Shown in pieces: positions 1-64,000 of a stretch of 64,000 nt of DNA. The notes beneath the pieces were generated by a model. The model had not been told where the DNA came from, ran no database searches, and was given only the letters and a program-made list of their open reading frames with translations. Position 1 is the first letter of the stretch. Each line of letters begins with the position of its first letter. The translations under genes and the position numbers were made by a program. The stretch comes from an uncultured Gemmatimonadaceae bacterium (lineage in GTDB: Bacteria > Gemmatimonadota > Gemmatimonadetes > Gemmatimonadales > Gemmatimonadaceae), in assembly GCA_963829055.1 (NCBI GenBank), contig CAWHHI010000006.1, forward strand, positions 384,001-448,000. Reading direction: 5' to 3'.

Positions 1-1319
1 CGCTCGTCGTTGCCGTGCATACGCGTGAGGTCGTCGGCACTGATGGGGTACGGGTAGATGCCGTACACCGGAATGCCCCGCGTGCGCCACGTCGAGGCGT
101 CCGTGCCCGCCTGGAACAGGTACGGGGTCACGTCGGCCGAGAACTGCTGGCGCGCGGATTTCTCCAGCGCGCGATAGAGATCCGTGTTCTCCGACGACGG
201 CGGCGTCACGCTCGCTGCCGCGTTAGGATTCGCCAACTTGATCTCGATAGCCGGATCGCCGACTACGCGCGTCATCTCGCCAACGAGATCAGCGGCGCTG
301 GCGCCGGGAATGAGCCTCGCGTTGATCGTCGCTTCTGCCGAGCCCGGGATGACGTTGCCGCGGAATCCGGCGTTCATGAGCACGGGGGCGAGCGTCGTCC
401 GGATGAGTGCGTGGAACAGCGGGTCCTTGCTGATCTCCTTGTCGGCTCGACGGATGCGTGCAGGGTCACCACTCACGAGATCAGCGAAGAACCCCGACAG
501 CGGCGGCGGGCTCGTCTTCGCCAGCGTCTCGAAGAATCGCCGAGTGGCCGGCGTTAGGTTGACCGGCGTCTCGTAGGTCGAGAGCTTCGCCATCGCCCGT
601 GACAGGGCGAAGATGGCGTTGTCGGGGCGCGGCATCGACGAATGGGTCGACGTCCCCTTCGCCGTGAGCACGATCGGCACAGACACCTTGTCGGCGGTCG
701 AGATGCTGACGTATCGAACGCGACCGTCGGCACCGGTGATGATCCAGCCGCCTTCGTTGAGCGCGAACTCCGCATCGATCTTGTTCCAGTGCTCGGCGGC
801 GAGCCACGACGTGCTGTAGCGCCCGTTCTCTTCGTCGGCCTCGGCGAGGAAGATCACGTCCCGATCGAGCGGCACCTTCCGCTCGGCCAGCATCATCGCG
901 GCGCGGGCGAATACCGCCATACCGCCTTTGAAGTCGATCGCGCCACGTCCGAAGACGTAGCCGTCTTTTACGAGGCCGGCGAACGGGTCGACTGTCCATT
1001 TCTCGCGCTCCACGCCGACGACGTCAGCGTGCGCGGCGATGAGCACGGGCCGCTTCGAGCCGTTGCCGCGCAGGCGGGCAATGAAGTGTGCCTTGCCCGT
1101 GTCTGGTGTCTGGACGATGTCGACGTCGAACCCGAGCGCCTTGAAGCGCGGCGCGAGCAGGTTCGCGATGCCACCTTCGTTGCCGGGCGGGTTCGACGTG
1201 TTGACGCGGATCAGCTCGACGAGCAGTGCTGCCGTGGGATCGCTCGGCGCCTGGGCGGCTGCGGGGCAGACAACAACGAGACTCAGGATCGTGGCAATCG
1301 AGCGAAGCGATCGCGTCAT
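1..1319 (-). CDS. M20/M25/M40 family metallopeptidase, secreted; runs off the left edge
   Basis: Translated by hand (absent from the ORF track because no stop lies in the window): MTRSLRSIATIL...NTSNPPGNE...AAHADVV...GRGAIDFKGG...ADEE...ALNEGG, which are M20 motifs. Confidence 0.9.
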   Translation of the reverse strand, partial: MTRSLRSIATILSLVVVCPAAAQAPSDPTAALLVELIRVNTSNPPGNEGGIANLLAPRFKALGFDVDIVQTPDTGKAHFIARLRGNGSKRPVLIAAHADVVGVEREKWTVDPFAGLVKDGYVFGRGAIDFKGGMAVFARAAMMLAERKVPLDRDVIFLAEADEENGRYSTSWLAAEHWNKIDAEFALNEGGWIITGADGRVRYVSISTADKVSVPIVLTAKGTSTHSSMPRPDNAIFALSRAMAKLSTYETPVNLTPATRRFFETLAKTSPPPLSGFFADLVSGDPARIRRADKEISKDPLFHALIRTTLAPVLMNAGFRGNVIPGSAEATINARLIPGASAADLVGEMTRVVGDPAIEIKLANPNAAASVTPPSSENTDLYRALEKSARQQFSADVTPYLFQAGTDASTWRTRGIPVYGIYPYPISADDLTRMHGNDE

Positions 1320-1321
1320 GT

Positions 1322-1426
1322 TGTCATCCCGAGGAACGTAGTGACGAGGGAGCTTCTCGAACGTCTTCGTGGCCAGGTCGGCTACGATGACATTACACAA
1401 GATCCCTCGCTACGCTCGGGATGACA
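1322..1426. repeat. REP-like palindromic element, TGTCATCCCGAG subtype
   Basis: TGTCATCCCGAG...GAGGGA...TCCCTCG...CTCGGGATGACA terminal inverted repeats; inner CGTGGCCAGGTCGGCTACGATGAC is shared with the copies at 11760 and 17783. Confidence 0.85.
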
Positions 1427-1437
1427 ATACGCTACGC

Positions 1438-1983
1438 TCAGCCTAACGCGGTGACGAACTTCGCGTCAGTCTCGATCTCCTCTGGCGTGTCGCGCGGCGA
1501 GTAGCGCGTCAGGACCCTGCCGTCGCGATTCACCAGGAACTTCGTGAAGTTCCACTTGATGGCTGTGGTGCCGAGCACGCCCGGTGCCTGCGACTTGAGC
1601 ACGGCGTACAGCGGATGCTCGTTCGGCCCGTTGACGTCGATCTTCGAGAACATCGGGAAGGTGACGTCGTACGTGAGCGAGCAGAAATTCCTGATCTCTT
1701 CCTCGTTCCCGGGCTCCTGATTCCCGAATTGATCGGACGGGAAGCCGAGCACGGTCAATCCGCGCGCGTGGTAGCGACGGTAGAGCGTCTCGAGACCCGT
1801 GTACTGCGGTGTGAAGCCACATTTGCTGGCGACGTTCACGATCAGGAGAACCTGTCCGCGGTAGGGCTCGAGTGTCGTCGTTTGACCGTCGATCGTGGTG
1901 ACGGGAATCGTGAATAGCGCACGAGCGCCAGCGTCGCGCTGGCCAACCGACGTGTCGTTCGTGTGTTCCGTATTCGGTTCCAT
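1438..1983 (-). CDS. Glutathione peroxidase family protein (Cys type)
   Basis: LIVNVASKCGFTPQY, GFPSDQFGNQEPG and IKWNFTKFLV motifs; start taken at MEPNTE. Confidence 0.93.
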   Translation of the reverse strand: MEPNTEHTNDTSVGQRDAGARALFTIPVTTIDGQTTTLEPYRGQVLLIVNVASKCGFTPQYTGLETLYRRYHARGLTVLGFPSDQFGNQEPGNEEEIRNFCSLTYDVTFPMFSKIDVNGPNEHPLYAVLKSQAPGVLGTTAIKWNFTKFLVNRDGRVLTRYSPRDTPEEIETDAKFVTALG

Positions 1984-2056
1984 GCCTAACGTCCCCGCGC
2001 GATGCGAGTGATGGCCACGATCTGCGGCGTGATGGCGAGACCACTGAGGAGATGCA

Positions 2057-2545
2057 CTATCGCTTCTCGTCGGGATGACAGGCCATGTCGACGACGACGG
2101 CACTCGCGAGGATGAGCACCGGGTCTTCGCCGTCAGCGATATCGACACCGTATGTGTCGGTGATGCTGAACCATCGCTTCGACACGGACGCGACGGTGTG
2201 CCCGTCGCGCATGAACTCGTACTCGTGGTCGAGGAAGTCACCCTGTGCCTCGAGGTCGTCGGGACCGGGGACGTCGACGGTGAAGCGGCACTTGAAGAGC
2301 GTGAACAGCTCCTTCTTCACGACGGCCGCGAGCTTGCCGCTCCGGAAGACCTCGTACGTCTTTCCCCACGCGAACACCTTCTGCTTGATGTACGCGAGCT
2401 CGTTGCCTTCCATGTCCTGGAACGAGAGCTGGTCACCGAAGGAGAACGCCTTGCCATCGACGAAGAACGCATCTCGTCCCTGTGCGTCCTGAATCGCGAA
2501 GTCGTCGCCCCAGGCGAAGAACTTCTCTTTCATCACATAGCGCAT
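2057..2545 (-). CDS. LURP-one-related / scramblase-like (tubby-C-like) protein
   Basis: MRYVMKEKFFAWGDDFAIQD...VDGKAFSFG...VSKRWFSITDTYGVDI. Confidence 0.8.
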   Translation of the reverse strand: MRYVMKEKFFAWGDDFAIQDAQGRDAFFVDGKAFSFGDQLSFQDMEGNELAYIKQKVFAWGKTYEVFRSGKLAAVVKKELFTLFKCRFTVDVPGPDDLEAQGDFLDHEYEFMRDGHTVASVSKRWFSITDTYGVDIADGEDPVLILASAVVVDMACHPDEKR

Positions 2546-2770
2546 GTCGGGTCGATTCAGGTGGCGGGTTCCGGGTCCCGAGAATGATACTCGCTGCGCG
2601 GTAGCCGGTAGCGCACAGCGAAGAGCCCGGTCATCCGCAGAGGCGCGTTCGACAACCATCTGATCGGAATGACGCCGGAGTCAATCCGGTTGATCCGTCA
2701 GATCCGTTCGCCGCTTGGTCTGAGAGGGTTGCCGAAGCAGTGCCCGGCGTCCTCCGCGGTGAATGTCTAG

Positions 2771-4236
2771 CTAGGGCTGTACGCGAACGACCAGCGACTT
2801 GCCCCGCCACCGCTTTGGATCGACGCCAGGCACGCGCGTCACCGGCCGCTTGCCGCCACGCGGGAAGATCACTTCGACATCCACCGCGGCCTCCGACGGG
2901 AGACCGACGTGAACCGGCATCACGTTCTGCGCGTCGTAGCCTGACCCCGTATCGACGAGCCGAGTGGCGATGAGCCGGTGCGAGCCGGCGGTGAACACGC
3001 GCACCTCGGCGCCCGCGAGCGACGCATGGCCCCGCGAATCGACCACGGATATCGAGAGCGAGCGACGGGCAATGTTCGCGGCAAGATCGTTTCGCAGCAG
3101 CGAGTGCATGCCGTCCGGGCGCGAGCCCGTCAGCGCGAGGTCCATGTCGCCGTCGCGATCGAAGTCCGCCCACTGCACGCCGTGATCCGCCTGCAGCGCC
3201 TTCACGTTCTCGGGTGTCACGTCCTCGAATTTCGTGCCGGTGTTGCGGTACAGGTAGTCGCGATAGCTCACGCCGCCCGTGACCGTGCCGTTCACGTACA
3301 TGTCGAGCCGGCCGTCGTTGTCGAAGTCAGCCAACGCGCACGCGTCATCGTGCGACTCGATGTCGAGGCCCCACGCGGCGGACGCGTCCTCGAACTTTCC
3401 GCCGCCTCGGTTGAGGAACAGCCCCCTCCGTCCGTAGTTCGCCGTGACGATGTCGATGTGGCCGTCGCCGTTCACGTCCGCGGCGCAGGGTCGCACCGTG
3501 CCGTTCGTCGAGTCGTTAGGCATTCGCCCTCCCCACGCGACGCCACGCTCGGCCGCCACGTCGCTGAACTTTCCGGCGTCGTTGCGGTAGAGCGCGTTCG
3601 CGTCGCCGTCCATGTTCGCGAGGTAGAGGTCGAGGTCACCGTCCTCGTCGAAGTCGAACCACACGGCGCCGACGCTCTTCCGGCGGTCCGCGAGACCGAC
3701 GTCGGCCGCGACATCGGCGAACTTGCCGGCATCGTTCCGGAACATCACGTTAGGCCGATCGCGAAACGCGACGAACAGGTCGACGTCTCCGTCCCCGTCC
3801 GTGTCGACGAACGAGAGCTGGCGAACAGCGCCCGAGTCGCGTGCCACGCCAGCGGCCGCGGTCACGTCCGTGAACTTGCCGGCGTCGTTCCGATAAAGCT
3901 TCAGTACCGACTGAGGCCCAGGGGCGAATCCGACGAGGAGGTCGGGATCACCATCGCCGTCGTAGTCGCCCCACGCGCCGGCGCGTGTCGCGCGCGCGTC
4001 CGCGACGCCGGCAGCCGCTGCCGCATCGACGAGCGTTCCGGCATCGTTCCGGTAGAGTCGATTCGCCACGCCATTGAACCCGACGAACAGATCGACGTCA
4101 CCATCCCCGTCGTAGTCCGCCCACGCGTTCACGAGATTGCCGCCCGTGCGCCAGCAGGTCGGGCTGCACCGCGGTGAACCGCGGCGGCTCGAGCAGGAGC
4201 AGCGAGGCGATTGCGACCGCGAGCGAGAGGTTTCAT
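2771..4236 (-). CDS. CRTAC1-family FG-GAP repeat protein with ASPIC/UnbV C-terminal domain (indels near 5' end)
   Basis: Repeated W-x-D-(Y/F)-D-x-DGD-x-DL motifs; C-terminal GSGYDAQN...VHVGL; ATG overlaps the upstream TGA at 4233-4236. Confidence 0.85.
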
Positions 4237-5839
4237 CGAGCCCACGGCACCTGAGTTGATCGATAGAAGTTCACGCCTAACGCCGACAGCCGCGGTCCCT
4301 GCTCGCCGAGCCGACGCGAAAGGCGTCCCAGTCGCGCGCGGCCTGCGGCGACCATCCCACTTCCGCCAGCGCCGCGAGGCGCGGGAACGCCATGTACTCG
4401 TAGTCCTCGAGCTTGACGAGCGTCTCCGCCCAGAGCGGTGCCTCGACGCCTAACAAGCCGGCCTCGGGGACATCGGGTAACAACGTGGCAGGGTCCCAGT
4501 CGTACGCGTCCCGCACCTCGATCAGCCCGGCCCACTTGAGGCCGAGTACCGTTGCGCTGTCGTACTTCATGTCGAGGTACGTCTTCGGGCCTGGCGACAG
4601 GATGACCTTGCCACCGCGCGCCACGTGAACGGCGGCCGAGTCTCGCTTCCAGTGCTGCACGATCGTGTTCGCCGCGAGACTTCGCCGGCGCGATCTCGCC
4701 CCACCCGATCATCTGCTTGCCATTGGCGGCAACGATGCCCTGCACGCGCTCGACGAATCTCAGATACTGATCGTGCGTGAGCTTCTGCACCTCGTCGCCG
4801 CCCATGTGGAAGTACGGCGTGGGCACCAGCGCGGAGATCTCGCGGACGACGTCGTTGATGAACGTGTACACCGAGTCCTTCGTCACGCATAACGCGCTGA
4901 AGCCGACTTTCGTGCCGGTGTAGAGCGGGGGAGCCACGCCGTTGCAGTTCAGCTCCGGATAGGATGCGAGCGCCGCATTGGTGTGCCCGGGCATGTCGAT
5001 TTCGGGCACGACGGTGACGAAGCGGCTCGTCGCGTAGGCGACGATGTCCGAGAACTGCGCCTGCGTGTAGATAACCACCCGGCCCGCCACCCACCTGCGA
5101 GCTCCCTCCGATGGCGGCGAGGTTTGGCCGCGAAACGATCTCGATCCGCCACCCCTGATCGTCCGCGAGGTGCAGGTGCAGACGGTTCAGCTTGTACAGC
5201 GCGAGCAGATCGATGTAGCGCTTCACCGCTTCGGCATCGATGAAATGGCGCGAGACATCGAGCATCGCGCCGCGCCACGCGAACCGCGGCACGTCGCTGA
5301 TGCGAGCGCCTGTCATTCTGAGACGACGTTCGATGGCGCCACGATGCTCGATGGACCACGGCAGCAGCTGCCGGATCGTCTGCACACCGTAGAACAACCC
5401 GTTAGGCTGCGCGGCGGTCAGCGATGACGCCGTCTCGCGCCACGGCGAGCTCGTAGCCCTCGAGCCCGAGCGCGGTCTTGGACGGATCGAGCGCCAGCAG
5501 AATGCTACGCGGCGGCGCGGCCTCGCCCTCGGCGAGCGTTCGTGGCGGGAGGCGCCAGTGGGTCCGCCGAGCATGGTCGCGAGGTAGCTCGCGATCCGCT
5601 CGGCCCCAGCAGCCCCCGCCTGACGCGACGACCACTGCGGTGGTCGAGTCGATCGGTGAACGTGTCGGCGGGCGTACATCTGCATCGACGACGGCACCGG
5701 GACGATCGCGTGGATTGGACGCGCCGCGGCCACCGCGACGGGTGCCGTTACTGGTGGCGTCCGTCGCCCGCACGCCGTTGCCGTGAACGACGACGGCGAG
5801 CATGATCGCTCGGTCATCGCGGAGCTACGCTCCGACCAT
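4233..5839 (-). CDS. Beta-N-acetylhexosaminidase, GH20 (several frameshifts)
   Basis: Fragments PRFAWRGAMLDVSRHF, HLHLADDQGWRIEI, PEIDMPGH, FHMGGDE, GVEAPLWAE, FPRLAALAEVGWS. Confidence 0.9.
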
Positions 5840-5863
5840 GTCCACCTCGGTTAGTCTGATTCG

Positions 5864-7868
5864 CTATTTCGGGGTCAGTCCTGCTGCTTCGTACAACGCC
5901 TTCGACTCGTAGACGCGCCCCGCACGCACCACACGCTCGGTACGCCGGAGGTCCGTGATCCGCTCCGCCGGCTTCCCGTTCACGATGGCCAGATCGGCGA
6001 TCTTGCCGGGAGCGATACTACCATAATCCTTGTCATCCTTCATCACTCGCGCGGGGACGATCGTCGCGATCTGAAGCACGGCCGAGGCGGGGATGCCAGC
6101 GCGCTCGTAGACCTCGAGCTCTCCGTGGAGCGACAGGCCGGGGACGTTGTCCGTTCCGGGAATGAGCGTCACGCCGGCGTCGTACAGCCGCTTGAGCATG
6201 CGACGATAGTTCGCGCTCCCGGCTTCCGCACGCGCGGCTGCCTCAGGCGAGTCGGCTGGCCCTTCGCGCCATTCCGCGCTTCATGAGCGGCGGCATCCAG
6301 TCGAGCGTCGGTCCGAAGATCGGATCGTTCCCGTCGGGCAGCGGGTGCGAGCGATCCTGCCAGACGTTGAACGTTCCGTCCACCACCGTGTGCCGGTCGC
6401 GCAGAAACGAGATGAGCTCCGTGACCTGTGGCGCGTTCACGTCGAACGTCGGCGCGACGGCGGTCGCGACCTCCGGAGTACGCGCGCATTCGTCGGGACG
6501 TAGAGCGAGTCCTGGTAGAACGTGGAGAACAGGAAAGCGGCGTGCTGGAACTCGTCGTACCCGAGCTTGATGGCGGACTCGCACGGTGAGCCCGCGCGGG
6601 ATGTGCCCGCTCAGCCGCATGCCGCGCTTGTGCGCCTCCTCGGCGATCGTCGGCACGAGGTCAGGGTGTACGAGGTTGTAGAGCTTGATCTGCTTGTAGC
6701 CTAACGAGTCGTAGCGCGCCACCCAGGCGCGGGCCTCGTCCTCGGTGCGCACGAGCACCTCGCTCGGGCCGGCCCAGCGTGCCGGGGCCTTCGATGAAGC
6801 CGGCGAGGATGATGCGTGGCGAGAGCATCGTCCCGAGCCGAGCACGCTCGCGTTGCGAGACGGCGGCGTCGATGTCGGATGCCATGTCGCGCACCGACGT
6901 GATGCCCGCCGCCAGCTGCATCAGCCCGCTCTCTTCGCCGGTGAGGAACAGATGCGTGTGCATGTCCCACAGGCCGGGAATGACGGTCTTGCCCGTGGCA
7001 TCGATGACCGTCGCGCCGGCCGGTGTCTTCGACGGAGTCGCTCGGGCCGACGGCGGTGATGCGGTCGCCGGTGATGACGACGGACGTTCGCGGTCGGACG
7101 ACGCCCGCTCGCTGTCGAAGACGTTGCCGTTCCGGATGACGAGCGACTTCGGCGCCGGCGGCGTTAGGCGTCGCGCGATGGCCTCGGACTTCGTGATTCG
7201 AAGTGCGCTTCTCGATCTCGCGGAGCGCAGGCAGCACGCTCAGCCGCGTCGCGCGGCACGGTGATGAACCACTCGGCCCCGGTCGCGAAGAGCTCCTCCG
7301 GATTCGTCGAGCCAGACGGCGCTCGGTGGAGGTCGAGAGCCCGTCGATGAAGACGAGACGAATGCGCTTCTGCGCGCCGCCGACCGAGACGGTCGTGTCG
7401 GCGACGACTTCGGCGCGTCCGACTCCGTCCGGGATAGCAGCTCGAGCCGAGCGCTGCGGACGGCCGAGCAGGTAGTTGGCGCAGCCGCGCGTCGTCGTAC
7501 GGGGAGGTGGCGTCGAGAACGAAGAATGGAGCGTCGCTCGCTCGCGAACGAGGTGGTGTCCTCGCCGACGACCGACCGAACCGAGTCGCCGGTGAAGTCC
7601 ACGCGTTGCGTGACGTCGCCGAGTGCGCCTTCGGGGGTGACGCTACGAGTCTCGAGCGAGACGAGCTCGCCGTTCGCGGTACGAGTATCGGGTCTCGAAT
7701 GCGCGGCCCGCGCTGCCGATCCTGGTAGCGGAAGCGGACGATGATCGAGTCGCCGGCGGAGACGACGTGCATCTCGCCGGCGGGTCGCCCGTGGTTGAGG
7801 ACGATGTAGTGGGTCGAGTCGGCGGGCGGATGCGCGACCGCGAGGGCCAGAGCGAGGAGGGGGATCAT
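5864..7868 (-). CDS. Secreted amidohydrolase family protein (several frameshifts)
   Basis: Signal peptide MIPLLALALAVA; DMHTH; QIKLY; GTDN; GSIAPGKIADL. Confidence 0.8.
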
Positions 7869-7980
7869 TGACGCCAGGGAGGGTGGAGCGTTGAGCGAAC
7901 TTCCGGGGACAACGATCGTGCGTCAATGGCTGGGGACGATTGACGCGGAGCGATTCCTCAACGTCACGGTGCCGGGGCCT

Positions 7981-8284
7981 GGTGGGAACTACGATGGCGC
8001 GGATCTGTACCGTGAAACTACCGGATACGGCTTTGTATTCAGCGCATCATCGCGCCGCGGTCGGTGGGAACGACGATTTCGCGGATGACACGGAAAACGG
8101 CCGGATACGGCTTTGCATCGACGCTGGCTCTCGCCGGACCCTGAACTAAGGGGACGGCCGCTCGGGAGATTCCTGCGTCCCGAGCGGCCGTTCCCAAACA
8201 GTCCGGGCTCGTTGCGTGAGGAGCCGGACCTACTGAGCGCTATCCTGATTCTTCCGTTTCATCCGCGTCATCGCAGTTCCCACC
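7981..8284. repeat. Intergenic repeat: two direct copies plus one inverted copy of a GGTGGGAAC...GCGGAT unit
   Basis: Copies start at 7981 and 8063 and share CCGGATACGGCTTTG; 8242-8284 is the reverse complement of the first part. Confidence 0.75.
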
Positions 8285-8320
8285 GGCCCCGCGCAACGAT
8301 GCCGGGAATGCAAAGCCGGG

Positions 8321-8446
8321 CTGTCATTCCGAGCGGAGCGCGCGAAGCGCGCGCGAGTCGAGGAATCCTCGGCCGTGCGGGTAGAGGGCCCCTCGACCGG
8401 GACGTCAAGGATTCCTCGACTCGCTGCCGCTCGCTCGGAATGACAG
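8321..8446. repeat. REP-like palindromic element, TGTCATTCCGAG subtype
   Basis: CTGTCATTCCGAGCG...AGTCGAGGAATC...GGTAGAGGGCCCCTCGACC...GATTCCTCGACT...CGCTCGGAATGACAG. Confidence 0.88.
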
Positions 8447-8545
8447 TCCGGCTGTTTTGCAGTTCATCCGCCAAATCGTAGTTCTCACCGGCCCCGGCGC
8501 GATGATGCCAAGGCCCGGAGCGTGACGAAGCCAGCATCGTCGTTC

Positions 8546-8595
8546 TTGACTTCAGCGCGCCATCACCTCACTCTATACAGAACCTGTAAGGAGTG
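8546..8595 (+). promoter_or_regulatory. Putative sigma70 promoter and palindromic operator of padR-1
   Basis: TTGACT-n17-CACTCT overlapped by the imperfect palindrome CACTCTATACAG-AAC-CTGTAAGGAGTG, which includes the RBS. Confidence 0.55.
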
Positions 8596-8601
8596 TAGCG
8601 G

Positions 8602-8940
8602 GTGGCCGAACCGCTGGCGGTACTGCGAGGGACACTCGACGTCCTCGTGCTCAAGGCGCTGACCTGGGGGCCCATGCACGGCTTCGAGATCACCGCCTGG
8701 ATCGAAGCCCGGGCGACCGGCAACCTCGACATCGTCGACAGCGCGCTCTATCAGTCGCTCTACCGGCTCGAGGAGCGGCGCGCCATCACCGCCGACTGGG
8801 GTGTCACCGAGAACAACCGGCGCGCGCGCTACTATAGTATCAGCCCCGTCGGCCGCGCCGAGCTTCGCGCCGAGACCGCGCGCTGGAACCGGTACGCCGA
8901 GACGGTGACCGGCATCCTGAACACCCCGCAGCCGGCCTAA
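8602..8940 (+). CDS. padR: PadR-family transcriptional regulator (acidobacterial type)
   Basis: GTLDVLVLKAL...MHGFEI...LYQSLYRLE...WGVTENNRRARYYSI. Confidence 0.93.
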   Translation: MAEPLAVLRGTLDVLVLKALTWGPMHGFEITAWIEARATGNLDIVDSALYQSLYRLEERRAITADWGVTENNRRARYYSISPVGRAELRAETARWNRYAETVTGILNTPQPA

Positions 8941-8945
8941 CGCCG

Positions 8946-11683
8946 ATGCTGCCGCCGCGCATTCGCCGAGCGCTCCGCATTCCAGTCGGTCGCCGTCGCA
9001 CCGTCGAGATCGAGACGGACGACGAGATTCGCTTCCACCTCGCCATGCGCGCGGACACGCTGGTCGCGAGCGGGCTGTCGCGCGAGGCCGCTGAAGCCGA
9101 AGCGCTGCGGCGGTTCGGCGCGCTCGAGGAAGTTCGCCCTCAATTGCTCGCCGCGGCACGACACCGTGAGGAGAGTCTGACCATGTTCGAGCGCTTCGAC
9201 GCGCTGCGGGACGACGTCCGCTACGCGCTGCGCCAGCTTCGGCGCGCACCCGGCCTTCAGTGCAGCGCTCGCGCTGACGTTCGCGCTCGGCATCGGCGCG
9301 AATGCGACGATGTTCGAGATCCTCGATCGGTCTGCTGTTCCGTCCGCCCGCATACATGCCTGACGCGGATCGCGTCGGCCGCGTGTACCTGCGTCGTCCG
9401 CGCGGTGATGGGACCGAGCGCATCGACAACAACATCAGCTATCTCCGCTACACGGAGTTGCGCGATCACACCCGCGCGTTCGCTGCTGACGGCAGCCATC
9501 TATCAGGACGACCAGCGCATCGTCGGCTCGGGCGACAACGCGGAAGCACTCGCGGTGGGGCTGGTGAGCGCGAGCTTCTGGTCGCTGTTCGACGCCCGCC
9601 CGGAGCTCGGGCGGTTCTTCACCGCCGATGAAGATCGCGTGCCTAACGGCGCGACCGGTCGTCGTGCTCGGCTACGGTTACTGGCAGTCGCACCTCGGCG
9701 GCGAGCCGATCCGTGCTCGGACGCCAACTGCGCGTCGGTGGGCGGCAGTACACGATCATCGGTGTCGCGCCGAAGGGATTTCACGGTGTCTGGGCGACGA
9801 CGACGGCTGCGTACGTGCCGATCACGTCCGCGGCAGTGGACATGGGCGGTACGGACCGCTACTACCTGCAGCACAATATGTCGTGGCTCGAGATGATCGC
9901 GCGTCTCAAACCCGGCGTGTCGCCGGAGGTCGCGAGTGCGGAGCTCACGCGCGCCTACCGACAGAGCCGAGTGGACGCCGCCGCGACACAGCCGAAGGCG
10001 CAGCCTGTTCGGCCGCAGGATCTCGCGCTTGACGCGTGGCCAGTTCGCTCCGCTGCCGATGGATCGCGGGCCGAAGGCGTCGGACAGCGCGACGGTGGCC
10101 ACGTGGCTGGCCGGCGTGTCGGTCATCGTGCTGCTCATCGCGTGCGCGAACGTGGCCAACCTGCTGATCGCTCGTGGCATCCGCCGTCGTCGAGAGATCG
10201 CCGTTCGCATCGCGTTAGGCGTGAGCCGGAGCCGCCTGGTAGCGCAGCTTCTCACCGAGAGCGTCGTCGTCGCGGTGCTCGGCGGCGATGCTCGGGCTTG
10301 CGCTGGCGCACTGGGGCGGGGGCGCGATCCGCCGACTGCTCCTGCCGGAACGTGGATTGGTCGCTCGTGCCGGTGTTCGATGCGCGCGTGCTCCTGTTCA
10401 CCGGAACGGCAGCGATCGTCACCGGCCTGCTGACGGGGCTCGCGCCGGCCATGCACGCGCTTCGCTCCGACGTCAACGGCGCACTCAAGGCAGGCGAGCG
10501 GGAAGGCGGTGGACAACGAGCCCGAATTCGTACCGTCCTCCTGCTCTCGCAAGCGTCCCTGTCCGTCGTGCTGCTCGTCGGTGCCGCACTGTTCGTGCGC
10601 AGCCTGCATAACGTGGAAACGTTGCACCTCGGCTGGGATCCCGATCGCCTCGTGCATGTCGGATTGGACCTTCGCGGCCTCGAGATCAAACCGGAGGAGC
10701 GACGGGCGCTTCTGCAGCGCGCCGTGGAACGCGCGCGCGCGATGCCGGGCGTCGTCGAGCGTTTCCACGTTGATGAGCGTGCCGTTCTGGAGCACGTGGT
10801 CGGACAACGTGTTCGTCCCCGGAATGGACTCCGCGGATCACCAGCGGACGTTCGTGGTGAATCCCGTGGGCGATGACTTCTTTCCGACGATGGGCACACG
10901 CCTGCTGCGCGGCCGCGCCGTGAGCTCATCCGATCAGGAGAACGGACCAAAGGTCGCTGTGGTCAGCCAGTCCATGGGGAAGCTGCTGTGGAAGGGGAAG
11001 GATCCGATCGGCCAGTGCTTCCGACTCGGCGCGGACACGGCGCCGTGTCGCGAGGTGGTCGGCGTCGCCGAGGACATGACGTTCGGCGACATCAAGGACG
11101 ACGACGGCCTGCAGCTCTATATCCCGGCATCACAGGAACAGAACACAGGTACGATGGTGGTGCGCACGACCGGTGATCCACGTGCCATGGTCGTGCCGCT
11201 TCACCGGGAGATCCAGCGGCTGCTGCCGGGTATGGGCTACGCGCAGGTGCGGCCGCTCGCGTTCGTGCTCGATTCCGTTCTCCGCCAGTGGCGACTGGGC
11301 GCGACGATGTTCACGATCTTCGGCGTTCTGGCACTCGTGCTCGCGGCCGTCGGGCTGTACGGCGTGATCGCCTATGACGTCGCGCAACGCATGCGCGAGA
11401 TGGGCGTGCGGGTCGCGCTCGGCGCCCAGGCCTCGGACATTCGTCGGCTCGTGCTCTGGCAGGGCATGCGGGTCACGTCGGTCGGGAGTCGCGTTAGGCG
11501 TGGTGATCGCGTTCGTGACGGTGCAAGTACGTCGAGAAGCTGCTGTTCGCGACGCCGGCTCGAGATCCGCTCGCGTTCGGCGCCGCGGCGCTCGCAATTG
11601 TGCTGGTCTCGGTGTTCGCGACACTCATCCCCGCACGGCGCGCGACACGGGTGGATCCGATGGTGGCGCTGAGAGCGGAGTAG
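8946..11683 (+). CDS. Duplicated orphan ABC permease (ADOP; MacB/FtsX domains), frameshifted
   Basis: [19 protein letters not shown] segment, [34 protein letters not shown]-terminal [11 protein letters not shown]. Confidence 0.9.
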
Positions 11684-11700
11684 GCCGATCGAGGCCATAG

Positions 11701-11910
11701 GAAGGAGGCCGGAGGAAGGAGGACGGCGGAGGGCGGAGGCGGACGGCGGAGAAACAGCGTGTCATCCCGAGCGTAGCGACGAGGGACCTTCTGCGAACGT
11801 ACTCGTGGCCAGTCGGCCACGATGACTTCACAGAAGGTCCTCGTCGCTGGCGCTCGGGATGACACCGCTTTCCCAGCCTCCTTCCTCAGGCCTCCTTCCT
11901 CCTTCCTCCG
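11701..11910. repeat. REP-like element (11760-11864) nested inside purine-rich / pyrimidine-rich inverted arms
   Basis: TGTCATCCCGAGCG...CGCTCGGGATGACA core; flanks GGAGGAAGGAGG... and ...CCTCCTTCCTCC; lies between convergent genes. Confidence 0.85.
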
Positions 11911-11912
11911 GT

Positions 11913-13674
11913 CTAGTTGATTACCACCCTGAGCGTCGCCTTCGGCGGATCCCCAGACCCCGCCCACAGCGCGCGCGGAAAGGAGACCGTCACCAGCGAC
12001 TCGCCTCGCTCCCGGCCGACGAACGTGCGCGGGCTCGCGGCCACCGGGATCGCCGCGCCCGGCGTCAACACGTAGTCATACGTGGAGAGTGAGCCGAGAC
12101 TGGATCCGGCGCTGTCGATTGCGAAGACCTTCACGCGGTTCATCATCGTGACCGTGTCGCCAATCGCAAGGCGAAGCTCGCTCGGCTCCGTCCGCAGCCT
12201 AACGACACGCGTCGCGATGTCCGCGTAGCGCGCGATCGGGATGTCGGCCGAGTCGCGTCGGACGACCGTCGTGATCGATACCGGGCCATTGAGCGCGCGC
12301 GCCATCACCGCGCGAATCGAATCGAGGGTGCTGGCAGGGAGGCCTGTCGCCGCGCTGCTGCTCATGATGGTGACGCCGCCGATGCGGCTGTCCAAGAGCC
12401 GAGTGCGATCGCGGCCGTAGACGTACACGCGGCCAGCACGCATGACGAACTGCACGCGCTGGAGCGCCGTGATGTCCTGCAGCGGGTCACCCTCGACCGC
12501 GATGAGGTCAGCGTCCATGCCCTCGGCGCACCGATCCGATCCGGTCACCCAGGCCTAACGCCGACGCGTTCAGCGACGTCGCCGCGACGATCGCGTCCAT
12601 TGCCGGCTGGCCACCCACCTGCACGCGATAGATGATCTCGCGAGCGTTCTGGCCGTGCGCGCCCGCCGTCGCATCAGTGCCCATCAGGATCTTGAGGTCC
12701 TTGTGACGGATCGCGCGCTTGAACATGTCGAGCTTGAGCGGAATCCCCTCCTCGGTCTTCGTGAATCCGTCCTCGGTGTAGTTGCCCGTGCCCAGGTACC
12801 GCTGCTTGTTCTCGAGATAGTTCTGCGAGACGAGCCCGATGTTCGGCTCGAAGTACGTACCGTGCTGCGCCATCAGCGTGAACTCGCGGTCCGTGAGCTG
12901 ACTCCCGTGGGCGACGGTCGTGCAACCGGCGAGTACCGCCGCGCGCGCCGCCGAGGCCGAGTGTGCGTGCACCCACGTCCGCTTGCCGGCCAGCTTCGCC
13001 TCGCCGCAGGCGGCGCGGATCTGCGCGTCGCTCAGCGTCTGCCCGCCGCCGTCTCGAATGCTCTTCGACGCGAAGATCTTGATCACGTCGGCGCCGCGGG
13101 AGACCATCGTGCGCACCCATCGACGGATCTCGTCGGGCGTCATCTTCGTGTCCGTGAGCTGCGAGACGGACGTGAGCACGCGCGGCCCGAGGAAATCGCC
13201 GTGCGCGATGCCGTAGCGGAGCTCGATGTCCGGCGGCGCGCCGATGCTCTGCACCGTCGTGAAGCCCGCGCGCAGCGTCGCCTCGGCGTTCTGCCCCGCG
13301 GCGACGACGCGGTTGAGCTGCGACTCCAGCTCGTCGGGCATCCGTCCGTCGGCACCGAAGTGCGAATCGATGTGGACGTGGGTGTCGATCATCCCCGGCA
13401 TCAGCGTGAAGCGCGCGAGGTCGTACGTGATCGGGCCGGTGCTCGTGTCGTTGCCGTTCGTGATCCGTGTGATGCGCGAACTGTCGACGACGACGATGAC
13501 CGTGTCGCGCACGCCCCCCTTACCGTCGAGCAGGCGGCCGGCACGGATGACGATGTGACTCTGTGCCGCGAGGGTGGCGGGCGCGATAGCCGCCCCAGTC
13601 AAGGCGAGCGCCGCGACTGCGGAGCGCAGGCGGCCCGGGCGGAGGGGGCGAGCGTCGAAATTCGAACGGGTCAT
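11913..13674 (-). CDS. Secreted amidohydrolase (Xaa-Pro dipeptidase-like) with C-terminal extension; frameshift near 12530
   Basis: PGMIDTHVH, VIKIF, VHAH, AHG, MGTDA, ADLIAVEGDPLQDITAL. Confidence 0.85.
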
Positions 13675-13817
13675 TGGTTCGGTCCGGCAGCTTGAAGAGG
13701 AGCCAAGTGCATCCACTCCTAAGCTGCGCTGCCGTACCGACCCGCGAAAGACGACGACGATGTCAAGCGCGTAGAACGTGCACTGGCGGCGGCAGCATCG
13801 CGGCGTATCGTCAGTGC

Positions 13818-15065
13818 ATGCCGCTCGAGCTGGACATCGCCCTGCGCTACCTCCGAGGTAGCCGCCGAGGATCGCGCCTGCTGTCGTTCATCAGCGTGAT
13901 CGCGATCGGAGGCGTCGTCGTAGGCGTTGCCGCGCTGATCGTCGTCATGGGAGTGATGAACGGTCTGCAGCGCGATATGCGCGACAAGATTCTCATCGGG
14001 ACGCCCGACATTCGCGTCACGAGCGTGGGCACGAACGCGCGACTGGACGACTGGCCGGCGATGTTGGCCAAGGTTCAGCGAACCCCCGGGGTCGTTGCGG
14101 CGGGACCGTACGTCATGACCCAGGCGCTCGCGAGCACGGGGCCGAACCAGGTGGACGGCGGAATAGTCGTCGGGCTTCCGCCGGCCGGTTCCGGGTCACC
14201 GCGTGTGACCGACATCGAGCGCTACGTCGTGTCCGGCCATTTTCGATTCGCCGGCTCGGACAGCGGTGGCCTCGGCATCGTGCTCGGCAAACTCCTCGCA
14301 GCGCGACTCGGCGTCGACACTGGTGGAACGATCACGATTACGGGGTTCGGTACGCGTGAGCCGAACGCCGCGACAGGACAGCTGTCGCCGACGATCATGC
14401 AGTTCGAGGTGATGGGCATCTTCGATACCGGCCTGTACGACTACGACAACTCGTTCATGTACATGTCGCTCGCGAGCGCGCAGGAGCTCGCGGGGCTCGG
14501 CTCCGGCGTGACGGGCATCGAGGTGAAAACGCGCGATCGCACCGACGCTACGGCAATCAGTGCTCGGCTGGCGCCCGTGATCGCGCCGTACACGACCATC
14601 GACTGGCAGCAGCAGAATCGGTCGTTGTTTCAGGCGCTGCAGCTGGAGAAGCTCGGCATGGGCTTCATTCTGCTGCTGATCGTGCTCGTGGCGGCGTTCA
14701 ACATCGTGAGCAACCTGACGATGGTGGTCGCCGACAAGACGCGTGAGATCGGGATCCTCAAGGCGATGGGTATGACGTCGCGCTCGGTGCACCGCGTGTT
14801 CTTCACGCAAGGCATCATCATCGGCGCGACGGGGACGGCGTTCGGGGTCATTCTCGGAATCGCGGTGTCGCTCGCGCTCGGGAAGTACAATCTCATCAAG
14901 CTGGATCCGGAGGCGTACTTCATCGATCATCTGCCGGTCGCCACGGATGCGCTCGACGTCGTGATTACGGTCGTGGCGAGTCTGGCGATCGCCGCGCTGG
15001 CGACGGCGTATCCCTCGCGTCAGGCGGCGCGGCTCTATCCGATCGAGGCGATCCGCCACGATTAG
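13818..15065 (+). CDS. Lipoprotein-releasing ABC transporter permease, LolC/LolE family
   Basis: SFISVIAIGGVVVGVAALIVVMGVMNG, VAAFNIVS, KTREIGILKAMG, YFIDHLP. Confidence 0.9.
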   Translation: MPLELDIALRYLRGSRRGSRLLSFISVIAIGGVVVGVAALIVVMGVMNGLQRDMRDKILIGTPDIRVTSVGTNARLDDWPAMLAKVQRTPGVVAAGPYVMTQALASTGPNQVDGGIVVGLPPAGSGSPRVTDIERYVVSGHFRFAGSDSGGLGIVLGKLLAARLGVDTGGTITITGFGTREPNAATGQLSPTIMQFEVMGIFDTGLYDYDNSFMYMSLASAQELAGLGSGVTGIEVKTRDRTDATAISARLAPVIAPYTTIDWQQQNRSLFQALQLEKLGMGFILLLIVLVAAFNIVSNLTMVVADKTREIGILKAMGMTSRSVHRVFFTQGIIIGATGTAFGVILGIAVSLALGKYNLIKLDPEAYFIDHLPVATDALDVVITVVASLAIAALATAYPSRQAARLYPIEAIRHD

Positions 15066-15066
15066 G

Positions 15067-15226
15067 CTGTCATTCCGAGCGGAGCTGGGTGTCATTCCGA
15101 GCGAGCGACAGCGAGTCGAGGAATCGAGCCTCTCCTCGGTAGAGGGCCCTCTATCGGTACAGTCGCGATTCCTCGACTGCGGCCTTCGGCCTCCGCTCGG
15201 AATGACAAGGCTCGCTCGGAATGACA
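15067..15226. repeat. Nested REP-like element with doubled ends
   Basis: Two TGTCATTCCGAGCG left ends and two CGCTCGGAATGACA right ends; central GGTAGAGGGCCCTCTATC; lies between convergent genes. Confidence 0.88.
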
Positions 15227-15232
15227 TGTCGG

Positions 15233-16420
15233 CTACTTACCGGCCATGCGCCGTGCTCGGTCCAGCGCCGTACGCGAGGTCGGCTTCGACGGATCGAGGT
15301 ACGTCGCGAGCGTGAGCACTTCGATCGCACGGTCGAGAATCGTTGGACGGATCGCGGGGCGCGCACGCGTGGCCAGCTCGATGAGCGTGCGTCCGTAGTA
15401 ATCCAGGACATCCTCGTCCTGTGAGATCTCCATCATCACGGCACGCAGATCGTGGAACGCGAACTCGTACGCACCGAGGCGATAGTACGCCTTGCCGCGA
15501 TCCGCGATGTAATCCCGTTCCGGCCCGTAGGCGACCGCCTTGTTCAGTTCGCGAACCGCACCGGCGTAGTTGTTCGCGAGACTCGAGTCGTTCGCCCGGT
15601 TCTCGTAGATGGCGCCACGTAGTGTGACGAGCCGAGGATTCAGCGCACTGTCCTTCGCCGCCTGTTCGGCGACCTGCATCATCAACTCTTCCGTCCCGCC
15701 CCAGCGCGGCCAGAGCATCACGATGAACGAGCGCGGAAGGCCATAGCTGCCGCGATGCATCGACAGTCCGCGGACCATGAGTCGATACGCGTCCTCATGA
15801 CTGCCGGCCAACTGCATCACGGCAATCCCGATCTCGTACGCGACGAGGTGTGTCGAGTCGATCCGGAGCCCGGCCGCCACGTCTTCGATCGCCTTCTTCG
15901 CGGACTCCTGCATGCCGCGAATGTTCTCGGGTGGTGTATCGCGGATGTATGCGCCACCTCGCCGGCGCCAGGATGCGGCGAGGTGATAGGTCGCCCGGGC
16001 CACCCGCGCGTGCGCGGAGGCAGGCCGGGCCGCGATCCACGCATCGATGTCGGCGAGCAGGGCCGGATCGTTGCGCCTCGCCGCGTCGAACGCCGTGCCG
16101 AAGCGAAGCTCGTTCCGCACGTCTCGGCGGACATCGGCCGCGAGCCCGTCGAACATCGTGTCGAGGCTATCGAACTGCCGCTGCCTGACGAGCTCGATGA
16201 TCCGCGGCAGGAAGATTTCGTTAGGCGGATAGCCGAACGCCATCGTCTCCGGGAGCCGAATGGGCAGGAACAGCGAGTCGTCGATGGTCAGCGCACCGTC
16301 GCGACCATTCGACTGCGCTGCGCCTGACTGCGCCATGCCAGACGACGCGACCACAGCTGTGGCTGCCGCGAGGAAAATGCCTCGCATGGCGGGTGCGCGA
16401 GTCGACGACATGCGGGTCAC
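15233..16420 (-). CDS. Secreted DUF4034-like / TPR protein
   Basis: Signal peptide; W..RGG.Y and PRWGG motifs typical of DUF4034; C-terminal TPR-like helices; start may be 16411 or 16387. Confidence 0.65.
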   Translation of the reverse strand: MTRMSSTRAPAMRGIFLAAATAVVASSGMAQSGAAQSNGRDGALTIDDSLFLPIRLPETMAFGYPPNEIFLPRIIELVRQRQFDSLDTMFDGLAADVRRDVRNELRFGTAFDAARRNDPALLADIDAWIAARPASAHARVARATYHLAASWRRRGGAYIRDTPPENIRGMQESAKKAIEDVAAGLRIDSTHLVAYEIGIAVMQLAGSHEDAYRLMVRGLSMHRGSYGLPRSFIVMLWPRWGGTEELMMQVAEQAAKDSALNPRLVTLRGAIYENRANDSSLANNYAGAVRELNKAVAYGPERDYIADRGKAYYRLGAYEFAFHDLRAVMMEISQDEDVLDYYGRTLIELATRARPAIRPTILDRAIEVLTLATYLDPSKPTSRTALDRARRMAGK

Positions 16421-16493
16421 GGTTTCCCGGGGTCACTTACAGTGGCTCGATTACATCTCGAACGCACTCCGCTATAACCGCGCCAACCCTGCG

Positions 16494-17753
16494 CTACCTC
16501 GCTCGCCTGTCGACCACGACCTGTCCGCCCTTCATCACCCATCGCACCCGTTCGGTGACCGCGCGAATGTCCGCGAGCGGATCGCCCTCGACCGCCACGA
16601 TATCGGCGAAGTAGCCAGGCGCAACCGCGCCGAGCTTCTTCTCCATGCCGAGCAGGGCGGCGCCGTTCGTCGTCGCGGTCGCGAGCGCCTGGGCGGGCGT
16701 CATCCCGATCTCCGTGTACCAGTGGAGCTCGCGCGTGTTCTCGCCGAACATGTTGAACACCGCGTCCGAGCCCATCGCGAACTTCACGCCCGCCTTGAAC
16801 GCGCGGCGCGCCGTCTCGATGTTGCGCAGACGGAACGAGTCGAGCGCCGCCACCTGCGCCGGCGTGTAGTTGAACTGCTGGTGGTACTCGGCGTAGTAGC
16901 GGTTGTGGTCGATGGTGGGGACGTAGAACGTGCCCTGCGCGACCATCCGCACGAGCGTGGAGTCGTCGAGATCGATGGCGTGCTCGAGCGACTCGGCGCC
17001 CGCGCGCACGGCGTCACGTCCACCCTCGGGGCCGTAGGAGTGAATCGCGACGCGCTTGCCTGACGCGTGCGCCGCGTCGACGATCGCCTTCATCTCCTCG
17101 TAGGTGAGCGTCTCGCGGCCGGTGACATCGGCGCCGCTGCCCGTCGAGCCGTACACCTTGATGACGTCCGCCCCGGCGTCCACCTGCGCCTTGACCGCGG
17201 CGGCGACGTCGTCGACGCCGGTGAGGCGACCGCGCGGCGGGCCCGGAGGGGCGTTAGGCTGCGTCGTGGCGGGTGCGCGCCGAAGCCCGTAGCCAGCGCC
17301 GAACACGCGTGGACCCAGCATCGCGCCACGCGCGATGAGATCGCGGATCGCCAGGTCCGAGTACTCCGACGCCCCCAGGTCGCGGATCGTGGTAACGCCG
17401 GTCTCGAGCGCCCTACGCGCGTTCTCCTGCGCGAGGAACACGGTTACCTGGCTGCGGCGTCGACCGCTCTGCTGCCACGGGTCGGTTCCCGGCGTGTGAT
17501 CCCAGTAGTAGGTGATGTGCGTGTGCGCGTCGATCATACCGGGGATGCCGGTGTAGCGACGCAGGTCGAGCACGCGAGCGCCTCGTGGAACGGCGGACGC
17601 TCCGGTGCCCACGCTCACGATGGTGTCCGCGTTCGTCACGACGACGGCATCGCGCAGCACTCGGCCCGTGCCATCGACGAGGCTGCCGAAGCGAACAGCA
17701 ATGAGTGTGGGCGTGGACTGCGCGATCAGCGGCGCGGTCCACGTTGCGAGCAA
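16494..17753 (-). CDS. Secreted amidohydrolase (Xaa-Pro dipeptidase-like)
   Basis: PGMIDAHTH, GVTTIRDLG, VIKVY, HSYG, EHA, MGSDA, ADIVAVEGDPLADI; true start probably near 17780. Confidence 0.88.
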   Translation of the reverse strand: MLATWTAPLIAQSTPTLIAVRFGSLVDGTGRVLRDAVVVTNADTIVSVGTGASAVPRGARVLDLRRYTGIPGMIDAHTHITYYWDHTPGTDPWQQSGRRRSQVTVFLAQENARRALETGVTTIRDLGASEYSDLAIRDLIARGAMLGPRVFGAGYGLRRAPATTQPNAPPGPPRGRLTGVDDVAAAVKAQVDAGADVIKVYGSTGSGADVTGRETLTYEEMKAIVDAAHASGKRVAIHSYGPEGGRDAVRAGAESLEHAIDLDDSTLVRMVAQGTFYVPTIDHNRYYAEYHQQFNYTPAQVAALDSFRLRNIETARRAFKAGVKFAMGSDAVFNMFGENTRELHWYTEIGMTPAQALATATTNGAALLGMEKKLGAVAPGYFADIVAVEGDPLADIRAVTERVRWVMKGGQVVVDRRAR

Positions 17754-17782
17754 GCGTTAGGCAGAGCGAGCGAGGAGCATCG

Positions 17783-17933
17783 CTGTCATTCCGAGCGAGC
17801 GAAGCGAGTCGAGGATCATCGTGGCTAGTCGGGCTACGATGACTGGACAGAAGATCCCTCGCTTCGCTCGGGATGACAACCGGGGGCTCGGGATGACAAC
17901 CGGGCTCGGGATGACAGCCGGGCTCGCGATGAC
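17783..17933. repeat. REP-like element followed by tandem copies of its right end
   Basis: TGTCATTCCGAG left end; GCTCG(G/C)GATGAC appears four times at about 18-20 bp spacing. Confidence 0.85.
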
Positions 17934-17944
17934 GTGACGACGGC

Positions 17945-18602
17945 CTACGCGCGGAACTCCGGCTTCCGCTCGCTCTTCGCCTCGGAGAGCGCACGCTTCG
18001 CACGGTCGGCGTCGAGGTCCGCGCCGTACACCGGCGTGCCTGGCTGCTGCCGCCACGAATCGGCGAGACCGCCCGCATCCACGCCATCGAAGCCGAGTTC
18101 ATCGATCAGCTTCATCACTACCTGCTTCGCCCTCGCGTCGTCGCCCGCCACCGGCAATGCGATGCGGTCGCGCTCGCCCGTCGGCTTGCCGCGCTCCAGC
18201 AGGTGCTGCGCATAGATCGTGTTGAACGCCTTCACGACCGGACGGCCGAGTTGGTCGGCAACCCACTGACTCTCGGGAATTCCCGATTCGATGTCCGCGA
18301 TCTTGCCATCACGCTTCGGATAGTAGTTGCCCGTGTCGACGACGACCGTGTTCGGGGCAATCGCGCCGGCCAGCTCTTTCCGAAGATCCGGAACGCTCTT
18401 CTCCGGAATCGTGACGATCACGACGTCCTTGTCGCGAGCTGCGTCCGCCACCGTCGTTGCGCGTGCGCCCGGTTTCCTTCACGAGGGCGCCGAGCGTTTC
18501 GGGTCCGCGCGAGTTCGCGACCGAGACATCGTGGCCGAGCGCCTTGAGGCGACGTGTGAGCGTTCCGCCGATGTGCCCGGCGCCGATGATGCCGATCTTC
18601 AT
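17945..18602 (-). CDS. NADP oxidoreductase, F420-dependent-like family (frameshift near 18460)
   Basis: MKIGIIGAGHIGG...ANSRGPETL; VVDTGNYYP; VVKAFN; SWRQQPGTPVY. Confidence 0.88.
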
Positions 18603-18614
18603 GTCTCTCTCCGC

Positions 18615-19594
<980 letters not shown>

Positions 19595-19704
19595 CCTGCG
19601 TTTCTCCTGGTTGTCGCGCTCGACCACCGAATACGCCGACATCGAATGGCGTTCCCGCGTGGGCGGGCAAGACGCAAACACCAGCCCGCGCCAGCGAGAA
19701 CTAC

Positions 19705-19942
19705 GCAAAACGGCGCACGGCCCAGACGGCGCCAAATCCCGAACAGCGCGAAATCCCAGACGGCGCGGAATCCCGAAGAGCTGCGCAAATCCCGAACGGC
19801 GACAGAATGCGGAACGGCGAGAAGCGGCGATCGTGGGACGGCGTTCCGCCGTTTGTCGCCGTTCGGGATTTCGCGCCGTCTCGGCTGTCGGGATTTCGCG
19901 CCGTCTGGGATTTCGCGCTCTTCGGGCCCTGCGCCGTTTCGC
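19705..19942. repeat. Inverted array of ~17-19 bp units
   Basis: Four (A/G)AATCCC-containing units (ACGGCGCGAAATCCC consensus), then three GGGATTTCGCGC units, with complementary outer arms. Confidence 0.85.
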
Positions 19943-19944
19943 TG

Positions 19945-19996
19945 TTGACGCAGCGTGCAGCCAGTGCCATTCTACCTTCCAGACTCTGGAGGGAGA
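19945..19996 (+). promoter_or_regulatory. Putative sigma70 promoter and palindromic operator of padR-2
   Basis: TTGACG-n17-CATTCT overlapped by TCTACCTTCCAGA-C-TCTGGAGGGAGA, which includes the RBS. Confidence 0.55.
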
Positions 19997-19997
19997 C

Positions 19998-20336
19998 ATG
20001 CCGCCGTCACTGCCATTGGTGAAGGGCACGCTCGACCTGCTGATCCTGCGCGCGCTCGCGTGGCAGCCCATGCACGGGTTCGAGATCGCCAACTGGCTCG
20101 AGGAGCGCTCGAGCGGCGCGCTCGACGTGGATGACAGCGCGCTCTACCAAGGGCTCTATCGCCTCGAGGGGCGCGAGCTCATTGCGGCCGAGTGGGGGAT
20201 TACGGAGAACGGTCGCCGCGCGCGCTACTACAAGGTGACTGCCCGGGGGAAGGCGCACCTCAAGCAGGAGACGGCGACGTGGGTGCGCTACACGGAGACC
20301 GTGACCGGCATCCTCACCGGCCCGCTGGAGGCCTAA
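19998..20336 (+). CDS. padR: PadR-family transcriptional regulator
   Basis: MPPSLPLVKGTLDLLILRAL...MHGFEI...WGITENGRRARYY. Confidence 0.93.
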   Translation: MPPSLPLVKGTLDLLILRALAWQPMHGFEIANWLEERSSGALDVDDSALYQGLYRLEGRELIAAEWGITENGRRARYYKVTARGKAHLKQETATWVRYTETVTGILTGPLEA

Positions 20337-20340
20337 CGAC

Positions 20341-23089
20341 ATGTCGTTCTCCATTCGGCCACACATCCGCCGCGCGTTTCGCCTCGCCCTCCGCCGCCGC
20401 GACCTGACCCAGGCAGAGACCGATGAAGAGCTGCGCAGCCATCTCGCATTTCGTATCGCGCAGCTCGAAGCCCGCGGACTTACACGCGAGCAGGCGGATC
20501 GCGAAGCTCGACGCCGATTTGGTGATTCCTGGGAGGATGCGATGAATCGGGTGCACGACGCAGCGCGCTCGCGCGACGACCGGATGGCCATGCGTGAGCG
20601 ACTCGACGCGTGGTGGAGCGATGTCGCGTATGCCGGTCGATCTCTCCGCCGCCAGCCCTTCTTCACACTCATCGTCGTCGCGACGTTCGCGCTTGGCATC
20701 GGCGCCAACGCGACCATGTTCGCCGTGATCGATCGACTGCTGCTCCGGCCGCCGCCGGAAGTCGGTAATCCACGAACGCTGCTGGAAGTCAGCCGCCTGA
20801 TGGCGCGCGGTGGCGTCACGAACCACTTCACGGTGATGCCGTACCCGCTCTACACGGCATTGCGCGCGGATTCGACGGCGTTCCGCGATGTCGCGGCCTC
20901 GTCGTTCATTACCGCGCAGTCGATCGGAACCGGCGCGAACGCCCAACCGGTGCAGGTGGTCCTCGCCTCGAGCAACTACTTCCGTGTGCTCGAAACGCGT
21001 CCGGCGTTAGGCAGGCTCTTCGGTCCGAGCGAAGATGGTGAGGCGCCCTCGAGCGACGTGGCGGTCCTGAGCCATGGCTTCTGGCAGCGTCGCTTCGCGG
21101 GGGACCCGAGTGTCATCGGCAAGATGATCAGGATCGGGCCGCGCGACTTCACCGTGATCGGCGTGACTCGCCCAGGCTTCACGGGCGTGGACCCGCTGAA
21201 CGTGGACGTGTGGCTGCCGCTCTCGCATGCGCCGGTGTTCGGGATGGTGCGAGACGGTTGGACGAACTGGGGGCAAGTATGGCTCGGGGTCCTCACGAGG
21301 CTGCAGCCAGGCGTCACCCCTGACGTGGCTGCGCGGAGGACGTTGAAATGGAGCACGGATGGCGAGGCGGCATGGGAGGGCAACCCGGGAAAAGCGCGGC
21401 GGCATGCGACGGCCCCCCGAGGCTCCATTCGAGATGCGCTCGACCCTGCCCTCGGCGCAGCTCGCGGACGATCCCCAGGCGAAGCTGGCGCGCCTGCTCG
21501 TGGGCGTGACGGCCGTCGTGCTGTTGATCGCGTGCGCGAACGTCGGGAGCCTGCTCTTCGCGCGAGGGACCGAGCGACGACGCGAGATCGCCGTCCGTCT
21601 CGCGTTAGGCGTGTCGCGGGGGCGTCTGCTGCGGTTGCTGTTCGCCGAGACGGCGATCCTCGCAGCGTGTGGCGGGTTGATCGCGCTCGTGCTGGCGCGC
21701 TGGGGCATCGCGCTCCTGCACGCAACGTTGCTCAGCGACTTCGCCTGGACGGAGTCGGCGTTCGACGGCCGCGTGGTGGCGGCGACGGCCACGCTCGTCG
21801 TGCTGACCGTGGTGATCGCCGGCGTTGCGCCCGCGTTCCGGGCGAGCCGGCCCGACCTGGTCGAGTCGCTCAAGTCGGGTGGTCGTGAAGGCGGGATCGG
21901 TGTCTCTCGACTCCGAACGCTCCTCATGACGGCGCAGGTAGCCCTGTGCGTCGTCCTGATCGTCGGTGCGGGGCTGTTCGTCCAGAGCCTGCGGCGGGCG
22001 GCGACTGTTCCGCTCGGCTACGAGCCGACTGGTGTGCTCACGGCGTCGGTGATGAACCTCGTCCCGTTAGGCTACAAGATACCGCAGCGTCTCGCGCTCT
22101 ATGCGAGTCTGCGCGATCGCATCGCCACCCTCCCGGGCGTGGCCGGAGCCGCGGTCGCGGCCACGTACCCGGTCCAGGGGATGTTTCGGTTCGCCGTAGA
22201 CATTGCCGTGCCGGGGCGCGACTCGCTGCCGCCGAGTCCCGACGGGTTTGTCCCCACCTACAACGCCGTCAGCGGCGGCTTCTTCTCGGCGTTAGGCATC
22301 CGGATCACCGACGGCAGACCCATCATCGACTCCGACGTGAGCACAGCCACGCGCGTCGCCGTCGTGAGCGACGCGATCGCTCGTGCCTACTGGCCGGGCG
22401 AGCGGGCCATCGGTCGGTGTCTCATGATCAATGCGGACTCGGTGTGCACCACGGTCGTCGGCGTCGCGGCGGACGTGAAGCAGGCGATCGATCGGACCAG
22501 TGCAGGGTTCGTGGTCTACGTCCCCTTGCGCAGCGAATGGGACCTGGGTCCGAACGCGGTGATAGTCCGAGCGCGGAACGGCCGTGCCGAAGAGCTCATT
22601 CCAGCCGTACGCGACGCCATTCAAGGGACTGCGCCGAATCTCCCGTACGCCAACGTCCAGCCGTTCGATGCCTTGCTGGCCCCGCAGCTCCGCACCTGGA
22701 AGACAGGATCGTCGCTGTTCACGCTGTTCGGTGGGCTCGCGCTCGTGATCGCGGCCATCGGGCTCTACAGCGCGATCTCGTACACCGTCGCCCAGCGTCG
22801 TCACGAGTTCGGCGTGCGCATGGCGTTAGGCGCCCGGATGCCTGACGTCGTGCGGCTGGTGATGGACCAGGGCATTCAGGCGGCGGTGATCGGCACAGTC
22901 GTCGGGGCGGTCGCGGCGGCGAGCCTCGGCGGCGTCGTCGCGCCGCTCCTGTTTCAGACGTCGCCGCGCGAGCCGGCGGCGTTCGCGCTGGCCGCGGTGA
23001 TGATCGTCGTCGTCGCGGCGCTTGCGTCGTTCGTGCCTGCGTGGCGGGCGTCGCGTGTGGATCCTGTGACTGCGTTGCGAGCGGACTAG
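20341..23089 (+). CDS. Duplicated orphan ABC permease (ADOP), frameshift near 21400
   Basis: [59 protein letters not shown]. Confidence 0.92.
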
Positions 23090-23091
23090 TC

Positions 23092-23232
23092 CTGTCATTC
23101 CGAGCGAAGCGCCGGAGGCGCGCAGTCGAGGAATCGCGATCGTCCCGATAGAGGGGCCACTCTGCCAGTACCCTCACGATTCCTCGACTCGCTGTCGCTC
23201 GCTCGGAATGACACGGCTCCGCTCGGAATGAC
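23092..23232. repeat. REP-like element with doubled right end
   Basis: CTGTCATTCCGAGCG...GTCGAGGAATCG...GATTCCTCGACT...GCTCGGAATGAC twice; lies between convergent permease genes. Confidence 0.88.
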
Positions 23233-23234
23233 GG

Positions 23235-26024
23235 CTACGTCTCCTCCCGCAGCGCCTCCGTCGGCTCGATGCGGAACGCGCGACGCGTCGGCACGACGCA
23301 CGCGACGAGACACACCACCATCATCAGCATCGCGTACGCCACCACCAGCGCGACTTCCCTCGGCGACAGCGCGCCCGTCGCCGCCCTCGTCAGCACGCCG
23401 ACGAACCCGCCTCCCACCAACACGCCAAGCGCCACCTGCCTGAGCGGTCGCCGGAAGATCGCGGTGATCACGCGCCGGTGATCCGCGCCGAGCGCGATGC
23501 GCACGCCGATCTCGCGCGTCCGACGCGAGACCGTGAATGACATCACCGCGTAGATCCCCGCGAGTGACAGCACGAGCGCGACACAGCTTACCAGTAGCAC
23601 CAGCCGGAACCAGAAGCTCAGGAACTCGAGCTCGGAGTCGAGCACGCGATCGAGCGGCGCTATGTCGTACAACCGGAGCGTCGGGTCGACCGCCGTCGCG
23701 AGCGCGCGGAGGCGCGGCGCAAACGCCGACGGATCGCCCTTCACATGCACCGCCATGTGCGCCGGGTAGATCCCGCCTGCCGCCACCGGATGGTAGATCC
23801 CCGAGCTCTTCGGGTCGCCGCCCTCCGCCTGGCCGACGTCCGCACCAACCGCCATCCCCACGTCGCGCACGACGCCGACGATCTCGTACCACGGCCCTGG
23901 CTTCCGGTCCACCGACCACCGGTCGTCCTCGCCATCCACGTACCGCAAGCGACGGCCGATCGGATTGCGATCACCGAACACGCGCCGCACGAACGACTGG
24001 TTCACGACGACGACGCCACCGCGAGCGCCCGGCTTCCCCGGCGTTCCGAGATCCGCCTCGCCGTCACTCGCGTTGAAGCCTCGACCAATGATGACGGGTG
24101 CCGAGACTGCCTCGAGAAAGTCGTGATCGACCGACGCGGAGCTCACGCGATACCCGTTAGGCCAGCGCGGGTCGCGCGGCGCCGCCGCACCCTCATCGAC
24201 TTCGATGATGTGGTACGGGTGGTACATCAGCGGAAGAAGGTCGGCGAACGTGATGCCCGCGACCGCGGGCTCGGCGGCGACGCGCCGAGCAAGCTCCTGA
24301 TACGTCGCGCGGAAGTGGGCACGGTGTGCCGCCCGTGATGTGTCCGCACGCGCGCCCGGCACGGGTTCGCGATCCATCTCGAGCCGAACCGACAGGAATT
24401 CCCTGAACGGGAATCCGACGTCGACCTGCTCGAGCTGCACCGCGTCGCGTCGCACGAAGAACGCGACCGCCGGAAACGCCACGGTCACCGCGACCTGCGC
24501 GACGATGACGACCGTCCACACACCGCCGAATCGCAATCCGCCGCTGCCGGCCGTCGTCTGCTTGAGCCGGGCGCCGACGCCACGCGTCACCTTGAGCGCG
24601 GGGACGACGCCAGCGATCGCCGCGGCGACGAAGGTCAGCAGCACTGCATACACGTACGTGGTCGGCGACAGCGTATCCTGAAACCAGAACGGTAACCGGG
24701 CTCCGTGAAGGAACTCCGCCTCGATGACGCCCATCACCCAGCGCAGGCCAGCGCCGGACGCCGCGAGCCCGATCACCGCCGCCACTCCACCGAGCACGAG
24801 CGCCTCGGCGAACAGCTGCATGATGATCCGGCCACGCCCGGCGCCTAACGCCGAGCGGACGACGATCTCGCTCTCGCGCGTTGCCGCACGCGCGAACATG
24901 AGCAGCGCGACGTTGCCGCAGATGAGCACGAGCAGCATGAGCAGCGGCAAGTTGACCGACATGACGCCGACCGATCGCCATCCTCTGACGTCCACAATGG
25001 ACTGAGCGTACGGCATGATCTGCGGACGCAGGTACTCGTGCGTGTCGCGGAAGTCCGCGGACGCGCGCTTGCCGAGCGCACTGAGCTCGGCCTGCGCTTC
25101 GTCGAGCGACACACCGGGCGCGAGACGCGCGAACACACTGATCGCTGGGCCCTCTCGGCGGCCGTATCCAGCGTCATCGAGGCGGAGCGGCACCCAGAAG
25201 CTCTGCGCGACCGGGAAGCCGAACTTCTCGGGCATGACGCCGACGATCGTCACCACCGAGCTCGCGAGCCGCACCGTCCGACCGATGATTGCGGTGTCGG
25301 CGCCGAAGCGACGCTGCCACGCGTCGTACCCGATCACGACTACTGGCGTTGCGTCCGCACGCTCATCCGATTCGATCAGCGTCCGCCCCAGGAATGGAGG
25401 CACGCGCGTCATCCGGAACGCGGACGCGGTGATCTCCGCCACCTCGACGGGCTCGCCGCGACCTTCGCTCGTGATCAGGTTGCGCTCGAGCGCGCGGTAT
25501 GCGCCGAGGTCCGTCACCGACTTCAGCGTCTGTCGCCATGTGGCGAAGTCGTCGGCGATGTGCGCCTCGGGCCGGCTCGCTGCCAGATCCCAGTTGCGGA
25601 TGGCGACGATGCGATTGCCGTCAGGCAGCGGGATCGTCGGCCGAATGATCTGCGTCGCCATCTCGAACGTCGCCGAGCCGACCCAGATCGCGAACGCCAT
25701 CGCGAGCCCGCCCACAATCGTTAGGCCCGGGTACCTGACGAGCATCCGGAAGCCGAGCTTGAAGTCCAGCCACGACACGCGGAGGTCATCGATGCGCCGT
25801 AGTCCTCGCGACCGGCGCCCTTGCTCCTTGAAGTGTTCGGTGCTACCGAACTCGAGCCGCGCCTGACGCTCGGCCTGTGCCGGCGTTAGGCCGGAGCGGA
25901 CGAGGTCCGCGGCCCTGAGCTCCAGGTGCAGTCGGAACTCGTCGTTCATGTCCGACTCGACGTCCACGCGCTGACGCACACCTCGCCAGAGCGAGCGGGT
26001 GCGCGCGATAAGTCCTGAGAGCAT
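23235..26024 (-). CDS. Duplicated orphan ABC permease (ADOP), intact
   Basis: MLSGLIAR...DEFRLHLE, LICGNVALLMF, EIVVRSALG, GIYAVMSFTVSRRTREIGVRIALG; start coupled to the padR stop. Confidence 0.92.
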   Translation of the reverse strand: MLSGLIARTRSLWRGVRQRVDVESDMNDEFRLHLELRAADLVRSGLTPAQAERQARLEFGSTEHFKEQGRRSRGLRRIDDLRVSWLDFKLGFRMLVRYPGLTIVGGLAMAFAIWVGSATFEMATQIIRPTIPLPDGNRIVAIRNWDLAASRPEAHIADDFATWRQTLKSVTDLGAYRALERNLITSEGRGEPVEVAEITASAFRMTRVPPFLGRTLIESDERADATPVVVIGYDAWQRRFGADTAIIGRTVRLASSVVTIVGVMPEKFGFPVAQSFWVPLRLDDAGYGRREGPAISVFARLAPGVSLDEAQAELSALGKRASADFRDTHEYLRPQIMPYAQSIVDVRGWRSVGVMSVNLPLLMLLVLICGNVALLMFARAATRESEIVVRSALGAGRGRIIMQLFAEALVLGGVAAVIGLAASGAGLRWVMGVIEAEFLHGARLPFWFQDTLSPTTYVYAVLLTFVAAAIAGVVPALKVTRGVGARLKQTTAGSGGLRFGGVWTVVIVAQVAVTVAFPAVAFFVRRDAVQLEQVDVGFPFREFLSVRLEMDREPVPGARADTSRAAHRAHFRATYQELARRVAAEPAVAGITFADLLPLMYHPYHIIEVDEGAAAPRDPRWPNGYRVSSASVDHDFLEAVSAPVIIGRGFNASDGEADLGTPGKPGARGGVVVVNQSFVRRVFGDRNPIGRRLRYVDGEDDRWSVDRKPGPWYEIVGVVRDVGMAVGADVGQAEGGDPKSSGIYHPVAAGGIYPAHMAVHVKGDPSAFAPRLRALATAVDPTLRLYDIAPLDRVLDSELEFLSFWFRLVLLVSCVALVLSLAGIYAVMSFTVSRRTREIGVRIALGADHRRVITAIFRRPLRQVALGVLVGGGFVGVLTRAATGALSPREVALVVAYAMLMMVVCLVACVVPTRRAFRIEPTEALREET

Positions 26025-26371
26025 CAGATTTCCTGCGGTGTTGCGGACAGCGCGAGCGCGATGGCCTGCGCATGTCTGTTCCAGCTCGCGGTTTCTTCGC
26101 CGAGCCGTTTTCGTCCGGTGGCCGTGAGGCGGTAGTACTTCGCGCGACGGTTGTTGTCCGACGTGCCCCATTCACTGGAGATCAGTCCCTGGAACTCGAG
26201 ACGGTAGAGTGCCGGGTAGAGGGCGCCCTGCTGGATCTGCAGCGCGCCGCCCGAGATCTGCTCGATGCGGAGCAGCACGCCGTAGCCGTGCAGCTTCCCG
26301 AGCGAGACGGCTTTCAGAATGAGCAGGTCGAGCGTGCCAGGCAGGACGCCGGCAGCGGGCTGGTCGGCCAC
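26024..26371 (-). CDS. padR: PadR-family transcriptional regulator
   Basis: GTLDLLILKAV...LHGYG...GALYPALYRLE...WGTSDNNRRAKYY. Confidence 0.93.
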   Translation of the reverse strand: MADQPAAGVLPGTLDLLILKAVSLGKLHGYGVLLRIEQISGGALQIQQGALYPALYRLEFQGLISSEWGTSDNNRRAKYYRLTATGRKRLGEETASWNRHAQAIALALSATPQEI

Positions 26372-26375
26372 GATG

Positions 26376-26432
26376 TTCTCCTATGATGCTTAGGAGAAGG
26401 TACGAAGGGCTCTCCTAAGCTGTCAAGGAGAG
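26376..26432 (-). promoter_or_regulatory. Putative sigma70 promoter with two palindromic operators for padR-3
   Basis: Minus-strand TTGACA-n18-TACCTT; palindromes TTCTCCTA-n7-TAGGAGAA (26376-26398) and CTCTCCT-n9-AGGAGAG (26410-26432). Confidence 0.65.
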
Positions 26433-26439
26433 TGGGGTC

Positions 26440-26607
26440 ATGCGCACAGTCCTCGCCTACCGGAAGCGGCGCGACTCCGCGCTCACCCTCGGCTATCGCG
26501 TCCGCTCGCCGGCCCGCGTACGCGAGCGCCAGACCATGGAACTCACGGTCGAGCGTATGGGCGGCTCCCAGCGCCAGCTGCAGTCGGTCGCGGAGGTCCG
26601 TCATCAA
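26440..26607 (-). pseudogene. Internally deleted Ser/Thr kinase-TPR remnant
   Basis: MTDLRDRLQLALGAAHTLDRE (kinase N-terminus-like) is joined directly to GLALAYAGRRADAIAEGERGV (C-terminal TPR-like). Confidence 0.55.
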
Positions 26608-26823
26608 CGGGGTTCTGGCAGGTTGCGGCCTGAGGCTGGGGCCAATCTAGAACCCGGGAAACCCCGTGACCAGCCATTGTGCGCCGCTCCGAGTCGTTAG
26701 CCGTGCCTAACGAATCGTGTCTTCGAGGGCCGGAGCGCCAGGCGCCCCATGTCGAGGTTGACCTTATCACGCACGCGGACGGATATTGGCTCCACCATTG
26801 GGTCCCCGCGGAGAGGCGACGAC

Positions 26824-28945
26824 ATGATCGGCACAACGATTTCCCACTATCGCATCCTCGCGAAACTGGGCGAGGGCGGCATGGGGATCGTGTACAAGGC
26901 ACAGGATACGAGGCTCGAACGCTTCGTCGCGCTGAAATTCCTCCCAGAGGATCTCGGCGACGACTCGGAGGCAAAACAGCGCTTCATTACCGAAGCCCGC
27001 GCGGCGTCGTCGCTCAATCACCCCAACGTCGCGACCGTCTACGACATCGGCGAGGCCGACCGCCGCTCGTTCATTGCCATGGAGCTGGTGGAAGGCGACA
27101 CGCTCAAGGCCCGCCTCAAAGCCGGCAGGCTGTCCATCGAGCAGGTCAGGGCGTTCGGGCTCCAGATCGCCGAAGGCCTTCAGGCCGCCCACAGCAAAGG
27201 CATCGTCCATCGCGACATCAAGCCCGACAACCTCCTGCTCACGCGCGACGGCCAGATCAAGATCATGGACTTCGGCGTCGCGAAGCTGTCCAATGGTCTC
27301 GGGATGACGCGGACCGGTACTACGGTCGGCACGCTGGCCTACATGTCGCCCGAGCAGCTGGTGGCGGACGACGTCGACAACCGGAGCGACCTCTGGTCGT
27401 TCGGCGTGGTGCTCTACCGAGATGCTGACCGGCGAGATCCCGTTCCGCCGCGGCAGCGAGGCCGCCGTGATCTACGAGATCCTGAACCGCGAGCCGATTC
27501 CGCTGGAGACGTATCGGCCGGACGTCCCGCCGACATTGCGTGCCGTCATCACCCAACTCCTGCAGAAAGACCCGGCGGCGCGGCCTTCCTCGGCTACCGA
27601 CGTCATAGCGCGGCTTCGCGGAACGGGCGGCGTAACGGCAGCGTCCGCGCCGGCGAAGACGATTGCGGTGATGTACTTCGAGAACCTCAGCCCGGACAAG
27701 GAGAGCGATTATTTCTGCGCCGGCATCACCGAGGACATCATCACCGACCTCTCGAAGGTGCGCGACTTGAGAGTGGTGCCGCGAACGGACGTGCTCCCGT
27801 TTCGAAACAAGGAAGTCAACACGCGCCAGGTCGGTGAAGCGCTGCGCGTGAACTACATCCTCGAGGGCAGCGTACGCAAAGCCGGCAACCGCATCCGCAT
27901 CACCGGCCAGCTCGTGAGCGCGCGCGACGGCTTCCAGGTCTGGGCCGACCGCTTCGACGGGCTCGTCGACGACATCTTCGATCTACAGAACGAAGCGTCG
28001 CGCAAGATCGTCGAGGCGTTGAAGGTCTCGCTCACGGAAGCCGAGAAGGAATCCTTGGCGAAGAAACCAACCGACGACCTGCGGGCCTATGACTTCTTCA
28101 TGCGCGGGCGCGAGTACCTGAATCGTCGCGGACGGAAGAACACCGAGACGGCAATCCGGATGTTCGAGAACGCCCTGGCGATCGACGCGGACTTCGCCGC
28201 GGCATTCTCGGCGCTCGGCGACGCGTGCGCGGCCATGTACGAGTGGTACGACGGGCGGCCCCACTGGCTGGCTCGCGCCATCGAGAACAGTCAGGAGGCG
28301 CTGTCGCGCGACCCGGGCTCCGTCGACGTGCAGTTCGGCATTGCGACGGTCTACTCCCATCAGGGCCGGCTGGCCGACGCGAAGCGTGCGCTACTCGCTG
28401 TGCTCGAGCACGATCCTCAGTACTACCCGGCGTGCATGCGCCTCGGGATGCTTGCGGAACGCCACGGTGAGGGTGAGCTGCATTCCGCGGTGACGTGGTA
28501 TCGCCGCGCCGCCGAGCTGCGTCCGCAGGACGACGATCCGTGGCGATACCTGGCTGGTCTCTATCGAAAGCTCGGCCAAATCGAAGCGGCGCACGAGGCG
28601 GCGCTCAAGGTCATCGAGATCACCAGTCGAAAGCTCGAGGTGAACATGGATGACGTCGTGCTCCTCAGTCGACTGGCCGAGGGCTATGCGCGCTACGGCG
28701 GCAAGGAAGAGACGCACGCCATCCTGAAGCGCGTGATCGAGCTCGATCCGACCGACGGCCAGGCCCTGTACCACTGCGCGTGCGCCCACGCCCTTCTCGG
28801 GGAACGAACGGCGACCCTCGTCTCTCTGCGACGCGCGTACGACAACGGATTCCGCGCGGTGGCCCATTCGGTGCACGCGGATAATGCGTTCGATGCCATA
28901 CGCAGCCACCCCGAATTCCGGGCGTTCATTGCCGAATTGCAGTAA
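26824..28945 (+). CDS. Ser/Thr protein kinase with TolB-like and TPR domains (frameshift near 27420)
   Basis: LGEGGMG, VALK, HRDIKPDN, DFG, YMSPEQ, DLWSFG; IAVMYFENLS...GITEDII; TPR helices. Confidence 0.92.
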
Positions 28946-29016
28946 CCAGTAACCAGTGTTACTGTCGGAACGCTGACCCGAGCACCCCCACGCGACCCGC
29001 GCCGAGTTGAGAGACC

Positions 29017-29310
29017 ATGCCCAAGTACGTGATAGAGCGCTTCATTCCTGGAGCCGGAAACCTGACCGCCGATGAATTGAAGGCGATCTCGACGCGCTCG
29101 TGCGATGTTCTGAACCAACTCGGTCCGAAGATCACGTGGATCCAGAGCTACGTGACGGACAACAAGATCTACTGCGTCTACATCGCCCCGAACGAGGAGG
29201 TCGTGCGCGAGCACGCGCGACTGGGCGGCTTCCCGGCGAACCACATCAGCTCCGTGAAGACGCTGATCGATCCAACTACGGCCGAGGAGACGCCGGCTGG
29301 TCGAAGCTGA
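29017..29310 (+). CDS. DUF4242 family protein
   Basis: MPKYVIER...WIQSYVTDNKIYCVYIAP...HARLGGFPAN. Confidence 0.85.
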   Translation: MPKYVIERFIPGAGNLTADELKAISTRSCDVLNQLGPKITWIQSYVTDNKIYCVYIAPNEEVVREHARLGGFPANHISSVKTLIDPTTAEETPAGRS

Positions 29311-29325
29311 CGTCCAGAGGGGATG

Positions 29326-29364
29326 AAGGGGCAGGGTCGTTGAGCTTCAACGACCCTGCCCCTT
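29326..29364. repeat. Perfect 18-bp-stem hairpin (possible bidirectional terminator or REP)
   Basis: AAGGGGCAGGGTCGTTGA-GCT-TCAACGACCCTGCCCCTT. Confidence 0.8.
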
Positions 29365-29369
29365 GTGAA

Positions 29370-29397
29370 TTGGGGTCAGACTCGAGTCTGACCCCAA
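29370..29397. repeat. Perfect 28-bp palindrome
   Basis: TTGGGGTCAGACTCGAGTCTGACCCCAA. Confidence 0.8.
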
Positions 29398-29446
29398 ACG
29401 GCATCAAATCTCTGCGTGCGCGGCGCGTTCGATTGCTTTACGCGAG

Positions 29447-29863
29447 CTATCGGTGGCCGTGCAGCTGGAATCCCGCGATCTCGAAGTGATGGTCGAGACT
29501 GAGCGCGTCGCGGATCCGCCGGTGGGTCATCACCGCGAAGCTCACGGCGTCGGTGAGGGAGAAGTCCTGATCGCTGTAGCGCGCGAGCCAATTGCGCTCG
29601 GCTTCGGTCTCGAGGTCCCGCGTGCTCCGAACGACGACGTTCGGCGCTTCGTCGACAGTTCTCACGAATGCGAGCGCGGTCGTAGCGCCTACTCGACGTA
29701 GCAGCAACGCGTGCGTTTCCGCCACGACCAGGTTGGTCGTCACGAGGCGTCGACGATTGCGGATCAGTGCTCGAAGCGCCGTAGCGAGGCTCGCATGGTC
29801 AGGATGCTTCGCGACCAGGAGCGGATACCACGCGCTCGTGTCGACGAAGAACTCACTCGCCAC
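29447..29863 (-). CDS. vapC: PIN-domain toxin, VapC family
   Basis: FFVDTSAW...VVAET...FSLTDAVSF...LSLDHHF; overlaps the upstream gene. Confidence 0.9.
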   Translation of the reverse strand: MASEFFVDTSAWYPLLVAKHPDHASLATALRALIRNRRRLVTTNLVVAETHALLLRRVGATTALAFVRTVDEAPNVVVRSTRDLETEAERNWLARYSDQDFSLTDAVSFAVMTHRRIRDALSLDHHFEIAGFQLHGHR

Positions 29864-30212
29864 CAGTCTTTCTCCTGGCCTTCTTCGCGACCTTCTTCTT
29901 CGCCACCCCAGTGCGCGCCGGCGTCACTCGGCTCCAACTGGCCTCTTCGGCCTCGGCGATGACCTGATCGTGATCGCGAGCGGCGTCGGCCTCCGTGGTC
30001 CCGGCAATCTCGGCGTCAGCGATTCCAATGAGCCGCAGCGCCGGGTGGGATGCTGGCGAGAGGAGCTCACGCTCGAGCGCGAGCAGCCCGCGCCGCACGA
30101 CATCGGACTTGCTGGCGTCCAGCTGATCGGCAAGCCGCTCGAGTCGATCGCGTTCGTCGGCGATGAGGTACACCTGCAGCGGCGCTGCTTCTCGCACTCG
30201 CCGTCGTGTCAT
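29853..30212 (-). CDS. Putative antitoxin, CopG/ribbon-helix-helix type
   Basis: LQVYL...RLERLADQLDASKSDVVRRGL and DAARDHD motif; lies upstream of and overlaps vapC. Confidence 0.78.
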   Translation of the reverse strand: MTRRRVREAAPLQVYLIADERDRLERLADQLDASKSDVVRRGLLALERELLSPASHPALRLIGIADAEIAGTTEADAARDHDQVIAEAEEASWSRVTPARTGVAKKKVAKKARRKTGGE

Positions 30213-30250
30213 GACACACCTTCATGAAGTAATGAGTTGTATCATGATAC
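30206..30250. promoter_or_regulatory. Three TCATGA-centred palindromes (putative antitoxin operators)
   Basis: GTGTCATGACAC 30206-30217, CTTCATGAAG 30220-30229, GTATCATGATAC 30239-30250. Confidence 0.6.
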
Positions 30251-30297
30251 CTAGGGCACCCGGTGGTGGCAACAGCCCCGGGAGCGGTATCGACGTA

Positions 30298-30341
30298 CAA
30301 GGGGCCAGAGTCGTTGAACGTTCAACGACTCTGGCCCCTTG
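30298..30341. repeat. Perfect 44-bp palindrome related to the 29326 hairpin
   Basis: CAAGGGGCCAGAGTCGTTGAACGTTCAACGACTCTGGCCCCTTG. Confidence 0.85.
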
Positions 30342-30405
30342 AATCCTCCTGCACTCAGCGTCACCCAGCCACCAGCACGACCACCCAGCAACCAGCTTCT
30401 CGCAG

Positions 30406-33401
30406 TTACTGGATCGGTCCGCCCTTCTGCATCTGCGGCACGCCGTCGGTCATCCACTTCGGCGCCGGCTTGTCCTTGAGGTAGTGATCGAAGAACTGCT
30501 TCATGCGCACCTGGAAGTCCTTCTGGTTCTCCTTCTTCGCCAGGTGATGCGGCTCGTCCGGGTACGACAGGAAGATCACCTGCTTCCCGCTGCGCCGCGC
30601 GGCGTTGAAGAACTCGAGCCCCTGCTCCCAGTCCACCGCGTCGTCCGCCGTGCCCTGCAGGATCATGAACGGCGTCTTGATGTTGCGCACGTGATGCACC
30701 GGCGACTGGCTCTCGTACAGCTCGTGTGAGTTCCACGGCGTCACGTTCGCGCCCATGCGCACCTGACCGACCTCGATGATGCCCTGCTGCAGCGTGCCCG
30801 TCTGCTTGTACAGCTCGTCGTAGAAGCTCACGAGATTCGTCGGCGGCGCGCCCGTCACGACCGCCGCGAACATGTCCGTCTGCGTGAGGATGAACGACGA
30901 CTGGTATCCGCCCCAGCTGTGTCCCTGCAGTCCGATGTGCTTCGGATCGGCGTAGCCCAGCTCGATCACCTTCTTCACCGCGCTCGTCACGCAGTCGAGC
31001 GCCGAGCTGCCCGGCTTGCCGATCTCGTAGACGATGTCCGGCTGGAGCACGAGGTAGCCGTTGCTCGCGTACGTCGACATGTGCGGCCGGTCGTCGTACA
31101 CCGGCATCGAGAACGTGTGATGCGTGTTCGACATGATCTCGTAGAAGTACACGAGCATCGGATACTTCTTGCCGGGCTGATAGTCCGCCGGCAGCGTCAG
31201 CGTGCCCTGCAGCTTCTGGCCTTTGCTGTTCTTGTAGTCGACGAGCACCTTGCTGCCCCACGCGTATTCGGCAGATCAGCGGATTCGCGTCGGTGATCTT
31301 GCGTCGGCGACGCGAACGCGGCGTTGCTCGTCCAGTAGTCCGGGAATTCCGAGAACGTCTGCTCGGTGAAGATCACGCGATCGGCCTTCTCGGCCTTCGC
31401 CACCTGGCCGATCTGCTTGTCCGCGTAGATGAGCGGCGTCGGCGCCTTGCCGGCGACGACCTTGTAGTAGCCGGACTTCTTCGTCCAGTCGCCGTAGGCC
31501 GAGAGCGTGAGCGGCTTCGTGAGGTCGATGCCTTCGTCGTCCTGCGCGGCGCCACCACCGAAGATGCCGCCGCCACCGCCGCCACCCGGCCTCGCGCCGG
31601 ACGATCGAGCCTAACGAGACGGAACCGGATCTTGCCGGATCTCCCATGCCCCGCGTCAGATTGACGGCCTTGCCGCCGTCGAGCGGCATCTGCCAGATGT
31701 CGAAATGATGGTTCAGCAGCACCGACTTGCCGTCCTTCGACCACCCCGCCACGCCGTACGTCGGAATCTCGTACGGATGATCATCCTCGGCGTCCAGGAA
31801 GCTGATCTTGTCGCCGTCGTCGAGATCCTTCTTCTGCCGGTCTCGAGGTTGTACGCGACGACGTTCTTGTCCTTGAGATACAGGAACCACTTGCCGTCGG
31901 GCGAGATGCCCATCGTGCGCGTCACCGACTTCTCGATGAGCGTGCGCTCGCCGGTCTCGGTGTTGATGCGATAGTGATCGGCCTTGCTGCCGCCCCATGA
32001 GACTTCCAGCCGGTACGTCGTGTCGAGGCGGCCGATCGCCCACTTCCCGTTAGGCGTCTGCTGTACCGCGCGCATGTCCGGGTCGCCGAGTCGCGCGAAC
32101 TTCTTCGTGGCGAGCGAGAAGGCGGCCGGGTACGTGAAGCGACGCTCCTGCGCGAGGCGCACGATCTGCACCGACTGCAGCTCGGCGTCCTTCCAGTGCC
32201 ACACGTCGACGTTCGCCTGCGGCTCGTCGCTCTTCGGCGGCTCCGCTTCCTGCTCCTTGAGGCCGACGAAGACGCGCGAGCCGTCGTTGCTCCAGCGCGG
32301 CGCGGCGAACTCGCTCAGGACCAGCGCCTTTGGGAATGTCGCGTCTTTCGACGGATCGTACTCGATCCGCTTGGCGTTAGGCGACGCCGGCGTCGCTCCA
32401 GACGAGCAGCACGTTGTCCTTCTGCTTGTTCGTCTTCTCCTTGTCGCCGCGGAGCACGGCGAGCGACGAGCCCTTCTCGCTCCAGGCGAGCCCGTCGAAG
32501 TCGAGCGCGGCGCTCGCCAGCGTGCGCGACTGCCCGTCGCGAGATCGATGACATAGACGCCGTTGCCGAGTCGGTCGGCGGCGTCGACGGTGTAGGCGAA
32601 GCGCTGACCGGCGTCGTCGAACTCGAACGCATTCACGTTGCCGATGTTGCGCGTCGCCCCGGTGGAGAGCTCACGGAGAATCAGATCGGTGCCGTCGTGC
32701 GTGGTGTCGGACGGCGTCGCCTTGTTCGTCCGCACGGCGAGCCAGCGCCCGCCGTCGGAGAACTGGAAGCTCGCCGGATTCGGCACGGTGAACTTCTCGC
32801 CGCTCTTGAGATCGAGGAGCTCGAATCGTCGGGTCGCGGCAGTGCCGCGTTGGGCACCTTGAGCGCCCTGGGCACCCGGTGTCGTTGGGGCGTCTGGGGT
32901 TGCGGGCGCGCCGCCGCGTCCGCCGGGACCACCTGGTGCACCTGCGCCTCCGGGACGACCACCTCGTCCGGCCGCGCGGCCAGGCGGATTCACATAGTAG
33001 CCGACCCAGCGCGAGTCATCGGAGAACACCGGGTTGTTGGCGCCGCCACCGCCAAAGCCGCCGCCTCCGCCGCCGGCCGCGGCCGGCGGTGCGCCCACGG
33101 GAATGGTGTAGACCTTCGAGCCATCGAGCTCCTTCACGTACAGCGTCCCGTCGCCGTCGTTCGGCTGGTACGCGTACGTCATCCACTTGCCGTCAGCCGA
33201 GATAGCGGTCTGCGTGATGCGATTCCAGCGACCGTAGTCGGCCAGGTTCAACACCTTTTTCGGGTCGCCGCGAGACGTGGCGGCGGAGCTCGGCGGCGTC
33301 GCCGATACCTGCGTGGCCGTCTGGGCGAATGCCTGGACGGCAGGGACAATGGCGAGCGCGAGCGCCAGCGTGAAGCGCTGGCGGCCGTGGGAGCGGCGCA
33401 T
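30406..33401 (-). CDS. S9 prolyl oligopeptidase family protein, secreted (several frameshifts)
   Basis: GHSWGGY nucleophile, GTADDAV, EPHH; N-terminal beta-propeller segments; signal peptide. Confidence 0.9.
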
Positions 33402-33665
33402 GGGATGTCTCCGTGGAACGATATCGGGGGCGGACGATTTCACCCGAGAATACGCGGCTGACCACCGGGACGTTCGACGCGTCGAACGCTCTGCGACGTC
33501 GGTGGCTGGCCTCGGCTGCGCCTAACAATCGTTTACCGCTCCGCTTCCGAACCCCGCGTCGAGCGCCTCTCGTGATGGCCGTGCCCGACGCTCGTCGACC
33601 TGCGCCGCCATGGAGGCGTTCACCGGAAGGAGAGGGCGGACGGCGGCTGGCCGGCCAAAAAAGCG

Positions 33666-33694
33666 TGTCATCCCGAGCATCCGGCGAGGGATCC
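33666..33694. repeat. Half REP-like element
   Basis: TGTCATCCCGAGCATCCGGCGAGGGATC with no partner arm. Confidence 0.6.
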
Positions 33695-34396
33695 GTGATG
33701 AACATGTCGAGCGTGATCTCAGGGTCATCGTGAAGCCCGTCGCTCTTCGCGCCCGCGAGCCCGCGAGTCTCCATGTGCTTCGTCACGCCGGCATAGTCGT
33801 AGTACTCCTGCACGTGCGCGACGACCGGGTCGCCCTTCCAGATGCGCCGTCAGCGAGTCCGCGACGGCCGCGCTGCCCGTTCTGATTGCCGCCGCTGTCG
33901 CCGATAGGATGATGCTCTGAAGCCGTGCACCTTGAGGCTGTGCACGACGTCCGTGAGCACCGCGCGGAACGTTCCTCGCGGAGACTGATCGTTCCCCGAG
34001 TCGTCATGTGGCCGTCGGTCGGATCGATCGACCTTCCGGGACGTAGGCGATGTTGGTGCACAGGCGTGTTCCCCAGCGCACGCGCGATCGACTCGCAGTT
34101 CGTTCGCAGGACGTAGTTGTGCTTGCCGAGGCGAGCCACGTCCCGTTAGGCTCGAATCCGCCCGTGGCGATGGGCCGTCGTCTTGCCCTGCTGTTCAGGG
34201 CGTCGCGAACGTCCATCCACGTCATCTCCTCGAGCCACACGGTGTTGGCGCCGGCAGCGGGTTCGGCGCGTCGGCGCAGTTGTAGGGGTTCGCAGCACAC
34301 TGGCCACCGCCCATGTTCTGTCCGGGCGTAGCGTCTGGGACTTGGCCGGCGCAGCGGCGAGCAGGAATGCCGTGCAGAGATGAAGGCTCCCTTCAT
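33690..34396 (-). pseudogene. Creatininase-family protein, fragmented and apparently 3'-truncated
   Basis: VWLEEMTWMDVRDAL, TGGFEPNG, LGKHN, GTISL, GDSGGNQ, GLHDD; homology appears to end at ITDPS. Confidence 0.65.
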
Positions 34397-34439
34397 GGCG
34401 ACCTCGGGCGTCTGAATGACGAGCCGGAATCGACGATCG

Positions 34440-34985
34440 TGACGCCCTCGCCTGGTAGGTCGCCATGAGGATCGCGCGGCCTAACGTGTGACCGAGCATT
34501 GTGAAGGAGACCGCCGCGGCGGACGTGTTGTCGTCAACGCCAAGCCGCTCGACGTCGAGCGCATGCACGACGAAGTAGTACCGGTGCGGCCGGTCGCCGC
34601 CGCGGGGCAGGGCCTCCGTACGCGTTGGCACCGTAGTCGTTCCGACAGTGGAAGGCTCCCTTCGGGAGGCTCGAGCCACCCTCCTGCTGCGTCGCCAGCA
34701 AGCGACGTGACGGACGCGGGCAGATCCACGACGATCCAGTGCCAGAACCCCGATGGCGTGGGCGCGTCAGGATCGAAGCACGTCACCACGAAGCTCTTCG
34801 TGCCAGCCGGGACATCGCTCCAGACAGCTCGGGAGAGCGATTCCCTGCCGCGTAGATGTGGGCCTGGTCGATCGGCGCCCCGCGTCGCACGTCTTTGCTC
34901 TCCACCGTGAACGACGGTACCCTGGGCGGAAATGGACCGTGGGCCTGAGCGGCGGTGCGTGGACGTCCTTGGCAGCAGCGAACGT
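34440..34985 (-). CDS. YbhB/YbcL (PEBP / Raf kinase inhibitor-like) protein, frameshifted; ends approximate
   Basis: GNRSPEL, GTKSFVVTCFDPDAPTPSGFWHW, HRYYFVVHALDV. Confidence 0.85.
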
Positions 34986-35227
34986 TCACCAGCGCAGGGG
35001 AGTGCGGCCACGATCGTGACGCGTGCGGCGACACGCGTCACATGTGTGCCTCGGGAAGGGTGGGCAAATCCCGGCCGCCCCGTCGCGCGGTTACCGGAGA
35101 TCGTGCTTCGCTCCGCCGTCACGCTGGCGCCGGAAGCGTTGTCGCTGCCGCCGCCTTCGGTGTCTACCTCGCGGTAACGCCAACGCGCACGCTCGCGACG
35201 CGCGGCGCACGAGCCTACATTCTCGAC

Positions 35228-36235
35228 ATGGAACAGCGGTGGATCAGGCGTGGCGTCCGCGTGGGTTCAGTCGTACTGACGCTCCTCGCCACAACGACAA
35301 ATGGATTCGCGCAGAGCGCACCCGCGCGTCCCGCCGGCCGGCTGACGCCGGAAGAAGTCGCGGCGTTCGCGACGCTCTCGCTCTCGGTCGCGCAGGTGCG
35401 CGACTCGATCCAGAAGCAGTTGGCGCAGCCGCGCAACAAGACGCCGCAGGCGCAGCAGCAGCTCCGCGATCAGCTCGCGACGCAGGTGGCGTCGATTCTC
35501 CAACGCGCCGGTGTCTCGGAAGAGGAGTTCCACCGCAAGACGTACATCGTCAGCACGGACTCGGCCGCGCGTGTGGTGTTCGACTCGACGATGTCGAAGC
35601 TCACCGGCGCGCCGCTGCCCGGCCAACTGGCAGCGAGCGCCCCCGTCGTCGCGGTGCCGGCGGGTCCGATCGGCACGCACATCGGCGCACGTGATGAATG
35701 CGTTCACGGACACACCGAAGGGGATGGGGCTCCTGCCGACGGCGATGGAGGAGGCGCGCGTCGCGTCCGTTCACGCTGGGCTTGCTGCGCGCGATCCCGA
35801 GAACCTCGGCGCGATGAAGCTGCACGCCGGTCACGTGATCAACGCGGTGGACCCGAGCGTCGTGACGTCGGGCCCCGGTCTGGGCTACGGCGTCAAGCGT
35901 GCGGCGTTAGGCGTGGCGGCGCACATCGACCTGGCGGCGAAGGTCCCGGGGGCGTCCGCGAACGTCACCACGCATGCGAACCACGTCGGGACCTCGGCGC
36001 GAAACACGGTTCAGCGTGCCGATGCGATCGTGGCGCTGGCGCAGCGGATTCAGGCGTCGACGTCGGCGTCCGATGCGGCGGCGCTCGTGAGCCAGCTCGT
36101 GTCACTCACGAACGAGCTCGTGCTGGGCAAGGATGCGGACGCCGACGGCAAGGTGACGTGGAAGGAAGGCGAGGGCGGCCTGCAGCAGTGCGACGAGCAC
36201 GTGCGGCTGCTGCTCGCTGGCGAGGCGCACTACGG
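35228..36235 (+). CDS. Secreted two-domain hypothetical protein (DUF4168-like N-terminus), frameshift near 35690; stop uncertain
   Basis: Signal peptide MEQRWIRR...FAQ; helical domain; His-rich second domain HVMNAF...HAGHVINAVDP. Confidence 0.6.
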
Positions 36236-36497
36236 CTGTCATTCCGAGCGTCGGCGAGGACGAGCCCGACAGAAGGATTGCAGGTCGACAGGATTGCCCG
36301 GCGGCGGAGCGCAGCCGTCCCTGATCGACAGTCCCGTTCAACCTGCGAATCCTGGTCGATCCTGACTCCTGCGATTGCTCGCCTACCGTCGCTTCGCTCA
36401 GCGGATCGGTGACACAGCGACCTTCCTGGATCAGCTGCAGCCGGTCGAGCCCGAGTACTTCACGACAAGGTCCCTCGCTGCGCGCTCGGGATGACAG
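36236..36497. repeat. Extended REP-like composite element
   Basis: CTGTCATTCCGAGCG left end and CGCTCGGGATGACAG right end enclose AGGATTGCAGG.../...CCTGCGAATCCT inverted motifs; lies between convergent genes. Confidence 0.7.
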
Positions 36498-36515
36498 CTG
36501 CGCTCGGCGACGACG

Positions 36516-38721
36516 TCAGCAGGACACGCAGTGATGCTGATTCTTCGCGCCGAGCTTCTCGAGCAGCGCGATCGTCTCCGGGAACGGCCGCAGTCGCTGC
36601 ACCGGCCCGTTCGCCATGTCCACCACCGTGCGTCCCGTTGCGCGAGACCGCCTTCACGTCCGCGCCGTGGGCGACGAGATACACGATCATCTCGTTGTCG
36701 CCACGCGCCGCCGCGCCATGCAGCGCCGTGTACCCGTTGTTGTCGCGCGCGTTGACGTCGACGTGCAGATCCTCGACGAGGTACTTCATCACCGACATCC
36801 ACGCGTCCGGCGCGTGGCGGTGCGAGTTCCCGGCGAAGCCGTTGCCGTAGCCGACGCCGGCCGCGGCGTGAATGGGAAGCACGCCCGGCCCGACCGGCGC
36901 CGCCTTCGCCATCACCTCGATGTCCGGGTCCAGCTTGAGCTGCGTGCCCGCGCCGAGTCCGGGCTGGTCGCGGCACGCCGCGCCCGCTCGGCGGCGCGGT
37001 TCGCCGTGTCGGCGGCGTCGCTGGCGCGGCGCTGGCGACTTCAGGCAGCCGCCGGCTGCGTCGCCGACCTTCTCGACGTCGTCTCCACGTTCGGGCTCGC
37101 CGCCGCGCTCGCCACGGCACCAGCAGCCGTCGCTCGACCACTATCGGCAGCGGCACCCGGACGAGCGGGCCGCGCCGCACGTGCGGCGGGCGCAGGCGGA
37201 GTCGACGCCAGCTTCGGGTCCGCCCCGTGCGCGATCAGCAGCTTCATCGCGTCGAGGTCGAGCGCGTACGTCGCGCGCCAGAACGGCGTCGTCCCGTCGA
37301 TGTTCTCGAGGCCGCAGTTCGGGTTGCCGCAGTTGTTGTACGCGAAGTACCACGGCTGCTTCTTGAGCCGCGCGTTCACGTCCGCGCCCTTCGCGAGCAG
37401 CGCCTCCATCAGCTCGAGGTGCGTCGTCTTCTGCGTCTGGATCGCCTGCGGCTGCGGGATAGCGCGAGCGCGGCGCCCACTGCGAGTTGATCGTCGCGTA
37501 CAGCGGCGCCATCCCCGACGCGCTGGCGATGTTCGGATTCGCGCCACGCTCGATGAGCCGCATGCGCGACGTCGAACTGGCCGTTGATGATCGCCATGAG
37601 CAGCGGCGTCGTCCCGTCCACGAGCGACGTGTCGTTGATGTTCGCGCCGCCGTCGAGCAGCGCGAGCGCCGCATCGAGGTTGCCCTGACGCACCGCGTGA
37701 TGCAGCGCCGTGAGGCCACCCATGCTGCCGACCTGCTTGATGAAGCCCTCGACGCCGCCGTTCAGCGTGTCGACCTGCTCCTTCACGGAGTCCTTCGGGA
37801 CGCTCGCCGCCGTCAGCACCGCGCGCCCGGAGTCGATCGCCGCCTGAATCTGCTCCGGCGTGAACGGTCCACGCGGCTCGCGCACGGGCAGCTGATTCCC
37901 GCGACCTCCTGCCTGCCCTGCGGCCTGCGCATTCGAGTCGGCGCCGGCCGGACGGCAGCACGTGCCGCGGCCTTCGCCGCATCGAGGGACTTCTTGAAGT
38001 CCGCCTCGGCTGAGTCGTGCCGGGCCGGCGGCTCGAACGAGATGAGCACCGCGCGCCGCTTCTTTCTCCGCGGCCTGCTCACGCGCGGCGTCGTCGGAGA
38101 GGTTGAGCACGCGCGTATGGATCGACGGATCGGCACCGTGCTTCAGCAGCACCTGGATCGCCGCTGGCCGATCGTACTCGGCGGCGAAGACGAGCGGTGT
38201 CTGTCCCCAGCTCGACTCGCGCGCGTTAGGGTCCGCGCCCTTGGACGAGCAGCGCCTTGACGACATCGGCGTTGCCGGCGGCCGCCGCGAGGTGCAGCGC
38301 CGTGGCGCCGCTCGCCGTCGTCGCCTTCACATCGCTGCCCGCGGCCAGCAGCGCGCGCACGACGGCGGGATTCCCGGTTCGCGCCGCGATGTGCAGCGGC
38401 GTGTACGCGCCGATGCGCGTTCGCGACGTCGACGTTCGCCTTCGCGCGAAGCAGCTCGCTCGCCATCGCCGAGTCGCCGCGATCGGCGGCCCAGTGCAGG
38501 GCGGTCATGCCGTCGCCCTGCGGCGGCGTTCACGTCGGCGCGTCGCGCGATCAGCGTTCTCACGGCGGCGACGTCGCCGCGCATTGCCGCGTCGGCGATC
38601 GGCGACGACTGTCGACGGCGGCATCGTCGCCGCGGCGAGCGATGCTCCACGCGGCAACGACACCGACGAGCGCTCAACGAGCGAGCGGTCAGTCACGAGT
38701 GATCCTCGAATGTCGTGTCAT
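36516..38721 (-). CDS. Secreted ankyrin repeat protein (many frameshifts)
   Basis: TALHWAA, QTPLVFAA, TALHHAV, TPFWRA, TALHGAA repeats; C-terminal HHCVSC. Confidence 0.85.
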
Positions 38722-38735
38722 CAGCCGGTCTCCAT

Positions 38736-40146
38736 TCAGACCGACAGCGTGAACTCGCCCGTGCTGTCGCCGAAGCTCTCGCACGTCGTTGCAGCCCGAA
38801 CTGGTGCGCCAGCGTCAGCATCACGTTCGCCATCGGCGTCGCGTCAGGCGCCTTGAGATGCATGTTGCCCGGCAGCCGGCCATTCCCGTGGCCGAGCAGC
38901 AGCAGCGGGCAGCGGCGATGGTTGTGAATGTTGCCATCCGCCATCGGCGAGCCGTACATGATCACCGTCTTCTCGAGCAGGTTGCTGTCGCCTTCCTTCG
39001 TGTTCTTGAGCTTCTCGAGGAAGTACGGCAGCATGCTGACGTGGTAGCGGTTGATCTTGTTGAAATCGAGGATCGCCGACTCGCGACCGCCGTGGTGCGA
39101 CGCCGGGTGGAAGCGCCTTGTCGGTGCCGCTCTCCGGGATACGCGCGCGTCGACGCGTCGCGGCCCGTCTTGAACGAGAACACGCGCGTCATGTCCGACT
39201 CGAACGCGAGCACCTGGATGTCGAACATGAGCTTCATGTGCTCGGCGAACGAGTCCGGCACGCCTAACGGCGCTTCGGGCAGCTCGCGCTGCTCGCCGCT
39301 CGCGTTCCGCGCTTCGACCGCCTGGATGCGGCGCTCGAGCTCGCGAATGTCCGACGAGGTACTTGTCGATCGCGCTGGCGATCCGTCGGGCCGAGCTCGC
39401 GCTTGAGCCCAGCGAGGTCGCCGACGATCCAGTCGAGAATGCTCTGGTTCGCCTTGCGCCGCACGGCGCGGTCGCGTGTTGTTGCTGCCGGCGCCGAACA
39501 GCAGGTCGAACGCGATGCGCGGGTTGCGAATCATCGGCAGCGGATCCGTCGGGCTCGCCCAGCTCAGCGTGTCGGTGTACGCGCAGGCGTAGTTGTAGTC
39601 GCAGCCGCCGCCGCGATCCTGGTTCTCGATGCACAGCTGCATCGACGGGATCGCGGTGTCCTCGGCCGATCTTGCGCGCGACGATCTGGTCGAGCGACGT
39701 GCCGACGTACACGTCGGAGCCCTGCGTCTGCTTCGGGTGCGACTGCGTGAGGAACACGGCGCTCGACCGGAAGTGGTCGCCGCCGATCTCCGGCGCCTCG
39801 AACGCCTCGGCCATGCGCACGTCGGTGTTGCTGACGATCGTCAGATACTTCGCGCCACGGCTCGAGCGGGGCGAGCGCGCCTTCGGGATTGAGCTCGAAG
39901 TTGCGGCCGATCTCCGCCGGCGCCCACAGGTGCTTCGACGCGCCCCACGTATTGCGAGCCGGCGCACCCGTGCACGAGCTCCATGCACACGAGCCGCGTC
40001 TTGTCGGCGGCCGCCGACGCGCCACCGACCTTCGCGAGCGAGCGGAACGCCGGCTCCATCGCGTCGAGGTAGGGCAGTGCGACCATGGCACCCAGTCCGC
40101 GAAGGAACGTGCGGCGCTCCATCGCCTTTCCGGCCAGGATCTGCAT
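38736..40146 (-). CDS. DUF1552 domain protein with twin-arginine-like N-terminus (many frameshifts)
   Basis: RRTFLRGLGAMVALPYLDAM, GGDHFRSS, TSLDQ, LAFESDMTRV, HPASHHG, GSPMADGNIHNH. Confidence 0.85.
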
Positions 40147-40176
40147 CGGGTTTCTCGGCTCCTCTCTGGTCCGTAG

Positions 40177-42719
40177 CTAACGCTGCGAGCGATTGTCGTC
40201 CGCGGCCACCGGCTGCTCGGCCGTGCGCATGCGGAACGCCGCTGCTGTTCACGACGCCCATGACGAACGACGAGAACCTGTAGCCGCTCTCCGGCCTCGC
40301 TGCGCGATCGCGCGGACGGTCGGCTGATCTTCATCGGCGACGCGGCGGCCTAACGCGTACGCCATCAGGTTCTCGGTGAAATGACGGACGAACGGCGTCG
40401 GACGCTTGAGCAGCGCGCGCGTGAGCTCGGACGGCGTGGACACCGGCGTGCCGTCGTACAGCTCGCCCCGCGTGTCGAGCGGCATCGCGTTCTCGCGATA
40501 GCGCCACCGGCCGGTCACGTCGAAGTTGTCGAGCGCGAGGCCGATCGGGTCCATGTACTGATGGCACGTGCGGCACGTGATGTTCTTGCGGTGCAGCTCC
40601 ATGCGCTCGCGCGTCGTGAGCGGCTTGCCGTCCTTGCCGTCCGTCGTCTCGTCGAGCGACGGGACGTTAGGCGGCGGCGGTGGCGGCGGCATGCCGATGA
40701 CCACCTCCATCACCCACTTGCCGCGCAGCACCGGCGACGTGCGATTCGCGAGCGACGTCTGCACCAGCATGCTGCCCTGGCCGAGGATGCCGCGGCGCGT
40801 GCTGTCGGGGTACGTCACGCGGCGGAACTGCGTCGCCGGAGACGTTCTGAAGCCGTAGTGCCGAGCCAGGCGCTCGTTCACGAACGTGTAGTTCGCCGTG
40901 AGCAGCGTCAGGATGCTGCGGTCGTGCTTGACGATGTCGCCGAAGAACAGCTCCGTCTCCTTCTGCATCGCGTCGCCCGAGCTGCTCGTCGTAGTCCGGG
41001 AACCAGAACGACGTCCGGACGCACCTTCTCGATGTCCTGCAGGCGCAGCCACTGGCCGGCGAAGCGCGTCGCGAGCGCGTCGGCGCGCGGGTCGGCGAGC
41101 ATGCGCTTCACTTCGCGCCTCGAGCGTCACCGGCGTGGACAGCGTGCCTGCCGCGGCGAGCTTCAGCAGGCGATCGTCGGGGATGCTGCTCCAGAGGAAG
41201 AACGAGAGGCGCGACGCGAGCTCGTAGTCGCTGATCTTGTAGTCCGTGCCTGGCGTCGACGTTCGCGGGCGTCGTCTCGAAGCGGAACACGAAGTACGGG
41301 CTCGCCAGCATCGCCTGCAGCGCCGAGCGAATGCCTTCCTCGAAGCCGCCCGACTGCGCGCCGCGCTTGTAGAACGACATGAGGCCCTCCATGTCGTGCG
41401 GCGTCAGCGCTCGGCGATACGCTCTCGTGCCCAGACGGGTCAGGATCTGCTGCCGCGCACGCGGTGTCGGCGACCGTGGTCGACGGACGGCACGAGAAGA
41501 TGATGCGGCGGCTCGGCGTTTCGGAAACGCCGACCGCGTTCTGCGGGCCGACGATGCCGAGATCCATGATGTGCGGCGGCATCGTCGTGCCGGAGCTCGC
41601 CGTGCCGCCCGACGCCAGCGACCAGTCGTGCGGCTTGATGAGATCCTCGTACGGACCGTCGCCGCGCCTGACGAACGCGACCGACACGCGGTGCGGGCCG
41701 GCCGTGACCTTGAGCGGCTCGGTGCTGATAGAGGTCGACGCCGAGCGGGAGGTCCTGCGACGGCGAACGATTTGTTCACGCCGCGCTCGTACTGCAGCGA
41801 GCGCCACGCGCTCGCCGTCGATCGAGACGTCGATGTCCTCGAGCTGCGTGCCGATGCCGCCGGCGACGTTGAAGCGAAGCTCGTAGAGCCCGTCGGCGAC
41901 GAACGTGTGCTGCGCGACGATGCCGCCGCGCGTGCCGTACGGCGCGCCGTCGACGTGGTCCCACGGGTGCTGCGAGATGTACGGCGACACGCGGTACGTC
42001 GTCATCGACAGCGGCGCGTTCTTGTCGCCGACGGCCATGAGGCTCACCGTCGCGGCGGCGTTGAGGTACGCCTCGAGCAGCGTGGGCGACAGCAGCTGGG
42101 CGTCGGCGATGTTGTCGAAGTTCGCGCTCTTGGTGTCGAGCGGCAGGTAGTCCGCCGCGTTCACGTCGACGCCTAACAAGTCGCGAATCGCGTTCTCGTA
42201 CTCGGGGCGGTTGAGACGCTGGAACGTGCGCGGACCCGGCGTTCGGTGGCGACGCCTTGTCGATCACGCGCTCGATCGCCGTTCGCGAGCATCTGCAGCG
42301 TGTCGCTCGGCGGCCGCGGACGCGCCGGCCAGCGGCATCATCTCGGCGCGCAGCTTCCGGATCATCTTCTCCGACTTCAGGCGCGCGGTGTCCGCCTGGG
42401 CGATGTCGAAGCCTTCCAGCGACAGGTTGCCGAGCTGGAGGTCGTTGCTGTGGCAGTCGATGCAGTACGCGTCGATGACGTCGTTGAGCGTCGTCGAACG
42501 GAGCGATCGCGTGGACGAGGCGACGCGTCGTACGTGATTCACCCGGCGCGCACGCGGCGCAGGGCGTTCGTCGTCGGCGCCGACGATTCCGAGCGCGGCT
42601 GTACGGCCAGGCGATGGCGCGGCGGAGGCGCCCGTCGGGGGGCCGTCTCACCCATGCTCATGCCGACTTTGAACGACAGTGCTACCGTCAGTACGCGACG
42701 CCGCGAGGACACTCTTCAT
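40177..42719 (-). CDS. DUF1592/DUF1588 (PSD/PSCyt) domain protein with c-type heme motifs (many frameshifts)
   Basis: YCIDCH, RLNRPEYENAIRDL, ASPYFVFR, FAGQWLRL, TSPVLRGKWV, CRTCHQYMDPIG. Confidence 0.85.
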
Positions 42720-42758
42720 CCGACCCCCTCCGGGCTGGTTGGGTTACGAGGCCGAGGG

Positions 42759-43434
42759 TCAGAGCTCGTGCTTGTCCTTCGTCTGGTTGCTGATCTGCAG
42801 GTCCCAGCCGTCTGGATCCTTCACGTGGAAGCTTTTGAACGGGGACGTTTCCATGGAACCGCGGCCGCCGGTGTCCTCGCGCGGTGTGAGGCCGCGCTTG
42901 ACGAGCTCGCTGCGCACCGTCTCCGTGTCCCACGGCTCGATGCCCCACGAGATATGGTCGACCACTCCGTGACTGGAGGGCGCGAGGCTTGTGCCATCGC
43001 TGAGCCCGCGGACGCCAGTTCGCCGTATCCGCACGAACCGGAGGCTGCGTTACAGGCTGGGCGGCAGGCTGGCCAGCGGTCGCGCCCGCGGCATCAGCAG
43101 GACGCCGACGATTGCGGATGATGATCCCGCCGATGCCGTTGATATCGATGTCGGCCTGGGTGCCGGTGTCCTTCAGCACCTTCCAGCCCATGAGATCGGT
43201 GTAGAACTCGGTGCTCCGTTTGTAGTCGGAGACCTGGAAGGAGATGTGATCGAGGTAGACCGTCTTCCAGGGAGTGCCGGACGCGGCTTTGGCAGGCGCG
43301 GCGGCCACGCTCTGGGCGACCGCGGACGCCACTGGCGATCCAACGGCCATGAGCGCGAGTGTCTGCACGAGTTGGCGGCGGCTCAACTTTCCGCCTTCGA
43401 AATCCCGCAGTAACGCCGCGACGACGCTTTCCAT
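42759..43434 (-). CDS. VOC/glyoxalase family protein with twin-arginine-like segment (frameshifted)
   Basis: SRRQLVQTL; LDHISFQVSDYKRSTEFY; VDHISWGI; KDPDGWDLQI. Confidence 0.82.
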
Positions 43435-43538
43435 AGAAGGCCGCTGCCTTGGGTGAGGTATGGAGCTTACGCGCGAACCTAGCGAAAGTGCTGCGACAGG
43501 CGTACAAGGGATAGCCCTTTCCGGAGATCTGGCCCCCT

Positions 43539-44171
43539 GTGAAGTCGCTCGTAATTGCTCCGCTCGCAATCGTCGCTGCCATTGGCAGCGCGTCGGCTCA
43601 GGCGAAGTCGCCTTCCAAGACTGAAAGCGTGCGGTACATGGTTGCGCCCGCCGGCAACGAAGCCCGCTATCGCGTTCGCGAACAGTTGGCGGGTTTCGAC
43701 CTTCCCAAGGACGCGATCGGCGCCACCAAGAACGTCACGGGACGCGTCGTGATTGGAGCCGACGGCAAGGTCGTCAAGGACAGCTCGAAGGTCACCATTC
43801 AGCTCTCCGACCTGAAGAGCGACCAGGGCCGCCGCGATAATTACTTGCGACGAAGCACGCTCGAGACGGAAAAGTTCCCTAACGCCGAGCTCGTACCCGT
43901 AGCGCTCGAGGGGCTGCTCATGCCGATCGAGCCCGGATCCTCGCAGACGTTCATCGTGCGTGGCGACCTCACGGTCCACGGCGTGACACGGCCTACGACC
44001 TGGCAGGTGACTGCCCGTGGGGAAGGGAAGGACGTCGTCGGCACCGCGGCCACCGCCTTCACGTTCAAGGATTTCGCACTCGAGCAACCGCGCGTCCCGG
44101 TCGTCCTCAGCGTCGCCGACACGATCCGGCTGGAGTACGACTTCCGGTTCGTGCCGGACACCGCGCGCTGA
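43539..44171 (+). CDS. YceI family protein
   Basis: EARYRVRE, LKSDQGRRDN, GDLTVHGVTRP. Confidence 0.88.
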   Translation: MKSLVIAPLAIVAAIGSASAQAKSPSKTESVRYMVAPAGNEARYRVREQLAGFDLPKDAIGATKNVTGRVVIGADGKVVKDSSKVTIQLSDLKSDQGRRDNYLRRSTLETEKFPNAELVPVALEGLLMPIEPGSSQTFIVRGDLTVHGVTRPTTWQVTARGEGKDVVGTAATAFTFKDFALEQPRVPVVLSVADTIRLEYDFRFVPDTAR

Positions 44172-44193
44172 CCTCTCACGTTAGGCACCGCGC

Positions 44194-44691
44194 ATGAAGA
44201 CGAACGACATCGGCGCATCGCTCGCCACACTCTTCTCCGAACTGGTGGTCGGTGCGAACAGTGGCGGCGGCGCGTTCATCCTCAATTCCGGAGACGCCGG
44301 GCTGCTGCGGTCGCTCGACAAGCTCTCCGCCGCTGACGCCTCCGGTTCGGTGCACGGCGGTGCGACGATCGCCGCCCATGCCCAGCACGTGCGCTATGGC
44401 CTGTCGCTCATGAACCGATGGGCGAGCGAAGGAGGCAACCCCTTCGCCGATGCGAAGTGGGACGAAGCCTGGAAGACCTCTCGCGTCGACGACGGTGAGT
44501 GGAGCGAGATCCGCGGCGGCCTCCGCGACGAAGCGCAGCGCTGGTTAGGCGTCCTTGGCACCGGGCGCGAGGTGAGCACCGTGGAGCTCAACGGGATGAT
44601 CGCGAGCATCGCCCATCTCGCCTACCACCTCGGCGCGATCAGACAGATCGCATCGAGCGCACGCGGCCCAAGGGAAGGAACGTTCGCGTAG
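44194..44691 (+). CDS. DinB-like protein
   Basis: TIAAHAQH...HLAYHLGAIRQ. Confidence 0.75.
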   Translation: MKTNDIGASLATLFSELVVGANSGGGAFILNSGDAGLLRSLDKLSAADASGSVHGGATIAAHAQHVRYGLSLMNRWASEGGNPFADAKWDEAWKTSRVDDGEWSEIRGGLRDEAQRWLGVLGTGREVSTVELNGMIASIAHLAYHLGAIRQIASSARGPREGTFA

Positions 44692-44711
44692 CCGTCGCTA
44701 CCTGCGCGTCA

Positions 44712-45326
44712 TTATTCGCCCGATCGCCTGAGCGGGCCGATACGTCGCCCGGCGGCCGAGTCGGCGATGAGCGTCTCGAGCCTGCGCTCGCGTGTTGCCT
44801 CCTGCTTCGCGCTCACCACCCAGAACGTCGCCGTGCGCCGGTAGTAGGGCGCCTGCGACTCGAAGAACGCCCACGCCTTCGCGTTGGCGCGGAACCGCTG
44901 CTCGAACTCGTCGCCTAACGTGACGGCCGTTCGCTGCTCGAACGAGTAGACGCCGGACTTCTCCGGCACCCGTGCCTCGAACGCGGCGAGCCCGGACGGC
45001 TGCATCCGGCCTTCCTTCGTCAGTGCCGCGACGCGCGCGATATTCACCGCGCTCCAGTTGCTCCCCTTCTTCCGCGGCGTAAACCGGTTCTTGTAGCGCG
45101 TCTCGTCGATCGACTTCCTGATGCCGTCGATCCAGCCGTAACAGAGCGCCTCGTCTACTGCCTCAGGCCACGTGATGCTCGGCGTGCCCGAGCCCTTCTT
45201 GTGCATGCCGACCCAAACCTCGCTGGCGCGCGCGTGGTTCTTCTCGAGCCACTGGCGCCACTTGGCCGGCGTGGCGAAGAACAGCACGTCGTCTACATTC
45301 GTCGCGCTCTTCGTGTTCGGTGCCAT
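44712..45326 (-). CDS. YdeI/OmpD-associated family protein
   Basis: WRQWLEKNH, EALCYGWIDG, FTPRKKGSNWS, SAKQEATRERRL. Confidence 0.9.
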   Translation of the reverse strand: MAPNTKSATNVDDVLFFATPAKWRQWLEKNHARASEVWVGMHKKGSGTPSITWPEAVDEALCYGWIDGIRKSIDETRYKNRFTPRKKGSNWSAVNIARVAALTKEGRMQPSGLAAFEARVPEKSGVYSFEQRTAVTLGDEFEQRFRANAKAWAFFESQAPYYRRTATFWVVSAKQEATRERRLETLIADSAAGRRIGPLRRSGE

Positions 45327-45342
45327 GCAGTCAGAATAGTCA

Positions 45343-46005
45343 TCACAGCTGACTTGCGGCAGAAGACGACGGTGGTCGTTGCTCGCGCTGCGGCTTCGAC
45401 GGCGACCGCGGCCGATCGCCGTCTTCCACAGGACCACGCCCTGGAATGTCGAGCCCATCGAGCGCCGACAGATCATTCGACTCATCGCGCCGCATCACCG
45501 ACCACGCACCGTCGTTCTCGAGCACGACCGCCTGGGCATCATGGACAGACAGGAGACCCGCCTGTCTGATCGCCGCGCGCACCTCATCGACCGAGGCGTC
45601 GATCTCCTTCAGCCTCTCCTCGATGAGGTTGCCGTCCCACACCACGAGGTGCGGTCGCTCGCGGACGATGTGATGCGCCGCCCAGTACCGCGCCTGCAGG
45701 AACCGCGTGATTTCCTGCAGTACGAGAAACGTGAGGATCGCCGTGACGCCATCGATGACGGTGATCTCTGTGGACAGCGGCACTGCCGCGACGAGCGAAC
45801 CGAGCGCGATCGTGACGATCAGATCGTACCCCGACATCTTCGCGAGCGCGCGCGCGCCAATGATCCGGAGTACCAGGACTACCAGGATGTAGATGGTCGC
45901 CGCGCTCAGCGCGACACGAAGTACCGCCTCCCAACTTCGAAAGAACACGACGCCGTTACCTCTGCTGGAGGGCGCACAGACTGTCCAACCAGCAGGGCGG
46001 ATCAA
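45343..46005 (-). CDS. DUF421 (YetF) membrane protein; true start probably near 45960
   Basis: GARALAKMSGYDLIVTIALGS, VVLENDG. Confidence 0.85.
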   Translation of the reverse strand: MIRPAGWTVCAPSSRGNGVVFFRSWEAVLRVALSAATIYILVVLVLRIIGARALAKMSGYDLIVTIALGSLVAAVPLSTEITVIDGVTAILTFLVLQEITRFLQARYWAAHHIVRERPHLVVWDGNLIEERLKEIDASVDEVRAAIRQAGLLSVHDAQAVVLENDGAWSVMRRDESNDLSALDGLDIPGRGPVEDGDRPRSPSKPQREQRPPSSSAASQL

Positions 46006-46021
46006 GAAGCGAGCCCCTTGC

Positions 46022-47742
46022 TCAATGGCGAGGCAACTCGGGCGGCGTCACTCGTCGCATCGGTGCCGCAGGCGACGCGGGCTGACTCGTTCGAGCGAGC
46101 TGGTCCCGCAGCTTCGCTACCTGATCCGTGAGCTCCGGCCCATCTGCCGCGATCACGAGCAGCTCCTCGGCCCGGGCGACGTTTCCCAGCCGAGCATTCA
46201 TGCTGGCGGCGTTGAACGCCGACGTTCGATACCGCCGGCGCCGATCAGCAAGGTCTTCCTCGAGCGACGCGATGCGCTTCGCCTTGAACGCCGCACTGCC
46301 TTTCCGCGCACTACTCACCTCGGCGATTTTCGCGGCGATGTCCTGCGCCCGCGCATCGTAGCACACCATCGCTGAGTCGAACGAGGCGGCCGCTTCCGCC
46401 CAGATCTCGCGCTTGGTCAGCACGCTGCCGAGGTAGAAGCCCGCCGTGCAGTTCTCCGAGCCCATAGGAAGCCGCCGTGCACTGCGCAGATCGGCCTCGG
46501 CGACTGTAAGACTGTCCTGCTCGTGCTCGATGATCCCGGCGAGCGTGAGGTTCTCGGTGTTTCGGCCGCGTGACTTGGCGGCCTCGATGTCGCTGCGGGC
46601 GAGGTCGAGCTCTTTGCGGCGAAGTCGATTGGCTGCGCGCCAGTAGTAGCCCTCGCCGATGTTGGACGGTTCGAGCGCGATGAACCGCGTCGCTGTGGCG
46701 ATCGCCGCGGAATCCTGGCGGAGCGTCGTTAGGCAGCGCGTGGTCTGCAGCAGCGCGCGATCGTGCGCCGGCTCGATGGCGAGCGTCTGATCGTAGTGGC
46801 GAATCGCTTCCGGGCAGTCGCCGAGCGTGAAGTTGACCCATCCCGTCAGGAACATGACGCCTGGTGCGCGTGGAAATCGGGTATGCGCGCGCTCGAACAG
46901 GCCGAGTGCGTAGTCGCCGCCCGTCTCGTCGGTCTCCCACATCGCGCGGCGCGCCAGCGCGTACGCGGCTTCGTCGAACGAAGGCGCGGCGGCGAGCACG
47001 CGCTTCATGGCCAGCGTGTCGACGGGGTCGCAGCTCGCGGCGCGGTAGGCGACCAATGGCGGCGCGTTGACGGGAACCTGGCGCCGGTTGGCGAACGTGT
47101 TCGTTGTATCGCCCGACGTATTCCGTCGGTCGGAGAAGGAGCAGTCCAGCGAGAGCGCGATGTACCGTCGGACTTCGGGGGTCATCGGAACGCGCGCGAG
47201 CCAGGCGAGCTCGCTGTCTACTTTGGTGGTGTAAGGCGCGTACTTCCTCAGCAGCGCCGCCGTGGCCTTCATTGATACGCCGTTGCCGTCCGGGAAGACG
47301 GCGTCGACGATGTCGAGTACGTGCGTCCGCTTCCAGCGCGGTGGGGAGACGCGTGACGACCGAGCGCGCACGGTCCACGCTCGGCCGCCAGTCGAGTGCC
47401 AGCTCCTTCTCTCGAAGGGCCAGCAGCACGTCGGTCTCGAACAACCGCGCGATGACGGGGGCCGGCTTTTTCGTGTGCCTGTCGCTGGCGACACGCGCAT
47501 ACGTCGCGCGCGCCTCCTTCGAGGCAGTCGTAGCACCCCTCGAGCACGCGGGTATCGGCCGCGGCAAGCGCGAGCGCGTTCGCCTTGCGGATGCGGGCCA
47601 ATGCGCAGCCGAGCGACAATCCCATCCAGGCGAACACGGCGGCTCGGAGCCACAACGCTCGGAGCCTAACGCCGCGCGCGAAGCGGTCTGGCCCTGGCCG
47701 GCAGGCGAACTGGAGTCGTTCGGAATCGTGCGGTCGCGACAT
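46022..47742 (-). CDS. TPR-repeat protein, possible lipoprotein (frameshifted)
   Basis: LSLGC lipobox-like; EGCYDCL; several TPR-like helices. Confidence 0.65.
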
Positions 47743-47834
47743 GGACCGGCCTGCCGTCGCTCGGGGTGGCTGGACTCACGCCCAGTTACAGGCGCAGTGC
47801 TACTATGGCGATAGTAGCTCGTCCGGTCAACCCT

Positions 47835-48026
47835 TGTCATTCCGAGCGCAGCCGCGGAGCGGCGGTCAGGAGCATGTCATTCCGAGCGAAGCGAAGCGAG
47901 TCGAGGAATCCTGGCGTCCCGGTAGAGAGCCCTCTACCATGCGACCCGAGGATTCCTCGACTCCGGCCTTCGGCCTCCGCTCGGAATGACAGCTCCTCGA
48001 CTCACTTCGTTCGCTCGGAATGACAG
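47835..48026. repeat. Nested REP-like element with doubled ends
   Basis: Two TGTCATTCCGAGCG and two CGCTCGGAATGACA; central GGTAGAGAGCCCTCTACC. Confidence 0.88.
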
Positions 48027-48028
48027 CG

Positions 48029-48703
48029 CTAGTCGTGATCCTTCGCGCCGCCGGCCACCGGCGAGCCATCCGCCCACTTCGGGACCTTCACGATCATCTC
48101 CGCCTGCGGCGTCCCAGGCGACCCCACCGAGATCGGTTCACCCGCTCCGTCCTGAGTGAGCCCGAACTTCGCCGGCGTCGCGCCCGGCACGTAGAACATG
48201 AGATGCGGATGCCACGCCCCGACGCGCCGTCCGTCGGCGTCCGGCGACGAGAACAGCACCTGGCGCGGGGACATCATGTACGCCAGCGCCAGCTCACGAG
48301 GCGCCGTCAGCTCACCGCGTGCGTACGCCGAGCTCACTGCCCGGTCCACCGAGTCCTCGCTCACGCCTAACGAGCGGAGCCGCACCTGCATCAGCTCGCG
48401 GTGCATCACCGTGCGCGTGCCTTCGGCGTTGAAGCAGATCGGATACAGCCCGCCCTCGTGGAGGTCGCGGGCCACCAGGCACGCGACGCCGTTCGATCCC
48501 TTACGAAGGGTGAGCACGTTCCCGTCACGGACCGCGTACACGGTCGCCTTGTCCGTAACCTCCGGTGGCGCCGCCGAGACCGCGAGCGCGATCTCGCTGG
48601 AATCGGGAAGGGGGACTGGCTTGAACGGATACCTGCTCCCGCCGGACTGCGCGGAAGCCGAAGCGGTAGCGACGAGAAACAGCAACACGGCATGGCGGCG
48701 CAT
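48029..48703 (-). CDS. Secreted hypothetical protein
   Basis: Signal peptide MRRHAVLLFL; ALAVSAAP, GSNGVACL, YMMS, HPHLMFY motifs. Confidence 0.7.
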   Translation of the reverse strand: MRRHAVLLFLVATASASAQSGGSRYPFKPVPLPDSSEIALAVSAAPPEVTDKATVYAVRDGNVLTLRKGSNGVACLVARDLHEGGLYPICFNAEGTRTVMHRELMQVRLRSLGVSEDSVDRAVSSAYARGELTAPRELALAYMMSPRQVLFSSPDADGRRVGAWHPHLMFYVPGATPAKFGLTQDGAGEPISVGSPGTPQAEMIVKVPKWADGSPVAGGAKDHD

Positions 48704-49140
48704 TGGCGATACGGGATGGAGGTCGGGGTTCGAGCACCGGTATTTGATGGCCGCAAGCTCCAGAGTGTTACACGCCCCGCCGCGCGCGCCGCGGCTCTTC
48801 GAACACAATTGGCACGCTCGGCTCGTGCTTTGCGGCGTGACTGTATTTGGTCTCCCAATCAACGAGCCATCGAGACCATCACTCCGTCGCCCGCCTGCCC
48901 GAGGTCGTCCCCCTTGTTATGGCCCGGTGAGAGGCGAGGCTGTGCCGAAGGGGTGGTGCGGTTTTCTGCATCCGGCTGCGTCGCGCGCGAAGCGCGCCTG
49001 CGCGTTCTGCGTTGCATAGTACGAGCCCGGCGAAGGAACCGTGACCCCGAGATACCCGACGGTTGCACACTGAGGACATAGAAATCGCGGCACCCACCGT
49101 ACTCGGTCGCTGAACTGAGCTGCTCAGGAGCATTCAGGAC

Positions 49141-49672
49141 ATGCAGGTCTCCCGTCGCGAATTTCTTCGCTACTCAGCGGGTGCGGGCGCCGGTACGGCG
49201 CTCGGCGGTCTCGTCGGGCTTGGGCTCACGCTCGCGCCCGCACGCGCAAAGGCGCAGCAGCTTCGCATCAAGGACTCGAGAACGGTGCCGAGCATCTGCC
49301 CATTCTGCTCCGTCGGATGCGCCACGCTGATCCACGTCAAGTACGGCGAGATCATCAACATCGAAGGCGACCCGCGCAGTCCGCACAACGAGGGTACGCT
49401 GTGCCCGAAGGGCGCCGCCATCTACCAGCTCCATCGGAATCCGAACCGACCCACGCAGGTGGTGCACCGGAAGCCCGGTGCCACCGAGTGGGAGACGGTG
49501 GACCTCGAGTGGCAATGAATCGCGTCGCCGAGCTGGTGAAGAAAACGCGTGACGACACGTTCATCGAGCGGCTGCCTAACGGGAAGCTCGTGAACATGAC
49601 ACCGGCGCTCTTCCACCTCGGTGGCGCGACGCTCGACAACGAATTCAACCACGTCGCGCAAAAGTTCTGTCC
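49141..49672 (+). pseudogene. fdnG: Formate dehydrogenase-N alpha subunit, N-terminal fragment only
   Basis: Tat signal SRREFL; CPFCSVGC...GTLCPKG Fe-S motif; GGATLDNE; homology stops at AQKF; no fdnH/fdnI follows. Confidence 0.85.
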
Positions 49673-49702
49673 GAGTGTTATCCGGTCGCGTTCCGCTGGC
49701 CA

Positions 49703-50081
49703 ATGAAGGCGAAGGTGAACGCGACGTGCGGTGGTGCTCGTCGGTGTGGCGCTGGCGTTAGGCGGCTGCAGCGACCGAAGCAACAAGACGGACTTGCGAA
49801 CGCTCGATGCGGATGAGATGGCGAGCCAGGGTAAGCTCGTGCTCGCCGGCAGTCAGGTCGTCTCGGCTCTCCAGACGCCGAACCTCCCCGGTCGGATCAT
49901 CTACGACAAGCCGGTGGATCTCTCTCTGGCGAACGCGATGCGGACGCGGCCAGATCTCGTGAAACCCGACACAAGCCGCGTCAACCCGAGTCGCCCGACG
50001 GCTCGTCGCGACACGACGGGCGGCGATGCCACCGCCGACACGAGTGGCGGCGCCGTGAAACCACGACCGAAGCGTCCATAG
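49703..50081 (+). CDS. Hypothetical lipoprotein (indel near start)
   Basis: MKAKVN...VVLVGVALALGGC lipobox. Confidence 0.55.
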
Positions 50082-50085
50082 CCGA

Positions 50086-50700
50086 TCAGCGTGAGAGGAT
50101 CTTCAGCTCGCCGGTGATGAGCTGATAGCGGACGTCCCCCGTGGGGCCAAGGTCGACCAGCTCCGCCATGTACTCGGGAACCCAGGCCGGAGGCTGATCA
50201 CCCATCGCCCACTGGCTTCGCAGGAACGCTGCGCCGCCGTCGGCGAGGCGAAGGAGTACCATGCCTAACGTGACAGCCTCCCGCGCCGCCGTGACGTCGA
50301 AGCCAGCTGTGGACACCATGACACGGAGAGGCGGGCTGCTCGGAGCGACGTTCACCGGCCGCTCGATCGGCTGCGCGACCGGCTGAAGGCGCTTGGGTCC
50401 GTCGGATGCCGCGGTCGGCGTGACCGGCGCCGCTCGCGCTTCGAGCGCGCGCACGGCGTCGACGTCGGTGACACGAACCTCGTTCCGGAAATCGATGAGC
50501 ACGTCACGTGGTGTCGCGCCGCCGGCCGTCGAAGTCGGCGTTAGGCCTGCCAACTCCATCGCGTACTCACTCGGATCCTCGGGCGCGAGCGCGCGTCGCG
50601 AGAGAACGCGCACGATCGACAACGCGAGGCCCGCCTTCCGGAGCTCGCGCGCGATCACGATCTCGACTTCATCCGGACGGATGCGTCGAGGGTCACCCAT
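50086..50700 (-). CDS. Hypothetical protein resembling a degenerate Mrr-type restriction endonuclease domain
   Basis: PDEVEIVIARELRKAG; VLIDFR; VDAVRAL; VMVSTAGF...A...G.VLL pattern. Confidence 0.55.
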   Translation of the reverse strand: MGDPRRIRPDEVEIVIARELRKAGLALSIVRVLSRRALAPEDPSEYAMELAGLTPTSTAGGATPRDVLIDFRNEVRVTDVDAVRALEARAAPVTPTAASDGPKRLQPVAQPIERPVNVAPSSPPLRVMVSTAGFDVTAAREAVTLGMVLLRLADGGAAFLRSQWAMGDQPPAWVPEYMAELVDLGPTGDVRYQLITGELKILSR

Positions 50701-50907
50701 GGTCGATCGTTCGAGCTGTCACACTTCCGACGTCGTCAAGAAACGAGCCCTCGTCGCGATCTCGCTCATCGGTACACTATCGGGCACTGCGCAGAGCTCG
50801 CCATAGCGGAACATGGCTTGCGACGATCCCGGCCACACGTCGCGCTCGGCGTCAGTCCGCAAGTCCCAGCGAGGTGACACCGACGCGATTGCCCAAGGAG
50901 GTATGAC

Positions 50908-51585
50908 ATGGCACAACATGATCGCGATCGCCTGGTGCGCAACGACGATACGGCCTCGTCCGGCCAGCTCGTCCACACGAGGGACCTCGACAAGTTCGAG
51001 TTTCCCAAGGATAGCCCTGATCCACGCGGCTGGGACGTTCGTTCGGCTGACGGTACGAAGGTCGGAAAGGTCGAAGATCTGATCGTCGACACGGCCGAGC
51101 GCCGCGTCCGCTACATCGAGGTCGCGCTCGACCGCAGTCTCGCGAAAGACACGGATCGTGACTACGCACTGGTTCCGATTGGGCAGGCTCGACTCGATGA
51201 CAACGGAGACAACGTGGTCGTGGACATGGCGAGCACCGATCTGGCCGGCGCGCCGCGTTATGACCGGAAGGCGTTGTCTCGCGACTACGAGACGTCGCTG
51301 CGATCATGGCTCGGTCAGCGGCGAACGAATGCTGGATCGCAGGCTCGCTCGAGCTCGAATGTGAGCTCGACTGCAGGCTCCGATCGTGACGTCGATTTCT
51401 ACTCGAGCCCTGAGTACGACGACCAGCGCTTCTTCACGCGAGGGCGCGGCCAGCGGAGTGGCGCGGCAGGCCGCGCGAGCTCGGGCATCGGTGACCGCAT
51501 CGCCAACGCGGCCGACGACATCAAGGACCGCGTTGACGGAAACCCGGCGTCGCGTCCGGGGCCGGATCCCACGGATCGCCGGTAG
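50908..51585 (+). CDS. PRC-barrel domain protein
   Basis: PDPRGWDVRSADGTKVGKVEDLIVDTAERRVRYIEV...LVPIG; RBS AGGAGG. Confidence 0.85.
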   Translation: MAQHDRDRLVRNDDTASSGQLVHTRDLDKFEFPKDSPDPRGWDVRSADGTKVGKVEDLIVDTAERRVRYIEVALDRSLAKDTDRDYALVPIGQARLDDNGDNVVVDMASTDLAGAPRYDRKALSRDYETSLRSWLGQRRTNAGSQARSSSNVSSTAGSDRDVDFYSSPEYDDQRFFTRGRGQRSGAAGRASSGIGDRIANAADDIKDRVDGNPASRPGPDPTDRR

Positions 51586-51592
51586 TCGCGGC

Positions 51593-51728
51593 CGTCATTC
51601 CGAGCGGGGTGTCATTCCGAGCGAACGAAGTGAGTCGAGGAATCGCGATCGTCCCGATAGAGGGCTCTCTACCTAGCACGGTCTCGATTCCTCGACTGCG
51701 GCCCGTTGGGCCTCCGCTCGGAATGACA
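51593..51728. repeat. REP-like element with doubled left end
   Basis: CGTCATTCCGAGCG and TGTCATTCCGAGCG...GATAGAGGGCTCTCTACC...CGCTCGGAATGACA; lies between convergent genes. Confidence 0.88.
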
Positions 51729-51729
51729 C

Positions 51730-53170
51730 CTACGATGCCGTGCTTACCGCGAGCGCCTTCAACAGCCGATACGTGAACTCGAGCTGATCGTAGAACGCCT
51801 TCACGCCAATGCGCTCGTTGAGCCCGTGTGCGCGTGTGTCGTCCGCACTGCTCGGGTCGACGAACAGGCCACTCACGCCATACACCGACATCCCCGCGTT
51901 ACGGAGGAACAGTCCGTCGGTCGCACCGGTCTCCATGTTCGGAATGATCGGGAGCGGCCCCCACAACGACGCTGTGACCGAGCGGATCGTGCTCTCCAGC
52001 GCTGGCGGGAGCGGCGACGGCGGACTCGGTCTCGCCGTATCAGCGGCAGTCACGACGACCGCGGTGTCCGCCACGACTCTTTGAATGGTCCGCTCCACTT
52101 CTGCGGGATCCTCACCCGGAAGAATGCGGCAGTTCACCGTAGCTTCGCGCGCGCTGCGGCAGCGCGTTCACGGCGTGCCCACCCTCGATGAGCGTCGTGA
52201 TACACGTCGTCCGAAGCTGGGCGTTGTAGAACGGCGACCGTGCGGCGAGCCGAGCGGCGGCGGCGCGGTCCGGGGTGGCGGTCGCGCTCACGGCACGCAT
52301 CTCGGCGGCGAGCGCTCCGCTGCTGAGCGACGCGGTGCGCGCGAAATACGCCCGCGTCACCGCATTCGTCTTGATCGGAAATTCGTACGCGCTCACCCTG
52401 CCTAACGCTGCTGCGAGTCGGTTGATCGCGTTGTCCTTCGTCGGCAGCGAGCTGTGCCCGCCCGGATTGCGTACGACGAGATGGACGGAGTGGAAGACCT
52501 TCTCCGCGGCCTGCACGTCGAGCGAGATCGGCTTGCCGTCGTGCAACTCGCCGCCGCCCGCATCGGGGTTGAGGACGTACTCGGCGTCGAGTAGATCGCG
52601 GCGGTGCTCGAGCAGCCACTGAATCCCGTTGTATCCGGTTCCGCCACCTTCTTCTCCCGCCGTCAGCGCGAGAACGTAGTCGCCTTCCGGAACGATTCCT
52701 TCCTGCTTCATTCGCAGGAGCGCGGCAACCCACGCCGCGTCGCCGTTCTTCATGTCGAGCGTACCGCGCCCGTAGAAGTGACCGTCGCGCTCGGTCAGCG
52801 TGAATGGATCGAGCACCCAATCCGCGCGCCGCGCTTCCACGACATCCAGATGGCCAATGAGCAGGATCGGTCGGCGCTTCCCACTTCCACGGACGCGAAC
52901 GATGAGATTCTTGTCCTTGGCGTCGACGCCTGTATCCGGCCCGACGATCTGCACGTCGGCACTCGGGAATCCGGCCGCGCGGAACCGGGCGGCGAGAAGC
53001 TCGGCCGCTTTCGTGGTGCTACCCGCGGAGAACGTGGTGTTCGTCTCGATGAGCTCGCGCAGGATATCGCGGCCGAGGGTCTGATACGCGGTCGGAGTTG
53101 ATTGGGCGCGCGCTGATGACGCGAACGCGAGCGTGAGGGCGAGAGTGAACGAGGCGGATCTATTGGTCAT
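51730..53170 (-). CDS. M20/M25/M40 family metallopeptidase, secreted (frameshift near 52140)
   Basis: GHLDVV, GRGTLDMK, AGEEGG, GGHSS, GATDG, HGLNERI. Confidence 0.9.
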
Positions 53171-53410
53171 CGTGAATCTTGGCTCCAGAGCGTTCGCGTC
53201 CACGTATCCGCGGACGTCGTGATCGGGCGAAGGCCGCAGCGCGATCAAACCTCGGTCCAGCCCCGAACAGCCGCTAGGTGGACCGCGATCGCTGAACGCT
53301 CGTACACTGGGTTACGGGTGGTCATTACGGTTGGTCACTCTGGACACGCCTTTCAAGCGTTGTATGATCACCTCGTCACAGGATCTGAAACGTCTCACCC
53401 CGAGGTGTGC

Positions 53411-56400
53411 ATGCCGCGGCAATTGTCGGGTTCGAGCACGGCACGTCTGATCGCGGGCATAGCAATGTGCCTAACGTTTACCGCACCGGCTCTGCTCTCG
53501 GCACAGGGTGCCGGGCGCATTCGTGGGAGGGTCTCGGACGCCGACGACAAGGCGCCGCTCTCCTCCGTTCAGATCTCGGTCGTGGGGACCAGCCTGGGCG
53601 CCGTGACCGGCGCGACCGGCCAGTACATCATCAACGGCGTCGCGCCCGGTCAGGTCACGCTGCGCATCCGCCGCATCGGCTACGCCAGCATGACGCAGCC
53701 GGTGACCGTTCCGGCGGGCGGCGAAGCCACCGCCGACATCGTCATGACGAGGGCCGCGACACAGCTGTCCGAGGTGATCACCACCGCGACCGGCGATGTC
53801 GAGAAGAAGACCTACGGCAACGTCGTGGCGACGATCAACGCCGACTCCCTCGTCGGCAAGGCGCCGATCACGAACGTCAACGAACTGCTTCAGGCGCGCA
53901 CCGCGGGCGTGCAGGTGATTCAGGGGACGGGACAGACCGGCGCCTCGAGCTCGATCCGCATTCGCGGCGCCAGCTCGCTCTCCCTCACCAACGAGCCGCT
54001 CATCGTCATCGACGGTCTCCGCTTCGACAACTCCCCCGCGTCCAGCAATTTCAGCTCGATTCGCGTCAACCGACTCGGCACGCTCAATCCCGACGAGATC
54101 GAGTCGATGGACATCATCAAGGGCCCTTCCGCAGCCGCGCTCTACGGAACGGCGGCCGCGAACGGCGTCGTCGTGATCACGACCAAGCGGGGGAAGGCCG
54201 GCTCCGCGAAGTGGAGCGCGTTCGGCGAAGGCGGCGCCGTGTCGCAGAACGCCGCCTTCACGTCGAACTATCAGGGGTGGGGCACGAACCTGAACGCCGC
54301 CGGACAGCGCGTCGGCCCCCCGGTCCAGTGCAAGGTGTTCGCGGCAGCGCGCCAGGCATGCGTCCTCGACTCGCTGACCTCCTACAATCCGTGGAACGCG
54401 AAGGAGACCGACCCGTTCCAGACGCAGGGGCGTTATGCGGCCGGGCTCCAGGTGTCAGGCGGTAGCGACCAGCTTCGTTACTTCCTCTCCGGCGAGCACC
54501 AGGGCGAAACCGGTCCCTACACCATGCCGGATTACGAGATCGACCGCCTCACGACGCTTCGCGGCACCCGTCCGCGCGATCGGGAGATCACCCCGAACGA
54601 GCTGACGATGAACTCGGCGCGCGGAAACTTCTCGCTCAGCATCAAGCCGAACCTCACGCTCGATGTGAACTCGGGCTACATCCGGCGCGACCTCTACAAC
54701 GCGTTCGAGGGGACGTTCTTCGCGGGATGACGTTCCAGTACATGACCGGTCCGGGCTTCAAGAACGCCACCAACGGGCTACAGCGTGAGTTCGTGGGTGA
54801 CGTGTTCGGTGTCGAGGGCAAGCTGCGCGATGACCGGTTCACCGGCGGCGCCACGCTCAACTGGCAACCCAAGACCTGGCTCACTGGACGCGCGATCGTG
54901 GGAATCGACCAGACGAATTCCTTCGGGTATCGCCAGCAGTTGAAAGGCGAGGGACCGCAGGTCGGTGTGTCGTGGGGGCCCATCTCCAACGAAGGTGGAA
55001 AGGACTACGACCGCTCGAACAACGCGCGCTACACGTTCGACATCGGCGCGACCGCGACCAAGGACATCACGCCGGTGCTCAACTCGCGCACGTCGGTAGG
55101 CGCGCAGCGCTTCTTCGACGCGCAGTACCAGTCACAGGGCCGAGGCTACGGCCTGCCGCCCGGGGCGTCGACTCCCAACTCGGCGCGCCAGCGCGAGTCG
55201 TGGGAGTTCACCACTGAGGAAGCAACGTACGGTGCCTTCATCGAGGAGGCGCTCGGCTGGCGCGACAAGCTTTTCCTCACGGCCGGCGTCCGCACAGATC
55301 AGACGAGCGCATTCGGTCGCGAGGCGGCGCGTACTGTGTATCCACGCGCCGCGGTTTCGTACGTGATCTCGGATGAAGATTGGTTCCCGAAACTGTCATT
55401 GCATGGACCGACTCCGCCTGCGCATGGCCTATGGCAAGGCGGGTGTGCAGCCGAGTACCATCGCGGCGCTGCAGTACCTCGGTGCGGCGGCGTTCCCGAC
55501 TGGAGCCGCGGCCGATGAGCCGGGCCTTCGCATTGCTTCGATCGGCAACCAGAACCTGAAACCGGAAGTCACGACGGAATACGAAGGCGGCCTGGACCTC
55601 GGCTTATGGGATGGTCGCGTCGCCATCGAGGCGACGCTGTTCCGCAAGCTCTCCAAGGACGCCCTCTACAACCGGCCGCTTCCTCCGTCGTACGGCACGG
55701 CCATCGGATCCGCGTCGCCCACGCAGTGGCAGAACCTCGCCGCGGTGGAGAACAAGGGGACCGAGCTGACGGTCGACATGCAGATCCTTCGCAATCCGGC
55801 GTTTACATGGGACGTGCGTGTCAACGGCTCCCTGCTCAAGAACAAGCTCGTCGACGCCGGCGGCGTGCCTCTGCCGACCGCGCCCGGCGCGCGCAACGAG
55901 GTCGGGTATCCGCTGTTCGGACTGTGGGATCGCGAGATCAAGTCGTACAGCGACAAGAATGGCGATGGCCTGATCGGCGACGATGAGATCGACGTGTCGG
56001 CCGGGCTCGCGTTCCGTGGATCATCGCTCCCACAGCGCGAGGCCGGTTTCGGCACCACGGTCGGCCTGTTCAAACGCGCGCTGCAGTTCTCCATGCTGAT
56101 GGACTACCGCGGCGACTTCTACAAGCGCTGGCAGTACGAGGAGTGGCGCTGCCAGTCGAGCGGCAACTGCGCGGCCGTGAACGACCCGAAGGCTCCGCTG
56201 GCGGACCAGGCCGCGGCCACCGCCGCGAACAGCTCGTCCAAGCGCACGATCTGGGGCTACTACGTGCCTAACGACTTCCTCAAGCTCCGCGAGGTGTCGG
56301 CGACGTATACGCTGCCGGCCGATCTGTCGCGGCGCTGGCTGCGTTCACGCACCGCGTCGATCAACTTCGCCGCGCGCAACCTCGGCTACCCCTGGAGCAA

Positions 56401-56521
56401 GTACCCGGGCATTGACCCCGAGTCGAACAATTCGGTGGCGAACACCGGCGGCGGCAACAGCGAGCTCACGGCCCAGCCACCGCTGCGCTACTTCATTTCC
56501 CGAGTGAACATCCAGTTCTGA
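53411..56521 (+). CDS. SusC/RagA family TonB-dependent outer membrane receptor (frameshifts near 54725 and 55400)
   Basis: IRIRGASS, EPLIVIDG, NPDEIESMDIIKGPSAAALYGTAAANGVVVITTKRG, NLKPEVTTE, terminal Phe. Confidence 0.92.
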
Positions 56522-56564
56522 CCTCCGTCGCGATCGTGCGTGCAACCGAACAGAGAGCCAATCC

Positions 56565-57911
56565 ATGACTAATAGAACAGCTCGGACGTTCGCTGCCCTC
56601 CTGCTCGCCATTGGAGTCGCAGCGTGCAGCACCTCGGACCTGCTCGACGTAGAGACGCCCGACCAGATCACCCCTGACCAGGCCGGAAGCGCGGTTGGCG
56701 CGGCTGCGCTCCGCGTGTCGGCCATCGGCAACTTCGCCGCGTTCTACGGCGGTGATTATGGCGGGTCGTTCCACGGCGTGAGCATCACCAGCGGCATGCT
56801 CACCGACGAGATCGAGTCGGCTCGCGGTGGGACGGAGCATTTGGACAGCCGCGCCCAGAACGAGGGTGTGCAACCGCTCAGCACGACGTGGGCGTTCGTG
56901 GGGCAGTCCACGACGCAGACGGTTCGCGCCATCAAGGCACTGAAGGAGTTCGCGCCCGAAGGGACCGCCACGGAGAAGTCGACGAAGGCCACGCAGATCG
57001 GTCATCTGTACGCGCTGCAGGGCTTCGCGTACGCGATTCTCGCCGAGAACTACTGCAGCGGCATCCCAATCGCGAATGCGGATGACATCAACCCGAAGAC
57101 GGACCTGCTCACGACGGCGCAGTTGTACACGCGGTCGCTGGCGTACTTCGACACCGCGGCGACCACGTTAGGCACCACGACGGCCGACCAGCCATTCCGG
57201 AACGCCGTCGCGGTCGGACGTGGACGCGTGCTCGTCGACCTCGCCCGGTATGACGAAGCGGCAGCGGCGGTGACTACCGTCCCTACCAACTTCAGCTTCG
57301 CCGTCAGCTACTCGGCGACGTCCGTCGTGAACGCCATCTACGACTGGATGAACGCGACGCTGAACTACGCGCCCGCGGACAAGGAAGGCATCAACGGGAT
57401 GGACTTCATCACCGCTCGCGATCCGCGCGTGACGGTCATCCGCAACGCGGCGGGGGCTCCCACGCCACGAGCCGGGCAGGATGGAGCGCAGCATTACACG
57501 CAGACCGTCTTCGCGACGGCCGGCGCACCGATGCCGCTCGCGACGGGTGTCGAGGCGCGCCTGATCGAGGCCGAGGCTGCGCTCAAGAAGGGCGATGCGA
57601 CGACGTACCTGGCGAAGATGAACGACGCGCGCACGATCGTGAGCGCGCTGACCCCGCTGACCGACCCCGGCTCGGCGGTGGCGAGAGAGAACCTGCTGTT
57701 CCGCGAACGGGCTTTCTGGTTCTGGGGAACGGCCCATCGGCTCGGCGATCTTCGCCGTCTCGTGAAGGACTACAAGCGAGGCGCGGAGACCGTGTATCCC
57801 ACGGGACCGTATTTCAAGGGTGGGGCGTACGGCACGGACCTCGTCCTGATTCCGGCGCAAGCCGAGAAGAACAACGTGGATTTCCAGGGCTGCTCCGCGA
57901 CCACGTTGTAA
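56565..57911 (+). CDS. SusD/RagB-like lipoprotein
   Basis: VAAC lipobox; EARLIEAEA; RERAFWFWGTAHRLGDLRR; follows susC. Confidence 0.88.
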   Translation: MTNRTARTFAALLLAIGVAACSTSDLLDVETPDQITPDQAGSAVGAAALRVSAIGNFAAFYGGDYGGSFHGVSITSGMLTDEIESARGGTEHLDSRAQNEGVQPLSTTWAFVGQSTTQTVRAIKALKEFAPEGTATEKSTKATQIGHLYALQGFAYAILAENYCSGIPIANADDINPKTDLLTTAQLYTRSLAYFDTAATTLGTTTADQPFRNAVAVGRGRVLVDLARYDEAAAAVTTVPTNFSFAVSYSATSVVNAIYDWMNATLNYAPADKEGINGMDFITARDPRVTVIRNAAGAPTPRAGQDGAQHYTQTVFATAGAPMPLATGVEARLIEAEAALKKGDATTYLAKMNDARTIVSALTPLTDPGSAVARENLLFRERAFWFWGTAHRLGDLRRLVKDYKRGAETVYPTGPYFKGGAYGTDLVLIPAQAEKNNVDFQGCSATTL

Positions 57912-58047
57912 TGCGCTAGCGGGTGCGCACGGCGCGCGATCCCACCGGGGTCGCGCGCTCGTGCATCGAGCAATTTGGACCTAACGCGGCCTTGACGGCT
58001 CCTGGCTGACGCGCGAGGGTTAGCCACCCCGATTTCCCGAGGACCGC

Positions 58048-59514
58048 ATGTCTCGACTCGCGTCACGCGCTCGCCTGCTGCCCCTCAGTTTCGTCGCGGC
58101 GACCGCAATCGTCGCGCAGAGCCCACCCGCCGCTTCGAGAGCATCGACGGATCCCGACGTGGTCGGGGCGGAGCGCCTCTTCTCCGCCTGGCTGGAGGGA
58201 CAGATCGCCTACCGCGGGCTGCCGGGGATCGCCGTCGGCGTGGTCGCGGACCAGGAGCTCGTATGGGCGGCCGGATTCGGGCACGCCAACGTCCAGGCAA
58301 AGCGGCCGATGACCCCGGACACGAAGTTCCGCATGGCCTCGCACAGCAAGCTGTTCACGGCCACCGCCATCATGCAGCTGCGGGAGCAGGGCAAGCTCCG
58401 ACTCGATGATCCGGTTTCCAAATACCTGCCATGGTTCAAGGTGAAGCCGGCAGGGGATGACGACGGCCCGATCACCATCGAGCAGCTCCTCGGTCACGCG
58501 TCAGGCCTCCCACGTGAAGCAGGCCCGCACTGGACCACAATGCAGTTCCCGACCGCCGACGAGATCCGCAAGCTGATCGCCGACCGGGAAGCGCCGTTCC
58601 CACCGCAGGAGCGGTGGAAGTACTCGAACCTCGCCTACACGATCGCCGGCATGGTGGTGGAGCAGGTGAGCGGTGAGCCGTGGGCCGACTACGTTCAGCG
58701 CCACATTTTTCAGCCGCTCGGCATGAGCGCGTCGAGCGTGGACCGCAACGTCGAGGGACTCGCGGTCGGGTACGGGCGGCGCATGCCGGACGGGTCGCGT
58801 GAGGTGTTGCCCTTCATGGACGCGCGCGGGATGGCGGCGGCGACCGGCCTCACCTCGACCGTCGAGGACATGGCGAAGTTCGTCTCGGCCCAGTTCCGGA
58901 AAGGTCCCATGGGCGGTCGCCAGATCCTGAGCACCGGCTCGCTGCGGGAGATGCACCGCGTCCGCTCGCTGGAGAACGACTGGACCTCGGGCACCGGAAT
59001 CGGGTTCGCGGTGAGCCGGGTGCGTGACAAGACGTATGTGGGTCACGGGGGCGGCTACCCTGGCTACACGACCCAGACGCTGATTCAGCTCGACGACAAG
59101 GTCGGCGTGATCGTGCTGACCAACACGAACGACTCGAACCCGAACGACATCGCACGCCAGCTGATGGCTACCGTGGGAGCAGCGGTGGCGAAGGCATCGG
59201 CCGCGAAGCCGAAGGTGGTCGCGTGGGACCCGTCGTGGTCCCGCTTCGTGGGGCTCTACCGCGGTGTGTTCGGCGACAGCCAGGTGGTGCTGCTCAACCA
59301 GCGCCTGGTCGTGATCACGCCTAACGCGGCGAACGTCGACAATCCGGTCACCCTCGAGCCCCTTGGCGAGGGACGCTTTCGCTACGTGGCGGCTTCCGGT
59401 GGCGGGCCGGTGGGCGAAGTGGTGCGGTTCGTCGAGGAAGGCGGGCGGGTGGTGCGCATGATCACGGGCGACAGCTATGTGGACCGGGTGCCGGACAGCA
59501 CCGGATCGAAGTGA
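58048..59514 (+). CDS. Serine hydrolase, beta-lactamase/peptidase S12 family
   Basis: FRMASHSK (SxxK), YSN, HGGG motifs. Confidence 0.9.
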   Translation: MSRLASRARLLPLSFVAATAIVAQSPPAASRASTDPDVVGAERLFSAWLEGQIAYRGLPGIAVGVVADQELVWAAGFGHANVQAKRPMTPDTKFRMASHSKLFTATAIMQLREQGKLRLDDPVSKYLPWFKVKPAGDDDGPITIEQLLGHASGLPREAGPHWTTMQFPTADEIRKLIADREAPFPPQERWKYSNLAYTIAGMVVEQVSGEPWADYVQRHIFQPLGMSASSVDRNVEGLAVGYGRRMPDGSREVLPFMDARGMAAATGLTSTVEDMAKFVSAQFRKGPMGGRQILSTGSLREMHRVRSLENDWTSGTGIGFAVSRVRDKTYVGHGGGYPGYTTQTLIQLDDKVGVIVLTNTNDSNPNDIARQLMATVGAAVAKASAAKPKVVAWDPSWSRFVGLYRGVFGDSQVVLLNQRLVVITPNAANVDNPVTLEPLGEGRFRYVAASGGGPVGEVVRFVEEGGRVVRMITGDSYVDRVPDSTGSK

Positions 59515-60008
59515 GCGAGGGTTCTCCTCGTATGCGACCACTCCAGGATCTCTACCCCGATGACTTCGCCCACTGCTACGGTTGCGGGCGCCTCAACGCG
59601 CACGGGCTGCACGTAAAGAGCGAGTGGCACGAGGGCGAAGCGCTCGCTCGCTTCCAGCCCGAGCCCCACCACATGGCGCTTCCCGGCTACGTCTACGGCG
59701 GGCTCACCGCGTCACTCGTGGACTGCCACTCGATGGCGACGGCAGCGGCAGCGTCCATGGAGGCGACCGGAGCGAGGCCGGGTATCGACCCGACGCCACG
59801 CTTCGTGACCGCGTCACTTCATGTCGACTACTTGCGGCCGACCCCACTCGGCCCCGTGCTCGTGCTTCGAGCGCGCGCCACCGAGCTGACCGAGCGCAAG
59901 GTCGTGGTGGAGACCTCCGTGTTCGCGGACGAGGTGGAGTGCGCGCGCGGGCGCGTCGTGGCGGTTCGCATGCCAGCGACAATGGGTACGGCTCCCGCAG
60001 TGGACTGA
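59511..60008 (+). CDS. PaaI/hotdog-fold thioesterase
   Basis: CYGCG, YGGLTASLVDCH, FVTASLHVDYLRPTP; overlaps the upstream stop. Confidence 0.88.
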   Translation: MSEGSPRMRPLQDLYPDDFAHCYGCGRLNAHGLHVKSEWHEGEALARFQPEPHHMALPGYVYGGLTASLVDCHSMATAAAASMEATGARPGIDPTPRFVTASLHVDYLRPTPLGPVLVLRARATELTERKVVVETSVFADEVECARGRVVAVRMPATMGTAPAVD

Positions 60009-60037
60009 GCGAACCGCCACGAGGCGCGATCGCCGCG

Positions 60038-60961
60038 TCAGATGATCGGCCCGACAGCCTCCAATGCATGTCGCAGCTTCTCGGGGTTGCGGACGAGGTG
60101 AAGCGCCCGGATGCGTCCGTCTTCCACGTCGACCGTCGTGGCCGTGGTGACTACGCCGTCCTCGAACGTCAGGATCGCTGGCTGGCCGTTGAGCCGCGTT
60201 AGGCGTCGGACCGCTGTCGGACCCACCTTGCGCCAGACGCCGAGCAGGAAGCGCGAGACGCGGTCCGAGCCGTCGAGCCGGTTGCGAGCGGCGCGCGCGA
60301 TGTCCGCCGCCGTCGGCGGCGAGCGTCACGTCCGGTGCGAGCAGCGCGAGCAGGGCGGGCGCGTCGTCCGCCGAGAGCGCGGCGAGATACTGTTCGAGGA
60401 TCCGCTCGTGCGCATTGGGCGGCGTAGGCACGCGCGGCCGGTCGGCGCGTACGCGGTCGCGTGCGCGATGCACCATTGGCGGATCGCGTCCGGCCGTCGC
60501 CCCAGGATGTGCGCGATCTCCGCATAGTCGGTCCCGAAGACTTCGCGCAGGAGAAACGCGGCTCGCTCTTCCGGAGCCAGACGCTCCAGAAGCACGAGTA
60601 GAGCGACGGACAGGTCGGATGCGAGCTCCGCTTGATGATCCGGAGCAGGCTCAGCGTTAGGCACCCCCGGCGCGTCGAGGGCAATCGGTTCCGGGAGCCA
60701 CGGACCAGGGTAGGCCGCCCGTTCGGTGCTGAGTCGTCGGAGCCGGTCCACCGCGAGGCGGCTGACGACGGTCACCAGCCACGCCTCCGGCGACCGCACC
60801 ACCTGGCGGTTGGTCTGTTGCCAGCGAAGGTAGGCCTCCTGCACCACGTCCTCGGCCTCATCCATGTCGCCGAGCATCCGGTAGGCGAGCCCGAGAAGCC
60901 GCGGGCGGTGTTCGAGGGCGCTCTCAGCCGAGAGCTCCTCCAGTGAGTTTCGAGCGATCAT
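60038..60961 (-). CDS. sigJ: ECF41 / SigJ-family sigma factor with SnoaL-like extension (frameshifted)
   Basis: AYRMLG..EAEDVVQEAY, YPGPWLPEP, DGGG and NPEKL motifs. Confidence 0.9.
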
Positions 60962-60970
60962 AACAACACA

Positions 60971-61044
60971 GACGTCCTGGCCTCGCGGATGTGACAGCCA
61001 TGCCGACGTGGCCTTGGCTGTCACATCACGATTGGCGTTCCGTC
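60971..61044. promoter_or_regulatory. Two divergent ECF41-type promoters
   Basis: TGTCACA-n15-CGTC on minus (60996-60971) and on plus (61019-61044). Confidence 0.7.
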
Positions 61045-61105
61045 TCTCATACGCAACGGAACGCCAACAACGACGAAATATCGTGCGATCACGAGGAGAA
61101 CGACG

Positions 61106-61555
61106 ATGTGCAAGAGTCATGGCTTCGAGCGGAAGGCCAGGCACGTATCGCCTGCATCGGCAAGGGCAGTGTTCCGCGAAACGCATGTGCGCTCGCGTCG
61201 GCGAACCGTCATGACGCCGAGCGAAGAGAGGGCAGCGCGGGTGTTCTATCGTCGCGCGCTGAAGGGTCGACAGGTGTGGCCGGCAGGAGACGCCTGTGCC
61301 AACGGAAGTCTCTGGTTCCTCGTCGCGGGCTCGCTCATCGAGGTCAGCGGTGGGCTGGTCAGCACCGCGAAACCGATTGTGCTCGATGTCGATGACCCCG
61401 ACGACCTCGCGCAGCGATGCTGGGATGCCGGGTTCACGGTCCGGGTCAATCAGGACTCGACGGGTCGTGCGCCTGTATCAGTCTTCGACCCGTTCGGTCG
61501 CAGGGTCGATCTGGCTCCTCGAGAAAGCACGCTGAATGTTTATCGCTCGGCGTGA
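61106..61555 (+). CDS. Glyoxalase/VOC-like protein; start uncertain
   Basis: EERAARVFY...LWF...FDPFGRRVDL. Confidence 0.55.
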   Translation: MCKSHGFERKARHVSPASARAVFRETHVRSRRRTVMTPSEERAARVFYRRALKGRQVWPAGDACANGSLWFLVAGSLIEVSGGLVSTAKPIVLDVDDPDDLAQRCWDAGFTVRVNQDSTGRAPVSVFDPFGRRVDLAPRESTLNVYRSA

Positions 61556-61715
61556 GGAGGTGATCATGGATAGGCGTGTCCTTTCAACCAGTTCCGTGCG
61601 TGCAGGCGCGGGGCATCACGCGGCGTTCGCTGTCGGAACGCCGATAGAGATCGACGCCGTAGCCGATCGGGCAGACGATGCGACTACCGCGCGCGGCAGC
61701 GAGACGGCAAGACGA

Positions 61716-63008
61716 ATGACAACGACGAGGATCCTCGTACTGGGCGGTGGATTCGGCGGCGTCGCCGCGACACGCGAGATCGAACGACTGTTTCGCGACA
61801 AGCGGGATGTCGAGATCACGCTCGTGAGCCGCGACAACTTCTTCGTGCTCACACCGCTGCTGTTCGAAGCGTGTACCGGCGTCCTGGAGCTGCGGCATTG
61901 TGCGCAGCCCATCCGTCCTGCGTTGCGACGAGCGCGGTTCGTCGAGGCGAGCGTCGGGCACGTGGACGTCGAACGCCGCGTCGTCCACGCCGTGGCCGCG
62001 GAAGGCGTCTCGTACGAGCTTCCGTACGACCATCTCATCGTTGCACTCGGCGCGACGACGAATCAGACGCTGATTCCTGGTTCCACGAACGCGTTCACGT
62101 TCAAGACGATGGCCGACGCACTCGTACTCAGGAACCACCTGATCGAGCGCTTCGAGCGTGCGGATGCGGCGTCGGATCCGATGGTCCGCCGTCGCTGCCT
62201 GACGATCGTGGTGATCGGCGGCGGGCTGGTCGGCGTCGAGCTCCTCGGCGAGCTGACGGCGTTCGCGGATGATGTGCTTCGCTACTACCCGCGGTTACAT
62301 CGAGATGAAGTGCGCTTTCACCTGTTCGAGGCCGGCAAGCGCATCCTGCCGGAGATCGACCCGACGCTCGCGGAGGAGGCGGCGCGCGTGCTCGAGCGCC
62401 GCGGGGCGGACATCCGCGCCACGACGCCCGTGCGGTCGATCGAGCCGGGGTACGTCCATCTCGCGGGTGAGACGATCGAGGCGGCGACCATCGTGCTGGC
62501 GGCGGGCGTCGTGCCTAACGCTATCGCGACTCGCATCCCCGTCGCCCACGACGAGCGTGGACGCATTGCCGTCGACGCCACGATGCGGAGCCAGAGTCAC
62601 CCGGAGGTCTGGGCGCTCGGCGACTGCGCGGCCATCCCGTCACCGGACGGTCACCTGTATCCCGCGCTGGCGCAGCACGCGACGCGCGAAGCGCGACAGG
62701 TCGCGCGGAACGTTGCGGCCGTCGTCGGCAGGCGCACGCCTACCGCGTTCGTCTACCGCACGCTCGGCACCATGGCGTCGCTCGGACACACCGACGCCGT
62801 CGCGACCGTGATGGGCGTGCGCCTAACGGGATTCCCCGCGTGGTGGGTGCGACGGACGTATTACCTCATGCAGATGCCGCGCTGGGACCGACGCCTTCGG
62901 ATGGTGCTCGACTGGACGGTGGCGCTGTTCTTCCGGCCGGATATCACGAAGGTGGATCTTGCTGTCGAACAGGATCAGGTGCTTCGTGCCCCTAGTGGGA
63001 CGAGTTGA
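61716..63008 (+). CDS. ndh: Type II NADH dehydrogenase-like FAD/NAD(P) oxidoreductase
   Basis: LGGGFGG, YDHLIVALG, IGGGLVGVE, WALGDCA, GTMASLG. Confidence 0.85.
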   Translation: MTTTRILVLGGGFGGVAATREIERLFRDKRDVEITLVSRDNFFVLTPLLFEACTGVLELRHCAQPIRPALRRARFVEASVGHVDVERRVVHAVAAEGVSYELPYDHLIVALGATTNQTLIPGSTNAFTFKTMADALVLRNHLIERFERADAASDPMVRRRCLTIVVIGGGLVGVELLGELTAFADDVLRYYPRLHRDEVRFHLFEAGKRILPEIDPTLAEEAARVLERRGADIRATTPVRSIEPGYVHLAGETIEAATIVLAAGVVPNAIATRIPVAHDERGRIAVDATMRSQSHPEVWALGDCAAIPSPDGHLYPALAQHATREARQVARNVAAVVGRRTPTAFVYRTLGTMASLGHTDAVATVMGVRLTGFPAWWVRRTYYLMQMPRWDRRLRMVLDWTVALFFRPDITKVDLAVEQDQVLRAPSGTS

Positions 63009-63054
63009 AGCGAATGTTGAGAGCAGGCGATTCTGGCCGCAGAGCCAGAATTGG

Positions 63055-63496
63055 CAAACCCTGTCCACGACGGCGCTCGTCCACGAGGCCTACCTCCGGC
63101 TCGTGGACCAGACGCGCGCGCAGTGGGCCGACCGGGCGCAGTTCTTCGCCGTGGCCGCGCACGTGATGCGACGCGTGCTCGTGGATCACGCCGGCGTCAT
63201 CGCGCGGGACGGCGTGGCGGCGTGCATCGGCGCGGCGGTCTCGCTGGACGTCGCTCGAGTCGAGCAGACGCTGGAAGCCTCGCCACCGGCGAGCGCGCCA
63301 ACGTCCTCTTGGCGATGGACGAGGCGCTCGAGCGGCTCGCGGCGCTGGATTCGCGACAGGCGCGCGTCGTGAGTGCCGCTTCTTCGGAGGGCTGACGGAG
63401 TCGGAGACGGCGGAGGCGTTAGGCGTGACCGCACGCACGGTCGCGCGTGACTGGGTGAAAGCGCGCGGGTGGCTGTACCAGGAGCTTGTCCGATGA
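63055..63496 (+). pseudogene. ECF sigma factor (TIGR02999-like, kinase-associated), N-terminus missing, frameshifted
   Basis: TLSTTALVHEAYLRL...FFAVAAHVMRRVLVDHA; DEALERLA; FFGGLT..ETAEALGV..RTVARDW. Confidence 0.8.
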
Positions 63497-63535
63497 CGCG
63501 CTTCTGAGCAGTCGCCGGAAGGGCCGCGCTCGGCG

Positions 63536-64000
63536 ATGCAAGCGACTCCGGGATCACCCTTCTCGGCCGAGCAGTGGCGCGACGATCCAGCGCGCTGGTC
63601 GACGGCGCGCTCGACCTCCCACCTACGGCGCGGGCGGCGTACCTCGACGAGTCGTGCGGTGCGAGATGTGGCGCTGCGCGAGCACGTCACGCGGTTAGTC
63701 GATGCATGCGAGCGCGCGGCGCGTGCGGATGGGCTCCTCGCCGCGCCGGCGATCGCCTTCGCGGCGCCCCTTGCTCGCCGATCTCACCGAGCAGGACGCC
63801 TCGCGCGCGGATCAGCTGCGCCGCTGTGATGGTCGACGCGCTGCGGGCCGCGCTGTCGGGGCGCTACGCGGTCGAGCGCGAGCTCGGGCGCGGCGGGATG
63901 GCCACCGTGTACCTGGCTCGCGACGTCCGGCACGACCGAGTCGGTCGCGGTCGAAGGTTCTCGAGCGGAACGTCGCCGCATGCGGGGGCCGAGCGCTTCC
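63536..64000 (+). CDS. Ser/Thr protein kinase, N-terminal part; runs off the right edge, frameshifted
   Basis: LRAALSGRYAVERELGRGGMATVYLARDVRHDR. Confidence 0.85.

Follow-up and report, generated by a model that had tools for sequence, protein, structure and literature searches.

The octamer GCCTAACG, which this soil bacterium carries through its genes in about 5,000 copies against codon habits, resembles the self-recognition tags for DNA uptake of Neisseria and Haemophilus. It is also abundant in some unrelated bacteria from soil, and integron gene cassettes end with it. It differs from the known uptake-sequence families, which are less uniform in spelling, in having one spelling in all lineages sampled over two phyla, its ninth base aside. 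Chi sites and KOPS, as far as we know, all show replication-linked polarity, whereas GCCTAACG is not polarised. The word also fits the R''/R' consensus of integrons, given in one published account as RYYYAAC/GTTRRRY (PMC12901181). Full-text literature searches returned no published description of the signal, in agreement with the first-pass annotation, to which it was not obviously a described motif. Likewise, no paper linking Gemmatimonadota or Verrucomicrobiota to uptake sequences was found in the literature searched, and to our knowledge no transformation is known in either phylum.

Copies of the octamer in the window and the genome

An exact 8-mer search of the window (the 64-kb stretch of an uncultured Gemmatimonadaceae genome analysed here) gave 57 copies, 27 on the plus and 30 on the minus strand, reproducing the counts and coordinates of the first-pass annotation. 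Dinucleotide-preserving shuffles of the window (n = 100) contained a mean of 1.29 and a maximum of 5 copies, and 57 was reached in 0 of 100. The claim that the signal is genome-wide was borne out by 5,004 copies (2,457 and 2,547 by strand) in 7,784,024 bases, far exceeding both of the nulls applied: Markov models of orders 0-3 predict 50-149 copies per strand genome-wide, and a codon-aware null, in which synonymous codons were shuffled within each of 5,339 CDS (own ORF caller, 5.05 Mb), yields 126 copies in CDS vs. 2,918 observed, a 23-fold enrichment. In a z-score ranking of the 8-mers of the genome, GCCTAACG and its complement are the top two. The word fills 2,918 of the 12,544 silent-permissive CDS sites (23.3%), contains 56% of the CTAA tetramers of the genome and is uniform in density, both over all 20 contigs (0.48-0.80 per kb) and along genes. 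The over-representation is confirmed, and its size and kind match no mutational habit.

Readings of the copies in the window were derived from the coding signal in their flanks; strands given below are those of the word. The reading G-CCT-AAC-G (Pro-Asn) occurs at 3514..3521, 3748..3755, 16219..16226, 17252..17259, 24155..24162, 32048..32055 and 40665..40672 (minus) and at 9641..9648 (signal in the 5' flank), 56266..56273, 59319..59326 and 62513..62520 (plus). Leu-Gly is read at 21005..21012, 22065..22072, 22290..22297, 35905..35912, 49756..49763 and 57166..57173 (minus), and on the opposite strand to the word at the plus copies 1441..1448 (xCG-TTA-GGC, signal in the 3' flank only), 34479..34486, 39262..39269, 40348..40355, 44913..44920, 48365..48372, 50263..50270 and 52400..52407. 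Leu-Thr (GC-CTA-ACG) is found at 25719..25726, 46727..46734 and 60197..60204 (minus) and 62821..62828 (plus), and Val-Arg (C-GTT-AGG-C) at 11492..11499 (minus) and, on the opposite strand, at 12197..12204 (plus). The frame differs between the flanks of 12553..12560 (plus; gene junction or frameshift), 31609..31616 (plus), 32375..32382 and 44179..44186 (both minus), and the minus copy 17755..17762 adjoins the end of ORF 16494-17753. Coding signal is unclear at 1984..1991 (within 150 nt), 6699..6706, 26705..26712, 47664..47671, 49574..49581 and 53469..53476 (plus) and at 7162..7169, 25884..25891, 34144..34151, 50539..50546, 60655..60662 and 63417..63424 (minus).

As had been claimed, the word also serves as a stop codon: GCC-TAA ends coding at 8935..8942 (plus, plus-strand gene) and 20331..20338 (plus, PadR-family gene), and CGT-TAG at 18613..18620 (plus) ends the minus-strand gene 18615-19538. 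Stop readings are further seen at 4275..4282 (plus; CGT-TAG, minus-strand gene, GH20 fragment) and 5400..5407 (minus; GCC-TAA, coding only 5'). Genome-wide, where the word is used in four coding frames as well as in stop codons, it contains 176 of 692 TAA and 137 of 1,411 TAG stops (own gene calls). The earlier conclusion that the pressure acts on DNA and not on protein is upheld by TTA usage, since 49% of TTA codons sit in GCCTAACG and Leu is written as TTA in 45% of xCG-Leu-GGC contexts vs. 1.5% overall. The codon contrast reported for the R-x-A-L-G motif of FtsX-type permeases was found again, with GCG-TTA-GGC (Ala-Leu-Gly) at 10213..10220 (minus, V-R-I-A-L-G), 21603..21610 (minus, V-R-L-A-L-G), 22824..22831 (minus, V-R-M-A-L-G) and 24843..24850 (plus, minus-strand V-R-S-A-L-G), and GCG-CTC-GGC at about 11418 and 23490.

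One-mismatch copies keeping CCTAAC had been put at about eight; they exist, and their number is nine. They are the position 1 variants TCCTAACG (221..228, minus) and CCCTAACG (38224..38231, minus; 43877..43884, plus), the tolerated position 1 variant ACCTAACG (552..559, minus; 57979..57986, plus), the tolerated position 8 variant GCCTAACA (4448..4455, 33520..33527 and 42171..42178, all plus) and GCCTAACC (44543..44550, minus), which keeps CCTAAC. Genome-wide, ACCTAACG is enriched 17-fold, GCCTAACA 15-fold and CCCTAACG 9-fold. The variant GTCTAACG is not enriched (24 copies, O/E 0.42), a number of variants with one interior letter changed fall somewhat short of expectation (O/E 0.4-0.6), and transition variants at the strict positions show no enrichment. 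No flanking position exceeds 0.13 bits, and GCCTAACG is a discrete word lacking conserved flanks. Orientations are equal, and a strand-skew test over 77 bins of 100 kb revealed no replication polarity (chi-square 84.8, df 77, p = 0.25), consistent with the first description of the word as not strand-polarised. A Verrucomicrobial genome likewise has equal orientations and no replication polarity.

Authenticity, spacing and distribution of the word

The assembly contains many frameshifts, as expected of error-prone long reads in which the word would be an artefact of sequencing or assembly, but GCCTAACG respects reading frames: TAA or TAG falls in frame only where coding signal ends, and coding signal on both sides in the stop frame accompanies at most 2 of 5,002 copies. 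Public metagenome contigs from four independent runs (four studies) cover nine of the ten copies in window positions 20001-26000 and concur at the copies examined, and none of the listed differences between those contigs and the assembly (40 of 395) touches a copy. Short-read-style, fragmented assemblies from relatives carry the word too, as do named MEGAHIT MAGs. Nucleotide identity to the genome is 75-79% for fragments of named Gemmatimonadaceae MAGs and 88% for one further fragment, in keeping with the earlier placement in Gemmatimonadota. Within this assembly, one 45 kb segment of foreign or chimeric origin lacks the word entirely, down to the 6-mer core. Genome counts show no single-letter neighbour depleted enough to be the source of the word; the earlier judgement that a base-calling substitution is unlikely stands. 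GCCTAACG is real sequence; the artefact reading is refuted by frame respect, independent runs, relatives' assemblies and the word-free foreign segment, and the probability we would still assign to it is practically negligible.

At short range, copies of the word repel one another. Compared with 200 random draws from silent-permissive sites, none of which reached the observed gap counts, gaps of <60 bp number 12 (100 ± 9.5 expected), those of 60-150 bp 36 (134 ± 11 expected) and those of 150-300 bp 141 (202 ± 13 expected), and gaps of 300-2,000 bp are more frequent than expected. The same short-range repulsion is seen in G014 and the genus relatives, and in G041 (gaps <60 bp, 2 vs. 26; excess at 300-1,000 bp); in the two Verrucomicrobial samples repulsion beyond 60 bp is absent. 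Such spacing is predicted by a benefit that saturates per fragment, and is not predicted by a process that treats every site independently.

The word is maintained within the genus yet turns over between genera. Among genus relatives (~77% nucleotide identity) it is common to 65 of 147 G000 sites and 65 of 116 relatives' sites, where 19.0% of 8-mer windows overall are identical, while two word-rich genera share it at 2 of 12 and 2 of 31 sites (background 8.4%) and a word-poor relative has it at none of 62 orthologous sites. In the word-poor relative, amino-acid identity at the word codons is hardly lower (63.7% vs. 67.2%). Mapping across Gemmatimonadota supports the description of the signal as lineage-specific, its spread among relatives being patchy: 14 of the 301 sampled genomes are rich in the word, and one genus is split between G298 (66 copies) and G245 and G302 (about 4,000). 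In the Chthoniobacterales (Verrucomicrobiota), of which a minority of genomes are word-rich, the ninth letter is A in 80% of copies vs. 25% in the present genome, a dialect of GCCTAACG.

Possible readers of the word

The best reading, which we put forward tentatively, is that GCCTAACG is a 'self' word resembling a DNA uptake sequence and spread by transfer bias; among the candidates first proposed, an uptake sequence still fits best. In support stand the enrichment and its action on DNA, the strand symmetry, the spacing, the conservation with turnover, the lack of copies in foreign DNA, the patchy spread, the Chthoniobacterales dialect and the competence genes encoded. A putative sequence-specific DNA-binding protein would recognise the double-stranded word as genes are transferred, the likeliest occasion being the import of environmental DNA by type IV pilus/ComEC competence machinery, and would read positions 2 and 4-7 strictly and 1, 3 and 8 loosely. 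Fragments bearing the word would be transferred and recombined more often, and long-term transfer bias (molecular drive, possibly aided by selection) could write it in wherever the organism's own genes tolerate it. An extra copy on the same short fragment would gain little, which may space copies apart. We infer that a protein reader exists and that the biased step is uptake or another step of transfer. Against an uptake word count its uniform spelling, the partial repulsion in Verrucomicrobia, competence genes that do not discriminate, the lack of known transformation and of literature on uptake sequences in these phyla and the lack of a reader among those tested, and it does not explain the exact identity of GCCTAACG with the integron attC inverse core.

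That identity leads to an alternative in which the integron integrase, or a tyrosine recombinase related to it, reads the word, or in which the word stays identical to the attC inverse core because it serves cassette traffic. The integron core match noticed initially (GTTRRRY/RYYYAAC) is real: relatives' attC sites begin with GCCTAACG, which is the commonest R'' box plus next base in cassette arrays of the order (39 of ~48 attC sites in G027 and G025). Integrase genes score over the cut-off in 24 of 41 genomes of the order, G000 included, the same specificity over two phyla suggests an external standard, and one report places integrons in both Gemmatimonadota and Verrucomicrobiota (PMC8618304). 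However, integrases are present in many word-poor genomes, absent from G004 and only fragmentary in G014, and the genomic copies lack attC structure and flank conservation. GTCTAACG, unenriched in the genome, is tolerated at attC (7 of ~48), and genomic insertion sites (attG) require only GWT according to a preprint (bioRxiv 10.1101/2022.09.11.507474). Moreover, 5,000 active recombination sites within genes would presumably be harmful. With the integrase not tracking the word and attC tolerating a variant that the genome does not, the proposed recombinase site is disfavoured, and we regard integron-linked upkeep as clearly unlikely. A somewhat more serious candidate, although still unlikely, is an intracellular 'self' or processing signal recognised by a repair, recombination or defence machine travelling along DNA, with Chi-like logic; selection would retain one or more copies in every short interval, whichever way the machine travels. 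A signal that has to be met within a short distance fits the over-representation, the lack of copies in foreign DNA, the even spacing and the above-average conservation, and equal orientations would suit two-ended breaks; but the word lacks the replication-linked polarity of Chi and KOPS, RecC turned up in 1 of 41 relatives but not in G000, and AddB, in a search limited to the alpha type, scored over the cut-off in 0 of 41. The 23-fold codon-aware enrichment and 23% occupancy also far exceed the levels known to us for Chi.

Even spacing, strand symmetry and uniform density over contigs and along genes would also suit an abundant chromosome-organising protein of 8-bp specificity whose binding sites are kept at regular intervals. 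We give this a slim chance, as thousands of fully specified 8-bp sites are not known to us for any nucleoid protein, site positions are not conserved between genera and sister genomes such as G298 thrive without the word. The methyltransferase- or repair-driven origin suggested at first fares worse. A by-product of mutation or repair bias on single sites, e.g. methylation-directed very-short-patch repair, could account for the depleted interior variants, as if these were drained into GCCTAACG, and for a patchy spread like that of restriction-modification genes; yet it predicts no interference between neighbours, and short gaps occur 3- to 8-fold less often than expected. Of 41 relatives, the 4 in which Vsr was found are word-poor, and no word-rich genome had it; the A+T-rich core opposes the G+C pressure of the genome, and the strict-position transition variants lack enrichment, making this origin very improbable.

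The search for co-occurring genes proposed at the outset showed competence genes to be present, and no reader tracking the word emerged from those tested. None of integron integrase, pilins, RecC, AddB, Vsr, topoisomerase IB and a HerA-like ATPase tracks GCCTAACG, and each of the three pilin-like proteins tested has full-length homologues just as good in word-poor genomes. ComEC is present in 40 of 41 relatives, word-rich or word-poor alike, and competence genes therefore do not discriminate; searches for them also score in non-transformable controls. As regards machinery through which an uptake word might act, the genome encodes ComEC, DprA, a ComEA-like HhH protein and a type IV pilus cluster with seven pilin-like genes, and ComEC is found in all four word-rich Verrucomicrobial genomes.

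Abundance, codon context and anatomy of the word

All 57 copies of the non-palindromic 8-mer GCCTAACG that the first-pass annotation had counted by hand in the window were recovered in place (27 on the forward and 30 on the reverse strand), against a mean of 1.29 and a maximum of 5 in dinucleotide-preserving shuffles of the same sequence. One-mismatch copies retaining the core CCTAAC number nine, close to the eight or so noticed before. The synonymous spelling described for the R-x-A-L-G motif of FtsX-type permeases also holds, since four paralogues (at 10213, 21603, 22824 and 24843) encode it as GCG-TTA-GGC and two others (near 11418 and 23490) as GCG-CTC-GGC, and the stop codons read from the word at 8935, 18613 and 20331 are correct. 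The region at window 19479-25979 holds a PadR-family regulator gene followed by large MacB/FtsX-type permease genes, several paralogues of which occur in the window.

The assembly of the subject genome (7,784,024 bases in 20 contigs) contains 5,004 copies of the word, 2,457 and 2,547 on the two strands, where Markov models of order 0 to 3 predict 50-149 per strand, and the word and its complement are the top two 8-mers by Markov score. The word is home to 56% of all CTAA tetramers in this genome. Since the information content at any flanking position is at most 0.13 bits, it is a discrete word and not a piece of a longer repeat. Gene calls, made with our own ORF and codon-usage script, comprise 5,339 coding sequences; frameshifts in many genes limit their coverage to 65% of the genome. 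When synonymous codons were shuffled gene by gene, 126 copies were obtained compared to 2,918 observed, a 23-fold enrichment; the word occupies 2,918 of 12,544 silent-permissive coding sites (23.3%). Nearly half of the TTA codons (1,208 of 2,470) lie inside it, and in the context xCG-Leu-GGC the TTA codon is chosen in 1,208 of 2,661 cases. By the same gene calls it also contains 176 of 692 TAA and 137 of 1,411 TAG stops. Its position along genes is even, and the number of copies per gene is near Poisson.

One-letter variants show which positions of the word are read. Enriched in the subject genome are ACCTAACG (827 copies, 17-fold), GCCTAACA (435, 15-fold), GCATAACG (583, 7.7-fold) and CCCTAACG (428). 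No variant at positions 2, 4, 6 and 7 exceeds expectation, and at position 5 only one of the three does, GCCTGACG (1,763 copies, about 2-fold above expectation). Tolerance in the genome is therefore loose at positions 1, 3 and 8 and strict at 2 and 4-7. Transitions of the type expected from decay were not enriched at the strict positions among these variants.

A test of strand polarity in 77 bins of 100 kb gave a chi-square of 84.8 (p = 0.25), the correlation with GC skew is marginal (rho -0.23, p = 0.046), and density lies between 0.48 and 0.80 per kb on all contigs. Short gaps between copies are scarce compared to an exponential distribution: 10 gaps are below 20 bp (65 expected), 30 between 20 and 60 bp (127 expected), 94 between 60 and 150 bp (274 expected) and 319 between 150 and 300 bp (422 expected). 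The deficit persists against 200 random draws of equal size from the permissive sites, with 12, 36 and 141 gaps below 60, at 60-150 and at 150-300 bp, compared to 100, 134 and 202 expected, and an excess at 300-2,000 bp; none of the 200 draws was as extreme. The short-gap deficit is repeated in G014, a word-rich member of the phylum from another genus, and in relatives from the same genus. Among word-rich Verrucomicrobiota of the order Chthoniobacterales, the 1.4 Mb analyzed of G041 show a short-gap deficit only below 60 bp (2 vs. 26 expected), gaps of 300-1,000 bp being over-represented and those of 2-4 kb under-represented. In the 200 kb sampled from G044 the short-gap deficit is slight. Of the close pairs in the subject genome, about 13 of 40 are in inverted orientation, few overall.

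Authenticity, turnover and distribution

As the assembly is frameshift-ridden, the possibility that the word is an artefact had to be tested. Codon statistics over 150 nt on either side of 5,002 copies assigned 1,241 to the local frame Leu-Gly, 818 to Pro-Asn, 566 to Leu-Thr and 400 to Val-Arg, with 1,633 giving no clear signal at the threshold used; the stop-containing frames (87 and 77 copies) were seen only at the end of the coding signal, and at most 2 of the 5,002 copies have coding signal on both sides in a stop frame. No one-letter neighbour is depleted enough in the subject genome to be the miscalled source of the word. Window positions 20001-26000 were found in 20 public runs from soil, rhizosphere and sediment (16 studies) at 37-60% of sampled words. 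Contigs from four of these runs were compared with this segment, those of one run (X1) spanning nine of its ten copies, and among the 40 differences listed of 395 none falls inside a copy.

Indel errors are many in the assembly. A GH20 glycosidase gene (window 4233-5817) and a MacB/FtsX permease gene (window 20341-23089) are each split over two overlapping frames. At window 20339, directly after the copy in which the PadR gene terminates, an additional C is present in contigs from three independent runs, which is either an assembly indel error or a strain difference.

A 45 kb segment of the same contig outside the window (C6, approximately 10,000-55,000; loci L006-L008) has 70-73% G+C and not a single CCTAAC. 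Its ftsK, aroC, trpG, trpD, DAHP synthase and pepA genes have second copies elsewhere in the genome that are 46-60% identical, and such divergent second copies of housekeeping genes mark the segment as foreign or chimeric DNA and hence as an internal negative control for the word. Its probable origin is a chimeric join or DNA of another organism in the bin.

Alignment of approximately 235 kb, at approximately 77% identity, with six contigs from four species of the subject's genus showed that 65 of 147 copies in the subject genome and 65 of 116 in the relatives are held in common, where 19.0% of 8-mer windows overall are identical. At unshared copies the partner usually has a spelling with ordinary codons. 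In 24 protein pairs with G014, two of 12 and two of 31 copies are shared, on a background of 8.4%. The word-poor G008 has the word at none of 62 orthologous sites, and amino acid identity to it is 63.7% at word codons (137 of 215) vs. 67.2% elsewhere. These orthologue comparisons indicate that the word is maintained within a lineage and placed independently across lineages, the changes involved being for the most part silent or tolerated.

Within a set of 41 close relatives, all seven genomes of the subject's genus carry 2,501-5,112 copies and G014 carries the most (6,360). Six relatives have 177-605 copies, above the control of the reversed word, two (G018 and G021) have 173-194, at or below that control, and the remainder have 6-65. 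Gemmatimonadota genomes of intermediate count contain the identical 8-mer at lower density and no other spelling. In a sample of 301 genomes of the phylum, each at least 80% complete, 300 copies or more were found in 10 of 71 members of the subject's family (the subject counted), in 4 of 125 of a second family, all from one genus, and in none of the other 105. The contrast can be sharp even within a genus: two genomes of one genus (G245 and G302) have 3,896 and 4,141 copies, and their word-poor congener G298 has 66. The tallies take in the unpublished word-poor genomes G013, G090, G129 and G208; no claim depends on these alone.

A search of the collection for two copies 400-430 bp apart returned, among the matches listed, mainly metagenome-assembled genomes (MAGs) of Gemmatimonadaceae and of Chthoniobacterales/Verrucomicrobiota. 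Fragments of named Gemmatimonadaceae MAGs match the subject genome at 75-79% identity, and one further fragment at 88%, and on this match the taxon assignment to Gemmatimonadaceae is based. Four Verrucomicrobial genomes have 1,378-3,510 copies vs. 240-360 of the reversed word, and 4 of 61 sampled genomes of their order are rich. The ninth base, following the word, is A in 80% of copies in Chthoniobacterales compared to 25% in the subject genome; G041 has GCCTAACGA in 1,741 of 2,136 copies.

Contig C4 of G045 (the genome of locus L032, named Acidobacteriota) contains many repeats of same-strand word pairs exactly 25 bp apart, which is some repeated element. DDE_3 (IS630-type) transposases of G041 (L395:19526-19870 and L340:9682-10164) are 67-69% identical to one on contig C11 of the subject genome, a sign of mobile DNA common to both phyla.

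Relation to integron cassettes

The few copies present in word-poor relatives form one-strand clusters with a spacing of approximately 550 bp, and these clusters are integron cassette arrays. Those at L001-L005 (G027 contigs C95, C80 and C43; G025 contig C3) are long and carry one conserved attC type of approximately 100 nt every 550 bp or so, beginning with GCCTAAC and then G in 39 of about 48 sites (GTCTAACG in seven) and ending in T followed by GTTAGGC or GTTAGAC. The published integron consensus is RYYYAAC for R'' and GTTRRRY for R' (PMC12901181). The word fits this consensus and equals, together with the base that follows it, the commonest R'' box of the cassette arrays found in this order. 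Cassettes also have the highest natural density of the word, one or two per approximately 550 bp.

The integron integrase (TIGR02249) exceeds the cut-off in 24 of the 41 relatives, both rich and poor, and was not found or is fragmentary in some rich genomes; it was rejected as the reader of the word, its presence not following word richness in this set. GTCTAACG is tolerated in attC and is not enriched, and so not tolerated, as a genome word. Copies in the subject genome are isolated words within ordinary genes, at which no flank conservation, L boxes, hairpin partner, array or link to intI was found. Genomic cassette insertion sites need only GWT, according to a preprint (10.1101/2022.09.11.507474). 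The spread of the integrase, the intolerance of GTCTAACG, the missing attC structure and the GWT-only insertion all argue against a direct integron link. The identity of the word with the attC inverse core is real but unexplained.

A lone attC-like site in the subject genome (C10:188779-188839) is 92-93% identical over 60 nt to Lysobacter/Luteimonas records (L037, L038 and L088) and has no surrounding array. The single hairpin found there with a simple attC detector, which would miss true attC sites, is a near-perfect G+C-rich one at C18:97494-97548, with the word at one end and its complement at the other, and it looks like a terminator or a bare attC skeleton. A pair-pattern search of IMG/VR returned at least 119 stretches, the dense ones being one-strand arrays of small ORFs. 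The loci L153, L177/L178 and L216/L217, filed as viral, are dense small-ORF arrays with the word at each ORF end, on one strand in the first two cases and on both in L216/L217, and are probably integron cassettes rather than phage genes. No clear word-rich phage was seen among the IMG/VR contigs listed as matches.

Comparison with known signals and search for a reader

The DNA uptake sequences (DUS) of Neisseriaceae and the USS of Pasteurellaceae are known for their density, strand equality, dialects and lineage restriction. The word resembles them in being short and non-palindromic, at about one per 1-1.5 kb and equal on both strands, mostly within genes in tolerant frames, lineage-specific and missing from foreign DNA. 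A possible dialect between lineages is the ninth-base A of Chthoniobacterales vs. one 8-mer across the sampled Gemmatimonadota. USS copies are reported to be more evenly spaced than chance, as are the copies here, but USS have flanking preferences, whereas the word is 8 bp only and has none. Several further features set it apart from both systems: inverted pairs near gene ends are rare, the word is nearly unchanged over two phyla and patchy in each, and its sequence coincides exactly with the integron attC inverse core. The Neisseria DUS receptor is a minor pilin; no receptor was found for the word among the candidates profiled, and its role in uptake is putative.

A discrete word that is strand-symmetric, mutually spaced, maintained yet turning over, lacking in foreign DNA, patchy across lineages and possibly split into dialects is better matched by DNA uptake sequences than by the other known kinds of signal. 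We favour, tentatively and at less than even confidence, a transfer-bias signal of the uptake type, and infer an uptake step and a reader of the word. Lower odds are given to an intracellular processing signal and to a chromosome-organising site. An over-represented oligomer of approximately 8 bp in core DNA is what Chi, KOPS and architecture-imparting sequences also present. Chi and KOPS are polarised with replication, and unlike them the word has no such polarity. RecC, detected in 1 of 41 relatives, was not found in the subject genome, and AddB, profiled in its alpha type alone, did not exceed the cut-off there or in any of the 41; neither is retained as a reader. The word shares with cyanobacterial HIP1, a palindromic octamer, its hyper-abundance in genes whatever the frame, but it differs from its own reverse complement and so has two distinguishable orientations. 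A by-product of repair is likewise less probable than an uptake-type signal: the mutual spacing of copies speaks against a mutation or repair bias acting site by site, and Vsr, considered for very-short-patch repair and as a reader, occurs in 4 of 41 relatives, all word-poor. An integron-linked function would accord with the shared core and is ranked lower on the evidence of integrase spread and attC structure, and an assembly artefact is ranked lower as well, the frames and the independent runs being as described.

A more specific proposal, which we consider improbable, is a horizontally spread reader with attC-inverse-core specificity acting in DNA import of scattered Gemmatimonadaceae and Chthoniobacterales. 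Such a reader would favour uptake of cassettes from soil DNA and would fill genomes with the word as a side effect. If so, natural transformation would be tied to integron cassette traffic, and the single spelling over two phyla would be explained.

To our knowledge, uptake-type genome-wide words have been known for decades from just two proteobacterial families. A third case would be notable for occurring in abundant, mostly uncultured soil phyla, for crossing a phylum boundary and for its integron-core spelling. If the uptake-type reading is true, such self tags in DNA would be commoner than has been assumed, and the word would help to trace gene flow through soil communities and would serve as a ready marker with which to bin sequences and recognise foreign DNA in these genomes. 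In open-access full text and bioRxiv we found no published link of Gemmatimonadota or Verrucomicrobiota with uptake sequences and no description of the word as a genomic signal, the matches listed for it being primers or unrelated.

The patchy distribution, above all that within a single genus, means that a reader should be findable by comparative genomics. ComEC does not discriminate, being present in 40 of 41 relatives, rich or poor. A cross-phylum screen compared 1.4 Mb of G041 (35% of it) with all ORFs of the subject genome and gave 86 pairs of at least 52% identity, 77 of them annotated by Pfam; the subject's gene set is frameshift-damaged and a shared reader could easily escape. Its leads were a bacterial topoisomerase of type IB, an enzyme related to the tyrosine recombinases, and a HerA_C/DUF853 ATPase. 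The topoisomerase was set aside, since the word-poor G013, G015 and G017 each have two copies whereas G014, the richest genome, has no more than a fragment. The ATPase is present in all eight rich relatives of the first set and also in five poor ones, and it fails the phyletic test, not being found in the rich G245, G302, G309 and G355. The subject genome encodes ComEC, DprA, a ComEA-like protein and a type IV pilus cluster with seven pilin-like genes. Three of the seven were profiled (C11:105384-105809, C3:516826-517212 and the PilW-like C12:400494-401408); all have homologues in word-poor genomes, and none of them separates rich from poor genomes. Within the type IV pilus cluster, two near-identical major-pilin genes lie in tandem at C12:401935-402920.
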